From positions 2,702 through 66,701 of the forward strand of contig JAKASF010000001.1 of NCBI GenBank assembly GCA_021828295.1: DNA of 64,000 nucleotides, given 5' to 3'. Within the stretch, counting starts at the first letter, position 1. Each line of letters starts with the position of its first letter. Made by a program: the position numbers and the translations under genes. The notes under the pieces were generated by a model. That model did not search any database. It was given only the letters and a program-made list of their open reading frames with translations, and had not been told where the DNA came from. Shown here piece after piece: positions 1-64,000 of this stretch. This DNA is from Candidatus Micrarchaeota archaeon (GTDB taxonomy: Archaea; Micrarchaeota; Micrarchaeia; Micrarchaeales; CABMGC01).

Positions 1-495
1 CTTGCTCAGCTTGCTGTACAGCTCTGTCACTATGTCTATCCCGTAGCCCCGCACGTACGCGAAGGTCGCCTTCTCGTCGTCCACGGCCACCACCCCGAGC
101 CTCGGCTTCCGCGAATCCGCCACCGCCTTCTTTATCATGCCAAGCACGTAGGCCTTCCATTCCTCTTTCCATATGGTTATGGCGTCGCCCTCGCCCACCG
201 TCGTTGTGTGGTAGCCGCCGAGCTTGACGTACTCCATCGGACTGCCGCTGATTATCTTGCCCATCAGCCTGAGCTTCTGCGCGTTCTTGTCTATCTCGAC
301 CTTCTCCACGAGCAGCTCTATCACGACCTCCTTCTGCTCCCCTACGTCGCCCTCGTTCGGCCTGAAGCGCCTGTAGGTGGTGGCCGTGACCCTGTCCCCG
401 CTGCCTATGACCCGCGCGAGCAGGTAGAGGTCGTCGAACGAACCTGGTACGAGCTTCAGCTGGCCCGTAGACTCGCTGTATCTTATGACCTTCAT
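1..495 (-). CDS. pelA: Pelota/aDom34 ribosome-rescue factor, N-terminal 165 codons (3' end outside window)
   Basis: Absent from the ORF track because there is no stop in the window. A minus-strand ATG at 495..493 opens a frame that runs to position 1: MKVIRYSESTGQLKLVPGSFDDLYLLARVIGSGDRVTATTYRRFRPNEGDVGEQKEVVIELLVEKVEID...LGVVAVDDEKATFAYVRGYGI. This is the typical Pelota N-terminal domain and the start of the central domain. Confidence 0.8.
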   Translation of the reverse strand, partial: MKVIRYSESTGQLKLVPGSFDDLYLLARVIGSGDRVTATTYRRFRPNEGDVGEQKEVVIELLVEKVEIDKNAQKLRLMGKIISGSPMEYVKLGGYHTTTVGEGDAITIWKEEWKAYVLGMIKKAVADSRKPRLGVVAVDDEKATFAYVRGYGIDIVTELYSKLSK

Positions 496-545
496 GCGAG
501 CTCACCGCTCAGACAATTGATAAAAGTTTCAGTATTAATACAACT

Positions 546-1169
546 ATGTTTCCCCTGCTCCTGTTCAGCATCCTGAACCTGACGTACGGCGCGATAACCG
601 CTCTGATCTCGCAGTACGGCTACTACGCGATATTCGCGCTCATGCTTCTGGAGGCTGCAGCATTCCCGGTCCCGAGCGAGGTGGTGCTGCCCGCGGTGGG
701 CTTCCTTGCAGCAAACGGCACAATCGATCCCGCGATCAGCTTCGCAGCCGTCATATTCGGCGGAATAATCGGAATGGCGGTCGACTACTACATCGCCTAC
801 TTCCTAGGCAAGGACGTGGTCTACAGGCACCTCGCCTTCTTCCGCATAAGGGAGGAGCAGCTCAACGCGTTTGACGAGTGGTTCGCGGCCAACGGCGCCT
901 TCGCAGTGTTCATAACCAGGCTTATCCCGCTGGTGCGCGCGCTCATCAACTTCCCCGCCGGCTTCGCGCAGATGCCGATAAGGAAGTTCCTGATATACTC
1001 GATAGCCGGGACGCTGATATGGGACGCTTTGCTGATAGGTTTCGGCTACTACGCGCTCTCGCTCAGCAACTTCTACTACGTCATGGCTGCGATAATAGCG
1101 TTCGCGCTCGTTCTCTATCTCGTGTACTACTTCGCCATGAAAAGGATAGGTGGAAGGAAGAAGCGGTAG
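546..1169 (+). CDS. DedA/SNARE-associated family membrane protein
   Basis: 207 aa, multi-TM, with the family-typical segments LLEAAAFPVPSEVVLP and FITRLIPLVRALINFPAGFAQM. Confidence 0.8.
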   Translation: MFPLLLFSILNLTYGAITALISQYGYYAIFALMLLEAAAFPVPSEVVLPAVGFLAANGTIDPAISFAAVIFGGIIGMAVDYYIAYFLGKDVVYRHLAFFRIREEQLNAFDEWFAANGAFAVFITRLIPLVRALINFPAGFAQMPIRKFLIYSIAGTLIWDALLIGFGYYALSLSNFYYVMAAIIAFALVLYLVYYFAMKRIGGRKKR

Positions 1170-1496
1170 TCAGCCCTTCTTCTCCGAGAGTATGTAGTTC
1201 TTGACTACCTTTATTACCTGGTCGATGGCCTTCTTTATGTCGGCCTCGGTCTTCGCCCCGGTGCAGATTATCTTGCCGTTCTTGAAGAGAAGCAGCGCCA
1301 CCTTCGGCTCCTTTATCTTGTAGATCGCTCCTGGGAACTGCTCCGGCTCATAGTCAACATCGGGCGACGCCTTGGCTATGGCATAAAGGTCAAGCTCCAC
1401 TCCCAGATCCGCGCTAGCCACTATGTTCTCTATCTTGAACTGCGGCTTGAGCGCTACTCGCTTTGCCACTATATCACGTGCTTTATAAGCAGGCAA
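1170..1496 (-). CDS. Single-repeat TATA-binding-protein (TBP) domain protein, 108 aa
   Basis: FKIENIVASADLGVELDLYAIAKASPDVDYEPEQFPGAIYKIKEPKVALLLFKNGKIICTGAKTEADIKKAIDQVIKVV is one complete TBP repeat (IxN[IV]VAS ... YEPExFPG ... GK[IV]xxTGAK). Only one repeat fits between the stop at 1170 and the divergent L21e gene. Confidence 0.8.
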   Translation of the reverse strand: MPAYKARDIVAKRVALKPQFKIENIVASADLGVELDLYAIAKASPDVDYEPEQFPGAIYKIKEPKVALLLFKNGKIICTGAKTEADIKKAIDQVIKVVKNYILSEKKG

Positions 1497-1500
1497 GGTA

Positions 1501-1525
1501 TTTATATACCCACTTGCAATAATAT
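1501..1525. promoter_or_regulatory. Divergent promoter spacer with two TATA-like elements
   Basis: TTTATATA (1501-1508) and AATAATAT (1518-1525) lie in the 57-nt spacer between the minus-strand ATG at 1496 and the plus-strand ATG at 1554. The spacing suits archaeal TATA boxes for both genes. Confidence 0.4.
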
Positions 1526-1553
1526 CCTGTTTGTCGAATATCCAGTGATCAGC

Positions 1554-1841
1554 ATGAGCGAACGTTCACACGGCCTCTTCTCCGGAAGGGCAAGGCACCT
1601 TGCGAGGCACCACAAGCCGAGCAAGCTCGCGGTGAGCAGCCTGCTAAAGAACTTCAGCATAGGCGACAAGGTCGCTATAGTGCCGAAGGGCATCTTCCAG
1701 GACATACCGCACCCTAGATACAGGGGAAGGGTAGGCACGATAACTGAGAAGAGGGGCGGGGCCTATGTCGTCGAGCTGATGGTCTCGAACAAGACCAAGC
1801 GAACCCTCGTAGTGAACCAAAGGCACCTTGAAAAGATGTAA
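1554..1841 (+). CDS. rpl21e: 50S ribosomal protein L21e
   Basis: MSERSHGLFSGRARHLARHHKPS...IGDKVAIVPKGIFQDIPHPRYRGRVGTITEKRGGAYVVEL is the classic L21e pattern. The track start at 1545 is a GTG; I prefer the ATG at 1554. Confidence 0.9.
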   Translation: MSERSHGLFSGRARHLARHHKPSKLAVSSLLKNFSIGDKVAIVPKGIFQDIPHPRYRGRVGTITEKRGGAYVVELMVSNKTKRTLVVNQRHLEKM

Positions 1842-1843
1842 GG

Positions 1844-2062
1844 TCACCGCCTCCTGACCGAGTAGACGGGGAATCCACCATCGTGCTGCTCGCTGATAAG
1901 TTTTCCTTTCCTTGCCAGCGCTTCTATCCCGCTCTTGACTATGCTGCCGCTTACTCCCGAGCATTCGGAGATTGTGGCGTTTATCGTCGGCTCTGTGGCC
2001 CTCTTCCTCTCCTTGACGAAAGCCAGTATCTTGTCGTCGAGTTCCCCGGAGCCCAGCCTCAT
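1844..2062 (-). CDS. Small winged-helix-like protein (72 aa), function unknown
   Basis: Co-directional with and 23 nt downstream of the DUF655 gene. DDKILAFVKERKRATEPTINATISECSGVSGSIVKSGIEALARKGKL resembles a wHTH. Confidence 0.5.
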   Translation of the reverse strand: MRLGSGELDDKILAFVKERKRATEPTINATISECSGVSGSIVKSGIEALARKGKLISEQHDGGFPVYSVRRR

Positions 2063-2085
2063 CGGCCCGCGTACGTCTACCGTCG

Positions 2086-2667
2086 CTATCTTATCTCCCT
2101 GCTGTACGGCCTTGTGAGCATGTAGAACCTGCTGTCCCCCTTAAGCTCCTCTATCACGCGCTCGGTGAGCAGCTTTATCGGGTCCTGAAGGAGGGAGACG
2201 CGCTCGCTTATGTCCTTGAAGCTCGCGAACTCTTTCTCTTCCCTTGCCTTGATTATGGCGTTGAGGTGCTTCTTGCCAACGCCGGGCAGCAGCTCGAGCG
2301 AGTGCATTCGTATGTTCAGCGGCGAGGCAGTGTTGAATATGCCCACGAACTTGGCCTCGTTCTGCTTTATTATCTCGGTTACCGCGCCGGGCAGCTCGTT
2401 CTTCGCCACCTGGGTAAGGTCCGCGTACATTATCCTGGACTTGATCAGCGCTATCTTGTCGCGCTCGCCCTTGCCTATGTAGACCTTCTCCCTCACCCTT
2501 ATCTCGGAGACCTTCGGCACAGCCTCCAGGAGCGTGAACTTGGTCTCGCCGAGCAGCTGCACCAGAGGCTCGGGCTTAGGAGAGAACGATTTGCCGCTCG
2601 CTAGGTAGTCCAGTACCAGTGCGTACTCCTCCAGACCCTCGTGTTCGCGTGCTTCCTGCTGCTCCAT
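2086..2667 (-). CDS. DUF655-type RNA-binding protein (OB fold + helix-hairpin-helix)
   Basis: EEYALVLDYLASGK...LVQLLGETKFTLLEAVPK...HSLELLPGVGKKHLNAIIKAREEKEFASFKDISERV. The gene also sits in the conserved archaeal neighbourhood with rpoF and L21e. Confidence 0.75.
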   Translation of the reverse strand: MEQQEAREHEGLEEYALVLDYLASGKSFSPKPEPLVQLLGETKFTLLEAVPKVSEIRVREKVYIGKGERDKIALIKSRIMYADLTQVAKNELPGAVTEIIKQNEAKFVGIFNTASPLNIRMHSLELLPGVGKKHLNAIIKAREEKEFASFKDISERVSLLQDPIKLLTERVIEELKGDSRFYMLTRPYSREIR

Positions 2668-2706
2668 TTATACCCACTCGTGCTTCCTGCACAGGCATGC
2701 TCTGCC

Positions 2707-3045
2707 CTACTTCCCCCTGTGGCCCTTCACCACTTCCATCATCTTGCCGACCTCGTCCTCCTCGAAGGTCTTCTTCTCCTTCGCGAGTATGTGCTTCAGC
2801 TGCGTTACCTCGATCGGCATTATGTCCGCTATCTTTATAGCCGTGGACTCGCTTACCCCGTACTCCATAAGCTCCTTTACCATCTTCTTGGCGTCATCGG
2901 GGCTGGCCGTTACGAACTTCTTCATGTGCTCGTAGGCGAGCTTCTGCTCGTAGCCCAGCTCGCCGTCCTCCTTCCTGTCTTCCAGTATGGCAAGCGCTTC
3001 CGCTGACGTGACAGGCTTCCTATCGCTCTGGCTCTTCCCAATCAT
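2707..3045 (-). CDS. rpoF: DNA-directed RNA polymerase subunit F (Rpo4)
   Basis: 112 aa. SAEALAILEDRKEDGELGYEQKLAYEHMKKFVTASPDDAKKMVKELMEYGVSESTAIKIADIMPIEVTQLKHIL matches the RpoF/Rpb4-like pattern. Confidence 0.8.
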   Translation of the reverse strand: MIGKSQSDRKPVTSAEALAILEDRKEDGELGYEQKLAYEHMKKFVTASPDDAKKMVKELMEYGVSESTAIKIADIMPIEVTQLKHILAKEKKTFEEDEVGKMMEVVKGHRGK

Positions 3046-3074
3046 GCCTCCACGCCATTTTCTCTCGTTTAAGC

Positions 3075-3082
3075 TATTTAAA
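3075..3082. promoter_or_regulatory. Shared (bidirectional) TATA box TATTTAAA
   Basis: Centred about 26 nt upstream of the MoxR ATG (3105) and about 33 nt upstream of the rpoF ATG (3045, minus strand). The element is near-palindromic. Confidence 0.45.
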
Positions 3083-3104
3083 GCCTACGTATCGATATAA
3101 TAGC

Positions 3105-4022
3105 ATGCCGGCCGTGAACGCAAGCGACGTCTACAAGCAGATCCTCGAAGAGATGAAGAAGCACATAGCCGGCAAGATAGAGACCATAGAGCTCATGGTG
3201 ATCTCGATGGTTGCGAACGGCCACGCGCTCCTCGAGGGCGTGCCGGGAGTGGCGAAGACAACGATGACAAAGGCGCTCGCGAGCACGATACAGGCAGACT
3301 TCAAGAGGCTGCAGGGCACGCCTGACCTCGAGCCCAGGGACATAGTGGGCTACACCTACCTCGACACAGACAACTCGGTCAAGCTGGTCAAGGGCCCGGT
3401 ATTCACCAACATACTCCTTGTCGACGAGCTCAACAGGGCGCCTCCCAAGACGATGAGCGCACTTCTGGAGACACTTGAGGAGCGCCAGGTCACCCTTGGA
3501 GGGCAGACGCTTCCACTGATGAAGCCTTTCGTTGCATTCGCGACCCAGAACCCGCTCACGATAGAGGGAACGGAGCCGCTGCCGAAGGTGCTGGCGGACA
3601 GGTTCATAATGAAGATAAGCGTCGACTACCCGAGCATGCAGGAGGAGCAGGAGATGCTGCGCATAAAGGAGCGAGAGGAGAAGATAGAGGTAAAGAAGGT
3701 GATAGGCACCGCGGACGTGCTCGCGCTGCAGGAGCAGGCGAAGAAGGCGGTCCTGCCGGATGACGTGGCCCAGTACATAACCAAGATAGTCGATGCCACA
3801 AGGAAGGACATACATGTTGTCATGGGCGGCAGCCCGAGAGCCGACATAGCGTTCATGCAGTGCGGCAAGGCGAAGGCGCTGCTCGAGGGCAGGAGTCAGG
3901 TCACAAAGGACGACATAAAGTTTCTGGCCAGGCCGGTGCTCAGCCACCGCATAGCGGTGCGCGCGACCGGAGGCATAGGCGTGCACGGCATAATCGACGG
4001 CATACTCGCAACCATTGGGTAG
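3105..4022 (+). CDS. MoxR-family AAA+ ATPase
   Basis: Walker A LLEGVPGVAKTT. LLVDELNRAPPKTMSALLETLEERQVTLGG is the typical MoxR Walker B/sensor segment. 305 aa. Confidence 0.9.
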   Translation: MPAVNASDVYKQILEEMKKHIAGKIETIELMVISMVANGHALLEGVPGVAKTTMTKALASTIQADFKRLQGTPDLEPRDIVGYTYLDTDNSVKLVKGPVFTNILLVDELNRAPPKTMSALLETLEERQVTLGGQTLPLMKPFVAFATQNPLTIEGTEPLPKVLADRFIMKISVDYPSMQEEQEMLRIKEREEKIEVKKVIGTADVLALQEQAKKAVLPDDVAQYITKIVDATRKDIHVVMGGSPRADIAFMQCGKAKALLEGRSQVTKDDIKFLARPVLSHRIAVRATGGIGVHGIIDGILATIG

Positions 4023-4026
4023 TCTG

Positions 4027-5553
4027 ATGCATGCCAGCAGAAAGGAGAAAGTAGACAAACTGCTCGTTCTCCTCCTGCTAATCTCTCTTGTATACATCGC
4101 ATACTCGGTGGGCTACGCCGACTACAAGTACTACAGCTTCTCCGACGGCTGGTGGGACATGGGCATACAGCTGTCATCGTTCTACTACCACGTGGCGTGG
4201 CCGCAGACGATGCAGGGCCTTCAGTACCTCTCTTTCTCAAACCACATGGACCCGTTCGAGCTCCTGCTTCTGCCCGCATTCGCGCTCTACCCCAATCCCG
4301 CCACCCTCTTCCTGCTCCAGGATTTGGCTCTCGTCTGCGCCGCGATAGTCATCTACTACATCGGCAGGAACGCGCTCAAGAGCGCGTACGTTGGCATCGC
4401 GCTTGCGGTCGCTTTCCTGATTAATCCGGCGACGACCTCCCTGGTCTTCTTCGACTTCCACGCGGAGGCGTTCCTGCCCCTGTTCTACCTGCTCGCCTTC
4501 TACTTCTACCTGCGTTCCAGACCTGTTCTCTTCCTGTCCTGCTATCTGCTTCTTCTCTCAGTTATAGAGACATCGGTGCCGATAGGGATAACGCTGCTCG
4601 CCGGCCTTCTGATCTACGAGTACTCGCGCAGGTCAAGCGAGCCCATGCTGAAACGGCAGAACGTCAGGCTTATCGCCGCGTGCGCGCTTCTCACGCTTCT
4701 CTTCTTCGCCTTCTACTCGTTTTCTGTGAGCTACCTGACAGCGTCTTACGCTACTGGCGCCTACTCGTCGATGCCCCCGTACCAGCGAGTCATAAACTTC
4801 ATGCAGCTCCAGTACCAGGCGCTCGCCTCTCCCCCTGTGGTTCCTGGAGGAGCGTCGCTCTATCTCATCATTGTGACCGTCACGATAGGCGCAGCAGCCC
4901 TGCTGCTCGGGTTCGGAGGGTACTCGCTCAGGGCCCCCCTCGTAGCGCTGGTCCTGCTCTCTCCGTGGCTTTTCGAGATATTCATACTCCACAACGTCGG
5001 ATTCTCGCTCCTGGGCAGCGAGTACTACTCGTATGTGATCGGGGGCGCGGTAGTGGCATCGGCCATAGGAATCGAGAGGTCGGGAATCAAGAACAGGCTG
5101 GCCGCTATCGACAAGGCATTCTACATAATGTTCTCTGCGTTCCTGATAGCTGTGATAGCGCTCACGGCCACCCCTGTATTTGCCAATGCAGCGAACGTGC
5201 AGAATTGGCTTGCGCCGCAGAACCCCACGGGCGCGGAGCTGGCCGCAGCGACAGCCTCTCTGGATCCAAACTCCACAATACTTGCCCAGGAGTATCTTGC
5301 CGTCCATCTGTACAAGTTCAGGAACCTGGAGCTACAGCCCAACTTCGCTATAACGGTGTTCACCTCGCGCGGCTTTTCTGTGATAAACGACACTTTCTAC
5401 TGGTTCAAGCCGCAGTACGTGCTTGTAGACAATGCAACCCCCGGATACGCGGAGCTTGATGGGAGCAGCGGGTTCGACATATACTCGTACATGGGAGGCA
5501 ACTATACCCTGTACGGCACCTACGGCAACGTGACCGTGTACACTGAGCGGTAG
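4027..5553 (+). CDS. Polytopic membrane protein, DUF2079-like (GT-C-like fold suspected) with C-terminal extracytoplasmic domain
   Basis: The ATG lies 5 nt after the MoxR stop; the track's TTG at 4015 overlaps MoxR. The N-terminal WWDMGIQLSSFYY ... NHMDPFELLLLPAFALYPNPATLFLLQDLAL resembles the DUF2079 signature as I recall it. There are more than 10 TM spans. Confidence 0.55.
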   Translation: MHASRKEKVDKLLVLLLLISLVYIAYSVGYADYKYYSFSDGWWDMGIQLSSFYYHVAWPQTMQGLQYLSFSNHMDPFELLLLPAFALYPNPATLFLLQDLALVCAAIVIYYIGRNALKSAYVGIALAVAFLINPATTSLVFFDFHAEAFLPLFYLLAFYFYLRSRPVLFLSCYLLLLSVIETSVPIGITLLAGLLIYEYSRRSSEPMLKRQNVRLIAACALLTLLFFAFYSFSVSYLTASYATGAYSSMPPYQRVINFMQLQYQALASPPVVPGGASLYLIIVTVTIGAAALLLGFGGYSLRAPLVALVLLSPWLFEIFILHNVGFSLLGSEYYSYVIGGAVVASAIGIERSGIKNRLAAIDKAFYIMFSAFLIAVIALTATPVFANAANVQNWLAPQNPTGAELAAATASLDPNSTILAQEYLAVHLYKFRNLELQPNFAITVFTSRGFSVINDTFYWFKPQYVLVDNATPGYAELDGSSGFDIYSYMGGNYTLYGTYGNVTVYTER

Positions 5554-5595
5554 AGCCGCCCACGCCTTTTCGAGAAGCCGAATTTCAAAGATAGT

Positions 5596-5606
5596 TATTT
5601 AAATAG
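5596..5606 (+). promoter_or_regulatory. TATA box TTATTTAAATA
   Basis: About 40 nt upstream of the ATG at 5643. The predicted transcription start falls downstream of the track's TTG at 5619, which favours the 5643 start. Confidence 0.45.
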
Positions 5607-5642
5607 TGCATAACCATATTGCTTGAGATAAAAGGCGAAGGC

Positions 5643-6011
5643 ATGGCGATAAACAAGTTGCAGGTCCTGCTTTATACCATTACTTTGGCTAGCATAGTGT
5701 CGGTTGTGCTAGGAGACAGCCTCCTGAGCTCGCTCTCTGCGACGCTCTGCGGCTTCGTCACAACCATAAGGACCATAATAGGCGTTCTCGCGCTTGCTCT
5801 CTTCCTTATAGGTGGAGTTCTATATGCAATAGCCCACTTCCTCCCAACATCTCTCGATTATAGGAAGAACCTGATGGGCTGGTCCACCGCAATGATAGTC
5901 GGAGGCATAATCGGCCTCGTAGTGGTCATAATAGCGCAGCCGCTGGTTACGCTCTTCATCCAAACGGGCAGCGCCGCCGGAGGGAGCGTCTCGAGCATCT
6001 TCTGCCCTTAA
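5643..6011 (+). CDS. Small two-helix membrane protein, VirB2/TrbC/CedA1-like pilin candidate (locus A)
   Basis: 122 aa. The order is a signal-like N-terminus (MAINKLQVLLYTITLASIVSVVLG), a hydrophobic helix (IIGVLALALFLIGGVLYAIAHF), a short basic loop (LPTSLDYRKNLMGW), then a second helix (STAMIVGGIIGLVVVIIAQPLV). It is a paralogue of 62893..63270: LFLIGGVLYAIAHFLPTS aligns with LFIVAGIFYAIGQLFPAT. Confidence 0.6.
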   Translation: MAINKLQVLLYTITLASIVSVVLGDSLLSSLSATLCGFVTTIRTIIGVLALALFLIGGVLYAIAHFLPTSLDYRKNLMGWSTAMIVGGIIGLVVVIIAQPLVTLFIQTGSAAGGSVSSIFCP

Positions 6012-6036
6012 ATAGCTTGCCAGCCAATCCAGCAGC

Positions 6037-7938
6037 ATGCGATTAGAGCGGGGCAGGCTTACCTATCTTGAGCTCTTTGTCCTGCTCGTGCTGTTCATAC
6101 TCAACGCCGGTATAGCGCTCCTCTACTTCTACATCTCTCCCGGCGCAGCCTTCTTCAGCGCGGCGTTCGTGCTCTCCGCCATAGCGTTCATCATCGCCTA
6201 CGTGCTCGGGCGCCACTCCGCGTCCCGCAGAGACGGTTCCATAGACCTGCTTCACGCCCTCTTCTCGCTCTCTCTTTTCTCGTACCTGATGTCCTTCCTT
6301 ACTGCTGGAGATGCGGCACTAGGTCTCGCTGTCAAGTTCATCATCTCGCTGCAGTCCATGGGCCTCTGGCTGGTGCTCCTCATCCCCATATTCTTCCTCT
6401 CCTTCACAAGCGTCTACTTCCTGAGGAAGGAGCGCAGGAGCAACCCCGCTGCAAAGCTCGCGCTGCTTGCAGTGGTCTTGCTGATTCTTATCCTGTACTA
6501 CTTCGTTGCGCTCAAGGGCATCTTCACCGCCGATGACGAGGAGCTGCTCAAGCTGACCAGCGTCTCGATGCTGCTCAACGGCACCAACCCCTACGCCTCG
6601 TCGATCTCCCTGCTCCTATACCAGCATACGTCTACGATAGGCGCCACGCTCACCACCGCAAACACCTTCCTCGGCACCATGGACTATCCGGCCCTCTTCT
6701 TCCTCTCCTTCGTGCCATTCTACTTCGCGGCGCAGCCTGTCATAGGAAGCCTCAACACCGTATACGGACCCCTGCAGTTCAGCACCTTCCTCTTCATACT
6801 CATCGTTGCGTTCACGCTCCTGCTCAGGCAGAGGCAGCTTATGCGGCCGCAGCTCACGCTCATGCTCGTCTTCGTTCTCGCCGCCACGGAGCTGTCTTCC
6901 ATAACCACCTACCTCATGCTTGCGCTTCTGCTCATCGCCTACGCGAAGATAGAGTCGAGATATGCGTGGCTTCCCCTCGGACTCTGCCTCTCGCTGCAGC
7001 AGGAGCTCTGGCTGCCAGTCTTCCTGCTCTTCGCCTACTCTTTCAACAACCAGGGATTCGGGAGAGGCATGCGCAACGCGATCGGCGCAGCCGTGGTCTT
7101 CCTGGTATTCAACGCCTACTTCATAGCCATAAATCCCGAAGCCTACTTCGGCTCCATCTTCGGCACGCTCAACCAGCTCATCATGCCCTTCAACCCCTCG
7201 CCCATCGCCTTCCTCATGCTCAAGTCTTACCAGCTGCCGCTCACCTCCTATCCAGTGGTCTTCGAGGCGCTTGCGCTCCTGCTCGGGCTCGCGTTCCTCT
7301 ACCTCAACAGGAAGCCGCTGATTCCCCTCTTCGGCCTGCTGCCATTCCTTGTGCTCGACCACATACTCGTCTCCTACTACGCCTTCTTCCTCTTCTTCCT
7401 GCTCTTCGCGCTCTTCACCTACGACCGCGAGAATCGCGCGGGATGGATAGAGAAGCGGCTGCGCGAGCACAGGCGCGGGTTCTTCGCCCTGCTCGCCATC
7501 ATCGCGCTCTCCACCCTGATCTTCGTCTATGCATCGCACTCGGCATACGAGCGGAACTTCAGCATTGGCGTGGTCAACCAGACGCTGTCGGTCAACAGGA
7601 CGAGCAACACCACAGTGCTCGACGCGCAGCTCGTCTACAGCAACATGAGCAACAGCACTCTCTACGTCTTCGCTTTCAAGTACTACGGAGTATCGGCAGG
7701 CTTCTCAGGCCTGCTGAACCAGAGCCTGATAAGCGAACCGCAGGCCTGCCCCGGCGGCAACTACACCTGCCTGGTGAACGTGAACAGGATAGAGCTCGCC
7801 AGCTCCTCGGGCACCTATCCGCTGCGGCTCACCATACACTGGTCCAACGCCAGCGATGAGGTGAAGGACGTCGCCGTTGCACTGTACAACAGGCAGTACT
7901 TCTACGTTGCGGACAGCGTCGGGGCTTCCGGAGCCTGA
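6037..7938 (+). CDS. Large polytopic membrane protein, GT-C-type glycosyltransferase-like, with sequon-rich C-terminal ectodomain
   Basis: 633 aa with more than 12 TM spans. The loop motif DDEELLKLTSVSMLLNGTNPY resembles the acidic-loop/'G-x-NPY' feature of DUF2029/PMT-like GT-C enzymes. The C-terminus carries many N-x-S/T sequons. Confidence 0.45.
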   Translation: MRLERGRLTYLELFVLLVLFILNAGIALLYFYISPGAAFFSAAFVLSAIAFIIAYVLGRHSASRRDGSIDLLHALFSLSLFSYLMSFLTAGDAALGLAVKFIISLQSMGLWLVLLIPIFFLSFTSVYFLRKERRSNPAAKLALLAVVLLILILYYFVALKGIFTADDEELLKLTSVSMLLNGTNPYASSISLLLYQHTSTIGATLTTANTFLGTMDYPALFFLSFVPFYFAAQPVIGSLNTVYGPLQFSTFLFILIVAFTLLLRQRQLMRPQLTLMLVFVLAATELSSITTYLMLALLLIAYAKIESRYAWLPLGLCLSLQQELWLPVFLLFAYSFNNQGFGRGMRNAIGAAVVFLVFNAYFIAINPEAYFGSIFGTLNQLIMPFNPSPIAFLMLKSYQLPLTSYPVVFEALALLLGLAFLYLNRKPLIPLFGLLPFLVLDHILVSYYAFFLFFLLFALFTYDRENRAGWIEKRLREHRRGFFALLAIIALSTLIFVYASHSAYERNFSIGVVNQTLSVNRTSNTTVLDAQLVYSNMSNSTLYVFAFKYYGVSAGFSGLLNQSLISEPQACPGGNYTCLVNVNRIELASSSGTYPLRLTIHWSNASDEVKDVAVALYNRQYFYVADSVGASGA

Positions 7939-7982
7939 CGTGCTACTATTTTTAATGTTAATGCGTATGTGCTACTGGTTGA

Positions 7983-8714
7983 ATGGCCAGCCTGATCGAG
8001 GACGCGTGGGAGACGTACGCGAAGAACATAAGGCTAGTGCTCCTCTTCTCCATACCGTTCATAATCGCATTCCTCATTCCCGCTCTGGTTCCCGTGCCCA
8101 CGTACATCTCGAGCGGCGCCATCTTCCTGAGGACCGCTAGCATCTTCCTCAACCTCAACCCCGCGGCACTCGCGATAATAGTCATCTCCCTGTTCATCTC
8201 CCTGCTCTTCCTCAGCTTCGCCTTCGTGGCGATAAGCCTCATAGTAAAGGCCGAGAGAACTTTCACCAAGCACCCCGCAGCCGTGTTGCGCGGCGTGGAG
8301 CAGTATACGGGCAGGGTCTTCATAGTGCTTCTAGTGTATGCGCTCATCCTGCTTGGCGTCAATGTACTCGGCTACTTCCTCAACCTGCAGGGCCTGCTCA
8401 CTGCAATCGTGGGCTTCTTCCTCTTCATGGCCATCTTCTACGCGCCCACAGCTATTGTGATAGACAACAAGCGCATAGGCACGGCGCTCAACCAGAGCCT
8501 AGAGCTTGTGGCGAAGCAGCCCGGCTACTTCATCATGTGGGTCGTGGTGCTGGTCTTCGTTGTGGGCGTGGTCGACTTCGCTGTGATACACGCAACGGGC
8601 ACGCTGCTCTCCAGCTACATAATGCTCGTCCTGAACTCGCTCCTTATTCTTCCCTACTTCGTCATCTTCCAGGCCGAGGCCTACATGAAGAGGTTCTCGA
8701 TACTCAAGCATTGA
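7983..8714 (+). CDS. Polytopic membrane protein (243 aa), unknown function
   Basis: About 6 TM spans and no recognisable catalytic motif. It lies between the pilin-like gene and the paralogue array. Confidence 0.6.
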   Translation: MASLIEDAWETYAKNIRLVLLFSIPFIIAFLIPALVPVPTYISSGAIFLRTASIFLNLNPAALAIIVISLFISLLFLSFAFVAISLIVKAERTFTKHPAAVLRGVEQYTGRVFIVLLVYALILLGVNVLGYFLNLQGLLTAIVGFFLFMAIFYAPTAIVIDNKRIGTALNQSLELVAKQPGYFIMWVVVLVFVVGVVDFAVIHATGTLLSSYIMLVLNSLLILPYFVIFQAEAYMKRFSILKH

Positions 8715-8730
8715 CGCGAATCGGCTAGCC

Positions 8731-8738
8731 TATTTATA
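8731..8738 (+). promoter_or_regulatory. TATA box TATTTATA for the paralogue-array operon
   Basis: Centred about 33 nt upstream of the ATG at 8767. The track's ATG at 8740 abuts the box and so is an unlikely start. Confidence 0.45.
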
Positions 8739-8766
8739 GATGCGTATTTCAGTATGTGAAGAGAGA

Positions 8767-9930
8767 ATGAGGGGTAATCTTGCGCTTCTTCTCATTTCAA
8801 TTCTGCTGCTAGCCGGATCTGCGGCCGCAGCCCCCGCACCGACAAATCCGCTGACCTGCATCTCCTCCGCGCCGGCGATAGGCGGCAGCGCGATAAGCAT
8901 AGCGCTCGTTGCCCTACTCGTCTCGCTCAACGTAATCGCCATAGGCTACATAATCAGCAAGCTCGTGCCCGGGACAAAACTGGGCGACTGGGTGAGGAGC
9001 GAGTTCTGGGAGGTGGCAAAATCTGGCATGCTGATCGCCGGCGCGTTCGCCGCCATCGTGTTCATAGGCAACGTCTCCTCCATACTCGCCGGCCCCGGTG
9101 CCGTATCGGCTGGAACGACATCGAGCTTCGCGGCCTCCGCCTCTCTGGTCAACGGCGCATGCAGCTATCTCAACGGCGAGCAGGTCTTCATGTCAGATGC
9201 TTTCAACTATCTGCTAGGCATAGCCGGGAGCCTAGGCGCTCTGGCGCAGCTGCAGGTGAGCGCCTATTTCCCGTACCCTCCCGTGCCCGTGGGGTTCCTG
9301 CCGGTCGACTTCCAGTTCGGTTTCCGACTCAACCCGTACAAGAACGGCATGCTCACCGTCGTGTCCAAGACACAGTGGAAGTCGATCCTCGGAGACTCCA
9401 TCTACCTCATAGCGCTGCCTGTGTCGTTCATCATCTCGCTGCAGATCACAATGCTTCCCATACTCTACCTGCTGGGAATAGGCATGCTGATACCTATGGG
9501 GATAATCTTCCGGGCGTTCCCGTTCACCAGAGGCATAGGCGGAGCCCTGTTCGCCATTGGGGTCGGCGTTTCACTCATCTACCCTACGCTTCTGGTGCTG
9601 CTCAATGCCCCGGTCACCAGCGCGCTGCAGACCCTGAGCGCTCCGGAGGCGCAGTCCGGAGCCTGCAACTTCAATTGGCTTATATGCGGCCTTGCAAGCC
9701 CCCTCCTCTCGATGATTAGCTCGTTCCAGGGCATCGGCACCGCGTTCGCAAGCTTCAGCAGCATCTTTCCCGCGCTCAACGGCATACTCTCATACGCCGC
9801 GTTCATGATACTGCAGTTCGTACTTTTCGTGCTCGATCTCGCCATAACTTATTCGCTCGCCAACAACATAGCCGGAGTGCTAGGCGGCACGATAAGGCTG
9901 GAGATAGGAGGCAAGCTTAAGCTGAGGTAG
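8767..9930 (+). CDS. Polytopic membrane protein, array paralogue 1 (VirB6/TrbL/CedA-like candidate)
   Basis: Signal-like N-terminus MRGNLALLLISILLLAGSAAAAP. Family motif IIFRAFPFTRGIGGALFAIGVGVSLIYP. The C-terminal tail ...GVLGGTIRLEIGGKLKLR is shared with the other paralogues. Confidence 0.7.
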   Translation: MRGNLALLLISILLLAGSAAAAPAPTNPLTCISSAPAIGGSAISIALVALLVSLNVIAIGYIISKLVPGTKLGDWVRSEFWEVAKSGMLIAGAFAAIVFIGNVSSILAGPGAVSAGTTSSFAASASLVNGACSYLNGEQVFMSDAFNYLLGIAGSLGALAQLQVSAYFPYPPVPVGFLPVDFQFGFRLNPYKNGMLTVVSKTQWKSILGDSIYLIALPVSFIISLQITMLPILYLLGIGMLIPMGIIFRAFPFTRGIGGALFAIGVGVSLIYPTLLVLLNAPVTSALQTLSAPEAQSGACNFNWLICGLASPLLSMISSFQGIGTAFASFSSIFPALNGILSYAAFMILQFVLFVLDLAITYSLANNIAGVLGGTIRLEIGGKLKLR

Positions 9931-9931
9931 T

Positions 9932-11326
9932 GTGATGTTCGGCATAGCAAGTATACTGCTGGATGCGTCGACACCCAGCCCCACCGCCGCGTGCGGAGTC
10001 CAGGCGGCATCTGGCTGGCTCGGGATAGACGGTCTGGTGGTACTCGCCATAGTGACAGTTGCCGCGTTCATCTACGTGCTTGCAAACTTCCTTCCAGCGG
10101 CGAGGCGCGAGAAGCTGCGCGGCGCAGCGAACTACGAGATACTCGAGGCGCTCTTCAGCCTTGCCTTGGTGGTCGTGCTCTTCGTGGCGTGGTCAGCGGC
10201 GTGCAACATAGGCCCGCTCCTGACCCAGTCGACTACATCTACTTCAACGTATCAGGGGCTCTTCGGCGCAGACACGACGTATCTCGGCAACCTGCTCTAC
10301 CTCAACGGCGTCAACCTGGTCAGCAACCTCTACTCTACGTCGATAGGCTACATGATCGTTGCCAACATCTGGTACCTAGGCGCTACGGAAACCGCTAACT
10401 TCTTCGGCAGCAATCCGGTCAGCGTCCTCGGGAAGACGATCCCCGGAGCAACCTCGTCGCTGAACCCGCAGGTTGACGTCCTCTTCACCGAGTTCTCCGA
10501 ACTGTTCACCGCCATCTACGGCGCCCTGCTTGTCGGCGCTTTCAGCACCCTCTTCGTGCTCTCGTTCATCCTGCCCATAATAGAGGCCGGGGCCTTCGCC
10601 GTGGTCATACCCGTGGCGATAATAATGCGTTCGATCCCGTTCGCAGGCCCTGCGCTGAGGCGCACGTCCAACGCGTTCATAGCCTTGGCCATCGGCTTCT
10701 ATCTCGTGCTCCCCCTCATGATCGCATTCAACTCCTACGTCGCCACGTGCCTCAACATACCATACGGCGGCGGAACCGCCTCGTGCAACTACCTCAACAG
10801 CTTCCCTCAGATAAAGCAGTACCTTTCCGGCTATGCCAGCGTCGGCTCCCTCACCTCCGCAACAGCATCGATCTTCACGTCAACCGCAACGTCCGGCTAT
10901 GTCTCATCCAGCGGCTTAAGCGGGGTTAGCTGTGCCTCGCCAGACGACTACGTGTATGAGAGCACATGTGGGGATTCAAGCACCATAAAGCCCGGGAGCT
11001 GTCAACCCTTCTCATCTATCGAGAGCCAGGTCTGCGGAACGTACGCGATAAGCGGAACGAGCAGCAGCTACCTGCCCACAGGCGCGGCCACGCCGCTGAC
11101 CTTCTACAGCACCGCCTTCACCGGGCTTAACCAGTTCATCACGGAGATGTTCAACAGCCCCCAGGAGGCCGAGTACTACGGCAGCGCGGTCGCGTCCTAC
11201 CTCTTCCTGAGCGTAGTGATGCTTGCGATAGACCTGGCGATAACGGTCGGGTTCGTCTACGGCCTCTCAAAGGCCCTGGACTCTTTCGGCCAGCTCTTCG
11301 GCAGCGGGCCGGTATTGGGTGAATGA
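9932..11326 (+). CDS. Polytopic membrane protein, array paralogue 2, with one Cys-rich YVYE module
   Basis: GTG 9932/ATG 9935, 1 nt after the previous stop. Motif IIMRSIPFAGPALRRTSNAFIALAIGFYLVLP. Loop CASPDDYVYESTCGDSSTIKPGSCQPFSSIESQVC. Confidence 0.7.
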   Translation: MMFGIASILLDASTPSPTAACGVQAASGWLGIDGLVVLAIVTVAAFIYVLANFLPAARREKLRGAANYEILEALFSLALVVVLFVAWSAACNIGPLLTQSTTSTSTYQGLFGADTTYLGNLLYLNGVNLVSNLYSTSIGYMIVANIWYLGATETANFFGSNPVSVLGKTIPGATSSLNPQVDVLFTEFSELFTAIYGALLVGAFSTLFVLSFILPIIEAGAFAVVIPVAIIMRSIPFAGPALRRTSNAFIALAIGFYLVLPLMIAFNSYVATCLNIPYGGGTASCNYLNSFPQIKQYLSGYASVGSLTSATASIFTSTATSGYVSSSGLSGVSCASPDDYVYESTCGDSSTIKPGSCQPFSSIESQVCGTYAISGTSSSYLPTGAATPLTFYSTAFTGLNQFITEMFNSPQEAEYYGSAVASYLFLSVVMLAIDLAITVGFVYGLSKALDSFGQLFGSGPVLGE

Positions 11327-13227
11327 TGCAGCGCTTTGTGTTTGTCTTTGCTCTGCTCGCGTTCGCGGGCCTCTTCGGCAGCGGAGTCGCGGCAAGCACT
11401 AGCAGCACCCTCATCACTCCCTACTCGGCCTTCCAGGGATGGCTCCCCATAGTCTTCCTCGGCATACTCGTCAGCATAATGATCACCGCCTTCTACTACG
11501 TGCTCGGTGTCCTGCTTGACAACAAGAACGTGAAGAGCAGGGCCGTGGGAGAGTTCGCTCAGGCCACCGGCACAGCCATGCTCGTGGTGATAATACTGGG
11601 AGTCTTCGCCCTCATGGGCACCGGGCAGCTCTCGTTCGTATCGCTGCTCTCGCAGTCTTCGCTCGGCACCGTCTGCGGCCAGCTATACAGCTCGCCCCTA
11701 ACGCTGCTGGCCAACCAGCAGCCATCTGGAGTGCCCACGGCCACTAACACGATATGCGAATCCGCAACAGGTTCGCTCGGGGATCCGGTCACGAATAGCG
11801 TGGATTACGGACTGTACGCAGCGTACATAGTGATGGACAACCTCACAACCCAGGCTGCGAACAACATGAACGCGATGTACCTGACAGAGGGTTGGCTAGG
11901 CTTCCTTGCAAACTTCAACGCTTACGTGCAGGTCTGTGCCCCGCAGGACACCTGCATAGTGCCCCTGGCGCCCAGGGTGTTCAACATCCAGACGCAGTAC
12001 ACGCCCCTCGCCGGCTACACCTCTCTCACAACGCTGCTCAACCCGGTAGAAACAGAGTCGGTGCTCACATTCTATATCCTCTTCATACAGATGCTCGTGA
12101 TAACCATATTCCTCTACGCCTGGCCGTTCATTCTCGCGGCAGGCATACTGCTCAGGTCGACGTTCTTCACCAGAAAACTGGGTGGACTCCTGGTTGCGAT
12201 AACGCTTGCCATGGTGGTGGTGCTCCCTCTTACATATCTACTAGAGTACACCGCTTTTACGAACCTGAACCTTGGCCCGATAGGTGCAAGCAGCATACCC
12301 AACCAGGAGCTCTACGAGCAGAACGGCGCAAGCGTGGCAGTATACGGCATGCCTTCGCAGGGATACGTGCCAGCGTCTGCGGCAGGCGCGACCGGCTGCG
12401 CACCTTCCGATTATGTTTATTCTACAACATGCACCGCTCCATATTCCATAGGCAGCTCGCCGGCATGCGTGCCGTTCTCGCAGGCGCAGACGAGACTATG
12501 CCTCCAGGGCGGTTACGTGTCTGCTACGACAACCCAGAACCTACACAGCTCGTGTGTCGGTTCTTCGCACGGTAGTGTAGGATATGTGTATGAAACCCAG
12601 TGCGGTGTTCCCGATACCGCAGGTCAGCAATGCTCGTCCGACCCTTCACCTTCAAGCCTCTGCCCGACCAGCGGCTACGTGCTTTCGTCTTCGCTCTCCA
12701 CAAATCTCTGCGACCCGAGCACGCCCTACATATACGAGACCACGTGCGGAGACAGCTCTAGCATTGTGTCAAGCTCCTGCACAGCCAATCCTGTAAATTC
12801 AGGCACGGGGCAGGTGAACCTGTGCGTCGCGCCGCTCGACGCCAACATCAACTTCTTCGTGCTGCCCAACGTCGGCCAGGTGACCGGCTACTACGGCTGC
12901 AACGTTGGCGGTGACCTGCTCGCCAACGAGCTGGAGTTCGCCTCATGGTACCTCACTCCGCTCAATGCGTACTATGCGTTATCGCTTGCCGGGGGCCTGA
13001 TCGGGTCGCTGCCGCAGACTCCGCTCAACGGTTTCATACCAAACACGTGCACCCCAACAAACGCGCTCAACGCCGTCTTCGCGCTCGCAAACTCGTACGG
13101 TATAGTCTTCGTCTCCAGCATCTTCACTCTCATATTCAACGCCCTCATCGCGATCGCCGCTGTCTCGGGGCTGGCGACGCTGATGGGCGGTGACACAAGC
13201 ATACTCGGAATGGGTAGACTGATATGA
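11323..13227 (+). CDS. Polytopic membrane protein, array paralogue 3, with three Cys-rich modules
   Basis: ATGA start/stop overlap with paralogue 2. Motif ILLRSTFFTRKLGGLLVAITLAMVVVLP. Loops CAPSDYVYSTTC..., GYVYETQCGVPDTAGQQC..., PYIYETTCGDSSSIVSSSC... Confidence 0.7.
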   Translation: MMQRFVFVFALLAFAGLFGSGVAASTSSTLITPYSAFQGWLPIVFLGILVSIMITAFYYVLGVLLDNKNVKSRAVGEFAQATGTAMLVVIILGVFALMGTGQLSFVSLLSQSSLGTVCGQLYSSPLTLLANQQPSGVPTATNTICESATGSLGDPVTNSVDYGLYAAYIVMDNLTTQAANNMNAMYLTEGWLGFLANFNAYVQVCAPQDTCIVPLAPRVFNIQTQYTPLAGYTSLTTLLNPVETESVLTFYILFIQMLVITIFLYAWPFILAAGILLRSTFFTRKLGGLLVAITLAMVVVLPLTYLLEYTAFTNLNLGPIGASSIPNQELYEQNGASVAVYGMPSQGYVPASAAGATGCAPSDYVYSTTCTAPYSIGSSPACVPFSQAQTRLCLQGGYVSATTTQNLHSSCVGSSHGSVGYVYETQCGVPDTAGQQCSSDPSPSSLCPTSGYVLSSSLSTNLCDPSTPYIYETTCGDSSSIVSSSCTANPVNSGTGQVNLCVAPLDANINFFVLPNVGQVTGYYGCNVGGDLLANELEFASWYLTPLNAYYALSLAGGLIGSLPQTPLNGFIPNTCTPTNALNAVFALANSYGIVFVSSIFTLIFNALIAIAAVSGLATLMGGDTSILGMGRLI

Positions 13228-14570
13228 GGCCTAGCAAATACCTTGCATTTATCGCATTCGTCGCGATCTTTTCGATAGCTTCGGCTTCGTCAAGCATACT
13301 TCCCGGGCTCACCAACCTCTGCACTACCGAGCTCTCGGGCTCTCCAGGCAGCTTCACAAACGTGCCGACGAGCGCCATCGGTAACATAACTGGCATATCG
13401 CTGCTGATAGTGCTGCTCGTCTTCACTGTGCTCGGGCTCACGTACGGCGTAGGCATAGCGTTCGGGATAGAGAGCCTGCGCACCTTCACCAAGACAGAGG
13501 CGCTGGAGGGCGTTCTGACAGTAGCAATAATAGTCTTCGTTTCCGGCGGGCTGCTGTTCGCCGGAGGCGCAATCTCGTTCCTGTCGAACCTCGGTCTCAG
13601 CGGGCTGTCATCTGCCATCTCTACGATCTCGGGCTACGTTCCCGCCAGCTCCGTATCGGGCACTCCGTGCCCGTCAAGCAGCTACGTCTACGAAACATCG
13701 TGCGGCGATACCGGCAGCGCCACATTGCAAGCGTGGGTGCTGCAAGGCACATCGGTGGTTTACGACCAGTATACAGATTGCCGCAGCTCCTCCACCAAGA
13801 CCGGGCAGTCTATACAGCTCTACCAGATCTCCCAGTACGAATGCCCATCGAGCCCGCAGGCGGTCTCGTTCACCTCGTCGTACGACGTCTACAACAACCT
13901 CTGCAGCAATTTCATAAACACAGGCGTGAACAACGCCGTCGGCAACGCCATCTCCCCGATAGTCACCCTGTATCTGATTAACGCGCTGCACGACTCGAAG
14001 ATATCGCTCGCGCCCAACGGCGTCGGCGTTGTTTTCGAACCCTTCTTCGGGACGCAGCCGGAGATAACCATAATAGGGGACCAGCTTGGCGCGTACTTCG
14101 GCGTTACCATAATGTATCTCGGCCTCTCGTTCATGCTCATCTTCATCTATGCCGTATTCCCATTCTTCCTCTACGCCGGGGTGCTGCTGAGGTCGCTGCC
14201 GTGGACCCGCGCCGCCGGTGGCTCGCTCATAGCCTTCTTCTTCGCGTTCTACATACTCTTCCCGGCACTGCTCTACCCGTTCTCCATCTCAACCGTGACG
14301 GTCAACGGCTACCTGAACTCTCTGGGCGTGAGCGCCTACACCTCTTACGACCAGCTCACCGGCGTGGCAACCCAGCTGAGCAGCTCCCTGTTCGGCATCG
14401 GCATGTCCAACGAGATCGCCGCCTTCGCGCAGTCGCTCGCGGGGATAGGAATCACATTCTTGGGAGTTATCATAGCAATAGTAGTCTGCTTCGACTTCGT
14501 TGAGGTGCTCGGAGACCTGCTCGGGGCTCCGTCACTGCATTCCAGGAACCTGCTGAGCAAGGTGATATGA
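13224..14570 (+). CDS. Polytopic membrane protein, array paralogue 4, with one Cys-rich module
   Basis: ATGA overlap with paralogue 3. Motif VLLRSLPWTRAAGGSLIAFFFAFYILFP. Loop GYVPASSVSGTPCPSSSYVYETSCGDTGS. Confidence 0.7.
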   Translation: MRPSKYLAFIAFVAIFSIASASSSILPGLTNLCTTELSGSPGSFTNVPTSAIGNITGISLLIVLLVFTVLGLTYGVGIAFGIESLRTFTKTEALEGVLTVAIIVFVSGGLLFAGGAISFLSNLGLSGLSSAISTISGYVPASSVSGTPCPSSSYVYETSCGDTGSATLQAWVLQGTSVVYDQYTDCRSSSTKTGQSIQLYQISQYECPSSPQAVSFTSSYDVYNNLCSNFINTGVNNAVGNAISPIVTLYLINALHDSKISLAPNGVGVVFEPFFGTQPEITIIGDQLGAYFGVTIMYLGLSFMLIFIYAVFPFFLYAGVLLRSLPWTRAAGGSLIAFFFAFYILFPALLYPFSISTVTVNGYLNSLGVSAYTSYDQLTGVATQLSSSLFGIGMSNEIAAFAQSLAGIGITFLGVIIAIVVCFDFVEVLGDLLGAPSLHSRNLLSKVI

Positions 14571-14571
14571 G

Positions 14572-15621
14572 ATGAACGCGCTGCCATTTATGCTGACGAT
14601 CCAGAGCTACCTCACGTCGCCGCTCAATTACTGGTTCCCGGTAGCGTTCACTGCCGCCGTTGCGGTGATAGCAGTGCTCGCCATGATACTCATGTTTGGC
14701 TCATTCGTGGGCGCCGAGAGGCTGAGGGCGTGGGTGCGCGCCAAGATCTACGACGTGCTCATGTCCATAGTGCTCATGCTCGTCTTCCTCGCCGCAGTCA
14801 CGGCCGTGTTCTCGCAGAACGTGGTTCAGGTATTCAGCGCCGTGGGCCTGGCGCCCGGCGCGTGCACCGGCAGCGGATCGGGCACAGACCTTACCTCGCT
14901 TGCGACGTGCGACATGTGGAATTTCAATGGCTATGTGCAGACCTTTAACATCATAATCTTCTGGACAGCGCTGCGTTTCTCCTTTGTGCCCCAAATAGAT
15001 CTGAGCTACGAGGGTCCCTACTCGGGTACCGGCTTCGAGACCAAGATAACGCCGACACCGTCCGCGCTGGACAGCTTTGAGGGCTACCTTCTCGACGCGC
15101 TGTACACAGCGTTCGTGATCTCGCAGGTTCAGCTTCTGCTCCTCGGGGCGTCGCTGCTGCTCTTCTCAGTGCTTATGAGCGTGGGCCTGATATCTAGGCT
15201 TTTCGTGGTCACGCGCAGCTTCGGCGGAGCGCTGATAGCGCTAGCCATGGGCCTCGGGATAATCTATCCGTTGATGGTGAGCATCATCTACGGCTACATA
15301 GACGTCGGCATCTCAAGCGCATGCGTTGCTTCCGTGAGCGGCACCCCAATCTGCCTGATAGCCGATATCCCGGCGATCCTGACGTTGGTAAACGGCGTAA
15401 CCCTCCTGGTTGTCGGGATAGTGGTGCAGGGGGTCGTGGGTATCGCGGGCATCTCGCTCCCATTCCTCTTCCAGTTCTTCGAGATCGCAGGATTCGTCGG
15501 GGTAGGCTTGGTGATAGCCCCGGTGCTGACGTTTCTTATGGTAGATGTGTTTGTCATAGACTTTTCGCAGGTAGTGGGCGAGCGCATGGACTTCATGTCC
15601 CTGCTCACCGGAATCATATGA
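14572..15621 (+). CDS. Polytopic membrane protein, array paralogue 5
   Basis: Starts 1 nt after the previous stop. Motif GLISRLFVVTRSFGGALIALAMGLGIIYP. C-terminal tail FVIDFSQVVGERMDFMSLLTGII. Confidence 0.7.
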   Translation: MNALPFMLTIQSYLTSPLNYWFPVAFTAAVAVIAVLAMILMFGSFVGAERLRAWVRAKIYDVLMSIVLMLVFLAAVTAVFSQNVVQVFSAVGLAPGACTGSGSGTDLTSLATCDMWNFNGYVQTFNIIIFWTALRFSFVPQIDLSYEGPYSGTGFETKITPTPSALDSFEGYLLDALYTAFVISQVQLLLLGASLLLFSVLMSVGLISRLFVVTRSFGGALIALAMGLGIIYPLMVSIIYGYIDVGISSACVASVSGTPICLIADIPAILTLVNGVTLLVVGIVVQGVVGIAGISLPFLFQFFEIAGFVGVGLVIAPVLTFLMVDVFVIDFSQVVGERMDFMSLLTGII

Positions 15622-15631
15622 GGATGTCGGA

Positions 15632-16813
15632 ATGATCGGAAGAAAGGAGATCGCAATCTGGCTCGTGGTCCTGGCCGCGCTGCTAGCAGGAACTGCGTTT
15701 GCCGCGGTCCCGTCCTCAAGCGCATCATCGAGCTCCTCCGGCTGCACCATCTCCGCATTCGCGGGCGAGATCTCCCCTTGGTACTGCAGCCAGCTCAACC
15801 AGGCAGTTGCAAGCGTGTGGTACGAGTGGGCGCCTGTCGTGTTCATCGCGGTCCTGCTCTCTTTCTCGATATCCGCACTGATATTCCTCACAGGTGTAGC
15901 GATGCGCAGCGAGAAGCTGAGGAATTTTGGCATCGGCGAGCTGTACGAGACAGTGGCGACGCTTCTGATAGCCGCGTTCTTCCTTCTCTTGTCGGCCATA
16001 CTCTTCGGCATCCTTCCGTTCCCGATAACCGGCCCGCTAAATCCCTACACCACCTCGCTCACCTACATAGGCCATGTCATAAACTCCACGCAGACCCTGA
16101 TAACGAGCATGTACAATCCCATCATGATAGACTCCATGTACGCAAGCATCTCGCTCGGGGTCTGCGTTGGCAAGAGTACCGAAGCCAATGGCTGCGAAGG
16201 AAACACGCAATCGGCTTCTGGCGTCTCGGGATCGGGAGTTGCCACGCGGCTCGCAGGGGGCCTGGCGCAAAACGTGTTCAACAAGCTCGCTCCGGCGATC
16301 GCGCAGTTCTTCCTCATACCCGCAAACGCGGTCATGGGACTGCTGTCGGACGGCCTGCTCGCCCTCTACGCCGAGTTCTACTTCATACTCTTCTTCATGT
16401 ACATATCCATACCCGTGCTCCTCGTTCCTGGCGTGGTCCTCAGGGCCATCTTTCCGCTCAGGGCGGTGGGGGGCATGATGATAGCCGCGGCGTTCTCCTT
16501 CTTCCTTGTCATGCCTGTGCTCTTCAGCGTGGCGTACATACTCACGAGCCCCGGCCTGGTCTACCAGCTCAACCAGCAGGCGGCGCTGATAAGCGCCAAC
16601 GGGCAGGGCACGTCAGCGCAGACGAACGCGGACAGCGCGTCATCGGTACTGGCCCAGGAGGTGCAGGGGGTGCAGAGCGAGATGGGCGGCTACTTCCTGT
16701 CTGTGCTTTTCTACCCCGCGCTCATACTCGCGCTCTCCTATACAACGATGACCATAATCGCCGACTTCATAGGCGGCGCGTCGCAGATGAGCAGCAAGCT
16801 CAGGCTGATATAG
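15632..16813 (+). CDS. Polytopic membrane protein, array paralogue 6
   Basis: 10-nt spacer containing a purine-rich GAGGA. Motif VVLRAIFPLRAVGGMMIAAAFSFFLVMP. C-terminal tail IIADFIGGASQMSSKLRLI. Confidence 0.7.
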   Translation: MIGRKEIAIWLVVLAALLAGTAFAAVPSSSASSSSSGCTISAFAGEISPWYCSQLNQAVASVWYEWAPVVFIAVLLSFSISALIFLTGVAMRSEKLRNFGIGELYETVATLLIAAFFLLLSAILFGILPFPITGPLNPYTTSLTYIGHVINSTQTLITSMYNPIMIDSMYASISLGVCVGKSTEANGCEGNTQSASGVSGSGVATRLAGGLAQNVFNKLAPAIAQFFLIPANAVMGLLSDGLLALYAEFYFILFFMYISIPVLLVPGVVLRAIFPLRAVGGMMIAAAFSFFLVMPVLFSVAYILTSPGLVYQLNQQAALISANGQGTSAQTNADSASSVLAQEVQGVQSEMGGYFLSVLFYPALILALSYTTMTIIADFIGGASQMSSKLRLI

Positions 16814-16857
16814 AAAGATTATAAATGAGCGATGCATGAACCTATACGGGGTCTCCC

Positions 16858-17688
16858 TTGGCTATTTCGCAGAAGTTCCTTTTCTCGATCCTGATGCTAA
16901 TCTCGCTGATATTCATAATAGGCATCTACCTGCTCGATGTGCCAGCAGTCTTCAAGCTCGTGCTTGCAGTCCTCGCGCTCGCCTTCGACCTTCTCGCCTT
17001 CTCCACAAAGCTCTACATGAGTTTCTTCATCCCGTTCCTGAAGGCCAAGAACCGCACCGTTACCCTGGAGGCCGACGAGGCGTTCAACATGGCTCCCTCG
17101 GGCAACGCGATAGTGGTCAGGAGGGGCGGCAGCGTGTACGCCAGCGCATTCATCACCATACCAACCTACAGGTCCGCCACCGAGATGAACAACGAGGAGA
17201 AGATAGATTTCGCCAGGCTGTTCAGCAGGGCGCTCACTATATCGAAGAGCTCGGTCAAGTTCGCGACGCAGCTCTACGTGATCAACAAGGATGCTTACAT
17301 AAGCAACATCCGCGGCAGGCTCGACGAGGCGGAGGAGAAGTACCAGAACGCGAGCATGAACCCGCAGATGAAGAAGGCTGATTCGGAGCGCACACGCGGA
17401 GAGGCCACAATGTGGCACAACCTCTACGACAACGTCAACAAGGTGGGCTCTCAGGCCCTGGAGGCGTTCGCGATGGTCAGCGCCGAGGGCGGCACCGAGG
17501 AGGAGGCGATAAACCTGGTGCTCCAGCGCGCCGACGAGATAGCCTCTGGGGTAAGCTCCGTCTTCGGCGTCAGCGCCGCGGTGGTGGAGGGCGAAGACCT
17601 GCTGAGGTTCGTGGAGCCCGACCACATGATACCGCCAATAACAGTTGGCGAGCAGCTGCGCGAGAAGAACATGGCTGCTGAGATGTAG
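16858..17688 (+). CDS. 2-TM + soluble-domain protein, copy 1 (VirB3/VirB4-N-terminal-like candidate)
   Basis: TTG start about 30 nt downstream of ATTATAAAT (16817-16826). Two N-terminal TM helices are followed by ...KSSVKFATQLYVINKDAYISNIRGRLDEAEEKYQ. It is a paralogue of 17697..18521 and 61153..61884. Confidence 0.6.
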   Translation: MAISQKFLFSILMLISLIFIIGIYLLDVPAVFKLVLAVLALAFDLLAFSTKLYMSFFIPFLKAKNRTVTLEADEAFNMAPSGNAIVVRRGGSVYASAFITIPTYRSATEMNNEEKIDFARLFSRALTISKSSVKFATQLYVINKDAYISNIRGRLDEAEEKYQNASMNPQMKKADSERTRGEATMWHNLYDNVNKVGSQALEAFAMVSAEGGTEEEAINLVLQRADEIASGVSSVFGVSAAVVEGEDLLRFVEPDHMIPPITVGEQLREKNMAAEM

Positions 17689-17696
17689 GTGAATGC

Positions 17697-18521
17697 ATGG
17701 ATGAACGCACGATGATTTATCTTGGCTCGACGTGCCTGCTCGCGATAGTGATAATGGCGAGCTCCGCGGAATTCGGCAGCCTGTGGATAATCGCCTTCTT
17801 CCTTTCGATACTCGCCATAATGCTAATCTTCATACTCAACTACGCCGATTTCGTCGTGTTTCCGCTGTTCACATCGCTGCTGGGGGTCAAGATAGTGCCG
17901 GCGAAGAACTACTACATGCCAAAGGACAGCAGCAGCATAGTCAAGAACGTGGGCGGCATCTACTATGCAACGGGCTACCTCACAGCCAACGTCTACAACT
18001 ACGTCTTCGCCGCGGAGAGCGTGGACGAGGACGAGGCCGCGAAGCTGTCCGAGGGCCCCGACAAGTGGGAACGCATAGTAATGAACGCCGGCTTTCCGTT
18101 CAGGTTCAGCTTCGTCTCCGTCGCCGAGGACGTGCAGCGCTACAGGGACGAGCTGGAGGGCAAGCGCGGCGTCCTGGAGTTCCAGCTTTCCAAGGAGATG
18201 AGCAGCAGCACGCCGAGCGAGCTCACGATACAGGACCTGCAGAGGAAGATGAACGTGATAGACGCGAGGATAAACAGGCTGTCTGCTGGGGAGCGTCCCG
18301 TCGACTCCATCATGTATGTGGAGAGCACGGCCGTCGGGGTGAGCGAGAAGGAGGCGATAGACTCGCTGTCGAACCAGCTGGCTCACCTGCAGACACTGTT
18401 CAGCGCCTTCGACCTCAGCATAACGCGCGTGGTCGGCAGGGAGCTCTACCACCTCTTCACCTACAACTACGTGGTGCCCACCCGCGATGCGCTCGCGGAC
18501 ACGTTCAGCGCAGAGAGGTAG
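17697..18521 (+). CDS. 2-TM + soluble-domain protein, copy 2
   Basis: Two N-terminal TM helices. AGFPFRFSFVSVAEDVQRYRDELEGKRGVLEFQLSK aligns with ADFPFEFGLGVRSVEHVRILDALEEKRRLKEIELAR of the locus B protein. Confidence 0.65.
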   Translation: MDERTMIYLGSTCLLAIVIMASSAEFGSLWIIAFFLSILAIMLIFILNYADFVVFPLFTSLLGVKIVPAKNYYMPKDSSSIVKNVGGIYYATGYLTANVYNYVFAAESVDEDEAAKLSEGPDKWERIVMNAGFPFRFSFVSVAEDVQRYRDELEGKRGVLEFQLSKEMSSSTPSELTIQDLQRKMNVIDARINRLSAGERPVDSIMYVESTAVGVSEKEAIDSLSNQLAHLQTLFSAFDLSITRVVGRELYHLFTYNYVVPTRDALADTFSAER

Positions 18522-18561
18522 ATGTTATAAGGTTTGCCCAAGAATCAGAAAAGTTGATGCG

Positions 18562-20067
18562 ATGAGCCTCGTAAGACTGCAGAACATAATGAGCAACGAG
18601 CTTGCAAAGCGCACCATATTCAGCAGGCCCCCGGAGCCGCCGCAGGAGTACCTGCTCAACGATCCCACGGAGTCCATATTCATAGGCATAACGAAGCTCT
18701 TCCACGTTCCGTTCACCTGGACCTTCGCCAGCCTCACGAACCCGCACGTCGCCGTCGTGGGAATAACAGGCGCAGGAAAGAGCTTCTTCGTCAAGACCTT
18801 CCTGACAAGAGCCAGCTACATCTGGAACACGAACGCGATAATAATCGACTGGGCCGGGGAGTACAAGGCCTGGGTCAAGCAGAGCGGCGGCGTCGTGGTC
18901 TCCCTGGGCAAGGGCGACTACATAAACATAATGGACCTATCGGGGATGAAGCCGGTTGACAGATCGAAGCAGATAATAGGATCGTTCGAGATACTCACTG
19001 ACATAAGCGACTACCCCGAGCAGAAGAGGCTCACGGTCGAGGCAGTGGAGCAGGCCTATGTCAACTTCGGTTTCGCTATGGCGGACCCTCCGCCCCCTGG
19101 CAAGGAGTCGCCGACGCTGAAGGACGTGATCGGCCTGCTGGAGGAGAAGCTGCAGGAGGGAACGTACCAGTACCCTGCAGAGCTGGAGAACGCGGTCTAC
19201 AGGCTGAGGCAGTTCGCAAGGGAGGGCGAGGACTACTTCGCGAGGAAGAGCACCATAGATCTCGGCAAGCTCGCGTCGTCGGGGCTTGTTGCCATCGACC
19301 TGTCCAACCTTCCAGACGAGAAGTTCAGGGCGCTCGCCGCGCTCTTCATACTCCAAACGCTCAAGGAGAAGATGCGCATGGAGGGATGGAGCGCCTCCAA
19401 GGGCCTCAAGGCGCTTGTCGTGCTCGACGAGGCCTGGAAGGTCGCGAGCGACGAGAGGAGCGACGCAGTGATGATAGTCAGGGAGGGAAGGAAGTACCAG
19501 TTCGGGCTGATAGTCGCATCGCAGAACCCCACGGACATAAACGAGGCCATCTTCTCGAACGTCGGCACCACTATAATGCTCAGGATAAGGTTCGAGAAGT
19601 TCCTGGACTACCTGCAGGGCTCGCTCAACTTCTCAGACTTCATGCGCAAGGAGATAAGCAAGTTCGGAGTGGGGCAGGCGGCCATTGACATGTCCTTCCA
19701 GACCAGCGTGCAGTTCCCCGAGGTCTTCCTGATAGAGAGGGTCGTGGGCGAGATACCCCTCGACGTGTACACAATCACCATAGCTGACGTTCTCAGCCAG
19801 CAGGAGCTTTCCGACGCGAACGTGCAGAAGGAGTACTACTTCGAGAAGATAGACCTCAACTCAAAGTTCATACAGTCCAACGTCAACTCCGAGGCTATAA
19901 ACAACATCTTCAAGGAGCTGGACACGAGGAACCGCATGGTAGACGTGCGCAGCCTCGTGCAGGTGATGAGCAACGAGAAGGTCGGCAAGGACACGATAGT
20001 CGAGCTCCTCAGGAGCGTCGGGCTCTCCGACGCTGTCATCACCAAGGTCTTCGTATACGTAACATAG
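18562..20067 (+). CDS. VirB4/TrbE/CedB-like P-loop ATPase (FtsK-HerA superfamily), locus A
   Basis: Walker A VAVVGITGAGKSFFVK. IIIDWAGEY. Walker B ALVVLDEAWKVASD. LIVASQNPTDI. I moved the start from the track's 18487 to the ATG at 18562 (MSLVRLQ...), because the upstream extension is Arg-rich and overlaps the previous gene. Confidence 0.8.
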   Translation: MSLVRLQNIMSNELAKRTIFSRPPEPPQEYLLNDPTESIFIGITKLFHVPFTWTFASLTNPHVAVVGITGAGKSFFVKTFLTRASYIWNTNAIIIDWAGEYKAWVKQSGGVVVSLGKGDYINIMDLSGMKPVDRSKQIIGSFEILTDISDYPEQKRLTVEAVEQAYVNFGFAMADPPPPGKESPTLKDVIGLLEEKLQEGTYQYPAELENAVYRLRQFAREGEDYFARKSTIDLGKLASSGLVAIDLSNLPDEKFRALAALFILQTLKEKMRMEGWSASKGLKALVVLDEAWKVASDERSDAVMIVREGRKYQFGLIVASQNPTDINEAIFSNVGTTIMLRIRFEKFLDYLQGSLNFSDFMRKEISKFGVGQAAIDMSFQTSVQFPEVFLIERVVGEIPLDVYTITIADVLSQQELSDANVQKEYYFEKIDLNSKFIQSNVNSEAINNIFKELDTRNRMVDVRSLVQVMSNEKVGKDTIVELLRSVGLSDAVITKVFVYVT

Positions 20068-20074
20068 TGCTCGC

Positions 20075-20371
20075 ATGGCCGGAACCTTCACCATAAGCAG
20101 GATAGAGCTAAAGCGCATGCTCACCACCCTCGGCGTGAGCGAGCGCAGCATAGACGGGCTCGTGGCCGAGCTCAACAAGATGCACAGGCACGCCAACGCA
20201 GTTGCCTTCGCGGGCATGCTGCAGAAGGCGGGGCTGAAGGAGGGCGACGTGGCCAACGTGCTGAGGCGCATAGGCATAGACGACATCTCGATAACGAGCG
20301 TATTCGACACGCTCGAGGAGGAGCGCATAAGGAGCGCCTACGGGCGGGTTGTCGACATAGTGCTTGAGTAG
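20075..20371 (+). CDS. Small helical protein (98 aa) built from 'LxxxG[ILV]' modules
   Basis: MLTTLGVSERSIDGLV, MLQKAGLKEGDVANVLRRIGIDDISITSVF. The same module occurs at the C-termini of both locus ATPases (LLRSVGLSDAVITKVF; LRKLGIGEDELADSF). Confidence 0.55.
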   Translation: MAGTFTISRIELKRMLTTLGVSERSIDGLVAELNKMHRHANAVAFAGMLQKAGLKEGDVANVLRRIGIDDISITSVFDTLEEERIRSAYGRVVDIVLE

Positions 20372-20380
20372 GAGGTATAT

Positions 20381-20737
20381 TTGCCAAAGACTGTTTGCAT
20401 AATATGCGGGAAGGAGAAGAGAGGCATAGACGTAGCCGACGACCTCGTGCTCGACTCTATAAGGTGGTTCAAGCAGAACGTAACGCACAACGAGCGCGGC
20501 AACAGGCTCGTGGTGTGCAGGGAGTGCTATCCGAAATACGCGGCTAGCAGGAAGAAGTTCGAGTCGAGGCAGAGGCTCTACCTTGGCCTTGGCATAGTCT
20601 TCGCGCTGCTCAACGTGACGCTTTCCAGGACGCTTGCCAGCGTTGGCATCTCGCTGCTCATCCTGCTCCTCTTCATCTGCTTCTCCCTGATGAGCTACTC
20701 GCCAAGGATAAACATAAAAAAGCAACATAGTCAATAG
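20381..20737 (+). CDS. Zinc-ribbon (CxxC...CxxC) protein with two C-terminal TM helices
   Basis: TTG start 4 nt after a GGAGGT (20371-20376). CIICGKEK...VCRECYPKY, then LGLGIVFALLNV / ISLLILLLFICFSLM. Confidence 0.55.
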   Translation: MPKTVCIICGKEKRGIDVADDLVLDSIRWFKQNVTHNERGNRLVVCRECYPKYAASRKKFESRQRLYLGLGIVFALLNVTLSRTLASVGISLLILLLFICFSLMSYSPRINIKKQHSQ

Positions 20738-20767
20738 TAATCTGTTGGCAGAGATGGGCGTGAGCTA

Positions 20768-21502
20768 GTGCAGGAAGAGGCATCGGCTGCTGAGGCGGAG
20801 CCGAAGGTCGAGCAGGTCGAGTTCCCCGGCAGGCTACTAACCAGCGTGGACGACGTGAAGCAGAAGCTTTCGGGCATACCCTTCTACACCCTTCAGGCAG
20901 GCGCAGGCGGCCTGGAGATAGCAAGGGTAGAGAGCAGGAACATACACAAGAAGCCTTTCCTGTTCTACATAATAGACATAGGCTCAAGCTCGCTCAAACT
21001 CACATACTCGATAGTGCCTGGAAGCAGCGAGAGGCTTAGGCGGGCCGAGGTGATAAGGAACCTGGCGTCGCTGCTCTCTGTCGTGAGCGAGAGCTTCAAG
21101 ATAGACGATAGCAAGTTCTTCCAGTACGTGGACTCGGTGCTGGGCAGCCTGATGGAAGGCCTATCGCAGAGCTACAGCACGCTGTTCAACAAGTACGACG
21201 CGCTGCTCAACGAGTACGTGGAGGCGAAGAAGCTGCTCAGGGAGCTCGAATCCTCGAACAGGAACCTCACCATACAGACGAGCAAGCTGAGCGAGGACAC
21301 CAAGGCGCTCACCGCGCAGCTCAAGTCGCTGGAGACGTACTCCGACGAGGCCCTCATGTCGATGGTCCAGGAGTGGATAGAGGTGCACAACAGCTCCGTC
21401 GACATAGGCGAGTTCTCGAAGACGTACAAGGTCCCCGAGCCGAGGATCGAGCAGATACTCGACAAGATGGTCTCCATGGGCTACATAGAGCTGAAGAGTT
21501 AG
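20768..21502 (+). CDS. Coiled-coil protein with C-terminal winged-helix (locus A)
   Basis: GTG start, 244 aa. The central region LLNEYVEAKKLLRELESSNRNLTIQTSKLSEDTKALTAQLKSLE is a coiled coil. The C-terminus IGEFSKTYKVPEPRIEQILDKMVSMGYIELKS is wHTH-like. It is a homologue of 59358..60041. Confidence 0.6.
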   Translation: MQEEASAAEAEPKVEQVEFPGRLLTSVDDVKQKLSGIPFYTLQAGAGGLEIARVESRNIHKKPFLFYIIDIGSSSLKLTYSIVPGSSERLRRAEVIRNLASLLSVVSESFKIDDSKFFQYVDSVLGSLMEGLSQSYSTLFNKYDALLNEYVEAKKLLRELESSNRNLTIQTSKLSEDTKALTAQLKSLETYSDEALMSMVQEWIEVHNSSVDIGEFSKTYKVPEPRIEQILDKMVSMGYIELKS

Positions 21503-21511
21503 CTGGTTCGC

Positions 21512-21667
21512 ATGAAATATTTGGTAACAATAAACAGAAAGTACCAGTACGTCAGAGTCTACAACGTGCTGAAGAAGATGAACGAGAGCACAAACCCCCT
21601 CTCCAAGGCCGCGGAGAGGCTGATAGGCAGGTTCGTGCTCAAGAAGAAGGGCGAGGGCCTTGAGTGA
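21512..21667 (+). CDS. Small basic protein (51 aa), hypothetical
   Basis: Below the ORF-track size cut-off: MKYLVTINRKYQYVRVYNVLKKMNESTNPLSKAAERLIGRFVLKKKGEGLE. It fills the gap between neighbouring genes exactly. Confidence 0.3.
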   Translation: MKYLVTINRKYQYVRVYNVLKKMNESTNPLSKAAERLIGRFVLKKKGEGLE

Positions 21668-21679
21668 CGGGTGTGCCGC

Positions 21680-24022
21680 ATGCGTCCGGTAGCGAAGATA
21701 GCGATCGTGGTCGCGGCCTTCGCGGTGCTGCTCGCGGGCCTGGCGTTCTACGTTAGCAGTACGTTCTCTCAGTTCTCTCACGCCCCAGCGCCCCAGACGC
21801 AGCTCTCCGGCCCAATCACGCTTTCCGTCTCCGAGCCGTTCAGCGGCACCTACTCCATCAACGGCAGCGGCGCTGCAGTCTACTCGCTCCTGTCCTACTC
21901 TTCGGCAAACGCCACAAACGCCACAGTAACGATGAGCATCTACCCGAGGGATCCGGTATCGAGAATATATCTGCTCAACGTGAGCTCCACGTGCGTCGCG
22001 TGCTTCAACGAGAACCAGCTGAACTCGGAGCTGCAGAGCGAGTTGCTCTACTACAATCTCGTGGCAAACGGGACAAGCTTCCAGTACATAAACCAATCTG
22101 CGCTCTCCTCGGTGCCCGGCGGCTCGATAGTTATCGTACCGTCTGGCCTACTCCCGTTCTTCATGCTCAACGGCACCTCGTCGCTCATCTCGCTGCTCAA
22201 CAGGGGCGACACCATAATATACGCGGGTCTCAATTTCAGCAGATCTGTCGGCCCCAACGGGATAATCTTCATAAGCAGCCAGGCGATGCTCAACCAGCTC
22301 GGCCTCGCCAATCTCGACACCGTAGCGGTCAACTCGTCCCCGGTTGCAGGCAGCCAGGGCATAAACCAGAGCTTCAAGAAACCGACGTTCGCGTTCGCCG
22401 GCGGCAGCCTTTATGGCAACGCCACATTTGCCGCATCTGAGAACGGCACTGTGATAGCGTTCTCAAACTACCCCACCGGCTCGTGGAACTCGCCGGGCAG
22501 CATGGCCGCCGACATAGCCAGGGCCATAGCATCGGATTTTTGGATCCCTCGTCTGAGCGGCAGTGCCAGCACGCTCGATCTCGCCTCCAGGAGCGCGGGC
22601 AACCTTGGCATATTCTCTCCTGTCAGCGTGCCCGCGAGGAGCACAGCAAACCTGACCAGCCTGGTCAACGGCAGCTATACGGTGCTTACAATTACGGCGA
22701 TGAATGCGCAGTCGTCTGCAAACAGGAGGCTCGTCTCCCGCAACACGTACGAGCCCCTGGGTAGCGTGGGCGTGGCTTCCACTGTGGGCTTCACGCAGCT
22801 CGTGCCTGTGCAGATGCAGGTCAATAACCTGAACACGAGCCTGCTGGTGCATCTGGACGTGTACGACCTGAACCTGAGCTACGTGAGCTCCATCCCCATC
22901 GGTTTCATCAACAGCACGCTGGGCATAGTCAAGTTCCACGCGTTCACGCTTCCGAGCGGCTACTACCTTCTCGAGCTGAAGGACTTCAACAACAGGTACT
23001 TTGGGGGGGCCCTATTCCACATGGAGAACGTTACGATAACTCCTGTGGCTGTTGACTTCGCCAACGGGACCTTCTCGTTCTCGGTGTACAGCAATGGCCA
23101 GCCCGTGTCAAACGCCACCTACAGCGTCAACATAAACGGCCTCTACGGGAGCGAGGGGCAGGTATTCAACGGCGCGATAGACTACACGCTGCCGCATGGA
23201 ACTCTCATAGCCCACGGCGCAGAGAACTTCAACTTCGCGATACTAAACCAGAACTACACCTATTCCGCGCAGTACCAGTCGACGCAGCTCTACATCCCCA
23301 CCATATACATAGAGTTCGGCGTGGCCATACTGGTGGTGGTCCTCCTCAACCTAATACTCAAGCCGCCCAACCGCGACGAGTTCTACATCGACGTGCCAGA
23401 GTTCCCGCCTTCGAAGCGAGAGAAGGTGAAGGTCACTGAGAGTTCTGTGCTCGGCGTCTTCGACAAGGTCAACTACTACCACCGCTGGAAGTACATGCCG
23501 CTAACCGCAGACGAGCTCAAGCTCGGCATAGGAAACAACATACGCGTCAACAACATGCCCATCTCGATAACCATGCAGAACGCGAACGCGGCGCTGTCTG
23601 CGCTGGTGCAGGACAAGTCCGTCTCAGCGGCCTCGGGCTACTACGCGCCCACCGCATGGGTGACCGCGTCGGGGCACAGCGTCGAGTACCTTGCCGTGTT
23701 CAGGAAGCTGCGCGACTACTGCGTCGAGCACGCCATACTCTTCACGGACCTCGACTCCAACAGCACCGCAGACATGCTTATAACAAAGGACGGCAAGCAG
23801 ATGAGCGTCTTCATCTATTCGAGCGGCGCAAGGATGCACAAGCTCATAATATCGAGCGACTCCAAATCCGCCATCGTCTTCCTGAACGACGAGGCGGCGA
23901 GGGACTTCACCGCAGAGCTCTACAACTCATATGGAAAGCAGGCCGAGGTGCTGAAGCTTGGCATAGAGTACAACTACGTCAAGCTCGTGGACAGCGACCA
24001 CCTCGATCAGCTTGCGCTCTGA
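21680..24022 (+). CDS. Bitopic surface protein, sequon-rich ectodomain + cytoplasmic C-terminal domain (780 aa)
   Basis: N-terminal anchor/signal MRPVAKIAIVVAAFAVLLAGLAF. The ectodomain of about 540 aa carries many N-x-S/T sequons. A second TM (IEFGVAILVVVLLNLIL) is followed by a soluble tail of about 220 aa. No recognisable domain. Confidence 0.6.
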   Translation: MRPVAKIAIVVAAFAVLLAGLAFYVSSTFSQFSHAPAPQTQLSGPITLSVSEPFSGTYSINGSGAAVYSLLSYSSANATNATVTMSIYPRDPVSRIYLLNVSSTCVACFNENQLNSELQSELLYYNLVANGTSFQYINQSALSSVPGGSIVIVPSGLLPFFMLNGTSSLISLLNRGDTIIYAGLNFSRSVGPNGIIFISSQAMLNQLGLANLDTVAVNSSPVAGSQGINQSFKKPTFAFAGGSLYGNATFAASENGTVIAFSNYPTGSWNSPGSMAADIARAIASDFWIPRLSGSASTLDLASRSAGNLGIFSPVSVPARSTANLTSLVNGSYTVLTITAMNAQSSANRRLVSRNTYEPLGSVGVASTVGFTQLVPVQMQVNNLNTSLLVHLDVYDLNLSYVSSIPIGFINSTLGIVKFHAFTLPSGYYLLELKDFNNRYFGGALFHMENVTITPVAVDFANGTFSFSVYSNGQPVSNATYSVNINGLYGSEGQVFNGAIDYTLPHGTLIAHGAENFNFAILNQNYTYSAQYQSTQLYIPTIYIEFGVAILVVVLLNLILKPPNRDEFYIDVPEFPPSKREKVKVTESSVLGVFDKVNYYHRWKYMPLTADELKLGIGNNIRVNNMPISITMQNANAALSALVQDKSVSAASGYYAPTAWVTASGHSVEYLAVFRKLRDYCVEHAILFTDLDSNSTADMLITKDGKQMSVFIYSSGARMHKLIISSDSKSAIVFLNDEAARDFTAELYNSYGKQAEVLKLGIEYNYVKLVDSDHLDQLAL

Positions 24023-25614
24023 GCCTCCTCCTGCTCCGTCTCCCCATCTTCCTCCTTGAAAAGGCTCTTGTATCTCTTGTCTATGAGGTTCTTGAGCTCC
24101 TTCTCCGTCTCCTCCTTCTTCCTGCCCGTTATCTCCTCAAGGTCCGAAGAGAGCTGGCTCACGTAGCGCATTATAGTCTTGTAGCCGCTCTGCTGTATGC
24201 TTTTGTGCCTCTCCCCGCTCAGGAACCTCTGCAGCTTCCTGCCCGCGTCCTGCACCGCGAGCTTTATCTCCTCCACTATCTCGTCCTCCTGCGCAATCGC
24301 CTGCTTGCCCACGCCCGAGTACGGTATGTACACAGAGGAGACGTTAACGAGCACGCTCACCGGCTCCTCGTCGAACTTCGCAATGGAGTAGCGCTTCCAG
24401 TCTATGCCCTGCACCGCTTCTGTTATCGCGCAGCTGCCCGTGTCGAATAGCAGCGGCACCTTGTTTGCAAACCTGAGTATGTTGCCAGATACTGCAGCCC
24501 CGTTCTTCCTGCCCGCCTCGCCCCCGTAGGCTATGCCCACCTCTACCACGAATGGCACTCCTCCCTTGAATACCTGCGGCTTGCGCTCAACCACGCTGTT
24601 GAACTTCGGGTTGAGTATGTTCCCAATCGCTATCTCTATCTGCTTCTCGCCTATCGTAGACATCGCGTCCAGCTCCGGCCCTATCCACTTCACGTGCTTG
24701 AACGCCTCTACTATCCTGGTGGCGTCCTCCCACGTCAGCTGCCTCGGCGCCTTGTCGAAATCAACGTCCTTGGCCAGATCCATTAGCTCCCTCACCTTGT
24801 CGTGCGTCACCCTCGAGAACGAGTCGACGAGAAAAGAGGTGACCTTCCTGCTCTCGCTGATGTGCGCGAAATCGAGCAGGTCGCTGGCCGAGATTCCGAG
24901 CGGGTGCGGCAGTATCTGCCTGGGCTTGCGCGGCATCGTGTTCACCGATCTCGGGAAGACGGCCTCGTTCCCGTCGGGTTCCACGAGCTTTATGCTTGTG
25001 TGTGGGTTGGAGAGCGCTGTCCTGCGCACGTACTCGTAGACGCCGTGCTCGCTCTTCTCGTACTTCACGTCGCCGAACTCGCCCTCGACCACTAGTCCTC
25101 TGAAGTCTGGCTTGATCTGAACAAGGTTGTTCACCAGCGGCTTGTTGCCCTTTATGTCTATGCTGAGGTCACAGGTGTAGGCTTCCTTGCCGGTGCTCGA
25201 TTTTACGCGTATGCCCCTGCCAGTAGTTATGAGCGCGAAGATGGTGCAGCCTCCGGCGCCTATGCCCTGCTGCCCCCTCTGCTGCATGTACCTGTGGAAT
25301 TTGGTGCCCGTGAGCACCGATGCGAGAGCCTTGCCGACGTGCTTCGACGGTATGCCGGGACCGTTGTCGCGCACGTAAACGCCGTACCTGTTCTCCGATA
25401 TCTCCTTCACGCGTATCTCTATGTCTGGCAGTATGCCAGCCTCCTCGCAGGCGTCCAGGCTGTTGGTTATGTACTCGTGGGCTATCGTGGTGAGCGAGCG
25501 CACCTTGCCCGCGTAGCCGAGCATCTGGCTGTTCTTCCTGAAGAACTCGGTGATGGAGTGCTCCTTGAACTCCTTGAATATCTCGTCCGCGTTCTTTGTC
25601 TTCTCCTCGGCCAT
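24007..25614 (-). CDS. top6B: DNA topoisomerase VI subunit B
   Basis: GHKL/Bergerat motifs EYITNSLDACEEAG and VRDNGPGIP. 535 aa with the typical N-terminus ...ITEFFRKNSQMLGY. Confidence 0.9.
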   Translation of the reverse strand: MAEEKTKNADEIFKEFKEHSITEFFRKNSQMLGYAGKVRSLTTIAHEYITNSLDACEEAGILPDIEIRVKEISENRYGVYVRDNGPGIPSKHVGKALASVLTGTKFHRYMQQRGQQGIGAGGCTIFALITTGRGIRVKSSTGKEAYTCDLSIDIKGNKPLVNNLVQIKPDFRGLVVEGEFGDVKYEKSEHGVYEYVRRTALSNPHTSIKLVEPDGNEAVFPRSVNTMPRKPRQILPHPLGISASDLLDFAHISESRKVTSFLVDSFSRVTHDKVRELMDLAKDVDFDKAPRQLTWEDATRIVEAFKHVKWIGPELDAMSTIGEKQIEIAIGNILNPKFNSVVERKPQVFKGGVPFVVEVGIAYGGEAGRKNGAAVSGNILRFANKVPLLFDTGSCAITEAVQGIDWKRYSIAKFDEEPVSVLVNVSSVYIPYSGVGKQAIAQEDEIVEEIKLAVQDAGRKLQRFLSGERHKSIQQSGYKTIMRYVSQLSSDLEEITGRKKEETEKELKNLIDKRYKSLFKEEDGETEQEEAQSAS

Positions 25615-25615
25615 G

Positions 25616-26161
25616 CTATCTGCCCTCCTTCAGCCTCCTTCTCGCCTTCTCCATTATGGCATACGCCTTCTTGTGCGTCCCCCCTTCGAGAAGCACCTCC
25701 AGCGCCGCCTTCGCTACCTTTATCTCGTCAACTGTGCCGATCATGCTCACGGTGTCGCCGTATACGGCAAGATCCGCACCGCTGACCGACTGTATGTACG
25801 TCTTCGTCTTCCCGTCAGTGCCTATGACCCTCGCCTTAATCCTCTTTATCTGTTCCTCATTCTTAAAAAGCTGTTTCATGTCTATGCTCTCGAAGAAGCG
25901 CTCGTCGCTGAGCAGCTTGCACGCGGTGTCGAAGTCGAAGCCCCGCGCAAACGCCTGCATCACCACCCTGGCGTTGTACTCCTCGAGGGCGTCGCCGTCT
26001 ATCACGAGCTCATTCTCGTCCTTGACCTCTATCCTGCAGCCCAGCCGCTTCCTCACGCTCGCGGCCAGCTCCTTTCCCTTCAGGAGCTCGGCTCTCTTGG
26101 TTGGTATTAGGATCTGATGCAAACAGACACCGAGTATGCGATAGGTGCTTTGTTGCAGCAT
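25616..26161 (-). CDS. KH-domain RNA-binding protein (aDim2/Pno1-like)
   Basis: ILIPTKRAELLKGKELAASVRKRLGCRIEV and VIGTDGKTKTYIQSVSGADLAVYGDTVSMIG are two KH-like modules. The stop lies 1 nt before the top6B ATG. I chose the ATG at 26161; the track's alternative is 26215. Confidence 0.65.
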   Translation of the reverse strand: MLQQSTYRILGVCLHQILIPTKRAELLKGKELAASVRKRLGCRIEVKDENELVIDGDALEEYNARVVMQAFARGFDFDTACKLLSDERFFESIDMKQLFKNEEQIKRIKARVIGTDGKTKTYIQSVSGADLAVYGDTVSMIGTVDEIKVAKAALEVLLEGGTHKKAYAIMEKARRRLKEGR

Positions 26162-26242
26162 CCTTATAAGCCTAAAAGGCGCAGGCGAGCCGCAAATCGC
26201 GTCTGTCGACGGCAAAAGGGGCGCATAGCCAAGACAGGCGCA

Positions 26243-26285
26243 TTAGCGGAAGTCCGGAAGCGCAGTATACTGCTTCTTCCGCTAA
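26243..26285. promoter_or_regulatory. 43-nt imperfect palindrome/hairpin in divergent intergenic region
   Basis: TTAGCGGAAG (26243-26252) is the perfect reverse complement of CTTCCGCTAA (26276-26285). The core contains the 12-nt perfect palindrome GCAGTATACTGC. Confidence 0.4.
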
Positions 26286-26380
26286 AGCGCAATGTTTAAA
26301 TATCTTAATCATCACACAGATATGATTGTTTCATGATTCTATCGTGAAAGGATCCGGGGACAGTCGCGGAGTGGGAGCGA

Positions 26381-26872
26381 ATGAATAGGAAAAAGATGGA
26401 AACGGAGCTGCAGGAGCTCAAGAAGCAGGTAAGCGAGCTGCTGCAGAAGAACAACACCGAGATCCCCGCGAACCTCAGCGCCGAGGGCTGGTACAAGTAC
26501 CTTGGCGAGCAGCGAGAGAAGACAAACATGATGCTTTCAACACTTGTAGAGCGAATGAGGGCACTGGAGAGCAACGTCGCCGAGATGGCGATGACCGAGC
26601 CACAGGAGAGCTACGAGACGCCAAGAGAGGAGCAGCAGGTGGAGCTCTCGCCAGCAGACGTTAGGATACTCAACTTCATCCAGACAAGGCCGCAGATGAT
26701 GGCCTGCGCAGAGGACGTTAGGAAGTACATGGGATACAGAGGCAACAACGCCGCGTGCGCCAGGATGAACAGGCTCAGGCTGATGGGCCTGCTTGAGACA
26801 CACAGGCTCGGCCATCGTGTGTATTATGCTGGCAAGGCGACCATGAAACTTATTGTATCACCTCCACAGTAG
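26381..26872 (+). CDS. Coiled-coil + C-terminal winged-helix protein, putative regulator
   Basis: 163 aa. N-terminal heptad-like METELQELKKQVSELLQK. C-terminal LSPADVRILNFIQTRPQMMACAEDVRKYMGYRGNNAACARMNRLRLMGLLE is wHTH-like. Confidence 0.5.
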   Translation: MNRKKMETELQELKKQVSELLQKNNTEIPANLSAEGWYKYLGEQREKTNMMLSTLVERMRALESNVAEMAMTEPQESYETPREEQQVELSPADVRILNFIQTRPQMMACAEDVRKYMGYRGNNAACARMNRLRLMGLLETHRLGHRVYYAGKATMKLIVSPPQ

Positions 26873-26984
26873 GAAAATGTGGGCCTGCGTCTTCCCCCAA
26901 GGGCAGGCCCCTAACATTTCCTGTTGGCAGCGGTTTGCCAGGCTGCCATAAAATGTTAAATAGCTGAGCCACTGCAATAGAAGC

Positions 26985-27968
26985 ATGAGGAACGTAGCGG
27001 TGCTCTCGCACATAGCGGACATAGATGGGGTGGGAGCAGCGGCTCTGGTGCGCATGCGGTATCGAATACCGCTAAACCAGATCTTCCTCATCAGCCACGA
27101 TAGGGACGAGGTGCTCAAGGCCGCACAGGGCCTGCGCAGGCTGGGCGGCAAAGGGCTGCTCGTTTTCATAACCGACCTAAATCCCAGCGCAGACACCATG
27201 GATGTGTATGAGTCTATGGTAAAGGAGATCAAGGGCCGCGGAGGCAGCGTTGTCTGGCTCGACCACCATGTCTGGAGCAAAGAGGCTATAAGGAGAATAC
27301 CCGGCGCGTGTGGCGTCGCCATCTTCGGCGAGAACAGGGAGATGTGCGCAACGCAGATCGTCCACAGGTTCTTGGAGCTCGATTCGCGGTTTGCCAACGA
27401 GTTCGCTGACAACGTGCACTACATCGACCTCTTCTTGCCCACGAAAAACAAAAAGTACAAGAGAAGGGCCGAGGAGTACAAACTCGGCATAGACTACTAC
27501 CTGATGCGCGGCACCCACGAATCGCAGCAGAACAAGCTCAGGCGCCTGGCCGGGGCCATATCGTCTGGCAGGTTCACCGACCCAGACCTGCATCGCGCTG
27601 CCCTGAAATTCAAAGCATTGAACAGCAAGAGAATAGCCCTGCTTCTCCGCAACCTCGTCTACCTGTCTCCCCAGATCGTGCTCGCGTTCTCGAAGCAGGT
27701 GGACTCAACCGACGCCTGCCATGAGATGCTCGAGAAGACGGAAGCAGACATCTCCATTCTCATAAAGACCGACACCGGCCACTGCAGCATAAGGAGCAGG
27801 AAAGCAGACACCGTGCCCCTAGCGCGCACACTGGGTGGCGGGGGGCATCCGCACGCGTCGGGGTTCAGCGTAGACGTAAGGCGCTACAATTCCTTCAAAA
27901 CTGCAAATGGCAGGGAAAAATTCCTAGGTGCAGTTAAACTGAAGGCAGACAAGCTAGGACTTCTATGA
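26985..27968 (+). CDS. DHH/DHHA1-family phosphoesterase (NrnA/RecJ-like)
   Basis: Motifs SHIADIDGVGAA (DxD), VFITDLNP, WLDHHVW (DHH) and GGGHPHASGF (DHHA1). A TATA-like ATGTTAAATAG lies at 26953-26963. Confidence 0.8.
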   Translation: MRNVAVLSHIADIDGVGAAALVRMRYRIPLNQIFLISHDRDEVLKAAQGLRRLGGKGLLVFITDLNPSADTMDVYESMVKEIKGRGGSVVWLDHHVWSKEAIRRIPGACGVAIFGENREMCATQIVHRFLELDSRFANEFADNVHYIDLFLPTKNKKYKRRAEEYKLGIDYYLMRGTHESQQNKLRRLAGAISSGRFTDPDLHRAALKFKALNSKRIALLLRNLVYLSPQIVLAFSKQVDSTDACHEMLEKTEADISILIKTDTGHCSIRSRKADTVPLARTLGGGGHPHASGFSVDVRRYNSFKTANGREKFLGAVKLKADKLGLL

Positions 27969-28475
27969 AACCGGCTCGGTTTCCTGACCAAGCGCCTCAA
28001 GTTCGTACCCAAAGCCCCATCTCCTTGCCAGATCGTCCGCTTCAGCTTCTCTTTTTTGAGAGTCTTCAGGCCCTGAGTGTTCGTTCAGCCACACGTGTGC
28101 AAGCTCGTGCGCCATCACGGCCTTTGCGGCTTCTTCGGAAAGCTGAGAAAGCAGGTCAGTGTATACGCGTATCACCTGGATTCCTCTAGGGAAGTTCTCC
28201 CCTTCCTGCTCGGTCCTCCTGGCGCGTTTCAGGTGGGTTATCGCAACCGTCTCAGCGGTCTCTCCATCTTCGCGCTCATCTGAGAAATCGAATCTCCGCA
28301 ACGAACCGAAATCATAGCCCGTCGGTATTCTGGATATGACCTCAGCAAGCATGTCATACGTGCGTTCGTCAACGCCTCCAGCCTTCACATGCCCGAAGGT
28401 AAGCACGCCCCCGCGGAAATCAGGTTTGAGAATAGGCTGCCCTGTGCTCTCCCCGATTTGGAACGTGGTCGCCAT
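27963..28475 (-). CDS. Putative zinc metallopeptidase (HExxH)
   Basis: 170 aa. AVMAHELAHVWLNEH is the only recognisable motif. Confidence 0.5.
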   Translation of the reverse strand: MATTFQIGESTGQPILKPDFRGGVLTFGHVKAGGVDERTYDMLAEVISRIPTGYDFGSLRRFDFSDEREDGETAETVAITHLKRARRTEQEGENFPRGIQVIRVYTDLLSQLSEEAAKAVMAHELAHVWLNEHSGPEDSQKREAEADDLARRWGFGYELEALGQETEPVS

Positions 28476-28536
28476 AAATCTACAAATCAGTGGTTAATGA
28501 TGCGGATTTTATAACCATTCCGTACAGATTCGACAG

Positions 28537-29745
28537 CTAGACGTTAACCGTGCCGTAGCCAGCCAGCCTCCATCTCTGGCTGAAGTTGCGCAGCACCGAG
28601 ACCTTCGCCGCCTTGTCTATGCAGGCTGCATGCCTGAGCTCGATGCTCAGCGAGTTCTTCTTCGCGCTCTTCACGTAGCCGACGTTGGTGCCCGTGCCTA
28701 TCCCCAGCAGCAGCGGCTCCTCCACCTTGAACGCCTGCTTTGGCAGGTCGTCGCGGTTCAGCGACTCGTACTTCATGTCGAGCGAGTAAGTTACCTCAGG
28801 GAGCTTGCCCACGCTGCCGACCATCTGCCCCACTAGGGTGTCCGCCTTGGTCGTCGCGGGATCGAGATCCGTTCCTATGGCTATCAGGCCTCCGGCTATT
28901 GCCTCGTCGAGCCTGTCCTTGTCGGCCGAGAGGCTCTCCACCTTCGCGATTATCGGCTCGTACGTCTCCTTCTTCTGCTTGTCCTTCGAGGTGACGATGC
29001 CCGGCCTTATCTCTATCTCGTCGCCCACCTTGAACTTTCCCCTTATTATCGATCCGCCAACCACGCCTCCCTTTATGTCCTTTATCTTGGTGCCCGGCCT
29101 GTTCACGTCGAACGATCTTGCAATGTACATCGCTGGGTCCGAGGCGATGTCGCGCTGCGGCAGAGGCAGGTTGGCCAGCTCAGAGAGGACCACGTCTACG
29201 TTGACGTTCCTGTTCGGCATAACTGGTATGATCTTAGCGTTGGCTATGCTGCTGCCCTTGATGAAGTTCTTTATCTGCTCGTAGTTCTTTATCGAGCGCT
29301 CCCTGCCGACTATGTCTATCTTGGTCTGCACTATCACCGCGTTCTTTATTCCCAGGGCGTTGATCAGCATGAGGTGCTCCTTTGTCTGCGGCATCGGCAC
29401 CGGCTCCGTGGCCGCGATGACGAAGAGCGCCGCGTCTATTATGTTCGACCCAGCAATCGCTGTGGCCATGAGCGTCTCGTGGCCAGGCGCGTCGAGCATC
29501 GAGAGCCTTCGCACCGGCTTCGCGTCCTTCCCGTCCTTGCACTTCAGCTCCGTGGTGTACTCATCGCCGCACATCCTTATCGTAGCATCCGAATAGCCGA
29601 GCTTTATCGTCATGCTCCTCTTTATGCTCTCGCTGTGGACATCGGTCCAGTTGTGCGTTATCGCGTATGTGAGCGTCGTCTTGCCGTGGTCGACGTGGCC
29701 CAGAGTTCCTATATTGAGCTGGCTCTGCTTGAAACTATCCTCCAT
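28537..29745 (-). CDS. eif2g: Translation initiation factor aIF2 gamma subunit
   Basis: G1 GHVDHGKTTL, DAPGH, QTKID. 402 aa. The zinc-knuckle region has only two Cys (RMCGDEYTTELKCKDG). Confidence 0.9.
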   Translation of the reverse strand: MEDSFKQSQLNIGTLGHVDHGKTTLTYAITHNWTDVHSESIKRSMTIKLGYSDATIRMCGDEYTTELKCKDGKDAKPVRRLSMLDAPGHETLMATAIAGSNIIDAALFVIAATEPVPMPQTKEHLMLINALGIKNAVIVQTKIDIVGRERSIKNYEQIKNFIKGSSIANAKIIPVMPNRNVNVDVVLSELANLPLPQRDIASDPAMYIARSFDVNRPGTKIKDIKGGVVGGSIIRGKFKVGDEIEIRPGIVTSKDKQKKETYEPIIAKVESLSADKDRLDEAIAGGLIAIGTDLDPATTKADTLVGQMVGSVGKLPEVTYSLDMKYESLNRDDLPKQAFKVEEPLLLGIGTGTNVGYVKSAKKNSLSIELRHAACIDKAAKVSVLRNFSQRWRLAGYGTVNV

Positions 29746-29785
29746 AAACCTAATAGTAAGGGAAGGGAAATATTATAAGACGGAG

Positions 29786-30202
29786 TCACTTCGCTTCGGG
29801 GGCCTGCTCCTTCGCCTCTGCCTTCTCCTTCTTCGGGAACAGCTCATCGAGGCTCTTGCTGCCGTATTCTGCTATCGCGGTGTTCACCTGGCCCGTGTCT
29901 GCGCTGATCGTGTTGCCGCGCACCAGCCTCCTTCTTCTGATTCCGCCCCCGGTTTTGGTTATGCCTGGCCCCCCGCCGATTAGCGCCCTGGCCTTCCTGC
30001 TCCCGTCTATCTCCTTCCTGCTCGGCGACCCCATGTTGTCGCTCAGCCCGGTTATCTGCAGCTTGAAGCCGTCGAGGCCCACGATGGTTCCCTCTATAGT
30101 CTCGCCTATCTTCTTTCCCAGCAGCGCGCTCTCGCTCTCCTTCGGCACCTCCATCTGCGCCGTTCTCCCGCTCTTCTTGTCAGAAAAAACAATCTTCATC
30201 AT
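29786..30202 (-). CDS. rps6e: 30S ribosomal protein S6e
   Basis: KIVFSDKKSGRTAQMEV...LGKKIGETIEGTIVGLDGFKLQITGLSDNMGSPSRKEIDGSRKARAL... is the S6e pattern. Confidence 0.85.
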   Translation of the reverse strand: MMKIVFSDKKSGRTAQMEVPKESESALLGKKIGETIEGTIVGLDGFKLQITGLSDNMGSPSRKEIDGSRKARALIGGGPGITKTGGGIRRRRLVRGNTISADTGQVNTAIAEYGSKSLDELFPKKEKAEAKEQAPEAK

Positions 30203-30204
30203 AA

Positions 30205-32502
30205 CTACCTATACATGCTCTCCGGCTCTTCCTTGAACCTCCTTATGCGCTCGGCCACCTCCTTCGGCACGGCCGGCTTTATCTCCTGCAGCGCCTTCAT
30301 GAAGTCCTCCTTCCTCACTATGAGGAGCTCGGCGTAGAGCTTGTTCACCTGCTCTTCCATCTCCTTGAGCTTCGACTGCCTCTGCTTCTCTTCCATCGAG
30401 GTGTCGTTTCGTATCCTCTCTATCTCCTTCTCAAGGTCGTTCCTTATCTTGACTATCTGCGGCTCTGCGCGCCTTATCGCGTTCATTCCCGCTTCCCTCA
30501 CGACGTTCTCTATCTCGGCCCCTGTATAGTCTTCGGTTATCTTGGAGAGCTCCATCAGGTCCACGTCCTTGTCTATCGGCATGCGCTTGGTGTGAACCTT
30601 GAAGACCTCGAGCCTCTCGACCTCGTTGGGCATGAGTATCTCTATTATCCTGTCGAACCTGCCCGGACGCAGCAGCGCCGGGTCTATGTTCTCGGGCCTG
30701 TTCGTCGTGCCTATGACCACGACGTTCTTGAGGTCCTGCAGCCCGTCCATCTCTATGAGCAGCGTATCAACTATCCTGTCAGATACGGAGCCGCTCGTGT
30801 CCATCTCCCCGGACCCTCGCGTCCTGCCTATCGAGTCTATCTCGTCTATCAGCACGATGCATGGGGCCGCCATCCTGGCCTTCCTGAACAGCTCCCTTAC
30901 GGTCTTCTCGCTCTCCCCGACGAACTTGTTCTGTATTTCAGGTCCCTTTATCGTTATGATGTTGGCCTCGCTCTCGTTGGCAACGGCCTTTGCGATCAGC
31001 GTCTTGCCCGTTCCCGGAGGCCCGACCAGCAGTATTCCCTTTATCGCCCTTATTCCCACCGACTCGAACGCGTGCGCGTCCTTCAGCGGCAGCTCCACCG
31101 CTTCCTTGATCTCCGCCTTCACCTTCTCCAAGCCCCCTATGTCGTTCCAGTGGACGTTGGGCCTCTCGACGAAGACCTCCCTCAGCGCGCTGGGCCTTAT
31201 GCTCTTGAACGCGTCCATGAAGTTGTCGCTGGTGACGTTCAGGCGCTGGAGTATGTCGTCAGGTATCCTCTTCTTGTCTGCTATCCTGGGCCAGAAGTCA
31301 CGGAGGGAGGCCATCGCGGCCTCCTTCGCCAGCGCGCTCAGGTCCGCGCCCGTGTATCCGTGAGTTATCTCGGCAAGCCTGTCCAGGCTCACATCCTTGA
31401 GCGGCATGTTCCTCGTGTGTATCTGGAGTATCTCCTTCCTAGCTGTCCTGTCCGGTATGCCTATCTCTATCTCCCTGTCGAATCTCCCGGGCCTCCTCAG
31501 CGCCTGGTCTATCGCATCCGGCCTGTTGGTCGCGGCAAGGACGATCACCTGGGTTCTTGCCTGCATCCCGTCAAGAAGCGTGAGCAGCTGCGAGACCATC
31601 CTGCGTTCCACCTCGTTGGTCGCCTCCTCCCTCTTAGGGGCGATGGCGTCTATCTCGTCCATGAATATTATGCTAGGGGCCTTCTCGTTGGCCTCCTTGA
31701 ATATCTCCCTGAGCTTCTCCTCGCTCTCGCCCACGAACTTGCTCACAAGCTCGGGTCCCGATATTGAGATGAAGTGCGCGTCGCTCTCATTGGCAACTGC
31801 CTTGGCCAGCAGCGTCTTGCCTGTTCCCGGCGCGCCGTAGAGGAGCACTCCCTTCGGGGGCTCTATGCCCAGCCTCTCGAATACTTCGGGATAGCGTATC
31901 GGGTATTCTACCATCTCCCTTATCTTCTGTATCTCGCCCTTCAATCCGCCTATGTCCTCATAATGAACATCAGCAATCCTTACCTCAGATTCAGATACCG
32001 GCTCCTCCTTTACAGTAAGCTGCGTCTCTTTCGTTATCTTCACCACCCCGTGTGGTGAGACCTGCACGACTATGAAGTTGAAGACGAGCCCGAACATCGG
32101 TATAGGTATCGAGTCTCCCTTGACCAGAGGCCTGTTCTCAAGCCTGCGCTTCGCGTACTCGGCGAAATCCGGGGAGAGCGGCGGTCTCTGGTTGGCCGGC
32201 GGTGCTATGGTTACCTTCTCCGCCTCCTTCACCTCTGCCTTCGAGACGAAGACCTTGTCCCCTATTCCAACTCCGATGTTCTGCCTCAGATAACCGTCTA
32301 TGCGTATGAAACCGAGACCCTCGTCGCTCGGATGCGCCTGCCAAACTATAGCGGCCGTGGACTTGTTCTTGCCCTTTATCTCTACGGCCTCTCCCGAGAC
32401 CACGCCGAGCGCCTTCTGCGACTTGGAGTCGAGCCTAGCGATTCCTCTGCCCGAATCAGTAATCAGCGCATCGCTGACCGTGAGCTCTATGCCGTTAGAC
32501 AT
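30205..32502 (-). CDS. cdc48: Cdc48/VCP-type AAA+ ATPase (two AAA domains)
   Basis: 765 aa. N-domain [19 protein letters not shown]. Two Walker A motifs, [15 protein letters not shown] and [15 protein letters not shown]. Walker [10 protein letters not shown] / IVLIDEIDS. Confidence 0.95.
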
Positions 32503-32567
32503 GGGGTACCCCCTTTAGCATAGATTATGCCTGTGAAAGTTAATAAAACCTTTGCGGTTTGTCGGGA

Positions 32568-33305
32568 CTAGAAGGCAACGGCCCGGTAAAACTGGGACAG
32601 CAGTAGGGCTATTATCAGGATAAGCACAAGGCCCGGAAGCAGGGCAAGGAGAGGCACGACGAGCGTGAGCAGCACGAAGATAACAGCTATCACGGCGGCG
32701 AAGACGCCCCTGTTCCACCTGTATACCTTGCTGCCGTCGAGCGGGAAGATGGGCAGCATGTTGAAGAACGCTAGGTAGATGCTGATGAACACTATGAAGC
32801 TGAGCGCTATCTGGAGGTAGGAGAAGGAGGAGAGCGAGGCGCCGAAGAGTATCCTGGTGACCCCGGACCCGAAGCCCGGGAAGAGCGCGCTTCCGAGAGC
32901 GAAGAACACGGCGAACACGGCGAAGTTGGTCAGAGGCCCTGCGAGCGATACATATGCCTCTTCCTTCCTTGTGAAGTGCGGCGCGTAGATCATCGTGGCG
33001 CCTGGAAGGCCGACCAGGAAGCCGAACAGGCTGGTCGCGAGCGTGATGAGTATGCCGCTGTCAGATTTTCTGAACGCTGCCATCGCCCCGAAGCGCTGCG
33101 CCACGAACTTGTGCATCAGCTCGTGCAGCACGAACGAGAGCGAGACCGCGACGAACGAGATGGGCAGTAGGTAAAGGAACGCGATGGAGGAGAGCCCGAA
33201 GATGCCTCCGGAGAGCACGAGCGCGAAGCCTATGGTTAGCGCCGCATCTGCTACCAGTATGTCCTCGACCTCCCTGCTCAGGCTAAAGCCGCCGGTGATT
33301 CTCAT
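32568..33305 (-). CDS. Site-2 protease / peptidase M50 family membrane metalloprotease
   Basis: HELMHKFVAQRFG (HExxH) and FNMLPIFPLDGSKV (NxxPxxPLDG). Polytopic. Confidence 0.85.
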   Translation of the reverse strand: MRITGGFSLSREVEDILVADAALTIGFALVLSGGIFGLSSIAFLYLLPISFVAVSLSFVLHELMHKFVAQRFGAMAAFRKSDSGILITLATSLFGFLVGLPGATMIYAPHFTRKEEAYVSLAGPLTNFAVFAVFFALGSALFPGFGSGVTRILFGASLSSFSYLQIALSFIVFISIYLAFFNMLPIFPLDGSKVYRWNRGVFAAVIAVIFVLLTLVVPLLALLPGLVLILIIALLLSQFYRAVAF

Positions 33306-33365
33306 GCGAAGGATACTAGTGGGGCAAACAATCTTATTAAGTGCTGGTGAATAATGAGGTTGTGC

Positions 33366-33438
33366 AGCTCCATCGTCTAGTGGTCAAGGACAGCAGGCTC
33401 TGGACCTGCAGACCCCAGTCCGAATCTGGGTGGAGCTA
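33366..33438 (+). tRNA. tRNA-Gln (anticodon CTG)
   Basis: Hand-folded, 73 nt. The acceptor stem AGCTCCA/TGGAGCT is perfect. Anticodon arm GCAGG-CTCTGGA-CCTGC. T arm CCCAG-TCCGAAT-CTGGG, where the T loop has C at position 55 instead of the canonical U. Confidence 0.8.
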
Positions 33439-33499
33439 CTCTCCGGATCTGTTCCCCGAACATTCGGCTTAACATGCCTGTGTCGCTTCCTCCATCCGA

Positions 33500-34492
33500 C
33501 TATGGCGTCCTTTTCTGCAGAACGTAGCCCTGTATGGCCACTATAGTTTTCATGTCCGCTATCTCTCCCGAAGCGATCATCTCAATTGCCTTTTCAGGAG
33601 TTACCCGTTCGAACTGCTTGAGTATGGTCTCGTGCCCCTCCAGCGATTGGCTGCCCTCCTCCTCAACGTCGGCGTAGAACACATACATCTTCTCCGAGGC
33701 CCTTCCCGGAGTCGAATAGCCGCTGGCGATCTTCTTCATGTTGCGTATCTTCAGTCCGCCCTCCTGTGCGGCCTCCTTCACGGCGTTCTCCTCGGGCTTC
33801 TCGTACTCCCCGGTCTTTGTCTTGTCTATCTTGCCCGCGATCGCCTCAAGGAGCCACTCCCCATTGCCATCGTTGGCCGGCGTCCTGTGCTGGCGTATGA
33901 GCAGTATGTTGCCATTTGCATCTATAGGCAGCACCACAGCCGCGTTGCCGAAATCCACATACGATCTATTGAACTCCCTTCCCGTTGAGTCCTTCCACAC
34001 CTGCTCGTGGTAGGTGAAGATTCCGCGTTTGTCAAGCTGATGGGGTGTGTCGCTTATCCTTTTCGGCGTGTTCTCCCTCTCGCTCTCCCTGACCACGTCT
34101 TCAGGTTTCAGCATCTCTCTGAAGGCGTTTTCGGTCTGTTTCAGAGTGCCAGCCGTCTGCTCCTTGCGCTGCTCTGCCTGCTGCGCCGCCTTGACCGGTG
34201 CAGACGCCGTCCCTGCCTCAACGGCCTTTCCCTTGAGCTTCCGGCTCTTCTTGGCAACCACGTCGTGGAAAGCCTTGACGATAGAATAGAGGCGCTCCCT
34301 GTCAACCGCGCCCAGGTCCATCGCGTTGGCGGCCTTGGCAAGCCTGAAGAACTCTTGGGCTTTGTCGTTTATGCTTTCGAGGTCCCCTGCGCTTGCTCCG
34401 GGGTTGCCTATGTGCTTTGCCAACTGATCAGCGTAGCCGCTTATAGAAGCGATCAGTTCTTGTTTACGTCCCCCAGCAGTCTCGGCTCCCAT
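33500..34492 (-). CDS. Nudix hydrolase (ADP-ribose pyrophosphatase-like) with about 150-aa N-terminal extension
   Basis: The C-terminal half, AVVLPIDANGNILLIRQHR...GKIDKTKTGEYEKPEENAVKEAAQEGGL, is a degenerate Nudix box. The N-terminal region is helical and low-complexity. Confidence 0.65.
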   Translation of the reverse strand: MGAETAGGRKQELIASISGYADQLAKHIGNPGASAGDLESINDKAQEFFRLAKAANAMDLGAVDRERLYSIVKAFHDVVAKKSRKLKGKAVEAGTASAPVKAAQQAEQRKEQTAGTLKQTENAFREMLKPEDVVRESERENTPKRISDTPHQLDKRGIFTYHEQVWKDSTGREFNRSYVDFGNAAVVLPIDANGNILLIRQHRTPANDGNGEWLLEAIAGKIDKTKTGEYEKPEENAVKEAAQEGGLKIRNMKKIASGYSTPGRASEKMYVFYADVEEEGSQSLEGHETILKQFERVTPEKAIEMIASGEIADMKTIVAIQGYVLQKRTP

Positions 34493-34771
34493 CTCAACCT
34501 ATTATTATTCTCAATTTGCCTCTTAATAAATGTACGCAGAACATCAGTACCTGTCAGATGGAACAGCAGAAGAGGATCAAGATCAATGCCATCTCGCCTG
34601 TGGTGCTGTTAGAGCGCGCGCCTGGGCCGCCTCGTTCGGATACAACGCCGATGTCAACGCCAGCATGTACACAGGAGAGCGCCTCTATTACGTTCCGTAA
34701 CAGGCATGACGAACCAGTCTCCAGCTATACATACTTTTTTATGCTTGCATTTGAAGAACTCACTCGGGAGC

Positions 34772-35194
34772 ATGCCAGCCGAACCTAGCGACCACGTCAT
34801 AGTCTGCGGATACGGGCTCGTGGGGGAGAAGGTGGTCGACATACTTACGCAGCACGGCATCGATGTAGTGGTCATCGACGTGAATAAGGCGAAGGTAGAC
34901 GCGCTCACAGAGAGGGGCGTGCGCGCCGTGCTCGGCGACGCCACGTCATCGAGGGTGCTGAGGTCCGCGGGCGTGGAGAGGGCCAGGGCGATAGCGGTGG
35001 CGATGGACGACGACGCCAAGAACCTCTTCACGGTCATAACGGCGCGCAGCCTCAACGAGAAGATAGTCATAGCCACAAGGGCCAACGACGAGCTGCTGAA
35101 GGACAAGCTCAAGGAGGCAGGGGCTAAGTTTGTCGCCACGCCCAACAAATCAGCAAGCGACGAGCTCTTCAGGGAGCTGACGAAGGGTGCCTAG
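34772..35194 (+). CDS. Stand-alone RCK/TrkA-N NAD-binding domain protein
   Basis: HVIVCGYGLVGEKVVDILTQHGIDVVVIDVN...VLGDATSSRVLRSAGVERARAIAVAM. I prefer the ATG at 34772 over the track's 34706, because the A/T-rich TTTTTTAT at 34735-34742 lies inside the longer ORF. Confidence 0.8.
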   Translation: MPAEPSDHVIVCGYGLVGEKVVDILTQHGIDVVVIDVNKAKVDALTERGVRAVLGDATSSRVLRSAGVERARAIAVAMDDDAKNLFTVITARSLNEKIVIATRANDELLKDKLKEAGAKFVATPNKSASDELFRELTKGA

Positions 35195-35196
35195 GG

Positions 35197-35964
35197 ATGG
35201 AGGCAAACAGGGAGGACGCCTTCAACGTCATGGTGCTGACCACCGTTATAGTAGTGGTAGTTATAGCGCTATCGATATTTGCACTCGCGGCGCTGACGCA
35301 CAACCTCTATCTAGATTCCTACTTCACCCTCGAGGCATTCTTCGACGCGCAGAACACAGCGGCTTCTACCGAGCTGGCCTCCCTCGCCTTCTCTGAGGGG
35401 CTCTCGCAGCTCGTGCCGATCGTGCTGATAGTCGCGGTGGACAACCTGAGCAGGATACTGATAGTCAGCTTCATCATAGCAGCCGTGCTGGACTTCCTCA
35501 CCTACGCGAACGTGGAGCAGATAATCAACACGTTCAAGGCGCGCGGCCTCAAGAACCACGTGATAATCTGCGGATACAACGACATAGCCGACAGGCTGAT
35601 CAAGAGGCTGCGTGAGCAGCATACGAGCTACCTGCTGATAGACCCCCGCAGGGGCATGGACGCGGAGTTCGCGGAGAAGAAGCTGTTCGGGATAGTCGGC
35701 GACTTCGCCAACGAGGAACTGCTCAAGAACGCGAGGATAGAGCGCGCATCTGCGATAGCGTTCGTCTCCAACAGCGACGTCTCTAACGTAGCAGCAGCGC
35801 TGGTTGCGCGCAGGCTAAACCCCAACATAAAGATACTGCTGCGTCTCGCAGAGGAGGGGGTAAGGAAGGAGGTATACCAGATAGGGGCCGATATGGCCGT
35901 GATCCCGGAGCACCTGGCCGGGATAGAGATCGGCGAGTACGTGACCAGGTCGGTGGGTGCCTAG
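35197..35964 (+). CDS. Membrane protein with C-terminal RCK/TrkA-N domain (channel-like, no canonical K+ filter seen)
   Basis: N-terminal TM helices followed by HVIICGYNDIADRLIKRLREQHTSYLLID...VGDFANEELLKNARIERASAIAFV. There is no T-V-G-Y-G motif. Confidence 0.7.
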   Translation: MEANREDAFNVMVLTTVIVVVVIALSIFALAALTHNLYLDSYFTLEAFFDAQNTAASTELASLAFSEGLSQLVPIVLIVAVDNLSRILIVSFIIAAVLDFLTYANVEQIINTFKARGLKNHVIICGYNDIADRLIKRLREQHTSYLLIDPRRGMDAEFAEKKLFGIVGDFANEELLKNARIERASAIAFVSNSDVSNVAAALVARRLNPNIKILLRLAEEGVRKEVYQIGADMAVIPEHLAGIEIGEYVTRSVGA

Positions 35965-36690
35965 ATGGTGAAACTACGCGCAGTGCAGATAATCTCCGTT
36001 ATTCTGATATTCGTCATCTTCATAGTTTCCACGGCTCTTGTCGCATCGGCTAACTACACTATTCTTGCGGCCTCGCTCTTCACCATGATGAACATCATAG
36101 GGGCCACGTTCCCGCCCTCGGCCAGCCTGGTTGACGCCAAAAACCCGCTCATCCTCTTCTCGCTGACGCTGGCCGGCATAGCCAACGTGATATTCACCAT
36201 AACCTTCGCCACCATATTCTATCAGCTGCTGGTGGGGATAGACGTGAGGTACGTGCTGCTGAAGCAGAGGCTGCGCACCGTCTCCAGCCACGTGGTTCTC
36301 ACCCCTATAAATTCAATGAGCCTCGAGCTGGCCAGAAAGCTCAAGGAGAACAGAACGCAGCCATTGCTCATAGACGAGAACAAGTACGAGGTCAGGAGGG
36401 CGCACCGCGCCGGCTTCCTGGCCATACACGGCAACCCAGCGGAGCAGGACACGCTGCGCGAGGCCAGGGTAGACCACGCCCTGGCGCTCTGCACGCTCTA
36501 CGATGACGACATAAAGAACACGCTTGTCACCATCGAGGCCAGGCGCGGGGGCAGGCAGATCCGCGTCCTCACCAGGATAAAGCACGTAGAGGACATACCG
36601 AAGATGGAAAGGTCTGGTGCGCGCAGGGTGATACTGCCCGAGGCCGCGGTGGGCATAGAGCTCGGCGACTTCCTCCTTGCTAACAGCTAG
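35965..36690 (+). CDS. Membrane protein with C-terminal RCK-like domain
   Basis: The start abuts the previous stop. TM helices followed by HVVLTPINSMSLELARKLKENRTQPLLIDEN...HGNPAEQDTLREARVDHALALCTL. Confidence 0.65.
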   Translation: MVKLRAVQIISVILIFVIFIVSTALVASANYTILAASLFTMMNIIGATFPPSASLVDAKNPLILFSLTLAGIANVIFTITFATIFYQLLVGIDVRYVLLKQRLRTVSSHVVLTPINSMSLELARKLKENRTQPLLIDENKYEVRRAHRAGFLAIHGNPAEQDTLREARVDHALALCTLYDDDIKNTLVTIEARRGGRQIRVLTRIKHVEDIPKMERSGARRVILPEAAVGIELGDFLLANS

Positions 36691-36759
36691 GTTTGCCGTC
36701 AGCTCCGTGCGCGTCCAGAAAGGGTTAAATCTTTAAAGGCGATACCCTTATGGTATAGC

Positions 36760-37959
36760 ATGGCCGACCAGCCGATTACTACCAGCATCGACGACCTTGT
36801 CAAGTACCTCAACGAGCACGGCGAAACAGATTCAACCACGCTAGCATCGGCGCTGAAGGTAGGCGAAGGAATCATAGAGACCTGGTCCGATGTGCTCGAA
36901 AAGGCGCAGATTGTCAGGGTAAACTACAAGCTTGGCAAGATGTACGTATCGCCCATGGTGGTCAGCAAGGAGGGCGCGGAGGTAGCCAAGAAGACTGTCG
37001 AGCTGAAGAAGGGAGCCGCGGAGACGGAGCTCGCAAGCCAGATAAGCATGATAAACCAGCTCAACTCGCGCCTCGAGGAGTTCAGGAAGTATGTTGCTGG
37101 CGCTGACGTGGCTTTCAAGGCCAAGGGCGGGCAGGCAAAGGGGGCCCTGGACCAGATAGACAAACTCGTTTCTCAGGTTGACGGGGCATACAGGAGGCTG
37201 AAGGAGAAGAAGGATCTTGTCGACCAGCTCTCGGAGAGGCTCGACAAGGACGCAGCAAAACTGGAGGAGAAGGCCAAGAGCGCAGGGAGCGTATCAGGAG
37301 ACGACAGCGACACGCTCCGCATAATAAACGACATAAGCGCAAAGCTCGACGATTCCGAGGGCAGGCTGCGCGCGCTCAACGCAAGCATAGTCTCAACCTT
37401 AGATCAGAGCAGGAGCAGCTTCGCACAACTATCGAACAGCATAAAGGAGGAGACCAAGGCGCTGCGGGAGACACTGAACCAGCGCGAGAAGGAGCTGCAG
37501 GAGTACGAATCATCGCTGAAGTCGTACAGGCAGGAGTCGGAGTCTGTGAAGAGGCAGGCAGCGAAGGAACGCGTCAAGATGACCGACGATGTTGCCAGAG
37601 CGAGCGACGATGCGAGGAAGGTATACGCTGTAGCCGAGAAGCAGATTATAGACGTGAAGAGGACGCTCACAGAGATGAAGAGCCAGTTCGGAGGTTTCGC
37701 GGACCTGAGCGACAGGCTTAATGGAATAAGGAGCAGCATAGAGTCGATATCCAAGGAGAAGGATGAGCTTCAGAAGGAGCTGGCGCAGCTGCAGGAGCAG
37801 CTCCGCGCTCTCTCCTCGATAGACACGTCAAAGGTGGCCGAGAAGACCATGAGGATGCAGCAGATAGAGAAGAGCGTCTCTGAGGCGGCGAAGAAGGAGG
37901 AGGAGCTGAACAAGAAGGCCGACGGCGTAAAGAGCGGGATAGACAAGATGGCGAAGTGA
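36760..37959 (+). CDS. N-terminal winged-helix + long coiled-coil protein (399 aa), first gene of pilus-machinery operon
   Basis: A TATA-like CTTTAAAGG (36731-36739) lies 25 nt upstream. N-terminus IDDLVKYLNEHGETDSTTLASALKVGEGIIETWSDVLEKAQIV. The remainder is heptad-rich (E/K/L/S). Confidence 0.6.
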   Translation: MADQPITTSIDDLVKYLNEHGETDSTTLASALKVGEGIIETWSDVLEKAQIVRVNYKLGKMYVSPMVVSKEGAEVAKKTVELKKGAAETELASQISMINQLNSRLEEFRKYVAGADVAFKAKGGQAKGALDQIDKLVSQVDGAYRRLKEKKDLVDQLSERLDKDAAKLEEKAKSAGSVSGDDSDTLRIINDISAKLDDSEGRLRALNASIVSTLDQSRSSFAQLSNSIKEETKALRETLNQREKELQEYESSLKSYRQESESVKRQAAKERVKMTDDVARASDDARKVYAVAEKQIIDVKRTLTEMKSQFGGFADLSDRLNGIRSSIESISKEKDELQKELAQLQEQLRALSSIDTSKVAEKTMRMQQIEKSVSEAAKKEEELNKKADGVKSGIDKMAK

Positions 37960-37963
37960 GTTG

Positions 37964-39487
37964 ATGCAGGACGCGCAAACGCAGCAGAGGGGAGGAGAGA
38001 AGGAGTATGCCTCGTACGAGCTAGACGCGCACGGGCTGAAAATATCTGTGCGGATACTCGACAAAGGCAGCTTCGTGCCGATCTACGAGGTCACAGTGCC
38101 GGGCCTCGGCGACGCCACCAAGGTGCTGCTCATCTCGCTGAGGCAGGAGCTGCTCTCGATGGTCCCGATAGATCCGACGAGGATAGAGGACCAGGAGTAC
38201 GTCAACGAGCTCACGCAGAAGTACATCGAGGCCTCCAACGTGATAATAGACAGGTACCTGCCGGGCTCCACCCCCGACACGAAGAAGATACTCATCGCCT
38301 ACGTTATCAACTTCATGCTGGGCCTGGGCGACCTGGAGGGGCCGCTGTCCGACGACAACCTCGAGGAGGTTGCTGTCAACACTTCAAAGGAGCCGATATG
38401 GGTATACCACAAGAAGTTTGGATGGTGCAAGACCAACCTGATGGTCCAGGACGAGGACGTAGTCTACAACGACGCCGAGCAGATAGGCAGGCGAATAGGC
38501 AGGCAGATCTCGAACCTCGCGCCGCTGATGGACGCTGAACTTCCAGACGGCTCGAGGGTCAACGCCACCCTATACCCAATCTCGCAGAAGGGCAACACGA
38601 TAACGATAAGGAAGTTCGGAAAGAACCCGTGGACGATGACCGCCATGGTGGCCAACGGCACGCTCTCATCAGAGGTGGCCGCGCTGACCTGGCTTGCGGT
38701 GGAGAACGAGGTCAGCATACTCATATCGGGGGGCACGGCCAGCGGAAAGACCAGCTTCCTGAACGGCATGAGCATCTTCATACCCCCGAGCCACAGGGTC
38801 ATCTCGGTAGAAGAGGACCGCGAACTGACGCTGCCCAACTTCCTTCACTGGGTGCCGATGCTCACGAGGCAGCCCAACCCCGAGGGCAAGGGCGAGATCA
38901 CCCTGTACAACCTCATGATCAACGCGCTCAGGCAGAGGCCAGACGTGATGCTGGTAGGAGAGGTGAGGACGAAGAGCGATGCCGAAACGCTCTTCGAGGC
39001 CATACACACCGGACACGCGGTCTACGGCACAGTGCACGCCGACAACGCGCAGGACACTATAGTGCGTATGACAAACCCGCCGATAGACGTCCCGAAGATG
39101 ATGCTTAACGCTTTCGGAGGGGTAATCTCGCTCTTCAGGCACAGGAGGCTTGGTATAAGGCGTGTGCTTGAGTTTGCAGAGATGCTCAGGAGCGGCGATG
39201 TCAGCGTCGTGTACAGGTGGGACGCGAGGAACGACGCATTCGCGCAGATAGCAGAGATTGCCAGGCTTAGCGAGACCATCTCGCTGTACGGGGGCTACGA
39301 CAGGAACGAGCTCTCCGACAACCTGGAAGGCAAGCAGAAGATACTCAACTGGATGGTGAAGAACAACATAACAGACGTCGACAGCGCCGGCTACGTTGTC
39401 TCGAGCTACTACAGGAACGCGGAGAAGGTGCTCAAGATGGCCTCCGACAACGTTCCTTACTCGAAGGATATGCTGGAAAAGCTCTAG
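37964..39487 (+). CDS. Type IV pilus/archaellum-type secretion ATPase (ArlI/FlaI/PilB/VirB11 family)
   Basis: Walker A ISGGTASGKTSFLNG. Asp box VEEDRELTLP. Walker B RQRPDVMLVGEVR. His box HTGHAVYGTVHA. Confidence 0.9.
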   Translation: MQDAQTQQRGGEKEYASYELDAHGLKISVRILDKGSFVPIYEVTVPGLGDATKVLLISLRQELLSMVPIDPTRIEDQEYVNELTQKYIEASNVIIDRYLPGSTPDTKKILIAYVINFMLGLGDLEGPLSDDNLEEVAVNTSKEPIWVYHKKFGWCKTNLMVQDEDVVYNDAEQIGRRIGRQISNLAPLMDAELPDGSRVNATLYPISQKGNTITIRKFGKNPWTMTAMVANGTLSSEVAALTWLAVENEVSILISGGTASGKTSFLNGMSIFIPPSHRVISVEEDRELTLPNFLHWVPMLTRQPNPEGKGEITLYNLMINALRQRPDVMLVGEVRTKSDAETLFEAIHTGHAVYGTVHADNAQDTIVRMTNPPIDVPKMMLNAFGGVISLFRHRRLGIRRVLEFAEMLRSGDVSVVYRWDARNDAFAQIAEIARLSETISLYGGYDRNELSDNLEGKQKILNWMVKNNITDVDSAGYVVSSYYRNAEKVLKMASDNVPYSKDMLEKL

Positions 39488-39498
39488 GGTGAGATTGA

Positions 39499-40137
39499 TT
39501 GGCTGACGAAACCGATTACCAGAAGATGGTTGCTCTAGTGGAATCTATAGGCGAGGCGCCGAGCCCCGAGTCGATAACTGTTGACGTTAGCGAGGCGTTC
39601 CAGGACAGGCTGCAGGTCAGGAGCCTGAAGTATCTCGATGTGAGCGAGCCTCTGGATAGGCTGGAGGCGCACAGGCCCGCCCCGCAGCAGCGCGCCGTGG
39701 TCCAGCAGCCGAGCACGCCCAAACCGCAGGTCCAGCCACAGGTCCAGCCGCAGCAGCCAGCGCCACAGGTGCCAAAGCGCCAGGTGTCGAAGGAGATGAC
39801 TGGCGCAGCATCAAAGCTCAGGAGCATGGTCGGAGGGGCCGGGAAGGAGTTCGCCGAGAGCGTCACCAAACGCGTAGAGGAGACGCAGGAGGCTGGCCTC
39901 GTTATGCCAAAGCTCTCCCTGCAGGACCAGGTCTCAGATCTCGACAAGATAAAGGAAGGTCTCGATGAGAAGGTGTTTGACAGGGACCAGCTCAAGATAA
40001 TAGCCCAGGAGATCAGGGGCATCTCGCAGGTCGCAGCACGGGAGGACGTGGGCAGGATGAGCAGCGACCAGAGGGAGCTGGCCGAGATGAGGAACCAAAG
40101 GATTAAAGAGATAAAAAGCGGACTGAATGCAGCGTAG
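39499..40137 (+). CDS. Hypothetical protein with P/Q-rich linker
   Basis: 212 aa, with a TTG start (alternative ATG at 39526). QQPSTPKPQVQPQVQPQQPAPQVPK. No recognisable domain. It lies in the operon between the ATPase and the platform genes. Confidence 0.45.
   Translation: MADETDYQKMVALVESIGEAPSPESITVDVSEAFQDRLQVRSLKYLDVSEPLDRLEAHRPAPQQRAVVQQPSTPKPQVQPQVQPQQPAPQVPKRQVSKEMTGAASKLRSMVGGAGKEFAESVTKRVEETQEAGLVMPKLSLQDQVSDLDKIKEGLDEKVFDRDQLKIIAQEIRGISQVAAREDVGRMSSDQRELAEMRNQRIKEIKSGLNAA
39724..39774 (+). repeat. Short tandem repeat encoding PQVQPQVQPQQPAPQVP
   Basis: CAGGTCCAGCC[AG] is repeated in tandem within CCGCAGGTCCAGCCACAGGTCCAGCCGCAGCAGCCAGCGCCACAGGTGCCA. Confidence 0.6.
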
Positions 40138-40149
40138 CTGCGTGGTCTA

Positions 40150-41325
40150 ATGGCTATATTTGGAGGCAAGAAAAAAGCTGAAAAGGAGGAGAACAAGGGC
40201 CCGATACTAGGTTTCACCAAGCCGAAGAGGTTCCTGTTCTTCAAGATAAAGTCCAAGCCCATATACTCGAACCCGGGACCGGCTCAGCAGCCTCCTTCCG
40301 CCCCGCAGCCCCAAACCCAACCGCGGCCGCAGATACGGTCCGCGCCAGAACCCCCAAAGCCGCAGGCCGGCTCTCCGAGGCAGATGCCGAAGATGCCAAG
40401 CCTGTGGCCCCGCAAGCCCGAGGCCGGGCCGCAGGCGCAGCCGAGCGCCCAGCAAGCCCAACGGCCGCCGTCTCTAGGGCTGCAGCACCCCGCAGGAAGG
40501 CCGAACCAGTTCCAAATATACCTGATGAGCGTCGCGGAGAGGCACAAGGACCTCGAGGCCGCGCTGAGGGCCGAGGGGATAAAGGAGAGCCCGTACGAGT
40601 TCGTCAGGAAGATGTTCATGTACTCGGTGATAGTCAGCGTAGTGATAGCGCTCTGCACCGGCATACTTCTCGCTTCCAACGGCGTCACTCCGATACTCGC
40701 GTTGCTGCTGGGCGTGGCGTGCTACTATGGCCTGTTCAACAGGTTCATCAGGTACCCGCTCGACAGGAGCAAGGTGGTCGGCAAGGAGATAGAGAAGGAC
40801 ATACTCTTCGCCGCCAGGGACCTGGTCATAAGCATGCGATCCGGAATGCCGCTCTTCAACGCAATAACTGCCGTGAGCACAGGCTACGGCGCGGCCAGCC
40901 TCGAATTCGCCAAGGTGGTCGAGCTGGTGCAGCTCGGCACTCCGATAGAGCAGGCCCTCGACGAGGTTAGCAACAGGTCGCAGTCGAAGACGTTCAAGAG
41001 GATAACGCTGCAGGCCACGGTGAGCCTGAAGGCAGGCGCCGATGTGGTCGGTGCGCTGCAGGGGGTGGTGGACGAGGTAATGCAGGAGCGCGTCATAGAG
41101 CTGAGGAGGTACGGGCAGAGGCTCAACGCGCTCGCAATGTTCTACATGCTCTTCGGTGTCATCTTCCCGAGCATGGGGATAGCAGTCGCTGCGATACTCA
41201 CCACGTTCATCAACCTATTCACAGTTGACGAGTCTACGCTGCTCGCGGCGCTGATAGGCATCTTCTTCCTGCAGGTCATATTCCTGAACATAATGAGGTC
41301 CTCGAGGCCTACATTCGCGATGTGA
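40150..41325 (+). CDS. Pilus platform protein, single T2SSF domain (TadB-like half of ArlJ/PilC) with P/Q-rich N-terminal region
   Basis: N-terminal residues of about 40-120 are P/Q/A-rich. Then LFAARDLVISMRSGMPLFNAITAVSTGYGAASLEFAKVVELVQLGTPIEQALDEV plus flanking TM helices form a T2SSF-type domain. Confidence 0.75.
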   Translation: MAIFGGKKKAEKEENKGPILGFTKPKRFLFFKIKSKPIYSNPGPAQQPPSAPQPQTQPRPQIRSAPEPPKPQAGSPRQMPKMPSLWPRKPEAGPQAQPSAQQAQRPPSLGLQHPAGRPNQFQIYLMSVAERHKDLEAALRAEGIKESPYEFVRKMFMYSVIVSVVIALCTGILLASNGVTPILALLLGVACYYGLFNRFIRYPLDRSKVVGKEIEKDILFAARDLVISMRSGMPLFNAITAVSTGYGAASLEFAKVVELVQLGTPIEQALDEVSNRSQSKTFKRITLQATVSLKAGADVVGALQGVVDEVMQERVIELRRYGQRLNALAMFYMLFGVIFPSMGIAVAAILTTFINLFTVDESTLLAALIGIFFLQVIFLNIMRSSRPTFAM

Positions 41326-41329
41326 AAAA

Positions 41330-42322
41330 ATGAAGATAGAATACGAGAGGCTCATATCAAGGAGCGTTGCAAACCTCTTCGTTCGCGAGCTCGAGCTCGC
41401 GGGCGTGAAGACGAACATCAACAGCTTCATCCGCACCATGGTCCTGGGCGGCCTAGCGATCTTCGTGCTCGTCCCCATCGCGCTCTTCTTGGGCGCCGGC
41501 CTGAACGCCGGCATCGCCGTCTTCGGAGGGATAGCCGCAGCGGCCATATTCGAGGTAGTCATATACGCGCTGCTCGAGTTCAAGATAGAGCAGAGGAAGA
41601 CGTTCGTGGAGGACCTGCTTCCGGATTACCTGCAGCTTGCTGCTGCAAACGTGAGGAGCGGCATAGCCCTCGACAAGGCGATGGTCCTTGCGGCACGCCC
41701 CGAATTCGGATACTTCAGCGATGACGTGAAGGAGATGAACAAGGAACTGTACGGCGGCGAGACGCTGCAGCAGGCGATGACCAACCTCGGCAGGAGATAC
41801 AGGTCGACGCAGCTCCAGCACACGATACGAATGATGAACGAGGGCATACAGTACGGCGGAGGCATGACAGACCTTCTCAACCAGATAGCCAAGGACATAC
41901 GCAACCAGCACATGGTTCAGAAGGAGATAAGCGGGCAGCTGTTCATGTACACGATATTCATCGCATTCGCGGCGCTGATAGGCGCCCCGATTCTTTACGC
42001 TCTCACGTCGCAGATGATAGGCGTTACAGATACTGTATGGGCCGGAATACTGAAGCAGAATCCCGGCGGCCTGCCTACAGCAGGCATCTCGTTCCTCAGG
42101 CCCAGCCCGCCAAAGATAACCATAGCCGCGTACCACAACTTCGCGCTCGCCAGCGTTATACTCATCTGCGGCTTCGGCGCTTTCATAGTCTCGGCGATAT
42201 CCACAGGTTCCGTGCTCAAGGGCATACGCTATCTGCCAATATTCCTCATCGTGGGCCTCGGCATCTTCTTCGTCGTGTCGTCGCTGATAGGCGGCATCTT
42301 CACCAGCATAAGCGGCGTGTGA
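41330..42322 (+). CDS. Pilus platform protein, single T2SSF domain (TadC-like half)
   Basis: LPDYLQLAAANVRSGIALDKAMVLAARPEFGYFSDDVKEMNKELYGGETLQQAMTNLGRRY plus TM helices. It starts 4 nt after the previous gene. Confidence 0.75.
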   Translation: MKIEYERLISRSVANLFVRELELAGVKTNINSFIRTMVLGGLAIFVLVPIALFLGAGLNAGIAVFGGIAAAAIFEVVIYALLEFKIEQRKTFVEDLLPDYLQLAAANVRSGIALDKAMVLAARPEFGYFSDDVKEMNKELYGGETLQQAMTNLGRRYRSTQLQHTIRMMNEGIQYGGGMTDLLNQIAKDIRNQHMVQKEISGQLFMYTIFIAFAALIGAPILYALTSQMIGVTDTVWAGILKQNPGGLPTAGISFLRPSPPKITIAAYHNFALASVILICGFGAFIVSAISTGSVLKGIRYLPIFLIVGLGIFFVVSSLIGGIFTSISGV

Positions 42323-44989
42323 CTACTGGGGCGTCTGGAATCCCAGGGACTGCCACTCGTTCGATGTCGCGGCGATTGTGGAGAGGCCTGGTGCGTTGTA
42401 CGTTCCCGAGAAGTAAGGATAGATCACATTGGATGCCGTTCCGTTATCGTTATAGCCGCTGTAGTCTTTGGCGTTCCCGTTGAGCGGCCACCAGCCGATC
42501 AGGTTGCCCACTATTGGCAAGCCGGCAATCCCCTGCTGATACAGCCGTTTGATCTGCAACGCCGAGAGGCCAGCGCTGTAGATCTGCACGTTAGTTATGT
42601 TGCCCGAAAACTTTCCGTTGTGTATCGAAGTGTCGCCCACAGTCACCTGGCAGTAGCCGCTTCCCCCATTGCATGTGGAACTGTACGTTATGGATCCCGT
42701 GTGCGTCACAACCCCCGAGCTTACCCCATCGGTGTATATGATGACGTTGCTGCCATCGTAGACTCCCGTCACCATATGCCATCCTATAGCGATACCGTTT
42801 GCTGATGCGATATCCGTTGCGCTTATCGCGTTGCCCACTCCGAAGGATGGAGCCGTCGCACTACCGGCAAAAAAGAGTCCATACCCTCCACACGTGCCGC
42901 ACGAGTCCACCCCGGAATCGAGTAGCGACGGAGAGCTTTGTGAGGTGCCGATGCGTTCGGCCCACAGGTTGACCGTAACCGCAGTCGAGGGCTGCAGGAT
43001 CGAATTGGTGCCGTCATTGATATGCGTGTTCTGGCCGTTGAAGTTTGCAGTCTGCATGCGGCCACTCTGCACCTCGAGAGGCATGTAACCGGCATACAGC
43101 TCGGGTACGGTGTTGGAAGCGCAGCTTGTTACCGATACACAGGAAAGAAGCCCCGGTATGGGCGAGAGCGACGTGGGCACCGTAGTCTGAAACACGCTAT
43201 CCCTCGCATATCCAGGAAGCAGAACGAATGAAACTCCGTTCACCAGTATCCCGTTGTTGCTGTTTCCGCTGTAGTCGTTCGCGTTCCCGTTTAGCGGCCA
43301 CCATCCAACCACGTTTCCGGAGATCGGCACTCCAGATATGCCCTCTTGGTAAAGTTTCTGTACCTGCGGCGAGGCGAGCTGCGTGTTATAGATCTGCACA
43401 TCGCCTATCTGCCCGCCGAACGGGGCTCCGCTACTGGTCTGGTAGACGCCTATGAACGCGGTTCCGCTAAGTACCGTATTGGGAGTCGCGCCTGCGCTGC
43501 ACGTCGCCACGCCTCCCACGCCATCGTCGTATATGACCAAGTTGTTATTCGTGCCGGAAACCAGCGCGCCGCCGCTGTAGGCGAAGCCCACCAGATGCCA
43601 CGAGTTGTCTGTGACCGTAGCCGTAATGTAGCAATACGTGCCCTGTATCTCCCACTCGATCTGATTTGGGGACAGATCAAGGAGCAATGCCGAAACCTCC
43701 GAGTTCGACACTGTCCCGTACGACGAAATCACCTCTTCTCCGGTATTTGAAGTTCTGATCCATGCAAACATCGATCTCGCGCTGCTTCCCGTAGGCAGTC
43801 CCGAGTCGCTTACCTGCACGTACTGGTTGCTCGCGCTTGTGAAGCCCCCTGCCTGCGTGCCGAAGCCAGAGAAGGTGAAGATTCCGCTAGGAGACTGCGC
43901 GTTGAAGCTTGCCTGAGCCCTGTCCAGGTAAGACGGCGCGAAGGGCGACGCGAAGAAGTAGCCGTTGCTCGCTGCGCCGCGCAGGTTCTCTATGTTGAAC
44001 GTGGCGTTTGCGGGCCCGTAAAGCAGGACCCGCGTTCCTGAAGGCATCAGCGCGAGGACGTTCGATGAGGCCGGGTATACGAGATACGGCCCGGCGGGCA
44101 GGGTTGACGGCGCTATATAGGAGATGAGTCCGGCATAGCTGTTCTCGCAGCTTTCGAGCCCTATCGCGTTGTACGTTGCCAGTATTGTGTTTGACTCAAT
44201 CGGCTGGGTCGATATCTGCGAGGGTATAGAGCCGCATGATGCCCCGCTCACCGCGTTGCTCGCCAGCCAGTACACTGTCCCATACGCATAGCCCGCGGTG
44301 TTGCTAGATGTGGCATAGGCTCCCCCCATCCTGGTGCTGAGGTTTGCTATATTCGCGAAGGCAACTGGACTCAGCACGCCGCGCTGCGCCGCGAAGAGGT
44401 CCGGGGTGTTGTTGAGCGAGAGAGACGCGTTGACCGGTATAGTGTATTGGTAGTTGTCTCCAGACGAGTTGACTCCTATGCGCTCCATGTACGAGATGCG
44501 TATGTGGTACGGGTCCGTCTGGTAGATCACGGGCCTGCTCTCGTTTACGGCTACCGATTGGGCCGCGAAGCCGATCACGTTTGCTACCGAAAGATTGTAC
44601 TGCTTCAGCGTGAGGTTGCCCATCGCGTTCTGCGGGTAGCCAGACGTGTCGTTGGGCAGCATCCCGTTGGTGACCAGGTACGAGAGGTAGAGGCTGGAGT
44701 TCGTGATGAAGTTGGACTTCCTGTACGAAGGCGTCGACTCGTACGTCGCCAGCGTGGATATCGCCCTGCTGAGGCTCGCGGCCGCGAAGTTGTTCGCGCT
44801 CAGCTTGAAGAGGTTCGCATAGTTCGTAGAGGCAGAGGAGACCGCGAGCGACTGCGCCAGGTTGTTGGAGCTCACGTTAAGCAACGCGAAGGCGAAGAGC
44901 TCTGCGAGCAGCAGCAACAGCAGGATTAGCATTATCAGTGTCATCAGCTGCCCCTTGCTCTGCCCCGCTATGATGCTTTTCAGCTCCAT
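42323..44989 (-). CDS. Giant pilin-like surface protein (888 aa): class III signal peptide + LamG/concanavalin-like modules
   Basis: N-terminus MELKSIIAGQSKGQLMTLIMLILLLLLLAELFAF (KGQ followed by a hydrophobic helix). Two LamG junction motifs, VVGWWPLNGNANDYSGNSNNG and LIGWWPLNGNAKDYSGYNDNG, each preceded by VQIY[NS]..L...Q...LYQ.GI.G.P. Confidence 0.75.
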   Translation of the reverse strand: MELKSIIAGQSKGQLMTLIMLILLLLLLAELFAFALLNVSSNNLAQSLAVSSASTNYANLFKLSANNFAAASLSRAISTLATYESTPSYRKSNFITNSSLYLSYLVTNGMLPNDTSGYPQNAMGNLTLKQYNLSVANVIGFAAQSVAVNESRPVIYQTDPYHIRISYMERIGVNSSGDNYQYTIPVNASLSLNNTPDLFAAQRGVLSPVAFANIANLSTRMGGAYATSSNTAGYAYGTVYWLASNAVSGASCGSIPSQISTQPIESNTILATYNAIGLESCENSYAGLISYIAPSTLPAGPYLVYPASSNVLALMPSGTRVLLYGPANATFNIENLRGAASNGYFFASPFAPSYLDRAQASFNAQSPSGIFTFSGFGTQAGGFTSASNQYVQVSDSGLPTGSSARSMFAWIRTSNTGEEVISSYGTVSNSEVSALLLDLSPNQIEWEIQGTYCYITATVTDNSWHLVGFAYSGGALVSGTNNNLVIYDDGVGGVATCSAGATPNTVLSGTAFIGVYQTSSGAPFGGQIGDVQIYNTQLASPQVQKLYQEGISGVPISGNVVGWWPLNGNANDYSGNSNNGILVNGVSFVLLPGYARDSVFQTTVPTSLSPIPGLLSCVSVTSCASNTVPELYAGYMPLEVQSGRMQTANFNGQNTHINDGTNSILQPSTAVTVNLWAERIGTSQSSPSLLDSGVDSCGTCGGYGLFFAGSATAPSFGVGNAISATDIASANGIAIGWHMVTGVYDGSNVIIYTDGVSSGVVTHTGSITYSSTCNGGSGYCQVTVGDTSIHNGKFSGNITNVQIYSAGLSALQIKRLYQQGIAGLPIVGNLIGWWPLNGNAKDYSGYNDNGTASNVIYPYFSGTYNAPGLSTIAATSNEWQSLGFQTPQ
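43266..43303 (-). repeat. 38-nt exact inter-gene repeat (copy 1) encoding WWPLNGNANDYSG
   Basis: CCGCTGTAGTCGTTCGCGTTCCCGTTTAGCGGCCACCA is identical to 49956..49993. Diverged copies lie at about 42455-42505, 45151-45201, 48308-48358, 48947-48997 and 49637-49684. Confidence 0.9.
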
Positions 44990-47148
44990 GAGTATACACC
45001 CACGCTTATAGTGTTGCTCGAACCAGTGGCGTAGTTGAGGACGGGCAGCAGCGTGCTCGCCTTAGATATCTCGTAAGCGTTGGAGAGCGATGGCGCAGTG
45101 TAGGCCACGTTAACGAATCCAGCGCTGCCTACCTGGAACGCTGTATTGAAGTCTGCGTAGTCGTTGGTGCTGCCGCTCAGCGGGTACCAGGCCACGAGGC
45201 CCGCGCCGCTCACCGGAACGCCTCCGGGCCCGTTCCTGTAGAGCGTGAAGATCTGCTGCCGGCTCAGCGCGGTGTTGTAGACCTGCAGGTCGGCAACGTT
45301 GCCCGTGAAGTACCTGCTGTCAGTGGGCAGGCCCCCGCCTACTGTGAGGTTTATTTTTGGGGTCGCATAAGAGAGCGAGCCCGAAATGCCTGTAGAAAGC
45401 GGGATGTTGGCGTTAATGTACAGGTTAACGTCGCTGCCGTTGTACGAGCCGGTTACGAAGTACCACCTGCCGGTGCTGAGCGTATAGCCCGGACTGCTGG
45501 TAACAGTGCCGCCGATGCTGGCATTGAACAGGAGCACTCCAGAAGAAGATATCTCGAAGAACCAGCCGCAGTTGGTGGTCGGGGATGCGCATCCTCCGCC
45601 GTTGTCTCCGTAGCTGACGACCCTGCTGCCGCTTGAGGGGTAGGAGCTGACGTTCATCCAGAACGAGACGCTTGCCAATGTGGTGTTCAACGGTCCCGAG
45701 TTCCTTGCGATGTCAAAACCTTTCGCTCCGTTGAAATGGGCCACGCTGAGCGTGTTCGTCGAGATGCTGCCGGCGAACAGCGTATAGTTGGCGGCGGGGT
45801 AGACGCTGTTCAGTAGCGCCTTTCCACAGCCTGCCTGGCCGTTCAGGAACATGGTCGCCGCCGCTGCGAGCAGTGTCGTGTGTGGCGGCGAGAAGCACGA
45901 GCCGTACGCGAGGACCTGGTTGTTGGCAATAACGAAGAGCTTCCCGTAGGCGAGCGTCATGTACGGGTATATGGTTGCTCCGTGCAGGCTCGCAAACCAC
46001 TTTATCGTACCTGTTGAGAGGTTCTCGCCTGCGAGCCCGTCCTGCCATAGCGTATAGACCATGGTGCTTGTGACCACAGGCGTCGCGTTGACTACGTTCG
46101 CTCCGAAGTAGGCCGGCACGGCGACGCTCCAGTACGCGTTGCCGCTGGGCGAGATCGCGGCCACGCCTGCAGTGGTCTGGTATACGCTGTAGTTCTTGTA
46201 CACCGCTGCGCCGGTCACGGCGCTGGTGGTCCCGACAGGGAAGCCCGGAACTACGGTGCCGTTGGTGTATATCGCGTTCGCGTTGGCTCCGGTTCCAAGG
46301 TAGTATGTGCTCTGCTCGCTTGCAGACCTCGTCGGGGCGCTTCCAGAGTACGCGGTGCTCGTGAGTGATGCGGATGCTGTCCCTGCGCGGACTATGACGT
46401 TGACAGCGTTGCTGCTGGTCTTCACCACAAGGCTGCCCCCTGCGCCGGTTATCGATACCGGCGCCGCTGCCAGCGAGTATGACCAGTAGGAGGTGCCGTT
46501 GGTCGAGTAATACGAATGTACCTTGTTGTCGCTCCCTCCGAAGATGACCTCGTTGTTGTAGGCCATCATCGCCGTGTCTGGCGAGATGCCGCTTACCGAG
46601 TTGGTGCTCCAGACCCTGGCGCCTGTGCCGGCGTTCACCGCCGTAAGGTTGGTCGCATTCATGAAGTATATCATCCCGGAGTATGCGGCTGGAGTGCTGC
46701 CCACGTTGTTTATCGTGTTTATCGCCCACGCACGCGTGTTCGTGGTCGCATTGACTGCATAGAGCACGCTGTTTGCCGCGAAGTAGATGTTGCCGTAGGC
46801 GGCCACCACCCCTGTGGTGATCGTGTTGCCTGGGCTGAAGCTAGACACGAGTATCGGCTCGCTCGGCCCAATCGGGTTGCTGCTGTTCTCCCTTACCCCT
46901 CCGAGGAAGAGCGGCCATGTCTCGTTCATTCCCAGGTACTGGTTGTAGAGCGATGCGGCAAGCACGCTGCTGTTGCGCACCGAGTCTACGGTTGTGCCGG
47001 CGAGGTTCGCCAATATCGCCTGCGCATTCGAGTAGTGCAGGCTGTACGCGGTCGGGCTGTAGTAGTTGAACAGCAGCAGGACCGATATCCCTACTATCGC
47101 TATTACGAGCGCGAATATCGCATCCATCGTGAATACTATGCCCTTCAT
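44980..47148 (-). CDS. Pilin-like surface protein (722 aa): class III signal peptide + PQQ-like beta-propeller region + C-terminal LamG module
   Basis: N-terminus MKGIVFTMDAIFALVIAIVGISVLLLF. Repeats of the type LYAVNATTNTRAWA / LTAVNAGTGARVWS / VHSYYSTNGTSYWS. C-terminus LQVYNTALSRQQIFTLYRNGPGGVPVSGAGLVAWYPLSGSTNDYADF. Confidence 0.7.
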   Translation of the reverse strand: MKGIVFTMDAIFALVIAIVGISVLLLFNYYSPTAYSLHYSNAQAILANLAGTTVDSVRNSSVLAASLYNQYLGMNETWPLFLGGVRENSSNPIGPSEPILVSSFSPGNTITTGVVAAYGNIYFAANSVLYAVNATTNTRAWAINTINNVGSTPAAYSGMIYFMNATNLTAVNAGTGARVWSTNSVSGISPDTAMMAYNNEVIFGGSDNKVHSYYSTNGTSYWSYSLAAAPVSITGAGGSLVVKTSSNAVNVIVRAGTASASLTSTAYSGSAPTRSASEQSTYYLGTGANANAIYTNGTVVPGFPVGTTSAVTGAAVYKNYSVYQTTAGVAAISPSGNAYWSVAVPAYFGANVVNATPVVTSTMVYTLWQDGLAGENLSTGTIKWFASLHGATIYPYMTLAYGKLFVIANNQVLAYGSCFSPPHTTLLAAAATMFLNGQAGCGKALLNSVYPAANYTLFAGSISTNTLSVAHFNGAKGFDIARNSGPLNTTLASVSFWMNVSSYPSSGSRVVSYGDNGGGCASPTTNCGWFFEISSSGVLLFNASIGGTVTSSPGYTLSTGRWYFVTGSYNGSDVNLYINANIPLSTGISGSLSYATPKINLTVGGGLPTDSRYFTGNVADLQVYNTALSRQQIFTLYRNGPGGVPVSGAGLVAWYPLSGSTNDYADFNTAFQVGSAGFVNVAYTAPSLSNAYEISKASTLLPVLNYATGSSNTISVGVYSWS

Positions 47149-47687
47149 CAGCCAACACCAAAGCTCTTGTTAGTCCAGATTATTATCAGTACGCTTACAG
47201 GAACGCCATTGAGAACAGCAGACTGTCTTGCAACCTGTATGGCGTACGGGTTCCTCGTGTAGGGATACAGGCCCATCGCGAGCGTCGAGTTGCTCGAGTT
47301 TATTGCTATGTACCAGTCGTAGCCCACGCCCAGCAGCTGCTTTGTAGATTCGTATGTCAGCGTGTTGTAGTTGCTCATGGCCGCTAGCGCCGCTATCTTG
47401 CCGGGGGAGAGCTGGCTCCCGCTCCCTGTGCCGAGCCCGATGCTGACGTTGGACCACGTGAGCGTGTTGGTCACGTTAATCGCCGAGTTCCAGTTCTGCG
47501 GCGTGCCCCGCGTCAGGACCCGGCCCTGGAGGCTCTGCAGCTGTGCCTGCATCGTCTGGAGCCCGAGGCCGTATGCCGTGCTGTACTGGCCGCTTATGTT
47601 CACCCAGACAAACGTGAGCAGTATGAGCGCAGACCCGAATATGATCATGGCGAATATGACGTCAAACGACCAGAATTGGGCTTTCAT
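47148..47687 (-). CDS. Small pilin-like protein (179 aa), candidate major or minor pilin
   Basis: MKAQFWSFDVIFAMIIFGSALILLTF. The ATG at 47687 forms an ATGA overlap with the upstream stop. The track's 294-aa version (to 48032) adds an Arg-rich extension that overlaps the upstream gene. Confidence 0.7.
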   Translation of the reverse strand: MKAQFWSFDVIFAMIIFGSALILLTFVWVNISGQYSTAYGLGLQTMQAQLQSLQGRVLTRGTPQNWNSAINVTNTLTWSNVSIGLGTGSGSQLSPGKIAALAAMSNYNTLTYESTKQLLGVGYDWYIAINSSNSTLAMGLYPYTRNPYAIQVARQSAVLNGVPVSVLIIIWTNKSFGVG

Positions 47688-50600
47688 GGTGACCAACTCA
47701 GTGGGATGAGCGCGTATGCGCTTGGAGGCGACTGCGCGTTGTACAGCTGCTGTATCTGCGGCTGCGTGAGCGGAATGTTGTATAGCTGTACGTCGGCGAG
47801 CGTGCCGTTGAGGTAGTCGTTGGCCGTTCCGTCGGCCCCTATGTAGAACGGGTTGCTGTTCGCCACGCTTCCGATTCCAGACGCGCTGCCTGTGGAGGCC
47901 ACTGCGCCATCGGCGTAGGTTGTGACGTACTGCCCCGACAGGAAAGTGCACGCCACGAAGTGCCATCTGCTGTCCGCGTACGAGCCCGTGCTGTCGTACC
48001 TGGCGTTTCCGCCCCCTCCGTTGACCCCGCATGCCAGTTCGCCGCCGTTCTCCATGCGGAAGTCGAAGCCCGCGGAGCTGCCCACGTAGCCGTGGTACAG
48101 TATCGAGGGCGAGCCGCTAGAGTAGCCTGCTTTCATCCACGCCGTGACAGTGAATGCAGCTGTGGGGTTGACATATTGCGGCACTTTTATGTAGCCGTTC
48201 TGGCCGTTGAGGCTGACACCGGTTCCTGCGAACACGCTGGGCTGCGCGGGTAGCGATACCGTGTGCGAGTAGTACATGACGTTGGATGCGGTTCCGTTGT
48301 TGCCCCTGCCAGAATAGTCGTTCGCATTCCCGTTTAGCGGCCACCACCCCACGAGGCTCGTGTTGCTTATAGGCGCTCCCTCCGCTCCCCTGCTGTAGAT
48401 CTGCGCGATCTGGTTCGAGTTCAGCGTTGTGCTGTACACCTGGACGTTGAGCACGTTGCCAACGAAGGCGCCGTCGTTGCCCCTGCCTATCTCGAGCGGG
48501 CCTATGTTGTTGAACGTCGTGGCTAGGGAGAGCGAGCCGTCGTAGACGCCGTTTACGAATATCTTGAACGTGGAGCCATCGTAGGTGCCCACGAGATTGT
48601 ACAGCGTGTTGGCCTGCAGCGCCTGCGCGGTCGAAGGAAATGCCTGGTTCTGCGCGGAGAATCCGGCCACGCCGGTCGACCTTATGTACATCGTATATCC
48701 ACCTCCGGAGCCGTAGTTCATCTGCAGGGCGTCGGATTGCACTATATTGCTTGGAATCAGCCAGATAGACACCGCTATGTCGCTGGCAACGTTCAGCGAT
48801 CCCGAAAGGGGCACGCTCACGTAGCTTCCCCCGCTCACGGCGTTGAAGCTCGCGGCAAGCACCCCGCTCGAGTTGCTTATCGCGCCTGTCGTCGTGGGGC
48901 TTGCGGTGAATCCAAGGTTGCCGTATATGGTGCCGTTGAGCCCGTCGCCAGAATAGTCGAGCGCGTCTCCTGCAAGGGGCCACCAGCCCACCAGTCCCGC
49001 ATTTGTTGGCGGCACACCTGATACTCCCTGCTGGTAGAGCTGTTGCAGCTGCGATTGCGTGAGGAGCGAGTTGTACACCTGCGCATCAGCCATGCCGCCG
49101 CTGAAGTACTGTCCGGATTTCTTGCTGTCGTCTGTTCCAATGTATGGGACCGCGGTGCCTCCGTACGTGATTGCGCCGCCGCTGTACGTGTAAGACTGCG
49201 CGAGAACTCCGTTCAGGTACGTGGACACCACGTTCGTGACAGAGTTGTATTCGCAGGTCACCATGTACCACTTCCCCAGTACCAGAGACGGGGTGATCGA
49301 GTTGCTGGATCCAGAATTGCCGCTGGAGGTATGGACCGCGCAATCGGCCGCAGTCGACGGTGAGCTGCCGCAGTCGAAATCCATCTGCCAGCCTCCCCCG
49401 CCGTCGGCTCCGTTCTGCATCACCCTCTGGCACCTTCCGGCGGTGCCGCTGGCCGTTGACTCGTACTGCGGATCGATCCAAGCAGAATACGTTATTGCTG
49501 ACGATGGTTGCAGCAACGCCGTGTTCGCTGGAGCAATGTAGCTCGTGTTGCCGTCGAAATCAGCCACAGAGTTGGGGTTGCCCCATCCCGCTCCCCCAAG
49601 CAGTGAGCCCGAGCTGCCGCCGCCGCTCGCGTCAGAGGCCGCGTTGCCCTGCCCGAGGTTGAGCGGCCACCAGCCTATGAGGTTGCCGTCCAGGGCGGTG
49701 TTGCCGTTGTATGCCGTTGCCTTGACAACAGCCTGGCCGTTCGTCAGGTTCTGCGTTAGGAAGGCCACCGCTATTCCCGCAGTGTTGGTGTAGTTTGAGG
49801 TTGCATGGGCGTTCCCGTTAAGGTTTCCAAGAGTGGTAGTGAACCCGACAAGGTCGTTGGCAATCGCGTATCCCGCCTGGTTGGTGACGTTCGCAAAGAG
49901 CTCCGCGACTGTAGTGAAGAGCAGCGGTCCGCTAACGACTCCGTTGTTTCCCTGCCCGCTGTAGTCGTTCGCGTTCCCGTTTAGCGGCCACCAGCCTATG
50001 ACATTCGCGGCAAGTATCGGAGGGCTTGTTATTCCCTGCGAATACAGGGACTGAACCTGGCTTGACGAAAGGACCGCATTGTAGACCTGGACGTTGCTCA
50101 TTCCGCCGTTCCAGTACGTCGAACCTGCGCCGTTTTCCTGCCCGATCAGAACCGGATTTGAAGAGGCCGAGTAGGTCTTCGCGTATGAGACGCACGAGCC
50201 TCCAAGCAGCGCCCCGTTTATGTAGAAGCAAACCTGGTTGTTTCCGTTATTCGTTATCACGACATAGTACCAGGCGCCTTCGCGCAGCACCACGCTGGAT
50301 GATTGTACATAGGCATAGCTCGAGCCGTCTCCTATAAGCAATTCGAGCACATCGCTCGCTCCGCAGTAGCGAAACTCATATCCAGAGCTCGACCCCAGCT
50401 TCGATAGCATTGATTGGCAGTCACTATGCGAGTTCTCATAGAGCCACGCAGAATAAGAGAAAGGACTCGACGCAAATCGCAGAGCAGGGGTATCAGCGAC
50501 GGTGATGACGCTGGTTTGTCCGTTGAAGAGCGCAGCGTGCGCTGACTGCGATGAGAGACTCACGTTGGCTGCCTGAACGCTCGCGTTCGGGCAGTTGTAA

Positions 50601-51046
50601 TCGACGCATATGGTCCCGAACGAGTTCTGTATGTAGAGCGTGCCGTTCGCTATCGGAAGGTTGTAGTAGAAGGTGCCGGGCTGGAGGTACGAGCTGCTCG
50701 ATGCCACGTTCTTCACTGTGCTGAACGCATACGCCTGGATCGCCTGGCTGCCCACGCTCGCGTTCACTATCACCTCTCCGTTCTTAGTTATCAGCAGCTG
50801 GTACGCAAGCGTGCCCACATCTCCTGTTATCGGGACCCTGGCTGTGTAGCCGTTGCCTGCCTGCAGAGCCGTGTCCATCTGCGCCGCTATGCTCTGTGCC
50901 ACGAGCTGCTCCTGCGAGAAGAGCTGGCTGCTGAGCGTCTGCGCCCTCTGCGTGGCGATCAGGGAGAAGAGGAAGAGAAAGACCACGAGCACGAATGCGA
51001 AGATAATCATGAATTCCAGAGCTATCTGCAATTTCTTTCCAGGCAT
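47684..51046 (-). CDS. Giant pilin-like surface protein (1120 aa): class III signal peptide + four LamG-type modules
   Basis: N-terminus MPGKKLQIALEFMIIFAFVLVVFLFLF. Four junction motifs: VIGWWPLNGNANDYSGQGNNG, LIGWWPLNLGQGNA, LVGWWPLAGDALDYSGDGLNG, LVGWWPLNGNANDYSGRGNNG. Confidence 0.75.
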   Translation of the reverse strand: MPGKKLQIALEFMIIFAFVLVVFLFLFSLIATQRAQTLSSQLFSQEQLVAQSIAAQMDTALQAGNGYTARVPITGDVGTLAYQLLITKNGEVIVNASVGSQAIQAYAFSTVKNVASSSSYLQPGTFYYNLPIANGTLYIQNSFGTICVDYNCPNASVQAANVSLSSQSAHAALFNGQTSVITVADTPALRFASSPFSYSAWLYENSHSDCQSMLSKLGSSSGYEFRYCGASDVLELLIGDGSSYAYVQSSSVVLREGAWYYVVITNNGNNQVCFYINGALLGGSCVSYAKTYSASSNPVLIGQENGAGSTYWNGGMSNVQVYNAVLSSSQVQSLYSQGITSPPILAANVIGWWPLNGNANDYSGQGNNGVVSGPLLFTTVAELFANVTNQAGYAIANDLVGFTTTLGNLNGNAHATSNYTNTAGIAVAFLTQNLTNGQAVVKATAYNGNTALDGNLIGWWPLNLGQGNAASDASGGGSSGSLLGGAGWGNPNSVADFDGNTSYIAPANTALLQPSSAITYSAWIDPQYESTASGTAGRCQRVMQNGADGGGGWQMDFDCGSSPSTAADCAVHTSSGNSGSSNSITPSLVLGKWYMVTCEYNSVTNVVSTYLNGVLAQSYTYSGGAITYGGTAVPYIGTDDSKKSGQYFSGGMADAQVYNSLLTQSQLQQLYQQGVSGVPPTNAGLVGWWPLAGDALDYSGDGLNGTIYGNLGFTASPTTTGAISNSSGVLAASFNAVSGGSYVSVPLSGSLNVASDIAVSIWLIPSNIVQSDALQMNYGSGGGYTMYIRSTGVAGFSAQNQAFPSTAQALQANTLYNLVGTYDGSTFKIFVNGVYDGSLSLATTFNNIGPLEIGRGNDGAFVGNVLNVQVYSTTLNSNQIAQIYSRGAEGAPISNTSLVGWWPLNGNANDYSGRGNNGTASNVMYYSHTVSLPAQPSVFAGTGVSLNGQNGYIKVPQYVNPTAAFTVTAWMKAGYSSGSPSILYHGYVGSSAGFDFRMENGGELACGVNGGGGNARYDSTGSYADSRWHFVACTFLSGQYVTTYADGAVASTGSASGIGSVANSNPFYIGADGTANDYLNGTLADVQLYNIPLTQPQIQQLYNAQSPPSAYALIPLSWSP
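49956..49993 (-). repeat. 38-nt exact inter-gene repeat (copy 2)
   Basis: Identical to 43266..43303. Confidence 0.9.
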
Positions 51047-51047
51047 C

Positions 51048-51518
51048 TCATACCTTGGGGGTGAGGTACACGCACGGCACCGCGTTGTTGCTCGGGCACG
51101 AAGCTACCGAGGTCACGTTCACCAGGTAGGTTCCAGTGGACGTTATGCCTCCTAGGGAGCCGCTCACGTTCACCGGCGTGTACGCGGTGATGTAGCTGAG
51201 GCCCGAGGGCGACGTTATCACGAATATGACCTCGTGCCCTATCGTGTTGTTCACATTGCCGACGTAGATGAACCTCACGTTTGGAGGTACCTGTATCTGC
51301 ACCAGCTGCTTTGCCGGCGGTCCCTGGCTGCCTATGAGCGTGGCCGTGCTGGCCAGCTTGCTCGCCGCCTGCTGGGACTGTATGGCCGACAGGTTAGTGT
51401 TCGTGCTCGCCAGCTGTATGAAAGCTATTATCACCAGAGGCAGCAGTATCGCGAGCCCGAAGGCTAGCGTCACGAGCAGCTCGAAGCTCGACTGAAGCCT
51501 TTTACTCCCGTTCCTCAT
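51048..51518 (-). CDS. Small pilin-like protein (156 aa), first gene of pilin operon
   Basis: MRNGSKRLQSSFELLVTLAFGLAILLPLVIIAFI. The KRLQ-xxx-E-L pattern is shared with the next gene (KKLQIALEF). I moved the start to the ATG at 51518; the track's 51686 extension is Arg/Ser-rich and overlaps the CBS gene. Confidence 0.65.
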   Translation of the reverse strand: MRNGSKRLQSSFELLVTLAFGLAILLPLVIIAFIQLASTNTNLSAIQSQQAASKLASTATLIGSQGPPAKQLVQIQVPPNVRFIYVGNVNNTIGHEVIFVITSPSGLSYITAYTPVNVSGSLGGITSTGTYLVNVTSVASCPSNNAVPCVYLTPKV

Positions 51519-52659
51519 AGTGTCTCTCCGCAAGCCTCCTATTGCTGAGGAAGCTCTCCTTCCTGGTGCGCACGCGTTTGTAGATGCTGTCGAGGAGCGC
51601 GTCGAGCGTGCTCTCGAGGTTGTAGCCGTTCGCATGCGCAAACACCACGCCCCGCTTCCGCAGCGCGAGCCTCGCGTGCAGCTCATAGTTCCTCTCCCTG
51701 TGCCTCTTGACGTTCACAGAGACGTAATCGACCTCGTTGTGCCCGAACCTGTCTATCTTGCTTACGAGCCTGTTCATGCTGTCGCGTATCGCCTGCTCGT
51801 AGTCCCCGGTGTACTCGTCCAGCCCGGAGACCATCACCCTGCTCTGCGTCTTCGCTGTTGCCGCTGCAGCGCTCTCTATTATGTCCCTGATGGAGACCAC
51901 GCCCACCGGCACAGAGTTCTTTGTGACAACCAGCGCTGATATCCTGTTCTCCAGGAGCATCTTCGCCGCGTCTTCTGCGCGCCTGTCCGCGTCTATCGTG
52001 TATACCGGAGCGCGCATTATGCTCGCAGCAGAGATGTTGGACGGCGAGAAGGCGTACGACTTCCTCTCCGGAAGCCTCTCCTCTGGTTTGGTAAGCCTGT
52101 CTGCTATGTCCCTCTGGGATATGACCCCGGAGAGCCTGCCCTTGGCATCGAGCACCACCACCCTCGCTATCTTGTTCTTCTCCATCGCGTTTCTTGCCTG
52201 GGCCATGCTCGAGTCCTGGGGTATGGAGATTATCGGCGAGGACATCATGTCCGCCACCTTGGCCTTGGCCAGCATGTGCAGCGAGAGTATGGTGCTTACC
52301 ACTACGTCGCGCCTCACCACCCCCGTTATCCTGCTTCCCTCCTGGTAGGGCAGCGCCTTGGCGGAGAAGTCGTGGAAGTAGTTGATCAGCATGCCGAGAG
52401 AGGTGCTGGAATCGAGAACCGGAAGCTTCCGCGCGAACTTGCCCACAGGCAGGCTCTTGGAGAACTTGAGCGGGCCGATCGCCTGCTCCCTGAACAGCGA
52501 CCTGTCGTCCACCAGGCCAAAGTACTCCCTGTCGCGGAGCACCACCACCACGCCCAGCTTCCTTACCTTGTCCATCGTCTCCGTTACAGGCGTCTTGTAT
52601 TCGTAGAACTGCGCGTCAGAGACAAACTCCTTTGGCAATGCTTCGAATAGAGCTGGCAA
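51502..52659 (-). CDS. CBS-domain (two CBS pairs) protein fused to C-terminal HPF/RaiA (ribosomal S30AE)-like domain
   Basis: There are four CBS-like units (e.g. VVVLRDREYFGLVDDRSL; ARVVVLDAKGRLSGVISQRDI; ALVVTKNSVPVGVVSIRDI). The C-terminus VMVSGLDEYTGDYEQAIRDSMNRLVSKIDRFGHNEVDYVSVNVKRHRERNYELHARLALRKRGVVFAHANGYNLESTLDALLDSIYKRVRTRKE follows the beta-alpha-beta-beta-beta-alpha pattern of HPF/YfiA. Confidence 0.6.
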   Translation of the reverse strand: MPALFEALPKEFVSDAQFYEYKTPVTETMDKVRKLGVVVVLRDREYFGLVDDRSLFREQAIGPLKFSKSLPVGKFARKLPVLDSSTSLGMLINYFHDFSAKALPYQEGSRITGVVRRDVVVSTILSLHMLAKAKVADMMSSPIISIPQDSSMAQARNAMEKNKIARVVVLDAKGRLSGVISQRDIADRLTKPEERLPERKSYAFSPSNISAASIMRAPVYTIDADRRAEDAAKMLLENRISALVVTKNSVPVGVVSIRDIIESAAAATAKTQSRVMVSGLDEYTGDYEQAIRDSMNRLVSKIDRFGHNEVDYVSVNVKRHRERNYELHARLALRKRGVVFAHANGYNLESTLDALLDSIYKRVRTRKESFLSNRRLAERHYEERE

Positions 52660-52712
52660 ATGTACCTCCTCCCTTTAAAATATTCCCCTGATAAGGATTA
52701 AATAGACATCGC

Positions 52713-52783
52713 GCCAGGATGGCAGATCGGCTATGCGACCGCCTGCAGAGCGGTAAAGGAGGGTTCAACTCCCTCTCCTGGCT
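52713..52783 (+). tRNA. tRNA-Cys (anticodon GCA)
   Basis: Hand-folded, 71 nt. Acceptor GCCAGGA/TCCTGGC. Anticodon arm ACCGC-CTGCAGA-GCGGT. T arm GAGGG-TTCAACT-CCCTC. An upstream TATA-like GATTAAATAG is present. Confidence 0.85.
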
Positions 52784-52795
52784 CTGCTGCTCCCG

Positions 52796-52837
52796 AGAGA
52801 AAAGAAAAAAAGGAAAGCGGAAAACAAAAAGCCGCTT
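52796..52837 (-). terminator. Hairpin + oligo-T terminator downstream of membrane gene 52838..53179
   Basis: The minus strand reads AAGCGG-CTTTTTGTTTT-CCGCTT followed by TCCTTTTTTTCTTTTCTCTC, immediately after the TGA stop. Confidence 0.55.
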
Positions 52838-53179
52838 TCAGTAAGACAGCATCGCGCCTATGAACGTGAGCAGAAGCGCAAGAACGCTCCAGTAGAACCA
52901 GCCCGTGCCCCCGCTTATTATCACGAAGGTTATCGCGGCCGTGCTCACGAATCTCCACGCCATGTCCTGCTTCACCTGCGCCTTCCCTGCGATCGTCCCT
53001 ATCCCTGTGAAGAACAGGGTCACAGCGAAGAACAGCGCCACCCCGACTATTATCGGAGCCAAGAACGCCGCCGCGTTCAGCCAGCTTCCGGCCGCAGCGC
53101 CGCCGCCGTACCACGTGAAGAACACGTAGAGGTACACCAAGGAGCCCAAGAAGGTGAGGACCCCGCCGATCTGTGCCAT
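52838..53179 (-). CDS. Small membrane protein (113 aa, about 4 TM)
   Basis: MAQIGGVLTFLGSLVYLYVFF... A TATA-like CTTTAAAGAATA (minus strand, about 53225-53236) lies upstream of the ATG at 53179. The track's GTG at 53278 would give a GTGA overlap with the archease stop and is an alternative start. Confidence 0.55.
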   Translation of the reverse strand: MAQIGGVLTFLGSLVYLYVFFTWYGGGAAAGSWLNAAAFLAPIIVGVALFFAVTLFFTGIGTIAGKAQVKQDMAWRFVSTAAITFVIISGGTGWFYWSVLALLLTFIGAMLSY

Positions 53180-53274
53180 AGAGCTCTTTTTAGCCACAGT
53201 AACACCGATTAGCATACAATGCATATTCTTTAAAGCGTTGCTTACCGTGCCGGGTCCCGCTGGGGCGCAGGCTT

Positions 53275-53715
53275 TCACACGTCTACGGTTACCCTGGCAG
53301 AATAGCCGTTCTTGCCTCTGCTTATTTTCAGGCCGTGCGGGGTCACTCCCTTTACATCGAGCAGCGCCGCGTACCGCTTCGTGCGCTTGTAGAAGATGCA
53401 GCCGTGCAGCACCATGCCCGCCGCGCTCTTGCTTATCATGTTCACCTTGAAGCCGAAAGCGTTCAGCTTCTTCTCGTCGACCTTCGAGACAATCTTCTGG
53501 AGCGCGAACCAGAGCATGTCCTCCTCGTTCGTAGCCCGCTCTGTTATCCTGGCCGTTCTTGCCTTTGCCGCATCCCTCCTTATCTTACCGGCGTCGAACA
53601 TCACTCCAAGCATGGCGAGCGCGGCGTTCTCTAGCAGGCCTTTGAAGCTCCTGCCGTAGGCGATGAACTCCACGTCCGCAGTGTGCGGCATGTACTTGAA
53701 TCTGGCGCGCGCCAT
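53275..53715 (-). CDS. Archease (RtcB tRNA-ligase activator)
   Basis: MARARFKYMPHTADVEFIAYGRSFKGLLENAALAM... carries the PHTAD signature, and the C-terminus is VKGVTPHGLKI. The ATG at 53715 lies 24 nt downstream of the TATA TTATATAAA. Confidence 0.85.
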   Translation of the reverse strand: MARARFKYMPHTADVEFIAYGRSFKGLLENAALAMLGVMFDAGKIRRDAAKARTARITERATNEEDMLWFALQKIVSKVDEKKLNAFGFKVNMISKSAAGMVLHGCIFYKRTKRYAALLDVKGVTPHGLKISRGKNGYSARVTVDV

Positions 53716-53734
53716 GCTCAAGGTTCTCAATATG

Positions 53735-53743
53735 TTTATATAA
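53735..53743. promoter_or_regulatory. TATA box TTTATATAA in divergent spacer (archease / archaeosortase-like gene)
   Basis: Centred 24 nt upstream of the minus-strand ATG at 53715. Confidence 0.45.
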
Positions 53744-53838
53744 TGCTAATTTCCTTATTAGCGTGTCCTGTGAAGAACAGAGTAACTACTGACTCGTGAT
53801 GAAGTCTATATCGGCTGAGGACAAGGTTGAATGATAAG

Positions 53839-55359
53839 ATGCGCTACAACGCCAGGTTCGCGGCCCTGCTCCTCATCGCGGCGACAGTACTCCTTCTGTC
53901 CACTTCGCTCTTCATAACCCAGACGGCGATAAGCGACACCGACCCATCAACGTACGTCATCGTGCCTATACTGATGCTGCCGCTCCTTGTCCTCTTCTCG
54001 ATGAAATCAAAACCAGTTCCCAATGTCGATAAAAGGAGCGCGCTTGTAGGCATTGCCGCATTCGCAGCCTTCATCGCATTGACTCTCGTGCTCAGGGTGT
54101 ACTTCACCTTCTTCTTCATCAGCTTCAGGGCCGATATGCTGCTCATGCCCCTGGCTCTCGCCGCTTCAATCTGCCTGCTGTTCGGGATAAGCAATATCTC
54201 AAAGTTTCGCGTGGCTCTGGTATACTCCCTGCTAGCGTCTCCAATGGTCCTCTACCCGATACTTGTACAGGCTGGCGCGTTCACCCAGGCAAACAGCGCA
54301 CTCGTCTACTCCGTGATAAGACTCTTCATAAGCGGGGTAAGCTATACAGCACCTATCACGATAAGCGCCAACGGTTATAGCATAGGCATAGGCCAGGCGT
54401 GCGTGAGCATAGGCACGTTCATCGCGCTCGCGCTCTTCCTTGTCCCTGTCGCATACCTGTACAACGGCACGGTGAAGAGGAGGGCGCTCTGGGCCGCAAG
54501 CGGCGTAGCGCTGCTCTTCGTCCTCAACCTGGCGAGGATGCTCGGCATCTCGCTGGTCTGGCTGGGCTACGGTCCGAACACAACAGCGGCGCTGATCCAC
54601 ACATTCATAGGTGTGCTTCTCTTCTACATCGACATAGTGGTCATGATCATGATTGCAGGCTTCTTCGGCCTCGCGATAGAGAAGCTCTCGCGCAGCAGGA
54701 GGAAACCGAGAGCTGAGCATGTCTCTCCCTGGCCCGCCGCTGCCGCCTTTGCCTTCTGCGCGGTCTACGTGCTTATCACGCTGAACTACTCTTCGGCATT
54801 CCTAATCTCGCCGATGGCCTTCCAGAACAGCCAGCCGTTCAACTACTCCAATCCTCTCGTGTCGGGCGGCATACAGTCTCTCATAAACAGGGGCAACTTC
54901 ACCAGCCTCGCGGTCGCCACGCCGAACGGCACAAGCGTATTCATAACACTGACCAATGCCTCTATAAGCAGCATCGAGCCCGTGCTGCTCTTCGTGACGG
55001 TTCCAAACAGCAATGTGGTTTCTGGCCTTCAGTCGCACAACATCGTTCTGGGCGAGATGCGCTTCTTCAACGCTCGGGGCGCGGCGGAGACAGAATTCGA
55101 TCTTGTATCGAACAGCACCGAGTTCCTCGTGTACAACACTAACCTCGAGCTTGTGCTATCGAACTCTTCGGAGACAACCGCGTCAGCGTACCTGATAGTG
55201 CCCGCTGCGGACCTGCCCGCGGAGAACCTCACGTGCGGCAGCTACGACCCCGTATACTCGTGGTTGGCCAACCTGCCTTTCTCGTCGAGCCACAACTCTA
55301 CCGTGGAGCAGAAACTGCTCGCGGCGCAGTGCTTCTCCTACAAGCTCCTCTGGGCTTGA
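53839..55359 (+). CDS. Exosortase/archaeosortase-family membrane protein with about 200-aa C-terminal extracytoplasmic domain
   Basis: Polytopic. The candidate catalytic triad is spaced as in archaeosortases: IGQACVSIGTF (Cys), then 45 aa later LNLARMLG (Arg), then ALIHTFIGVLLF (His). The start is ATG 53839 or TTG 53827. Confidence 0.55.
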   Translation: MRYNARFAALLLIAATVLLLSTSLFITQTAISDTDPSTYVIVPILMLPLLVLFSMKSKPVPNVDKRSALVGIAAFAAFIALTLVLRVYFTFFFISFRADMLLMPLALAASICLLFGISNISKFRVALVYSLLASPMVLYPILVQAGAFTQANSALVYSVIRLFISGVSYTAPITISANGYSIGIGQACVSIGTFIALALFLVPVAYLYNGTVKRRALWAASGVALLFVLNLARMLGISLVWLGYGPNTTAALIHTFIGVLLFYIDIVVMIMIAGFFGLAIEKLSRSRRKPRAEHVSPWPAAAAFAFCAVYVLITLNYSSAFLISPMAFQNSQPFNYSNPLVSGGIQSLINRGNFTSLAVATPNGTSVFITLTNASISSIEPVLLFVTVPNSNVVSGLQSHNIVLGEMRFFNARGAAETEFDLVSNSTEFLVYNTNLELVLSNSSETTASAYLIVPAADLPAENLTCGSYDPVYSWLANLPFSSSHNSTVEQKLLAAQCFSYKLLWA

Positions 55360-55398
55360 GGAAAGCAATATAATCTGAAGCATGAAGAGATAAGGAGA

Positions 55399-55473
55399 GG
55401 GCTCGTAGCTTAGCCTGGTTGGAGCGCCCGACTGATAATCGGGAGGTCGAGAGTTCAAATCTCTCCGGGCCCA
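55399..55473 (+). tRNA. tRNA-Ile (anticodon GAT)
   Basis: Hand-folded, 75 nt. Acceptor GGGCTCG/CGGGCCC (one G-U pair). Anticodon arm CCCGA-CTGATAA-TCGGG. T arm GAGAG-TTCAAAT-CTCTC. Confidence 0.9.
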
Positions 55474-55534
55474 CTCATTCAAGCGAAAGAATAAATACCA
55501 GTCAAAAACACTATGCTTTGAGTCGTGATCTCGC

Positions 55535-56260
55535 ATGCCGGGGAGAATAGTAGCAACATGCATGGACCGCAGACTGCCCCAAAAGATAGAGGAGCTGGGC
55601 GGCGGCATACACGTAAGCAATGCAGGCTGCAACATAGCCTCGATGGGAGGCACTATCGCAGAGCTTGTCCGCAGGAATCCTGGCGTAAAGGAGATAGTGG
55701 CACGCGTGCATACCGATTGCGGAGCTATGGGCGCCGTCGACGATGCGAGGAGAGGCAACGAATCGAAATACGGAGAGCGCACAAGGGATACGCTATTCAG
55801 TCAGTTCAAGCTCCTGAAGTGGGCCGACAGGGCAGTGCTTGAAACCGAGGTGAACGCGGAAGTGCAGCTCAAAGCCCTCCAGAAACTGCGTGAGGCTGTG
55901 CTGGAACTCACGGGTAGAAACGTCGGCGTGCGTGTAGAGGTGATAGACACGAGCGCGATAGCCGTTCCCGATATGGATCACGAGAGGTTCGCGCTGCTCG
56001 TCTCGAAGCCGTCCGAGGTTCCGGTTCCAGAGATAATATCCAGAGCGGGACTGGAGCAGTTCGCCACCTACTCCATACAGCTGCTCAGCCTCAACGAGGC
56101 GCTCGGCGATGTGGGGCTCACGATAAACAACATCGGGGTGCACAGGGTTGTGTTCGGGTTCGCCTCCAAAGAGGAGGAAACAGAAGCGAAAGCGAATGCA
56201 AACTCGCTGTTGAAATCTTTTCCTGGAGCGGTCTTTGAGACCGTCGACATAAGCGCCTAG
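55535..56260 (+). CDS. Beta-class carbonic anhydrase-like protein
   Basis: The metal-site pattern ATCMDRR (CxDxR) ... SNAGC ... RVHTDCGAMG (HxxCG) matches beta-CA/CS2-hydrolase-type enzymes. 241 aa. Confidence 0.55.
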   Translation: MPGRIVATCMDRRLPQKIEELGGGIHVSNAGCNIASMGGTIAELVRRNPGVKEIVARVHTDCGAMGAVDDARRGNESKYGERTRDTLFSQFKLLKWADRAVLETEVNAEVQLKALQKLREAVLELTGRNVGVRVEVIDTSAIAVPDMDHERFALLVSKPSEVPVPEIISRAGLEQFATYSIQLLSLNEALGDVGLTINNIGVHRVVFGFASKEEETEAKANANSLLKSFPGAVFETVDISA

Positions 56261-58422
56261 TAGTTAGTCTGCTTCGCAGGTTCGGGACCCTGCGGGGTTT
56301 CGGGCAGGTGTCCATCGTCTTGGGCCTGGCCGTAGGAGCGGGCGGGAGGCCTGCCGAGTATCAGGAAGATTATTATCATGGCTATTACAGCCACGACTAT
56401 GGCTGTCTGAGTAAGAGATCCGTACGGGGATGCTGCGTTGCTGGCCGTAGAGTTAGTGCTGGAGTTGGTGGGTCGTATAGTTATCGCAACGTTGGCAGCC
56501 GTTATGTTGAACGGCGATCCGGTTATCGCGTAGAACGACATGCCTGGGGAGCTGGCTCTGTATAAGTAGGAGGTCGAGTTCGAGGAAACCAACGTGGTCT
56601 TCAACTTTGTCCAGGAGCTGGTGCTGACATTGTACCTGTAGAGCGAGAGGTTTTCAGGACTGACGTTGTTGTTGAGCATCCATGTCCTTGTCACATTGAA
56701 GGTGTAGTTTACGTTCCTTACGTTTGCGTCGCCTATGGTGCTGTTTACAGCGATATAGCCGGCCGCTTTGCCTGGCGGCGCGGGGAGCGTCGCGCCAGCG
56801 GATCCCAGCTGGTTTGCAGACGTATACGATTTGATCGATATCGCGCTTGCGGTGAAGTTGTTCCTTACCGAGAAGTTGACGCTCCTCACAGGAATTCCGG
56901 ATCCGGTCACGTTGACCTTAGTGGCGAATCCGTTCTGCACGTTGCTTATGCTCACAACCGCGGCGCTTTCAGAGCCGTAAGTCGTAACGTTCGCCGGGAC
57001 GTACCTCGTAGTTGTCTTGTTGCCTGCCAGCGTCTGCGCAACGTAGATCTGCTGCGTGGTGGTCTTGTTGACCACGGTCGTGTTCTCAAAAGCTTGCTTT
57101 ATGAGAGGAACTGCAACCCTCTGCACCAGGGGCACCGAGCCCAGAGTTTGTGGGCTGGACGCCGCTGTCTTGATTGCGCTTATGTTCACTACCACAGTTG
57201 ATGAGTTGCCTGCAGCTACCCACTTCGCTACGTAGGTCGAGTTGCCGCGCTCGGTTATGTTGCTCGTGTTGAGATCTGGGGTATAACCGTGGGGCGTGTA
57301 GTTGACCACAAGCCCGCGCAGCAGAATAGCGTTCTGGGCTATCGCATTGGCGGTAGTGGAAAGCGTGCCATTACCCACGAAACCCTCTATGGTTCCGTTC
57401 GCGGTAGCGTTACCTGTGGCCGCAGAGCAGCTTATGCATGCAAGCTTTACCGAGATTCCGTTGACGCTGCTAGCTATTGAGTTTGCAGTGGTCTGTATCT
57501 GGATACCTATGCTGGCCGATACGTTCGCCACTGTTCCCTGCGGCAGCGAGGAGACGAGGGTTGCGTTCCTGATTATCGGCACGTTAGTTGGATACACGGC
57601 GTTGGAAGGATAAGTGATAGCGACAGGGACTACGCACGCGGTGCCGTTGAAGTATTCGCTGCTTGGGCACGCACAGACGTTGGCTGCGGACCTGTAGACG
57701 CTCCCTCCAGAGCAGAGAGGAGTGCCAGTTGCGCATGTGCCACCAAGCTGTGAGTACTCGCCAACCGGGCATCTGCATGAGCCCAGCGCTGAATTGTATA
57801 CCGCCCCTCCTGAGCAGTACGGTGCCACTGTCGTGGTTGCAGAAGTTGTGTGCTGTGCTGTAGAAGAGTTTATTGTGATGGTCGCTTGCAGGCTTGTGGT
57901 CCTCGGCGTTGTCGAGGAATTACCCGCTGTGCTTCGCGGCTGAACCGTGCTAGTGATCACTGTCGTGGTGTTCTTCGCGGACGTTTTGTTGGTCGTGTTG
58001 ATCGAGCTTGCAGCAGCCGTTGTGGTAGCTTGTATAGAAGTGGGGCGCGTGGTGTTTGCTATGGCATTTGCAGTAGTGATTACCGATATCGATAACGTTG
58101 TGGAGGAACTGGTCGTGTTCCTTGTGCTCGTGGTGTTCTTCGTGGTGACCGTGCTGCTGACAGTAACACTCGTCGATATGCTTGTGCTGTTCCTTGTCGT
58201 AGTAGTGCTCTTTGTAGTGGTCGTGTTCCTTGTAGTGGTAGTGATTTTTGTTGTAGTGTTCCTTGTTGTTGTGCTGTTGCCTGTGAGGTTGGCTGCAGGT
58301 AACGCACCGGTCAATATGCTCACCACGAGCAGGCTAGCCAGAAGCAAAAGAGCGGCACGGTTCAAAATCATCGATATGATTGCTATCAGCATTTTTAATA
58401 AAGTGCGCCTTCGCCTTGGCAC
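56257..58422 (-). CDS. Sequon- and Thr-rich surface glycoprotein candidate (721 aa) with C-terminal TM anchor
   Basis: GTG start immediately after the upstream stop. N-terminus MPRRRRTLLKMLIAIISMILNRAALLLLASLL. A T/N-rich stalk (NTTTKITTTTRNTTTTKSTTTTRNSTS...). Dozens of N-x-S/T sequons. The C-terminus is ...SPYGSLTQTAIVVAVIAMIIIFLILGRPPARS plus a 30-aa tail. Confidence 0.65.
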   Translation of the reverse strand: MPRRRRTLLKMLIAIISMILNRAALLLLASLLVVSILTGALPAANLTGNSTTTRNTTTKITTTTRNTTTTKSTTTTRNSTSISTSVTVSSTVTTKNTTSTRNTTSSSTTLSISVITTANAIANTTRPTSIQATTTAAASSINTTNKTSAKNTTTVITSTVQPRSTAGNSSTTPRTTSLQATITINSSTAQHTTSATTTVAPYCSGGAVYNSALGSCRCPVGEYSQLGGTCATGTPLCSGGSVYRSAANVCACPSSEYFNGTACVVPVAITYPSNAVYPTNVPIIRNATLVSSLPQGTVANVSASIGIQIQTTANSIASSVNGISVKLACISCSAATGNATANGTIEGFVGNGTLSTTANAIAQNAILLRGLVVNYTPHGYTPDLNTSNITERGNSTYVAKWVAAGNSSTVVVNISAIKTAASSPQTLGSVPLVQRVAVPLIKQAFENTTVVNKTTTQQIYVAQTLAGNKTTTRYVPANVTTYGSESAAVVSISNVQNGFATKVNVTGSGIPVRSVNFSVRNNFTASAISIKSYTSANQLGSAGATLPAPPGKAAGYIAVNSTIGDANVRNVNYTFNVTRTWMLNNNVSPENLSLYRYNVSTSSWTKLKTTLVSSNSTSYLYRASSPGMSFYAITGSPFNITAANVAITIRPTNSSTNSTASNAASPYGSLTQTAIVVAVIAMIIIFLILGRPPARSYGQAQDDGHLPETPQGPEPAKQTNY
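58050..58290 (-). repeat. Imperfect tandem repeats encoding Thr/Asn-rich (N-T-T-T-[KR]) stalk
   Basis: The plus strand shows reiterated GTAGTGGT/GTTGTAGTG units. On translation these give TTRNTTTKITTTTRNTTTTKSTTTTRNSTSISTSVTVSSTVTTKNTTSTRNTTSSSTT. Confidence 0.6.
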
Positions 58423-58692
58423 TCAAAAAAGCGCGGCGATGCATATGAGGATTAGCAGATTTACTGCAAGCAGCGCGACCATGTGTTTACCGCTGCCGCT
58501 CGCCTCGTAGGGTTTAATGCGCCATACCAGTGCAATGCTGCCTGCCGCTGCCGCGATCACAGCAACCGATAGGTATTCGGTCGCTTGGAGCAGTACGAGC
58601 GCCGTCGCTCCTGTGCAGATAAGACTCGCAAACAGTACGCACGCTATCGCAGGCCTGTTCTCCATTGTGCCACGCTTGTAGATCTTTCGCAT
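58423..58692 (-). CDS. Small membrane protein (about 80-89 aa, 3 TM)
   Basis: ...MENRPAIACVLFASLICTGATALVLL...VAVIAAAAGSIALVW...MVALLAVNLLILICIAALF. The start is uncertain (58692 or 58665). The stop abuts the start of the next gene. Confidence 0.45.
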   Translation of the reverse strand: MRKIYKRGTMENRPAIACVLFASLICTGATALVLLQATEYLSVAVIAAAAGSIALVWRIKPYEASGSGKHMVALLAVNLLILICIAALF

Positions 58693-58700
58693 GTTGTGCG

Positions 58701-58883
58701 CTATATCACCATGTAGACTAAGATTGCGGAAAAGAAGAGCAGAATGAATCCCAGCATCTGCTTCTGCAGCGTGTCGTTTCTCTTGCCGGCAAGGCGGCAC
58801 GCCATCGCGACGGTAACGTATGCGCTGGATGCAATCGCGCTTGCGTCCAACACCGAGACTACGAAGATGCTCAGCATGTCCAT
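58701..58883 (-). CDS. Small 2-TM membrane protein (60 aa)
   Basis: MDMLSIFVVSVLDASAIASSAYVTVAMACRLAGKRNDTLQKQMLGFILLFFSAILVYMVI. The ATG at 58883 lies 1 nt after the upstream stop (58885). Confidence 0.45.
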   Translation of the reverse strand: MDMLSIFVVSVLDASAIASSAYVTVAMACRLAGKRNDTLQKQMLGFILLFFSAILVYMVI

Positions 58884-58884
58884 T

Positions 58885-59361
58885 CTATACAGCCTCAACA
58901 TCAAGCGCGTATCCCGCCAGATACTGTACGAGCACCCCCGATTCTCTGCCGAAGTAAAGGTGAGCGAGCAGCTCAATCTCGTCTCTGACAAACAGCGTCA
59001 GTCGAGGCTCTGTCCGTGCCGTCGCTGTCTCAAAATGACGCGAAAACCATGCGACTTCGGCAATTCCCAGTTTACGGAATGCATCGATTCTCATGACCTC
59101 TCCGAATTCGTTGCGTTTAAGCAGGCCGGCAACGAGCAGCCTGTCATGCGCCTCGCTCTCAAACATGGCGTCTCTAGTAGTGCAGGCTGCATCGCAGCCT
59201 TCGCTTGCGCCATTGCCCAAACAAACACCTTCACGCGTCTCTGCAGCTATAACCGTTATGCGATCCCTGGTCAGGGCCACGGACCTGGCGACCGCCACAA
59301 AAGCGATGCCTCCGATCACCGGCAGGAACTGCAGTACATAACCATAGATCACGCTGTTCAT
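58885..59361 (-). CDS. N-terminally anchored protein (158 aa), unknown function, locus B
   Basis: ATGA overlap with the upstream gene stop (59358-59361). N-terminal TM VIYGYVLQFLPVIGGIAFVAVA. No recognisable motif. Confidence 0.5.
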   Translation of the reverse strand: MNSVIYGYVLQFLPVIGGIAFVAVARSVALTRDRITVIAAETREGVCLGNGASEGCDAACTTRDAMFESEAHDRLLVAGLLKRNEFGEVMRIDAFRKLGIAEVAWFSRHFETATARTEPRLTLFVRDEIELLAHLYFGRESGVLVQYLAGYALDVEAV

Positions 59362-60041
59362 AGTCTCACTAGCTTGAAGGTGCCTTTTCCAGTGCTCACC
59401 ACCCTATAACCGGCGCTCTCGGCTCCATCGAGCGCCGCCACGACCTCCTTCTTGCCTATTCCCAGCCGTCCAGCAATGCTTCCCACACTGTGGTCAGAGA
59501 AACTGGACAGCACAACGGCTCTCAGCACCACCCTCTTGAGAGTCTCGGCCAGTTTGCTCCGCTCCTCCTTAAGCGACGCGTTCTCGCTGAGCGTCGCCAT
59601 AAGCCTCCGCGAAAGTATCGTGTCAGGGATTGCATCTCTCGTCTGACTTCTGGCGTATTGCATGGTATCGAGCTGCTGCTCCGCGATTGTCATTATCAGA
59701 TACGGGTAAAGGGAGTTCATCTCAACGTCATAGCAGCTTGAGAGGGTGTGCAGCACTCCCAGAAGCCTCAGCATGGCTTCCTGAAGATGGCGCATCGGAG
59801 TATGTTTCGAGTAGATGCTTACTGCAATGCTTTCTTTGTCAAGTTCAAGCAAGAAAAAGTGATCCCTGCCATCCTTCTCTCCTATTACATAAGCAAGCGA
59901 ATTACCGTCGCGTTCCAGCTCCATCGATGGGTAGGGCCTTAGGCATTCCTTGATTCTTGCAAAGCTGGACATGGGCTTTGCCCCCACGCTTATCCTGCTG
60001 AACAGGTAGCTCTTCCTGCCCATGTTTAGTTTGACGCTCAT
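59358..60041 (-). CDS. Coiled-coil protein with C-terminal winged-helix (locus B), homologue of 20768..21502
   Basis: DHFFLLELDKESIAVSIYS aligns with KPFLFYIIDIGSSSLKLTYS. A central coiled coil is present (LSENASLKEERSKLAETLKR). The C-terminus VGSIAGRLGIGKKEVVAALDGAESAGYRVV is wHTH-like. There is an ATGA overlap with the ATPase stop. Confidence 0.6.
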   Translation of the reverse strand: MSVKLNMGRKSYLFSRISVGAKPMSSFARIKECLRPYPSMELERDGNSLAYVIGEKDGRDHFFLLELDKESIAVSIYSKHTPMRHLQEAMLRLLGVLHTLSSCYDVEMNSLYPYLIMTIAEQQLDTMQYARSQTRDAIPDTILSRRLMATLSENASLKEERSKLAETLKRVVLRAVVLSSFSDHSVGSIAGRLGIGKKEVVAALDGAESAGYRVVSTGKGTFKLVRL

Positions 60042-61156
60042 TCATTCAACCGTTGAGATGCCACTGCGGCCGCGAAGGAGTCAGCCAGCTCGTCCTCGCC
60101 TATTCCAAGTTTCCTAAGCGCGGCGAGAAGTCTTCTACGGTTTGCCCCCCTGCCGAGAAGGAACACTATCAGCGCCGAAAGGTCGACATAGCCGTTCCTC
60201 TCTCCCGCGCGCAATGCCTCCTGCGCGTCACCCTCGCTGCATGCCTCGCATACCGCCTCTTCAAGTTTAGATCTGGCTATCTCGTGTCTCGTCGCACCAC
60301 CCGCGTTTAACCTAACAATGTCATCGAGCATAATCCCATGCACGTTCTTGATTAGGCAGAACTCCCTCTTCCCAGAGACGAGCGTCTGCAGAGCGGCGCA
60401 GCTTCCAACTCCCAATCCCTGTATCGTTTCAATCTGCCCGCTCCTCAGTCCGTAGTTTGCCGCGAGCCTGCTTAGTCCCTGCCTGTTCTGAAGCCTGAAG
60501 ATGAAGAGCGTTGCTGCGTTTGACAGCATTGCTAGGTCTACGTCCTCGACGAGCTGCGAGGAGAAGATCAGGCCGTAGCCGTACTTCCTGCCCTCGCGGA
60601 GCAGGGTCTGCAACGCCTTGCTGCGCTCCAGAAGCTTCCACGCCTCGTCCAACATGATATAGACGCGCTTTCCGTTCGCTGCGCGCATGCGCATTCCCTC
60701 TATCATACTGGTGAGGACATCATCGGCTATGGAGGCTCGGATCCGCTGGTTTCCGGAGTCTGCAAGGTTGATATAGACTATCCCAGAAACCTTTTTTGCT
60801 AACAACGAATCCGCCAATTTCGGGTCGGCCCGTTCCTCTCCCGCCTGATCTACAAGGGCTTTGTACTCCCCGGTGAAATCTACCAGGACGATCGTCGCTC
60901 CCGCTATCTGGGCGAGCTTGAGCATAAGGCTGCGCATGAGATAGGTTTTTCCGCTGCCAGTTATCCCGCATACAAACACATGTGGGTTTACTGCGTTGTT
61001 GAGGTCAAGGAAGTAAGGGAGGCCTCTCGTCCCGCCTATCAGCACCCCGCTTCTTGCAGATTCTATTGCACGCGCTGTCCCCTGTGCGCCAGTGTCCGGG
61101 AATCTGATTAGGTCTGCGGCATACGAGACCTTTGCAAATCCGCCATCGGCTCTCAT
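60038..61156 (-). CDS. VirB4/TrbE/CedB-like P-loop ATPase (FtsK-HerA superfamily), locus B, compact 372-aa form
   Basis: Walker A VFVCGITGSGKTYLMR. IVLVDFTGEY. Walker B RVYIMLDEAWKLLE. LIFSSQLVED. The ATG at 61156 forms an ATGA overlap with the upstream stop. The track's version (to 61324) would overlap the upstream gene by 170 nt. Confidence 0.8.
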   Translation of the reverse strand: MRADGGFAKVSYAADLIRFPDTGAQGTARAIESARSGVLIGGTRGLPYFLDLNNAVNPHVFVCGITGSGKTYLMRSLMLKLAQIAGATIVLVDFTGEYKALVDQAGEERADPKLADSLLAKKVSGIVYINLADSGNQRIRASIADDVLTSMIEGMRMRAANGKRVYIMLDEAWKLLERSKALQTLLREGRKYGYGLIFSSQLVEDVDLAMLSNAATLFIFRLQNRQGLSRLAANYGLRSGQIETIQGLGVGSCAALQTLVSGKREFCLIKNVHGIMLDDIVRLNAGGATRHEIARSKLEEAVCEACSEGDAQEALRAGERNGYVDLSALIVFLLGRGANRRRLLAALRKLGIGEDELADSFAAAVASQRLNE

Positions 61157-61884
61157 GCAGCTCCCAACCCCGTCTCCAGCTCCTGCAGCAGCGCCTCGCC
61201 CTTTAGCACCTCGTGCTCGAAGCCCAGCATCGAGGAGAACGAGTCCGCCATTATCCCCGCGTTCCTGGAAGCTTCCCGCGCCGCGTCGATTCCGCTCTGA
61301 GACCTGGCGAATGTCTTCAAGCACATGCTCAAACTCAGCAGTTTTTCTCCGCGCACACTGCGTATCTCGCTCTCAATTGTGCTCAGTTCTCTCCTCAGCC
61401 CGTTGATCCTGTCCTGCTTCTTCGGGTCCGTCCTGGCAAGCTCTATCTCTTTGAGTCTCCTCTTTTCCTCTAGGGCGTCGAGTATGCGTACGTGTTCGAC
61501 GCTTCTCACACCTAGGCCGAACTCGAACGGGAAATCTGCCTTTGCCACAAGCGTCTCCAGGTGCTCGCCGTTTCTCTCTCCAGGGTCGCCGCTGAGGAGC
61601 ACGCACGAAACCGCATGATATTCATTCCCGATCTTCTTGACTGCGGCTGACAGGTCCTCGCTGAGCGTATAGCCGTCGCTTATCTCTATCACGCTCCCGC
61701 GCCTCAGCAGGAGGTTGTTGATCACGTGTCCGGAGCGGAAGTAGAGAGCCGAGGCGAGGAGCAGCACCACCGAGAGAAGCACCAGTGCTCCGCTCTGCAT
61801 CAAAAGCGCTGAGACGAAAATGACTCCAGCAAGCGAGTAGAATGCGTAAGAGTAAAATGCGTTCCTTACTTCAAGTTTCGTCAT
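61153..61884 (-). CDS. 2-TM + soluble-domain protein (locus B), homologue of 16858..17688 and 17697..18521
   Basis: MTKLEVRNAFYSYAFYSLAGVIFVSALLMQSGALVLLSVVLLLASALYF, then ...ADFPFEFGLGVRSVEHVRILDALEEKRRLKEIELAR. The ATG at 61884 lies 4 nt after the upstream stop. Confidence 0.65.
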   Translation of the reverse strand: MTKLEVRNAFYSYAFYSLAGVIFVSALLMQSGALVLLSVVLLLASALYFRSGHVINNLLLRRGSVIEISDGYTLSEDLSAAVKKIGNEYHAVSCVLLSGDPGERNGEHLETLVAKADFPFEFGLGVRSVEHVRILDALEEKRRLKEIELARTDPKKQDRINGLRRELSTIESEIRSVRGEKLLSLSMCLKTFARSQSGIDAAREASRNAGIMADSFSSMLGFEHEVLKGEALLQELETGLGAA

Positions 61885-61888
61885 AAGA

Positions 61889-62896
61889 TCACAAGAGGTT
61901 GAACTTCCCGAAGAAGTTGTCCGAACCGAGCAGCGTGGCAAGCTCCTTCACCGATATTGCGGTGAGCATGAGGCTGAAAGCGGGCAGCACAAAAGAGTTC
62001 ATTATGAAGTAGGCAATAATGCCAAACGTGTAGCTCACGAGGTTAGATATCTGCTTCGAAACGGCTCCCCCGATGTCCTCAAGGCTGCCCACGATTCCCG
62101 TTCCGTTGGCTCCCTGGTTCGCGTAGGCCATCACGCTGCTTTCCACGTTACTCGTGTTCAACGAGAGCGTAGAGAGGCTTGTCTGGTTGGATACGAGCGT
62201 ATATGCGTTTGCTATGCCGGCATTGAGCAGGTAGGTCATTGGGAATACGATGTAGAAGCCTATCGCGAGCGCTATCAGGAAACCGCCAGTCTTTCTGGTG
62301 GGGTAGAAGGTGCGCAGTACAAGCCCCAGCGGAAGGATGAGGGTGAGCGCGCTTGCCGCTACGAAAATCAGGACCGACGCCTGGACAGTCGCGCTCACGG
62401 CTGCGGCCCCAAGAGCCTGTATCGCGCTCTGCACCTGTGCAAGCACCGGACTCAGAAAGAGCCTGAAGACGCCAAGCGCCGCATACAGCGATGTGAGCCC
62501 TATTATCAGGAGCGTGATGCTGCCCAGCACCGAGTAGTGGTAGCTGCCAAGGTAGTAGTACTGGCCCGGCCCTATGAGGTAATCGTACGCGAAGCAGATG
62601 GCCGCGTTGTACTGCAGAGATTGGCTGCAGCTGAGCCGTGTGCCGTTGGAGAGCACCGCTGCGTTGACAAAGGAGCCGACAACGCCGCCGTTGGCAAAAA
62701 GCACCAGGAAACCTCCGACGAGCGCGCCGTTGAACAAGGACTGCATTATCTCGTTCTTCCCCCATTCTTTGAGCCTCCTGTCGTTCATGGCGTAGCCGCA
62801 GCCCAGCAGCACTCCACCTATGGTCAGCATGATGCTGACAAGAATCACGGATATGTTCAACCCGTACAGTCCGAAAGGGGCCGAGAGGATCGTCAC
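61889..62896 (-). CDS. Polytopic membrane protein, 7th member of the array family (VirB6/TrbL/CedA-like candidate), locus B
   Basis: Family motif LVLRTFYPTRKTGGFLIALAIGFYIVFP. C-terminal tail ISVKELATLLGSDNFFGKFNLL. GTGA overlap with the pilin-like gene stop. Confidence 0.7.
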   Translation of the reverse strand: MTILSAPFGLYGLNISVILVSIMLTIGGVLLGCGYAMNDRRLKEWGKNEIMQSLFNGALVGGFLVLFANGGVVGSFVNAAVLSNGTRLSCSQSLQYNAAICFAYDYLIGPGQYYYLGSYHYSVLGSITLLIIGLTSLYAALGVFRLFLSPVLAQVQSAIQALGAAAVSATVQASVLIFVAASALTLILPLGLVLRTFYPTRKTGGFLIALAIGFYIVFPMTYLLNAGIANAYTLVSNQTSLSTLSLNTSNVESSVMAYANQGANGTGIVGSLEDIGGAVSKQISNLVSYTFGIIAYFIMNSFVLPAFSLMLTAISVKELATLLGSDNFFGKFNLL

Positions 62897-63270
62897 ACAG
62901 ACACGTTGGTTATGTTGGTAAGAAGGTGGGTCGAAGCAAGCGCCAGGCCGTTCGAGGCCACTGACAGCACCGCCACGATTATCGCACCCACAAGTATATC
63001 TATGGCCGTGGAATGGAAGTTTGCCCTCTTCGTTGCCGGGAAGAGCTGCCCTATGGCATAGAAGATTCCGGCCACGATGAAGAGCACGGCGCTCAGCACC
63101 GGGCCGAGATGAGCAAGGAGATTCTGTATGCCCGTAAGCGTGCCGATTATGTCAAACGAAAATGCTGCTGCGTAGGATTTTCCGGAGAACAGCATAAGCA
63201 GCAGCCACATTATCTTCGCATACCGTTTTACCACCGCGACGACCGTAGCTGCATAACTCTCTCTTCTCAT
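62893..63270 (-). CDS. Small two-helix membrane protein, VirB2/TrbC/CedA1-like pilin candidate (locus B)
   Basis: 125 aa. Signal-like IMWLLLMLFSGKSYAAAFS, helix VLSAVLFIVAGIFYAIGQLF, basic loop PATKRANFHS, helix TAIDILVGAIIVAVLSVA. It is a paralogue of 5643..6011. Confidence 0.6.
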   Translation of the reverse strand: MRRESYAATVVAVVKRYAKIMWLLLMLFSGKSYAAAFSFDIIGTLTGIQNLLAHLGPVLSAVLFIVAGIFYAIGQLFPATKRANFHSTAIDILVGAIIVAVLSVASNGLALASTHLLTNITNVSV

Positions 63271-63293
63271 TTATTTACCTCAATATCTAATCA

Positions 63294-63302
63294 TTTATTT
63301 AA
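63294..63302 (-). promoter_or_regulatory. TATA box (minus strand TTAAATAAA) for the locus B operon
   Basis: Centred about 28 nt upstream of the ATG at 63270, within an AT-rich divergent spacer (63271-63390). Confidence 0.45.
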
Positions 63303-63390
63303 GTAAAAGTATATAAGCTTTTCCGGCCATAGGCATACTCGAGCCTCCAAAAGCAAAGATTTATATCAGTTGTAATACATGTTATACAAT

Positions 63391-63657
63391 ATGAAGAAGG
63401 ATGTCCTTGTTGCGAGGAATGTGGACAAGGAGGCCTATGCCAGATTTAGACGAAAGGCGCTAGAGAGAGGGCTTAACGTTGGTGCGGCTCTAACAAGCGC
63501 CATGGAGCTGTGGATGGAAAAAGGCTCAAAAAAGAAAAAAGACATCAGAAACCTGATGGCTCTGGAGGGCTTCATAAAGATGGGCAGAAAAGGCAACTGG
63601 AGCGAACATGTAGACGACATATTATACGGGAGCTATAATGATATTCCTAGACACTAG
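63391..63657 (+). CDS. vapB: VapB-type antitoxin candidate (ribbon-helix-helix-like)
   Basis: MKKDVLVARNVDKEAYARFRRKALERGLNVGAALTSAMELW is RHH-like. It overlaps the downstream PIN gene by 20 nt. The TATA TTTATAT (63360-63366) lies 28 nt upstream. Confidence 0.55.
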   Translation: MKKDVLVARNVDKEAYARFRRKALERGLNVGAALTSAMELWMEKGSKKKKDIRNLMALEGFIKMGRKGNWSEHVDDILYGSYNDIPRH

Positions 63658-64000
63658 CTTTTTTGTTGCTTTTTGCTTAGAGGAAGACGATAGGCACGAG
63701 GAGGCTGTCAGGATAAGGAAAGAATTGTTTGCAGGCAAATTTGGGCATGCATACACTTCAGAATACGTGTTTGATGAAACGCTAACGCTGCTTCTGCATT
63801 TAACAAAAGATCTCCAAAAGACAATAAAATTTGGAGAGCTTCTTGGAAAAAGCGCAGAAATTCTCCCTGTGGGAAGCGGGGCGTTCTCCATGTCATGGAC
63901 CATTTTCAAGCAGCAGAGATCCACTAAGTTCAGCTTTACAGACTGCACAATAATAAACACGCTCAACAGCGCTAGAATAGGCAATATAGCAACTTTCGAC
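63638..64000 (+). CDS. vapC: PIN-domain toxin (VapC-like), first 121 codons; 3' end outside window
   Basis: Absent from the ORF track because there is no stop in the window. MIFLDTSFFVAFCLEEDDRHEEA...SEYVFDETLTLLL...FSFTDCTIINTL carries the conserved acidic residues of PIN domains (D5, E/D about 45, D about 100). Confidence 0.7.
   Translation, partial: MIFLDTSFFVAFCLEEDDRHEEAVRIRKELFAGKFGHAYTSEYVFDETLTLLLHLTKDLQKTIKFGELLGKSAEILPVGSGAFSMSWTIFKQQRSTKFSFTDCTIINTLNSARIGNIATFD

Follow-up and report, generated by a model that had tools for sequence, protein, structure and literature searches.

The window analysed here, a 64,000-nt stretch of DNA, belongs to a DPANN archaeon of the Micrarchaeota episymbiont lineage (768 kb genome, acid mine drainage) and not to a crenarchaeon. 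Positions 5643-24022 of its plus strand hold a cluster of about 18 kb with 17 co-directional genes (Table 1). The initial annotation had counted about 18 such genes; their common orientation and close packing stand, with the count corrected. Intergenic distances over the cluster run from -4 to 44 nt, and the ATGA overlaps reported there are found at two junctions (11323-11326 and 13224-13227), both between paralogue genes. The flanks are as originally read, namely MoxR/DUF2079-like genes upstream and Topo VI-B downstream.

Table 1. Genes of the Micrarchaeota cluster and its flanks (window coordinates)
Feature	Position	Strand	Basis or remark
MoxR-like AAA ATPase	3105-4022		upstream flank
DUF2079 protein	4015-5553		upstream flank; PF09852, E 3e-27
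VirB2/CedA1/TedC-like pilin (putative)	5643-6011	+	signal peptide and two hydrophobic helices; ATG start
633-aa polytopic protein, sequon-rich C-terminus	6037-7938	+	weak Wzy_C_2 match
243-aa polytopic membrane protein	7983-8714	+	weak BPSS1780 NCBIfam match
VirB6-like paralogue 1	8740-9930	+	homology to the other five; position kept in 49 loci
VirB6-like paralogue 2	9932-11326	+	N-terminal region pilin-like
VirB6-like paralogue 3	11323-13227	+	homology; position kept in 49 loci
VirB6-like paralogue 4	13224-14570	+	homology; position kept in 49 loci
VirB6-like paralogue 5	14572-15621	+	AF2-modelled; resemblance to R388 TrwI/VirB6
VirB6-like paralogue 6	15632-16813	+	homology; position kept in 49 loci
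VirB4-NTD-like subunit A, membrane-anchored	16858-17688	+	homologous to subunit B
VirB4-NTD-like subunit B, membrane-anchored	17697-18521	+	AF2 model superposes on TrwK/VirB4
VirB4-like ATPase, C-terminal ATPase domain only	18562-20067	+	DUF87, AAA_10 and P-loop_TraG matches
98-aa helical protein	20075-20371	+	kept in most loci; no Pfam family
CxxC Zn-ribbon and C-terminal 2-TM protein	20381-20737	+	weak VirB3 PF05101 match, E 0.041
Coiled-coil protein, C-terminal wHTH-like region	20768-21502	+	weak Pfam matches only; conserved
51-aa basic ORF	21512-21667	+	in some loci
783-aa surface glycoprotein (predicted)	21671-24022	+	sequons and predicted TM helix
Topo VI-B	24007-25614	-	downstream flank; PF09239, E 1e-52

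Gene content and conservation of the cluster

When all products were scanned against Pfam, NCBIfam and PADLOC, neither the paralogues nor the 2-TM proteins nor the surface protein matched any family at its curated threshold, and no component of the cluster passed a curated family cut-off. Relaxase, coupling ATPase, integrase and replication genes are absent from 5643-24022, the family scans bearing out the earlier statement that the first three are lacking, and in the same scans VirB8, VirB9, VirB10, VirB11 and a conserved VirD4 were likewise missing. Neither effector candidates nor a coupling protein are encoded within it. A VirD4-like ATPase gene lies apart from the cluster at 60038-61324 and is restricted to close relatives. 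A type IV pilus or archaellum was also considered and rejected, as the cluster has no PilB/PilT-family ATPase or prepilin peptidase.

A survey of related genomes for co-occurrence and array copy number recovered 49 loci from other genomes, each with exactly six paralogues in the same positions and order as in the window. Since it recurs in these loci with paralogue order kept, the arrangement is not a one-off. The cluster is retained in Micrarchaeota MAGs and in the closed genome of Ca. Micrarchaeum sp. A_DKE; the paralogue family occurs in 133 of 151 Micrarchaeota genomes, and the pilin family in 126 of the 151, frequently in several copies. Our literature search returned no account of this cluster in Micrarchaeota.

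Conservation differs among the remaining genes. The 633-aa gene, which had been counted as part of the machine, is present in just 3 of 80 loci, in one of these relocated elsewhere, and is an accessory gene rather than a stable member of the cluster. About 40 loci keep the 243-aa gene ahead of the paralogue array, with identities of 32-83%. In the Zn-ribbon protein the CxxC...CxxC motif is retained in orthologues; a VirB3-like anchor is a possible identity for this product on the basis of its weak Pfam match, while its alignment profile, run against PDB sequences, returned no VirB3 and nothing specific. The 783-aa protein is retained in most loci (31-70% identity) and consists of an extracellular domain of about 520 aa, one TM helix and a cytoplasmic C-terminal domain of about 215 aa, with 22 N-glycosylation sequons that are abundant in the extracellular domain. 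Neither a family (Pfam scan) nor a fold (Atlas feature search) was found for this surface protein.

A pilin-like protein and six VirB6-like paralogues

The first gene of the cluster has the architecture of VirB2, CedA1 and TedC: a signal peptide followed by two hydrophobic helices in about 120 aa, as judged from sequence and hydropathy (an alternative TTG start lies at 5619). Its family assignment draws on a match to the Pfam T4SS_pilin model PF18895 at E 0.018, under the gathering cut-off, and on residues 32-82 at the N-terminus of paralogue 2, which match it in a short hydrophobic alignment (blastp E 1e-3, pairwise 9e-5). Together these matches weakly suggest that the product is pilin-like; the hairpin architecture of the VirB2/TrbC/CedA1 type proposed at the outset is present.

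The six tandem polytopic proteins are paralogues, as had been proposed, with mutual blastp E-values of 1e-5 to 1e-8; the first begins at 8740 rather than at 8767. Paralogues 2, 3 and 4 share a Cys-rich extracellular motif, Y[VI]YE[ST]xCG. An AF2 model of paralogue 5 (pTM 0.69) found R388 TrwI/VirB6 as its best Foldseek matches (E 0.19-0.31), and VIA aligned the two with Z 8.2-8.3 over 237-239 residues, nearly the entire TrwI chain, a middling match between helical proteins. The same paralogue gave an Atlas lead to a CedA1-domain cluster (score 0.90). A wide VIA search with this model, made without Foldseek preselection, returned generic helical hairpins and no VirB6, and an Atlas shape search gave weak neighbours. 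The TrbL/VirB6 Pfam model (PF04610) was unmatched by the window protein or by 25 orthologues of the paralogues, and a tblastn search of plasmids with one paralogue produced zero matches. The TrwI/VirB6 matches are moderate evidence, from a structural model, for likeness of this one paralogue to the VirB6 channel protein of R388. The VirB6/CedA identity expected for the array finds backing in the best structural matches but not in the PF04610 searches or the wide model search.

A VirB4-like ATPase and its putative N-terminal domain subunits

The motifs first read in the ATPase, GITGAGKS (Walker A), VVLDEAWK (Walker B) and ASQNPTD, are all present, and together with the DUF87, AAA_10 and P-loop_TraG matches they place it in the FtsK-HerA superfamily of P-loop proteins. 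Starting instead from an ATG further upstream, at 18487, would run the gene into the one before it; the start at 18562 is the one that orthologues favour. The homologues of the ATPase are from Micrarchaeota (67-90% identity). Only about 55 residues precede the Walker A motif, and the VirB4 N-terminal domain (CagE_TrbE_VirB) is missing. NCBIfam models score the protein in the order CedD (69.8 bits), CD1110 (67.2), CedB (63.7), VirB4_plasma (58.8) and HerA_Thermprot (56.4), all far under their cut-offs, and family models thus appear to rank it slightly closer to VirB4/Ced ATPases than to HerA. The expected placement with VirB4/TrbE/CedB rather than HerA is favoured by this order but not by Pfam, where HerA and VirB4 profiles match about equally. 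The resemblance to HerA extends to the shared superfamily and the DUF87 match. A HerA-NurA repair role is unlikely because NurA was not found in the source genome (88% complete), and we rejected it; the N-terminus of the ATPase is too short for a HAS-barrel, the HerA score lies below those of the VirB4/Ced equivalogs, and the gene sits in a membrane and pilin context.

The two 2-TM proteins with soluble domains, originally described as paralogues, are homologous by hhalign profile-profile comparison (probability 96%, E 2.4e-9), and modelling indicates that they are VirB4-NTD-like subunits. Residues 68-274 of the subunit B AF2 model superpose on residues 219-384 of R388 TrwK/VirB4 (Z 9.1-11.7, 152-164 aligned), and its Atlas neighbours include VirB4/TrsE/TraC and a standalone PF03135 protein. 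An alignment profile of the 2-TM proteins returned nothing specific from PDB sequences. Complex prediction paired subunit B with the N-terminus of the ATPase (ipSAE 0.63, against 0.00 for the tool's own controls; partner pLDDT 66-78), although one of three runs scored 0.00, and the prediction may reflect likeness to the solved arrangement of the VirB4 NTD and CTD. These models suggest that the N-terminal domain missing from the ATPase would be supplied in trans by subunits A and B. The VirB4 NTD is also split off in CedB/CedD (PMC11868833), and TrsD of pGO1-type systems is likewise a separate VirB4 NTD (PMC12102498).

Discussion

The systems most like this cluster are the Ced machinery of crenarchaea, with the pilin CedA1, the VirB6-like CedA and CedE and the VirB4-like CedB and CedD, and the Ted machinery of Thermoproteales, with TedC, TedA, TedB and TedD (PMC9905601, PMC11868833). 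All are chromosomal, relaxase-free archaeal T4SS derivatives in which the pilin shares homology with the N-terminal part of a VirB6-like protein (PMC9905601; CedA1 resembles CedA in this way) and VirB4 function is spread over two proteins; Ced also has more than one VirB6-like paralogue (PMC11868833). Judged by sequence, however, the cluster is not a Ced/Ted member: the CedB and CedD models score far under curated cut-offs, and a single Atlas lead points to a CedA1 domain. The relatedness proposed at the outset is nevertheless supported by the NCBIfam order for the ATPase, the VirB6 model and the match between the pilin and paralogue 2. Ced and Ted are borne by Thermoproteota (Sulfolobales, Desulfurococcales and Thermoproteales), whereas this cluster is from DPANN, has a tandem array of fixed order made up of six VirB6-like paralogues, carries its own large surface protein, predicted to be glycosylated, and in place of a second ATPase would draw its VirB4 NTD from two small 2-TM paralogues.

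The six-fold array, which the initial annotation considered undescribed, is new here yet has a precedent, because VirB6 arrays are described in the rvh T4SS of Rickettsia, whose islet A reads virB3-virB4a-virB6a..e, with five highly divergent tandem VirB6 paralogues (PMC2653234). In both cases a VirB4-type gene adjoins a conserved tandem array of divergent VirB6 or VirB6-like genes in an obligately host-associated lineage, an analogy rather than homology of the arrays: rvh is a full T4SS of diderm bacteria with VirB8-11 and VirD4, which the Micrarchaeota cluster lacks, its paralogues are bacterial VirB6/TrbL proteins that Pfam detects, unlike those found here, and its VirB4 NTD is not split. 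The T4SS of Patescibacteria (CPR), akin to the MPF_FATA class of monoderms, resembles the Micrarchaeota case as a relaxase-free system of an episymbiont with a reduced genome, and the standalone VirB4-NTD-like TrsD is commonly found there beside VirB4 (PMC12102498). It differs in being bacterial, in other component families (PrgI/VirB3 and VirB1 peptidoglycan hydrolases) and in that no six-fold VirB6 array is reported for it.

Our preferred reading, which we hold to be reasonably probable, is that the cluster encodes a chromosomal pilus-and-channel machine derived from T4SS/conjugation machinery and conserved across Micrarchaeota, a counterpart of Ced/Ted and of the Patescibacteria systems. 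Its working mode would most likely resemble that of the Ced/Ted DNA importers and of the VirB2-VirB6-VirB4 core for mating-pair formation in bacteria. The putative pilin would be exported and then assembled as a thin pilus; at its base the VirB6-like paralogues, probably joined in a single hetero-oligomer of all six, would form both the membrane platform and the channel. The ATPase, consisting of the catalytic C-terminal domain only, would power assembly and transfer, with subunits A and B docking on its N-terminal peptide. Adhesion or recognition of the partner cell is the likely task of the large glycoprotein. Micrarchaeota depend on Thermoplasmatales as obligate episymbionts, which makes contact and transfer of material across the symbiont-host or symbiont-symbiont interface the likeliest role, and because the layout is kept across nearly all genomes examined, the cluster is probably a contact and exchange route with the host or with each other. 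Two published findings speak for this reading: the filaments and remodelled surfaces seen by cryo-ET where Micrarchaeon and host touch in the A_DKE co-culture (PMC8975820), and the need for the related T4SS of Patescibacteria in epibiotic growth (PMC12102498). By analogy with Ced, DNA import is the most specific guess that we can offer for the substrate. We raise more tentatively the possibility of a DPANN-specific host-contact apparatus, with a hetero-oligomeric six-paralogue channel, a VirB2-like pilus and a split VirB4, that would import host macromolecules (DNA or nucleotides, as a source of nutrients and for recombination) or deliver proteins into Thermoplasmatales.

In Sulfolobales, Ced takes up DNA for repair by homologous recombination, and the cluster could likewise serve mainly to import DNA from other Micrarchaeota cells for community repair rather than to interact with hosts. 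The shared core parts (pilin, VirB6-like channel, VirB4-like ATPase), the missing relaxase and integrase, the likeness between pilin and VirB6 N-terminus that mirrors CedA1-CedA, and the split VirB4 (CedB/CedD) and VirB6 paralogues (CedA/CedE) of Ced (PMC11868833) would all fit. We nonetheless think this unlikely: the sequence families are other than Ced/Ted, the bearer is a DPANN episymbiont for which neither a UV/DNA-damage aggregation system nor aggregation pili of the Ups type are known, and occurrence throughout a lineage that is bound to its hosts points to a role in lifestyle. We give similarly low credence to protein-effector export or nutrient uptake at the host interface, as in the T4SS of Patescibacteria epibionts or the SPEARE adhesins of nanohaloarchaea. 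The bearer's obligate episymbiosis and the predicted glycosylated surface protein speak for such a role, as do giant VirB4-linked adhesins in Nanohaloarchaea (PMC10266531), the statement in PMC12102498 that T4SS genes are needed for epibiotic growth of Saccharibacteria, and cryo-ET of the A_DKE co-culture, which shows filaments and surface remodelling at contacts between Micrarchaeon and host (PMC8975820). The cluster, however, contains neither effector candidates nor a coupling protein. A mobile element was rejected on the strength of positional orthology and the missing relaxase and integrase; a degenerate conjugative element or ICE remnant fixed in the chromosome would account for a T4SS-like core, but with replication genes missing as well, housekeeping flanks and all six paralogues in positional orthology across 49 loci, it is already largely refuted by conservation and seems to us very improbable.

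The Micrarchaeota machine as we read it combines an unusual pair of features, a six-fold VirB6-like array and a VirB4 motor that appears to be split into an ATPase and membrane-anchored NTD subunits. How DPANN archaea contact their hosts and take up resources is a long-standing open question, for which this machine would be a concrete molecular candidate, relevant also to the Ca. Micrarchaeum harzensis A_DKE co-culture with its filaments at host contacts. If the proposal is correct, it would show that the repeated conversion of conjugation machinery into lifestyle machines, as in Rickettsiales, Patescibacteria and crenarchaea, takes place in archaea too.

Organization and conservation of the cluster

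The gene cluster as initially annotated was borne out, with 17 co-directional genes between MoxR-like/DUF2079 genes and Topo VI-B, junctions of -4 to 44 nt, and the GITGAGKS, VVLDEAWK and ASQNPTD motifs claimed for the ATPase all found. Gene starts needed small corrections, the first paralogue beginning at 8740. The source genome comprises 768,693 bp in 32 contigs (88% complete), and the public sequencing runs containing this DNA are acid-mine-drainage metagenomes.

Features of the cluster, its flanks and the remaining window
Feature	Position	Strand	Observations
MoxR-like AAA ATPase	3105-4022		Upstream flank
DUF2079 membrane protein	4015-5553		Upstream flank
Pilin-like protein	5643-6011	+	Signal peptide and two helices; T4SS_pilin match below threshold
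Six polytopic proteins	8740-16813	+	Mutually homologous
Two 2-TM proteins	16858-17688, 17697-18521	+	Homologous pair (hhalign probability 96%)
FtsK-HerA superfamily ATPase	18562-20067	+	DUF87, AAA_10 and P-loop_TraG matches
CxxC Zn-ribbon 2-TM protein	20381-20737	+	Only a weak VirB3 hint; profile without match in PDB
783-aa protein		+	22 sequons in the extracellular domain; a single TM helix; C-terminal domain on the cytoplasmic side; family searches and the Atlas search gave no family
Topo VI-B	24007-25614	-	Downstream flank
1120-aa protein	47684-51046	-	Lectin domain of Laminin_G_3/ConA-like type (E 9e-88); pentaxin and toxin receptor-binding hints are weak; possibly a surface lectin
Exosortase_EpsH-like transmembrane protein	53827-55359	+	E 5.5e-11; candidate archaeosortase
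Second FtsK-HerA ATPase	60038-61324	-	TrwB_AAD_bind (VirD4 coupling-protein DNA-binding) domain

Scanning one genome per GTDB species placed the cluster at 80 loci, nearly all in Micrarchaeota; one of them (L051) lies on the closed chromosome of Ca. Micrarchaeum sp. A_DKE. Gene order is conserved over the whole stretch that starts with the 243-aa membrane protein, takes in the ATPase and ends with the glycoprotein, whereas a 633-aa polytopic gene is an unstable member. L046 (14707-15971) shows a local rearrangement, the ATPase module there being followed, not preceded, by the pilin and 243-aa genes. The few other matches lie in MAGs labelled Marsarchaeota or Saccharimonadales, Methanothrix and Acidiferrales (the last three L031, L053, L065, whose copies of the ATPase and the genes downstream of it are 68-73% identical); these MAGs share the acidic habitats of the Micrarchaeota, and the matches are probably misbinned Micrarchaeota contigs.

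Pilin-like and polytopic proteins

Of 151 Micrarchaeota genomes sampled, 133 contain the polytopic paralogue family, which often numbers 3-13 members. Exactly six paralogues are present at 49 loci, where every gene best matches the window paralogue in the same position (49/49); the array must therefore have arisen before these lineages diversified, each paralogue retaining a distinct role. For an AlphaFold2 model of 14572-15621 (pTM 0.69), the top Foldseek match was the R388 VirB6 stalk protein TrwI, and VIA superposed the two at Z 8.3, with 239 residues aligned and almost the entire TrwI chain covered. For a protein that is helical and membrane-embedded, this match supports a VirB6 identity only moderately, since a wide structure search returned generic hairpins and a Pfam scan of 25 orthologues gave no TrbL signal. 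The helices of the pilin-like protein, whose family occurs in 126/151 Micrarchaeota genomes, often in several copies, match the N-terminus of paralogue 9932-11326, just as CedA1 matches CedA (PMC9905601).

A possibly divided VirB4

The ATPase has its homologues in Candidatus Micrarchaeota at 67-90% identity, which places the source organism in this DPANN phylum. It scored best against the NCBIfam models CedD, CD1110-family VirB4 and CedB, above HerA, all far under curated cut-offs; HerA and a monoderm VirB4 CTD were its matches in the PDB sequence search. Only ~55 residues precede Walker A, so that neither a VirB4 N-terminal domain nor a HerA HAS-barrel is present, and no NurA was found in the incomplete source genome. 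That genome encodes a third FtsK-HerA ATPase (521 aa; contig C16, L082:1348-2913; best NCBIfam CedD, 4.9e-16, below cut-off). Orthologues of the VirD4-like second ATPase are confined to close relatives, several with internal TGA stops.

An AlphaFold2 model of 17697-18521, built from 22 aligned orthologues, superposes on residues 219-384 of the R388 TrwK/VirB4 N-terminal domain (Z 9.1-11.7, 152-164 residues), clearly above generic helical matches, and in the Atlas this protein neighbours VirB4/TrsE/TraC proteins and a free-standing CagE_TrbE_VirB (PF03135) protein of 204 aa. ESMFold2 predicted docking on ATPase residues 1-24 in 2/3 runs (partner pLDDT 66-78, run agreement at least 9% of contacts), with an ipSAE of 0.63 against 0.00 for the control, a passing score that may stem from resemblance to the VirB4 NTD-CTD arrangement already solved. 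Taken together, superposition, neighbours and predicted docking suggest a divided VirB4, its catalytic CTD separate from two NTD-like subunits anchored in the membrane, an organization that can be compared with CedB/CedD (PMC11868833) and with TrsD (PMC12102498).

Discussion

Function and family membership point the same way, to a T4SS mating-pair core in which a VirB2-like pilin, VirB6-like channel and VirB4-like motor would work together; the cluster holds no relaxase, coupling protein or integrase. Since its components fall outside the Ced and Ted families by sequence, it is most aptly regarded as an independent archaeal derivative of the T4SS, belonging to the DPANN Micrarchaeota. A striking precedent for the six-fold tandem array is the Rickettsia rvh system, in which five divergent VirB6 paralogues adjoin virB3-virB4a (PMC2653234). 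Rickettsia, like Micrarchaeota, is an obligately host-associated lineage.

We infer pilus formation, substrate and transfer direction for this machine. Micrarchaeota are episymbionts of Thermoplasmatales. Filaments, moreover, connect A_DKE with its host (PMC8975820). On the strength of that lifestyle and those filaments, host contact or transfer would be the most plausible role, Ced-like DNA import being one concrete possibility. With two unusual architectural features, the cluster is nonetheless a variant of known T4SS-derived archaeal systems; widespread and unreported, it offers a machine open to testing for a question central to DPANN biology.

Follow-up and report, generated by a model that had tools for sequence, protein, structure and literature searches.

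A cluster of 17 genes, g01 to g17, found within the window (the whole 64,000-nucleotide stretch of DNA that was analysed, from an 88% complete, 0.77-Mb Micrarchaeota genome of mine drainage origin) apparently codes for a greatly enlarged, hitherto undescribed relative of Ced and Ted, the DNA-transfer machines that other archaea have derived from conjugation. [quoted passage not shown] No published description of the system was found in the literature. DPANN archaea are without most biosynthetic pathways, and the routes by which their hosts supply them with DNA precursors, lipids and proteins are still to be explained; in one Micrarchaeon, cryo-electron tomography (cryo-ET) has revealed a docking barrel as well as tubes, to neither of which genes have so far been assigned. 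A set of about 16 genes, with apparent homology to conjugation and DNA-import machinery, has now been defined; about 87% of the phylum's genomes sampled carry it, as does the cultured, closed-genome A_DKE, and the question of host exchange therefore becomes experimentally testable. The locus is a candidate for the means by which host-dependent Micrarchaeota exchange material with other cells. Among archaea, it would take domesticated T4SS-like systems outside Thermoproteota and add a new architecture, comprising a VirB4 split into three genes, a fixed array of six VirB6 paralogues and new core subunits, and might parallel the retention of T4SSs in ultra-small bacterial symbionts.

The 17 ORFs, all on the plus strand, occupy positions 5643-24022 between MoxR (AAA_3; 3105-4022, plus strand; E = 3e-47) and DUF2079 (4015-5553; E = 3e-27) upstream and Topo VI-B (24007-25614, minus strand; E = 1e-52) downstream. 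An initial annotation of this DNA had named both flanks correctly, and its gene coordinates held, although it had counted about 18 co-directional genes. Its description of the junctions as ATGA overlaps or gaps of 1-12 nt was accurate for ten of them (-4, -4, 1, 1, 3, 7, 8, 9, 9 and 10 nt) but not for six others (25, 30, 40, 44, 44 and 52 nt).

T4SS-like genes are usually carried by mobile elements, and earlier work on Mia14 loosely assigned membrane-protein islands to "conjugative elements"; the locus might accordingly be an integrated conjugative element or a plasmid remnant. However, searches with Pfam and NCBIfam models recovered no relaxase, VirD4 coupling protein, integrase or replication gene among the 17 products, as the initial annotation had also held in arguing against a conventional conjugative plasmid or ICE. 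The survey of related genomes that it had proposed was carried out, and 261 of the 301 phylum genomes (~87%) proved to carry an orthologue of the ATPase (g12; 55-91% identity), including all 61 genomes of the order; the cultured "Ca. Micrarchaeum" A_DKE, whose genome is complete, has the locus as well. The order g03-g17 was colinear across families and orders in dozens of genomes, a recurrence that shows the arrangement not to be due to chance, and Topo VI-B lay downstream in 50 of 56 loci. The GC content was even at the locus, no flanking tRNA was found, and neither a plasmid location nor a patchy, phylogeny-incongruent distribution was seen. These results indicated that the locus is not a mobile element, and the element or remnant explanation deserves hardly any credence. 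Rather, the locus belongs to the core gene content of Micrarchaeota across the phylum, a point absent from the earlier reading, and neither the g12 ATPase nor the VirB6-like family occurs to any real extent outside it.

The first gene, g01 (5643..6011, plus strand), encodes a predicted pilin precursor of the VirB2/TrbC type. The alignment showed a signal peptide followed by a two-helix hairpin with a basic loop, as well as two conserved cysteines, one near the mature N terminus and the other at the C terminus. The Pfam T4SS_pilin model matched 7 of 12 orthologues (best E = 4.7e-6) and TrbC/VirB2 matched 2 of 12 (3.9e-7), while the window's own protein gave only E = 0.018, below cut-off. The orthologue matches support assignment as a VirB2/TrbC-type pilin and agree with the VirB2-like architecture first proposed for this gene. 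The next gene, g02 (6037..7938, plus strand), encodes a polytopic protein of ~13 transmembrane (TM) segments with a sequon-rich C-terminal outer domain and had been described as GT-C-like. It stands outside the conserved core: g02 is an accessory gene found only in the window's own family and is missing from the sister family f3, where the pilin gene directly precedes the counterpart of g03, and its product had no significant Pfam match and no pairwise similarity to DUF2079 or to the PMT_2 GT-C protein that occupies a similar place in the locus of another order. It is possibly a glycosyltransferase. The conserved 6-TM protein g03 (7983..8714, plus strand), which heads the polytopic array and is syntenic in families f1, f3 and f7, gave only a weak NCBIfam match (BPSS1780, 8e-5).

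The array itself consists of g04 (8740..9930, alternative start 8767, with colinear 1:1 orthologues), g05 (9932..11326, with a pilin-resembling N-terminal hairpin and a Cys-rich outer loop), g06 (11323..13227, with a long outer insertion rich in Cys and Ser/Thr), g07 (13224..14570) and g08 (14572..15621), both placed by paralogy and orthologues, and g09 (15632..16813), all on the plus strand. That these are six tandem paralogues, as originally suggested, was confirmed by pairwise BLASTP (1e-4 to 1e-8) and by a common motif, L-R-x-x-x-P-x-R-x-x-G-G. The family had no sequence-level link to VirB6 or TrbL and no Pfam or PDB sequence match. When an AF2 model of g09 (pLDDT 77) was compared with known structures, the top match in VIA-align was R388 TrwI/VirB6 (7o3v_G; Z = 10.7, rmsd 6.4, 243 of 261 residues aligned), and in a wide, unbiased search 7o3v_F (Z = 8.3, 251 aligned) stood level with two unrelated helical proteins, Z-scores of 8-11 being within the chance range of helical proteins according to the tool's own notes; Foldseek gave E = 0.5 only. 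Against the polytopic family, the pilin profile also aligned with the N-terminal hairpin (82.5%), a likeness that has been published for CedA1/CedA and VirB2/VirB6 (PMC9905601). Thus, the TrbL/VirB6/CedA identity expected by the initial annotation found backing in structure, where TrwI/VirB6 was the best full-length match, and in the pilin-like hairpin, but not in sequence, and a VirB6-like nature of the six proteins is consistent with these data but not proven. As had been supposed, a six-fold array is undescribed for Ced and Ted, which have one or two VirB6-like proteins rather than six.

The two genes that follow, g10 (16858..17688) and g11 (17697..18521), both on the plus strand, encode proteins with a TM hairpin and a soluble domain, and hhalign of g10 to the g11 family (97.6%, E = 4e-12) bore out the suggestion that they are paralogues. 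In Foldseek searches with an AF2 model of g11 (pLDDT 72), the best six matches were all TrwK/VirB4 (probability 0.91-0.97, E = 0.045-0.11). Residues 68-271 were superimposed on TrwK 219-384 by VIA (Z = 9.7, 151 aligned), and TrwK/VirB4 was the sole whole-domain match in a wide search (Z = 7.8), these scores again lying within the range expected by chance for helical proteins. By hhalign, the comparison of g11 with the TrwK sequence was negative, leaving g10 and g11 with no sequence-level link to VirB4. The g11 gene adjoined the ATPase gene in 75 of 81 close carriers, and this neighbour was absent from the distant patescibacterial carriers (0 of 216). On the modelled structure, the soluble domain of g10/g11 matches a detached VirB4 N-terminal domain, which the earlier reading had not recognised.

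The putative motor is encoded by g12 (18562..20067, plus strand), an ATPase of the FtsK-HerA superfamily that probably corresponds to the C-terminal motor half of VirB4/CedB. Pfam matches were to DUF87 (6e-16), AAA_10 (2e-13) and the TraG P-loop domain (3e-11), the last two above cut-offs, and NCBIfam matches were to CedD (1.8e-19), VirB4-like CD1110 (8.9e-19), CedB (1.3e-17) and HerA (1.8e-15). The alignments to CedD, the VirB4-like conjugal ATPase and CedB were always on their C-terminal halves, residues 38-371 of g12 falling on positions 393-721 of 752 in the CD1110 profile. The motifs GITGAGKS, VVLDEAWK and ASQNPTD noted at the outset are present and were invariant in 29 orthologues. Sequence comparison therefore supports an ATPase of the HerA/VirB4/CedB grade, although g12 scored about equally against HerA and VirB4 models and the original preference for VirB4/TrbE/CedB over HerA did not stand to that extent. 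Since g12 corresponds only to the C-terminal half of VirB4 and a match to the N-terminal domain lies in g10/g11, VirB4 would therefore be split in this locus. No relative with a fused N-domain and ATPase was found, which is weak evidence against this reading. Modular VirB4 has a precedent in Ced, where CedB and CedD each combine a TM region, a partial VirB4 N-domain and an ATPase (PMC11868833).

We also considered a membrane-anchored DNA pump of the HerA/FtsK type with a housekeeping role in segregation at division or in repair, its membrane proteins being unrelated to T4SSs. Public annotation of the ATPase as "HerA-like" or "ATP-binding protein", the HerA structures that gave the lowest E-values in PDB sequence searches, the core-gene behaviour of the locus and its housekeeping neighbours would all fit such a pump. 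It is nevertheless very improbable, because the HerA matches were limited to the Walker B region, whereas VirB4-type NCBIfam models aligned from Walker A to past Walker B, because the 88% complete genome had no match to NurA (PF09376), and because a VirB2-family pilin and a partner resembling the VirB4 N-domain are inherited together with the ATPase. A HerA-NurA end-resection complex, for which a NurA nuclease would be expected alongside HerA or elsewhere in the genome, usually together with Mre11 and Rad50, was rejected on the lack of a NurA match in the 88% complete genome and of any nuclease among the locus products, together with the partial coverage of g12 by the HerA model. The Ced system proper was likewise rejected, as g12 fell far below the equivalog cut-offs of CedB (NF041017; 63.7 bits, cut-off 700) and CedD (NF053655; 69.8 bits, cut-off 600); the best score in a search of the genome with Ced models was 40.3 bits.

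Downstream of the ATPase gene, all on the plus strand, lie g13 (20075..20371), encoding a 98-aa helical cytoplasmic protein with a tblastn match in 79 of 80 loci, kept in most families and missing in some reduced loci; g14 (20381..20737), which adjoins the ATPase and encodes a CxxC...CxxC zinc ribbon with a TM hairpin; g15 (20768..21502), encoding a coiled coil with a C-terminal winged-helix-like domain; g16 (21512..21667), a 51-aa basic ORF matched by tblastn in 50 of 80 loci, with a small ORF at its position in family f7; and g17 (21671..24022). Both g14 and g15 belong to the phylum-wide core; g14 was present in 10 of 10 loci of other orders and had a weak VirB3 match (E = 0.04), and g15 had weak winged-helix Pfam matches (EAP30, FeoC and TrmB; E = 0.006-0.025). 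This weakly supported winged-helix domain is the sole pointer to a DNA cargo within the locus. The 780-aa g17 product had been described as a surface protein. It is indeed bitopic, with an N-terminal anchor, an outer domain of ~500 aa bearing 22 N-glycosylation sequons and a TM segment at ~539-567, but it also has a well-conserved cytoplasmic C-terminal domain of ~215 aa. No Pfam, PDB or Atlas match was found for it. Identity with the A_DKE S-layer protein was ruled out, that protein being of 101 kDa with PF05123.

A second, minimal module, absent from the earlier reading, lies in the same window at 58423..63270 on the minus strand. It comprises a pilin (62893-63270), a VirB6-like protein (61889-62896), a TM plus N-domain protein (61153-61884), an ATPase (60038-61156; Pfam DUF87 1e-13, TrwB_AAD_bind 5.9e-12), a coiled-coil/winged-helix protein (59358-60041) and two small proteins (58885-59361 and 58423-58800). 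The statement that no VirD4/TraG-type ATPase is present therefore holds within the 18-kb locus but not for the window, given the TrwB_AAD_bind match of the minus-strand ATPase. In hhalign comparisons, the small-module proteins matched large-locus families at 94.3%, 96.5%, 95.7% and 80.6%, the last being the g15 paralogue (E = 1.3e-5), and the module was syntenic in 6 of 8 relatives. This duplication of a five-part core indicated that the pilin, VirB6-like, N-domain, ATPase and winged-helix parts belong together. Other families have two arrays of about six VirB6-like genes.

Most likely, the locus encodes a domesticated pilus and translocon. The analysis itself shows the gene content of the locus, its homologies, its conservation and its chromosomal setting; from homology to the R388 T4SS and to Ced/Ted, we infer how such a machine might be assembled, how its pilus would form, its stoichiometry and its cargo. 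By analogy, g12 would act as a hexameric motor at the cytoplasmic face, tethered to the membrane by g10 and g11, which would supply the TM hairpin and N-domain that in VirB4 (with VirB3) are part of one polypeptide. The six VirB6-like paralogues could assemble into a hetero-oligomeric platform or channel in the membrane, perhaps containing each of them once. After signal-peptide cleavage, g01 would be pulled from the membrane and polymerised into a lipid-associated pilus of the conjugative type that crosses the S-layer. The products of g14, g15 and g17 would be lineage-specific core subunits, and g17, predicted to span the membrane, could connect an outer collar or adhesin with the motor. The most likely cargo, on the model of Ced/Ted, would be DNA that, with no relaxase involved, is taken up or passed between cells, and host-derived material is a serious alternative.

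Indeed, the same T4SS-derived machine may serve host interaction and not DNA exchange, as a symbiont-side conduit or docking complex for uptake or injection of proteins, lipids, nucleotides or other cytoplasmic material on contact with Thermoplasmatales or Sulfolobales hosts. The near-universal, strongly conserved presence of the locus in a host-dependent phylum, the two modules in this genome and the paired VirB6-like arrays elsewhere, and the glycosylation genes and large glycoprotein g17 within or beside the locus would suit this role. So would the Patescibacteria, ultra-small episymbionts in which relaxase-less chromosomal T4SSs with VirB4, VirB6, VirB3-like and VirB2-like proteins are widely kept and are essential for epibiotic growth in one strain (PMC12102498), and Micrarchaeon ARM-1, in which a 21-nm envelope barrel of unknown identity docks host nanotubes (PMC11329633). 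However, no effector candidate was recognised, nothing links the locus directly to the cryo-ET barrel, the ARM-1 nanotubes were assigned to the host rather than the symbiont (PMC11329633), and the sole characterised archaeal relatives (Ced) transport DNA. We regard host interaction as possible, though on balance unlikely. More doubtful still is a bolder version, in which the six fixed paralogues would form a pseudo-six-fold hetero-hexameric channel matched to a split-VirB4 motor that is itself hexameric, the ARM-1 barrel would be made of g17 and the glycosylated loops, and the organelle would acquire host DNA, nucleotides or other cytoplasmic material; if true, archaea would have their own counterpart of the essential Patescibacteria T4SS, and a T4SS-type machine with a ring of six distinct VirB6 subunits would be known for the first time.

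VirB T4SS machines are able to make pili without substrate transfer, and a pilin gene heads both modules here, so that the product might be a filament only, that is, an adhesive or structural VirB2-type pilus for attachment or biofilm by which nothing is translocated. Thin filaments have been seen on ARM-1 cells (PMC11329633). Against this, Micrarchaeota have genes for adhesive type IV pili in any case (PMC5498576), and six VirB6-like paralogues, two N-domain proteins and a winged-helix protein would be a heavy investment; a filament without translocation is quite improbable.

With the domesticated pilus and translocon as the preferred reading, the closest comparison is with Ced of Sulfolobales and Desulfurococcales (CedA, CedA1, CedA2 and CedB, plus CedD and CedE) and Ted of Thermoproteales (TedA, TedB and TedC). 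Like these, the Micrarchaeota locus would be a chromosomal, relaxase-less T4SS derivative with a VirB2-type pilin, a HerA/VirB4-grade ATPase and VirB6-like polytopic proteins whose N terminus resembles the pilin, and its pilin has a cleavable signal peptide, as does TedC. Ced likewise has paralogous pairs (CedA/CedE and CedB/CedD), and its VirB4 N-domain is spread over two proteins. Unlike in Ced, however, the N-domain proteins are without ATPase and the ATPase is without TM segment or N-domain. The locus further differs from Ced/Ted in its extra conserved subunits (g03, g13, g14, g15 and g17) and its host lineage (DPANN, mesophilic acidophiles), and it is not known to have Ups pili as a partner or to be regulated by UV.

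The logic of pilin, platform and hexameric motor would also resemble that of the R388/VirB inner-membrane complex (VirB2, VirB3, VirB4 and VirB6), and R388 provided the best structural templates for the models of g09 (TrwI/VirB6) and g11 (TrwK/VirB4 residues 219-384). In contrast to R388, the locus has no recognised VirB5, B7, B8, B9, B10, B11, VirD4 or relaxase, VirB4 is apparently split, and the envelope consists of a single membrane and an S-layer; sequence similarity to the R388 proteins was not found. A precedent for tandem VirB6 paralogues, absent from the earlier reading, is the chromosomal rvh T4SS of Rickettsiales, reported to have several of them and other duplicated subunits (PMC2653234, PMC7648143). 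The two share an obligately host-associated lineage, a reduced genome and a chromosomal T4SS with tandem VirB6, which may be an analogy of pattern only; the rvh system is bacterial, diderm, effector-secreting and of independent origin. The Patescibacteria T4SS also differs: it is bacterial, its MPF-FATA-class VirB4 is full-length, and it has no six-fold VirB6 array. Patescibacterial ATPases, from 438 genera, were the most numerous distant relatives of g12, in the lowest band of likeness.

The large locus of the window (5643-24022, plus strand) is best read as encoding a domesticated T4SS-type machine, both pilus and translocon, in which the motor is split and six paralogues make up the platform. 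All 17 co-directional ORFs reported in the initial annotation were recovered at their coordinates, and domain matches bore out the proposed flanks, MoxR (3105-4022; AAA_3, 3e-47) and DUF2079 (4015-5553; 3e-27) before the locus and Topo VI-B (24007-25614, minus strand; 1e-52) after it. In close relatives, too, MoxR lies ahead of the pilin gene. The suggestion that neighboring genes overlap or lie 1 to 12 nt apart held for ten gene pairs (-4 to 10 nt) but not for six others, which are separated by 25 to 52 nt. Against this locus, two metatranscriptome runs yielded only short, dissimilar pieces. The source genome is 0.77 Mb in size and 88% complete, and the GC content across the window is even (55 to 59%). 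Near-identical DNA was present in two mine-drainage metagenome studies. Among the related records, nearly all of which bear the label Candidatus Micrarchaeota or Micrarchaeales, is a closed genome from a cultured organism, Ca. Micrarchaeum sp. A_DKE.

The first gene, g01 (5643-6011), encodes a signal peptide followed by two hydrophobic helices with a basic loop between them. The window's own protein matched the Pfam T4SS_pilin family weakly (E = 0.018). Among 12 orthologues, however, 7 matched T4SS_pilin (best, 4.7e-6) and 2 matched TrbC/VirB2 (3.9e-7), which upheld the proposed VirB2-like nature of this small protein; a PDB profile search with the pilin family was blank or at chance level. 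Exactly two cysteines are kept in the aligned orthologues, one near the mature N terminus and one at the C terminus. Since both ends of the hairpin face outward, this suggests a putative disulfide staple tying the two ends of the pilin together. VirB2/TrbC pilins undergo head-to-tail cyclisation, of which such an end-to-end disulfide would be reminiscent.

Downstream of g02 (6037-7938) and g03 (7983-8714), six tandem polytopic proteins (g04 to g09; 8740-16813) proved to be paralogues as claimed, with BLASTP values of 1e-4 to 1e-8 and a common conserved segment, R-x-x-x-P-x-R-x-x-G-G. Their proposed VirB6 likeness was consistent with structural matches but had no counterpart in sequence, as none of the six had a Pfam, NCBIfam or PDB sequence match and PDB profile searches with the family were blank or at chance level. 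The AlphaFold2 model of the sixth paralogue, g09 (pLDDT 77), repeatedly drew R388 TrwI/VirB6 among weak Foldseek matches (E = 0.5). Upon realignment TrwI came out on top (Z = 10.7; rmsd, 6.4; 243 of 261 residues), and in a search independent of Foldseek it was among three tied top matches, with the widest coverage (Z = 8.3; 251 residues aligned), although Z-scores of this size are not decisive for helical proteins according to the aligner's own notes. As independent support, the N-terminal hairpin of these polytopic proteins aligned with the pilin profile (82.5%, E = 1e-5), the same relation that has been published for CedA1/CedA and VirB2/VirB6 (PMC9905601). Comparisons by hhalign of the family profiles with single R388 TrwI, TrwK and TrwL sequences were negative or weak, single-sequence templates being insensitive. 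A profile search of the whole library returned 3,316 VirB6-like clusters, and among the best 150 of these none was annotated and none formed a bridge to TrbL/CedA. In the outer loops of three paralogues (9932-14570) there is a Cys-rich module, Y-V/I-Y-E-S/T-x-C-G plus further cysteines, which occurs once each in g05 and g07 and two to three times in g06. This module was found only in the closest relatives and is therefore a recent, lineage-specific insertion.

The two 2-TM proteins g10 and g11 (16858-18521) were confirmed as paralogues (hhalign, 97.6%; E = 4e-12). With the predicted structure of g11 (pLDDT 72), the best six Foldseek matches were all R388 TrwK/VirB4 (probability, 0.91 to 0.97). 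Residues 219 to 384 of TrwK, within its N-terminal domain, aligned with model residues 68 to 271 (Z = 9.7; 151 aligned), and this was the only whole-domain match in a wide structure search (Z = 7.8). The adjoining ATPase, g12 (18562-20067), matched the DUF87, AAA_10 and TraG P-loop families. Its best named families were CedD (1.8e-19), VirB4-like conjugal ATPase (8.9e-19), CedB (1.3e-17) and HerA (1.8e-15), all with scores under the curated cut-offs. The proposed VirB4/CedB-like identity was upheld at the level of a common HerA/VirB4/CedB grade; PDB sequence searches did not separate HerA from VirB4. VirB4-type models always aligned to g12 via their C-terminal halves. Because the g11 model matches the TrwK N-terminal domain and g12 aligns to the C-terminal halves, we read g10, g11 and g12 as a probable split VirB4, in which a membrane hairpin plus N-domain would occur twice and the motor would be separate. 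There is precedent for a modular VirB4 in Ced, where CedB as well as CedD contains a portion of the VirB4 N-domain (PMC11868833). A complex prediction for g12 with the soluble domain of g11 scored 0.02, an answer neither for nor against binding, and a weak search for fused N-domain-ATPase relatives, i.e., proteins longer than g11, found none. Matches of g12 to terminase or Zot-like PHROGs were set aside as reflecting only the common P-loop fold. Public annotations call this ATPase an "ATP-binding protein" or "HerA-like ATPase."

The minus strand carries at 58423-63270 a second T4SS-like module, paralogous to the first but minimal, which is syntenic in six of eight relatives examined. It encodes a pilin that has no cysteine (94.3% to the pilin profile), the seventh VirB6-like protein of the window (96.5%), the third hairpin and VirB4-N-domain-like protein (95.7%), an ATPase that matches DUF87 and TrwB_AAD_bind, a coiled-coil/winged-helix relative of g15 (80.6%) and two small proteins. 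That the same five parts (pilin, VirB6-like protein, N-domain protein, ATPase and winged-helix protein) travel together twice, in the large locus and in this module, is strong evidence from gene content that they would constitute one functional unit. Another contig of the source genome, C16, carries a third DUF87-type ATPase (L143:1360-2925; 521 amino acids; TrwB_AAD_bind, 3.8e-9; TraG-D_C, weak), and in two relatives a 735-amino-acid DUF87/HerA_C protein directly follows the small module (L147:1892-4096 and L153:2128-4329, both minus strand). Either may act as a partner of the coupling or HerA type.

An orthologue of the ATPase was present in 61 of 61 genomes of the order (62 to 91% identity) and in 261 of 301 genomes sampled across the phylum (about 55 to 61% identity in other orders). 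Across 36,145 genera, carriers of high likeness comprised about 129 of 167 Micrarchaeota genera and almost none elsewhere; the VirB6-like family likewise occurred in 129 of the 167, with fewer than 3 genera in each of two other phyla. Distant ATPase relatives were commonest in Patescibacteriota, Thermoproteota, Nanobdellota and Altiarchaeota, and g11 adjoined the ATPase in 75 of 81 close carriers versus 0 of 216 distant ones. The genes g03 to g17 are colinear in dozens of loci, including that of A_DKE (NZ_CP060530:801062-822549), and Topo VI-B comes after g17 in 50 of 56 loci. The view that this is not a conventional conjugative element stood, as the large locus showed neither a relaxase nor an integrase, had no tRNA at its flanks and no shift in GC content. 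Taken together, this distribution, colinearity, fixed flank and absence of mobility features mark the large locus as a core system passed on by vertical inheritance rather than a mobile element. Seven public contigs on which this locus was found, with ATPase identities of 67 to 90% (L054, L088, L076, L024, L077, L080 and L097), go under the names Saccharimonadales, Acidiferrales, Methanothrix or Marsarchaeota and are probably mis-binned Micrarchaeota.

The full layout recurs in another order, where there are two or three genes for the pilin and six for polytopic proteins, together with a PMT_2 glycosyltransferase. In other families, the core g11-g12-(g13)-g14-g15-g17 adjoins glycosyltransferases, and the VirB6-like genes form two separate arrays of about six. 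Such paired tandem arrays, of about 5 to 6 genes each and away from the ATPase core, were seen in G161, G062, G231, G078 and G066, genomes of about 1 Mb with two g12-like ATPase matches each; some of the arrayed genes exceed 1,000 amino acids.

Ced and Ted have been described for Thermoproteota only (PMC9905601, PMC11868833), and a VirB4/TraG-like domain has been reported in giant nanohaloarchaeal proteins. The locus goes unmentioned in papers on Micrarchaeota genomics and on the cultured Mia14, A_DKE and ARM-1. No description of a T4SS in Micrarchaeota or DPANN was found in the literature outside subscription journals, and a prior description is possible. We infer both the cargo and the stoichiometry of the pilus and translocon. 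By analogy with Ced/Ted, DNA exchange would be the favored role. A strong alternative is that the machine serves in host interaction, given that the phylum depends on hosts, that the T4SS of Patescibacteria offers a parallel (PMC12102498) and that ARM-1 has a 21-nm docking barrel whose proteins are unassigned (PMC11329633).

Glycosylation genes (DUF2079, PMT/PMT_2 GT-C, GT2 plus methyltransferase, and GT4) recur beside the system across families (window 3105-5553; L126:1578-3110; L131:9729-12598; L132:9778-11490; L133:11922-13034), which suggests that the pilin, the loops or g17 carry glycans. The gene g02 was found in one family only, and its possible GT-C nature drew no support from comparison with PMT_2 and DUF2079 proteins, to which its product was not similar. 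The ESM Atlas yielded no usable match to the 780-amino-acid bitopic protein g17 and, for g15, only hypothetical clusters from the same phylum. PDB profile searches with either protein were blank or at chance level. An S-layer role for g17 was rejected, as the described S-layer protein is 101 kDa and carries PF05123. Just downstream of the small module (56257-58422, minus strand) lies a gene for a 721-amino-acid, Thr/Asn/Ser-rich and sequon-dense protein with a C-terminal TM anchor, which had no Pfam match and is not syntenic in relatives. At 63379-64000 (plus strand), a 92-amino-acid ORF is followed by one that leaves the window and starts like a PIN-domain protein, a pair that by eye looks like a VapBC-type toxin-antitoxin.

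Follow-up and report, generated by a model that had tools for sequence, protein, structure and literature searches.

Gene content of the locus

Positions 5643–24022 of the window (the whole stretch of 64,000 nucleotides that was analysed) carry 17 co-directional, closely packed genes on the + strand, numbered here g01 to g17, in the genome of an ultrasmall symbiotic archaeon from acid mine drainage that belongs to the Micrarchaeota (Microcaldota, DPANN). On checking the open reading frames of the window, every gene described in the initial annotation was found at its coordinates, with a count of 17 in place of the "about 18" given there. Successive junctions from g01 to g17 measure 25, 44, 52, 1, −4, −4, 1, 10, 44, 8, 40, 7, 9, 30, 9, and 3 nt, values that bear out the ATGA overlaps and 1–12 nt gaps reported for the core, and the flanks (DUF2079 upstream, Topo VI-B downstream) are also as claimed. 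GC content is even over the locus, no tRNA was detected near or flanking it, and Pfam and NCBIfam scans of the 17 products and the flanks found no relaxase, VirD4-type coupling protein, integrase, or replication gene. Seven of the 17 products (g02, g03, and g13–g17) stand outside the component-role assignments.

The first gene, g01 (5643–6011, + strand), encodes a predicted VirB2/TrbC-type pilin. The family alignment gives it a signal peptide, a conserved Cys, two hydrophobic helices with a basic loop between them, and an invariant C-terminal Cys. This order of signal peptide, two hydrophobic helices, and short basic loop, seen in the orthologue alignment, agrees with the VirB2/TrbC pattern (short basic loop, mature length of about 70–100 aa). 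The VirB2/TrbC-like character proposed earlier for this small protein finds some support in profile searches: among 18 orthologues, 11 match the Pfam TrbC model (PF04956), the best at E 1.3e-5, and the R388 pilin TrwL (8s6h) is the best match of the family profile in the PDB (E 0.0045). The T4SS_pilin model (PF18895) is matched by 7 of the 18, the copy in the window reaching 15.6 bits against a cut-off of 26.6. Some related loci have two pilin genes in tandem. Helix 1 of the pilin is similar to the first TM helix of the VirB6-like family described below (hhalign probability 78.8), and g01 matches g05 by BLAST with an E of 1e-3; a like relationship has been reported for CedA1/CedA and VirB2/VirB6 (PMC9905601). 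Neither the pilin nor the VirB6-like family profile gave a significant hhalign match to single CedA1-domain proteins from L066, and the CedA1 family (PF27251) was absent from the results of the Pfam scans run.

Six tandem polytopic genes, g04–g09, occupy 8767–16813 on the + strand (8767–9930, 9932–11326, 11323–13227, 13224–14570, 14572–15621, and 15632–16813). Their proposed paralogy is real, as the genes are joined in a BLAST network with E values of 1e-4 to 1e-8 and the motif FLxxGxxLRxxxxTRxxGG...P is common to 122 sequences of this VirB6-like family. The family tree contains six orthologue clades with support of 98–100; each of g04–g09 has one orthologue, and the order is kept across two families. 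The array had been expected to match TrbL/VirB6/CedA, and this expectation finds moderate support in the fold and none in the sequence. On the sequence side, none of the 122 members matches the TrbL/VirB6 Pfam model, the family profile found nothing among PDB sequences, and hhalign found no signal to a CedA-like protein. With the AF2 model of g08 (pLDDT 85), TrwI/VirB6 takes the top five places in Foldseek (probability 0.96, E 0.08) and the top three in VIA-align (Z 8.9, a value below the decisive level for helical proteins, with rmsd 6.3 and 240/272 aligned). A representative-only structure search with the same model gives VirB6 at Z 6.9 and no chain at Z 8. VirB6 is thus the best and sole whole-length structural match of the polytopic paralogues, and this moderate match between all-helical folds supports a VirB6-like assignment for g04–g09. 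Membership of a known permease family had been named as evidence that would count against this assignment; no permease fold stands out in the structure searches of the g08 model.

The next two genes, g10 (16858–17688, + strand) and g11 (17697–18521, + strand), encode membrane-anchored proteins, g10 with a TM hairpin. Their description as two paralogous proteins with 2 TM helices and a soluble part is borne out through their orthologues, which cross-match each other down to 1.7e-22 and could be aligned jointly, though the two copies in the window have no direct BLAST match. In the AF2 model of g11 (pLDDT 82), residues 69–271 align to residues 220–384 of TrwK/VirB4 with a Z of 11.0 and an rmsd of 3.6, and the ESM Atlas matches of g11 are VirB4/TraC/DUF87 ATPases. 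hhalign also places g11 on the N-terminus of a fused CedB-like protein (P0160, probability 90.7). By modelled fold and fused relatives, g10 and g11 are identified as detached VirB4 N-terminal domains.

The ATPase gene g12 (18562–20067, + strand) encodes a predicted VirB4/CedB-type C-terminal motor of 501 aa, in which some 60 residues precede Walker A. The motifs GITGAGKS, VVLDEAWK, and ASQNPTD reported for it are all in the product, Walker A and B motifs being present. Its Pfam matches are DUF87, AAA_10, and the TraG P-loop, and its top NCBIfam matches are CedD, CD1110-VirB4, and CedB (1e-17 to 1e-19). It is collinear with the VirB4 C-terminal domain (a P-loop of the HerA/FtsK/VirB4 superfamily): the alignment to VirB4 4ag5 covers residues 58–332, running from Walker A through Walker B, and that to the CD1110 VirB4-like model covers residues 38–371. 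The VirB4-type N-terminal domain is absent from this polypeptide, and its fold sits in the separate g10 and g11. Curated family cut-offs are reached by no member of the locus; for g12 the scores are 40.2 bits for TIGR00929 VirB4_CagE (cut-off 643), 63.7 for CedB (cut-off 700), and 69.8 for CedD (cut-off 600). Orthologues of g12 have 501 aa and are 50–91% identical, and its closest kin outside the phylum are fused CedB-like proteins of 813–997 aa, which align with the CedB model over nearly its whole length (E values as low as 7e-42) and adjoin CedA1-domain genes in two independent contexts (CedA1/CedA genes). Directly downstream, g13 (20075–20371, + strand; 98 aa) is a free-standing copy of the ATPase C-terminal helical domain, matching residues 423–501 of the ATPase family in hhalign (probability 97.1, E 6e-11).

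The remaining genes vary in their conservation. The 633-aa polytopic product of g02 (6037–7938, + strand) has a sequon-rich C-terminal outer domain and is lineage-specific; it had been listed among the genes of the machine but does not belong to the conserved core, its orthologues lying mainly in loci of the window's own family (f1) and missing in most loci of the second (f2), and it is assigned to no family. Its single Pfam match is weak (Wzy_C_2, E 0.069), and no BLAST similarity connects it to the upstream DUF2079 gene. The product of g03 (7983–8714, + strand), a membrane protein of 243 aa with some 6 TM helices, is conserved and has syntenic orthologues in 18 loci; it too is assigned to no family, its NCBIfam match to the BPSS1780 family being weak (E 8e-5) and far under the cut-off. 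In the alignment of g14 (20381–20737, + strand), a cytoplasmic Zn-ribbon (CxxC...CxxC) precedes a TM hairpin that bears the motif SLLSYxP. An identity of g14 with VirB3 is not supported, as the copy in the window is the only one to match (E 0.041) and 0 of 31 orthologues do. In g15 (20768–21502, + strand), which is kept beside the ATPase across the phylum, the alignment indicates a cytoplasmic coiled-coil and a C-terminal winged-helix domain, with weak matches to EAP30, PCI, TrmB, and ZapB. The 51-aa basic protein g16 (21512–21667, + strand) has syntenic orthologues in 18 loci. The last gene, g17 (21671–24022, + strand), encodes a 783-aa type-I membrane protein with 22 sequons. Its outer domain, about 510 aa long, is rich in sequons; a TM helix follows at 539–567, and the C-terminal cytoplasmic domain, of about 215 aa, is the most conserved part in the alignment. 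It has no matches in Pfam, the PDB, or the Atlas, and on comparison it is not the known S-layer protein.

A second, minimal paralogous module missed by the initial annotation lies in the same window at 60038–63270 on the − strand and has four genes. These are a pilin (62893–63270; E 4.8e-12 with the g01-family profile), a VirB6-like protein (61889–62896; E 4.4e-38 with the VirB6-like family profile), a VirB4 N-terminal-domain protein (61153–61941; hhalign probability 97.5 against the g10/g11 family), and an ATPase (60038–61324; hhalign probability 99.8 against the g12 family), all four on the − strand. The ATPase has a weak TrwB_AAD_bind match, yet it is a full-length paralogue of g12.

Conservation and dispersal across the phylum

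Of the 151 genomes that were sampled from the phylum, 136 have the ATPase, and its identity drops with taxonomic distance from 85% within the genus to 63–71% within the order and 50–60% within the class. The identical gene order was found in more than 20 further genomes, so the arrangement of the locus is not a matter of chance, and in 15 loci from two families Topo VI-B adjoins the set on its downstream side. When related genomes were surveyed for co-occurrence and array copy number, as had been suggested, the set was seen to recur with six one-to-one VirB6-like orthologues across two families. Where the array is away from the ATPase module, it has nonetheless been kept at another site (5 of 5 genomes), and in five ATPase-less genomes the VirB6-like family has no match. 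Both cultured strains, A_DKE and ARM-1, carry the system; in A_DKE the cluster is intact, while the parts are dispersed over at least 4 loci in ARM-1 and dispersed also in a further genome (G042), with all of them retained in both. The joint presence and absence of array and ATPase, along with the retention of the parts when dispersed, points to a functional linkage between them.

A probable T4SS-derived envelope machine and alternative readings

The locus is probably a chromosomally fixed, vertically inherited, T4SS-derived envelope machine of the Ced/Ted kind that has been expanded and rearranged. Judging from its family, g12 would be the cytoplasmic motor, and g10 and g11 would bind it and tether it to the membrane by their TM hairpins, the VirB4 protein being split in this way. 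The membrane channel or platform would be made of g04–g09, each a one-to-one orthologue since before the split of the two families, and these may form a hetero-oligomeric ring matching a hexameric motor. By analogy with CedA1 and TedC pili, g01 would be exported, cleaved, and polymerised on the platform into a tube across the S-layer. We regard g13–g17 as putative system-specific accessories, among which the large, presumably glycosylated surface protein g17 could bridge the space between membrane and S-layer and link the motor to the cell exterior.

Most likely, the machine uses ATP to pass macromolecules between the Micrarchaeon and a partner cell. Ced imports DNA between cells after DNA damage, and by analogy the most probable cargo case would be DNA uptake, in keeping with an episymbiont whose genome measures about 0.8 Mb. 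A far more specific version, tentative and on balance rather improbable, is a symbiont-side interface machine in which the six VirB6-like subunits sit in a pseudo-six-fold ring on the split VirB4 motor and g17 reaches the S-layer. Such a complex would obtain DNA or other macromolecules from the host, would be essential for episymbiosis as an archaeal counterpart of the Patescibacteria T4SS, and could correspond to the 21-nm barrel of ARM-1, an envelope structure of this Microcaldus strain that docks host nanotubes (PMC11329633).

A machine that makes a pilus or other surface structure solely for attachment or host recognition, with no substrate moved and the VirB4-like ATPase serving pilus biogenesis alone, is an unlikely reading. 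VirB4 is needed for pilus biogenesis in T4SS, and such a structure would also be in keeping with the pilin and the large glycosylated surface protein g17, with the tandem pilin pairs at some loci, and with the lack of a coupling protein or relaxase. Against this reading, the closest characterised kin, Ced and Ted, likewise have neither and transfer DNA (PMC9905601, PMC11868833); furthermore, six conserved channel-type subunits and a cytoplasmic set with winged-helix and Zn-ribbon proteins look excessive for adhesion.

An integrated conjugative element or the remnant of a plasmid, self-mobilising now or formerly, is in our view a very improbable identity for the locus. The VirB2/VirB6/VirB4 trio does define conjugative mating-pair formation, and archaeal conjugative plasmids are also without recognisable relaxases (PMC12857230), but the presence across the phylum with ATPase identity tracking taxonomy, the constant chromosomal neighbour Topo VI-B in two families, the even GC, and the absence of a nearby tRNA mark a core gene and not a mobile one. 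To these can be added the one-to-one orthologues of the six paralogues, the lack of an integrase or replication gene at the borders, and the dispersed yet complete parts in ARM-1 and G042. The initial annotation was right to set the locus apart from conventional conjugative plasmids and ICEs, as no relaxase, coupling protein, or integrase was detected in it and its inheritance looks vertical.

That g12 is a HerA-type repair or defence helicase, with membrane neighbours from an unrelated envelope or glycosylation cluster, is highly unlikely even though on sequence alone it scores about equally against HerA and VirB4, HerA gives the strongest raw PDB sequence scores (8wiv, E 3e-14), and public annotation calls the orthologues "HerA-like ATPase": the HerA alignments in the PDB are local (residues 235–375 only) where the VirB4-type ones run from Walker A to Walker B, the HerA equivalog models reach 52–56 bits against cut-offs of 800–970 and align residues 239–396 only, there is no HAS-barrel N-domain and no NurA/Mre11/Rad50 neighbour, adjacent genes encode the VirB4 N-terminal domain, and array and ATPase are co-present and co-absent across genomes. 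The fused CedB-like relatives beside CedA1-domain genes agree with the earlier preference for VirB4/TrbE/CedB over HerA, and g12 is best read as a VirB4/CedB-type motor and not as a HerA repair helicase.

Comparison with known systems

DPANN archaea are supplied with DNA precursors, lipids, and proteins by their hosts, and to our knowledge no machine at this interface has been identified so far. Near phylum-wide conservation and T4SS kinship make the present gene set, with its recognisable T4SS parts and its presence in both cultured Micrarchaeota co-cultures, a prime candidate for material exchange with hosts. The question is directly testable with the intact cluster in A_DKE and the complete parts in ARM-1, in which the barrel was imaged. 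On our reading, domesticated conjugation machines of the Ced/Ted type would no longer be confined to the Thermoproteota, and two features of the architecture would be new: the division of VirB4 between a membrane-anchored N-domain and a free-standing motor, and the conserved set of six VirB6 members. No description of this six-fold, split-VirB4 arrangement was found in the literature searched, in line with the earlier impression that it had not been described.

Like the locus, Ced (Sulfolobales/Desulfurococcales; CedA, CedA1, CedA2, and CedB, with CedD and CedE) is chromosomal, relaxase-free, and T4SS-derived, and both have a VirB2-like pilin, VirB6-like polytopic protein(s), and an ATPase of the VirB4/HerA superfamily. 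The likeness extends to the resemblance of the pilin to the channel protein N-terminus (PMC9905601) and to the nearest kin of g12 outside the phylum, which match the CedB model and adjoin CedA1-domain genes. Ced also has paralogue pairs, CedB/CedD and CedA/CedE (PMC11868833). However, CedB and CedD are each a fusion of N-terminal domain and ATPase, whereas in the locus the ATPase lacks the N-terminal domain, which two separate membrane proteins carry instead; Ced has one or two VirB6-like genes in place of six; CedA1 is unprocessed while the locus pilin has a cleavable signal peptide; and the conserved extras g03 and g13–g17, the CedB/CedD equivalog scores of g12 far under the cut-offs, and the hosts (Thermoproteota vs. 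DPANN) also differ. Ted (Thermoproteales; TedA, TedB, and TedC) is likewise chromosomal; its VirB2-like pilin bears a signal peptide, and genes for a VirB6-like protein and a VirB4-like ATPase come after the pilin gene (PMC9905601), a layout nearly the same as that of the second module in the window. In contrast to the locus, TedB is an unsplit VirB4 and TedA is single, and the ParA/VirC1, HerA, and Rad50 genes frequent in Ted loci were not seen among the locus products and flanks.

Among bacterial systems, the inner-membrane complex of R388/pKM101 (VirB3-VirB4-VirB6-VirB8 with the VirB2 pilus) provides the solved structures that best match g08 (TrwI/VirB6), g11 (TrwK/VirB4 N-domain), and g01 (TrwL/VirB2). 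No counterparts of VirB5, VirB7–VirB11, or VirD4 were detected in the locus, a similarity to VirB3 is unsupported, and the R388 VirB6 is a homopentamer as opposed to six distinct genes. The rvh T4SS of Rickettsiales, also found in obligately host-associated organisms with reduced genomes, has tandem divergent VirB6 paralogues and duplicated T4SS parts (PMC2653234, PMC7648143), but it belongs to bacterial diderms with an outer-membrane core, VirD4, and VirB11, and its VirB6 expansion is independent. The T4SS of Patescibacteria (CPR) is of monoderm type, relaxase-free, equipped with VirB2-like pilins, and conserved radiation-wide in ultrasmall episymbionts, and it is reported to be essential for epibiotic growth in Saccharimonadia (PMC12102498, PMC12857230). 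It differs in being bacterial, with an unsplit VirB4 of the MPF-FATA class and no six-fold VirB6 array, so that the resemblance is ecological and architectural and not one of close kinship. This parallel with the ultrasmall bacterial episymbionts suggests that reduced symbionts in the two domains have convergently put conjugation-derived machines to use.

Organization of the locus and its pilin

ORF calling on the window found 17 genes (g01 to g17) between 5643 and 24022, all on the plus strand, for a run that the initial annotation had put at about 18 co-directional genes. Together they encode a VirB2-type pilin, a split VirB4 ATPase and six VirB6-like proteins, and these parts, their co-occurrence and their vertical inheritance are established by sequence or fold. 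The earlier interpretation of the locus as a T4SS/Ced-related envelope machine is supported, with refinements as to its parts. The successive intergenic gaps from g01 to g17 are 25, 44, 52, 1, −4, −4, 1, 10, 44, 8, 40, 7, 9, 30, 9 and 3 nt, and the GC content is uniform (0.55–0.59) over the locus and its flanks. As first described, the upstream neighbor is a DUF2079 membrane protein and the downstream one, convergent with the locus, is Topo VI-B; no tRNA or integrase was found flanking the locus in domain scans of products and flanks or in a tRNA search.

The assembly comprises 769 kb in 32 contigs and is 88% complete, and the DNA of the window occurs in mine-drainage metagenomes. Near-identical and related ATPases are named as Candidatus Micrarchaeota, Micrarchaeia or Micrarchaeaceae, and the families appear in the ESM Atlas under the label Microcaldota; taken with the mine-drainage source, these names indicate that the organism belongs to a DPANN episymbiont lineage of acidophiles. 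None of the sequencing runs listed as containing the window is an RNA run, and two metatranscriptome runs from the same study returned only tiny, mismatched pieces of the window.

The first gene, g01 (5643–6011, plus strand), encodes the VirB2/TrbC-type pilin, an assignment that the family alignment, Pfam and a PDB profile match all support. In the 18 members of its family, a signal peptide and a conserved Cys are followed by two hydrophobic helices with a basic loop between them, and the C-terminal Cys is invariant. The TrbC/VirB2 model of Pfam is matched by 11 of the 18 (best E 1.3e-5) and T4SS_pilin by 7, and the R388 pilin TrwL is the top match of the family profile among all PDB sequences (E 0.0045), in line with the hairpin architecture proposed from the sequence. 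In the alignment, the two kept Cys residues lie just past the predicted signal-peptide cleavage site and at the extreme C-terminus, respectively. Head-to-tail closure has been proposed for some bacterial T-pilins, and a disulfide between the two Cys residues, as read from the alignment, would join the ends of the hairpin in a similar manner. In some genomes (L037:3626-4382, L041:12035-13009 and, with two g01-like ORFs, L059), pilin genes come in tandem pairs upstream of either the array or the ATPase module. Pilin helix 1 also aligns with the first TM segment of the VirB6-like family (hhalign prob 78.8, E 1.6e-5; BLAST of g01 vs. g05, E 1e-3), a likeness of pilin and channel N-termini that has been reported for CedA1/CedA and VirB2/VirB6 (PMC9905601).

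The VirB6-like array and the VirB4 genes

The six genes g04 to g09 (8767–16813, plus strand) form a weak yet consistent paralogy network by BLAST, and the motif FLxxGxxLRxxxxTRxxGG...P is common to the 122 sequences of their family. Profile searches with these 122 sequences gave no match in Pfam or to any PDB sequence, comparisons by hhalign with individual CedA-like and CedA1 proteins were not significant, and an ESM Atlas fold search returned Microcaldota clusters only. In the AlphaFold2 model of g08 (pLDDT 85, pTM 0.81), the top five Foldseek matches are all TrwI/VirB6 of R388 (prob 0.96, E 0.08), and so are the top three by VIA-align, with Z 8.9, an rmsd of 6.3 Å and 240 of 272 residues aligned, the next match being at Z 6.6. 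The alternative, that the paralogues belong to a known transporter family, finds nothing in its favor: an exhaustive search of cluster representatives showed no transporter fold for g08 and nothing at Z of at least 8, with a VirB6 representative at Z 6.9 over 152 residues, and Pfam gave no match. A fold match on an all-helical protein supports the VirB6 identity of g04–g09 without being decisive alone, and with what the genomic context adds we hold this model-based identity with moderate confidence.

A short Cys cassette, Y-V/I-Y-E/S-T/S-x-C followed by a second Cys 8–12 residues on, occurs in five copies in the variable Ser/Thr-rich outer loops of g05 (10949–10969), g06 (12412–12432, 12583–12603 and 12727–12747) and g07 (13683–13703). 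A looser form of the motif is nearly missing from orthologues (2 of 21 for g06, none elsewhere), and the spread of the cassette suggests a recent exchange of loop segments among paralogues in the lineage of the window. A strain variant in a second mine-drainage metagenome differs by an in-frame insertion of 18 nt close to the g08 start (window position 14592) and by about 2% substitutions over the array.

The next two genes, g10 (16858–17688) and g11 (17697–18521), both on the plus strand, are paralogues. In the model of g11 (pLDDT 82) a TM hairpin is followed by an alpha/beta domain, whose best Foldseek matches are all TrwK/VirB4 (prob 0.98–0.99); residues 69–271 superpose on TrwK 220–384, the stretch immediately before the ATPase domain, with Z 11.0 and an rmsd of 3.6 Å. 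Among ESM Atlas entries, this domain has matches in DUF87/HerA_C ATPases of Thermoproteota, in VirB4/TraC of bacteria and in CagE_TrbE_VirB fragments. By this modeled fold, g11, and with it its paralogue g10, is shown to be a VirB4 N-terminal domain detached onto a TM hairpin.

The gene that follows, g12 (18562–20067, plus strand), encodes the ATPase motor domain only (Pfam DUF87, AAA_10 and TraG P-loop) and contains the GITGAGKS, VVLDEAWK and ASQNPTD motifs quoted in the initial annotation. Its matches to the NCBIfam models CedD, CD1110-type VirB4 and CedB lie at 1e-17 to 1e-19, and those to HerA at 1e-14 to 1e-15; the alignments to VirB4-type models run from Walker A to past Walker B, whereas those to HerA are local, in line with the earlier expectation of VirB4/CedB rather than HerA. 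Among 1.8 billion cluster representatives searched, there are relatives of 813–997 aa, to whose residues ~273–640 g12 10–388 aligns. By hhalign (prob 90.7, E 1.2e-6), the N-terminus of one of these fused CedB-like proteins, P0160 (83–253), shares homology with the g10/g11 family. The fused relatives match the CedB model nearly end to end (E down to 7e-42), and in two independent metagenomic contexts their genes immediately follow ones with a CedA1 domain. On these sequence comparisons, VirB4 is split in the window, and g12 is placed in the CedB/VirB4 branch and not among the HerA repair helicases. Complex prediction for g11 (63–274) with g12 (1–420) gave a score of 0.31, the mark being 0.32, which speaks neither for nor against an interaction. 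In the Pro-rich N-terminal stretch of g12 (18562–18720; residues 17–27), R17 and PPEPP 23–27 are invariant in 26 orthologues at identities down to 48%, and this stretch may be where the detached N-domain proteins dock.

The remaining genes, all on the plus strand, are less readily assigned. The g02 gene (6037–7938), called GT-C-like in the initial annotation, has no assigned protein family; it is largely restricted to genomes of the window's own family, and BLAST detects no likeness to the DUF2079 protein upstream. A conserved membrane protein of about 6 TM helices is encoded by g03 (7983–8714), and a free copy of the final ~80 residues of g12 by g13 (20075–20371; hhalign prob 97.1). The product of g14 (20381–20737) has a Zn-ribbon and a TM hairpin; we rejected it as VirB3, the weak match of the window copy being absent from 31 orthologues. 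That of g15 (20768–21502), a coiled coil with a winged helix, gave generic matches to such domains only, and its own family only in the ESM Atlas, while g16 (21512–21667) is a conserved 51-aa basic protein. Finally, g17 (21671–24022) is a type-I membrane protein with 22 extracellular sequons and a conserved cytoplasmic domain; Pfam, a PDB profile search and two ESM Atlas feature searches gave no match for g17, which is also distinct from the PF05123-bearing S-layer protein published for Micrarchaeum.

Conservation across the phylum and a second module

Of the 151 genomes sampled from the phylum, 136 have the ATPase, at identities of 85% within the genus, 69–84% in the family, 63–71% in the order and 50–60% in the class. 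A survey of related genomes, as initially suggested, shows that the gene set and the six-fold array co-occur: the order g01-(g02)-g03-g04...g09-g10-g11-g12-...-g17 is kept across two families (32 loci fetched), with Topo VI-B as the downstream neighbor in 15 loci. In an ML tree the six VirB6-like genes fall into six clades, each holding a single gene from every genome at a support of 98–100, only rows of one distant genome (L037) lying outside them, which indicates that the six-fold set is ancient and that each member has been retained. Five ATPase-lacking genomes, 90–97% complete, have no match to the VirB6-like family; these genomes are mutually related, so the co-absence is a pattern and no statistical test. 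In one genome lacking both (G086), giant ORFs (3404 and 2942 aa; G086:C1:781266-794948) match the ATPase domain weakly.

Among cultured strains, A_DKE (Ca. Micrarchaeum sp., NZ_CP060530.1) has the complete cluster at ~806–824 kb, and ARM-1 (AP024486.1) keeps all parts in at least four separate loci, with the VirB6-like array at 342.7–350.5 kb, the ATPase module at 426.9–432 kb, the g10/g11 pair at 450.3–452.0 kb and the pilin at 677.1 kb. In G042, from the window's own family, every part is retained in two blocks ~125 kb apart. In genomes whose ATPase module is set apart, the VirB6-like genes form tandem arrays of about six at other sites (5 of 5 genomes), and three of these (G062, G093 and G080, from three distant families) have two separate arrays of about six genes each. 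Several genomes of the double-array families, e.g., G062, encode a second ATPase paralogue at 45–50% identity, which suggests a duplication of the entire system in these lineages.

The window itself carries a second, four-gene paralogous module on the minus strand (60038–63270), also found in A_DKE, ARM-1 and G042. It consists of a pilin (62893–63270; g01-family profile E 4.8e-12) that is without both Cys residues, a seventh VirB6-like gene (61889–62896; profile E 4.4e-38), a g10/g11-like VirB4 N-domain protein (61153–61941; hhalign prob 97.5) and an ATPase paralogue (60038–61324; hhalign prob 99.8) that is without the ~120-residue insert of g12. A 721-aa neighbor of this module was considered as a g17-like protein and shows no g17 likeness.

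Proposed mechanism and comparison with known systems

In the mechanism we propose, a motor hexamer would be held by g10 and g11 under a hetero-oligomeric VirB6-like platform, the pilin would be cleaved and polymerized into a tube through the S-layer, g17 would span from the membrane to the S-layer, and ATP hydrolysis would power both tube assembly and macromolecule passage. Ced imports DNA (PMC9905601, PMC11868833), and since this analogy is joined by a genome of only ~0.8 Mb, DNA uptake from host or kin is the most probable process. Cryo-ET of ARM-1 (PMC11329633) has revealed, in the envelope of the symbiont, a 21-nm barrel of unidentified nature at which host nanotubes dock; a link between barrel and machine is speculative. 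The system is highly relevant to an understanding of the DPANN–host interface.

We found no description of the system, nor its gene order as that of a characterized one, in the full-text literature searched, which includes Micrarchaeota cultivation, S-layer and cryo-ET papers and is incomplete in coverage. In the part of the A_DKE annotation table that precedes this locus, a different DUF87 ATPase, Micr_00101, bears no other name than HerA helicase. Individual features do have parallels elsewhere: tandem VirB6 expansion in the rvh system of Rickettsiales (PMC2653234, PMC7648143), a radiation-wide, relaxase-free T4SS in the ultrasmall episymbionts of Patescibacteria (PMC12102498, PMC12857230), and VirB4-like domains within giant surface proteins of Nanohaloarchaeota (PMC10266531), which the giant ORFs of G086 resemble. 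The system would work like Ced or Ted, yet it scores below every curated membership cut-off. Relative to these two, VirB4 is split with its N-domain duplicated, there are six VirB6-like genes, and seven genes are without counterpart. The second module has nearly the Ted/Ced layout. The pilin signal peptide is present here and in Ted, while CedA1 is unprocessed.
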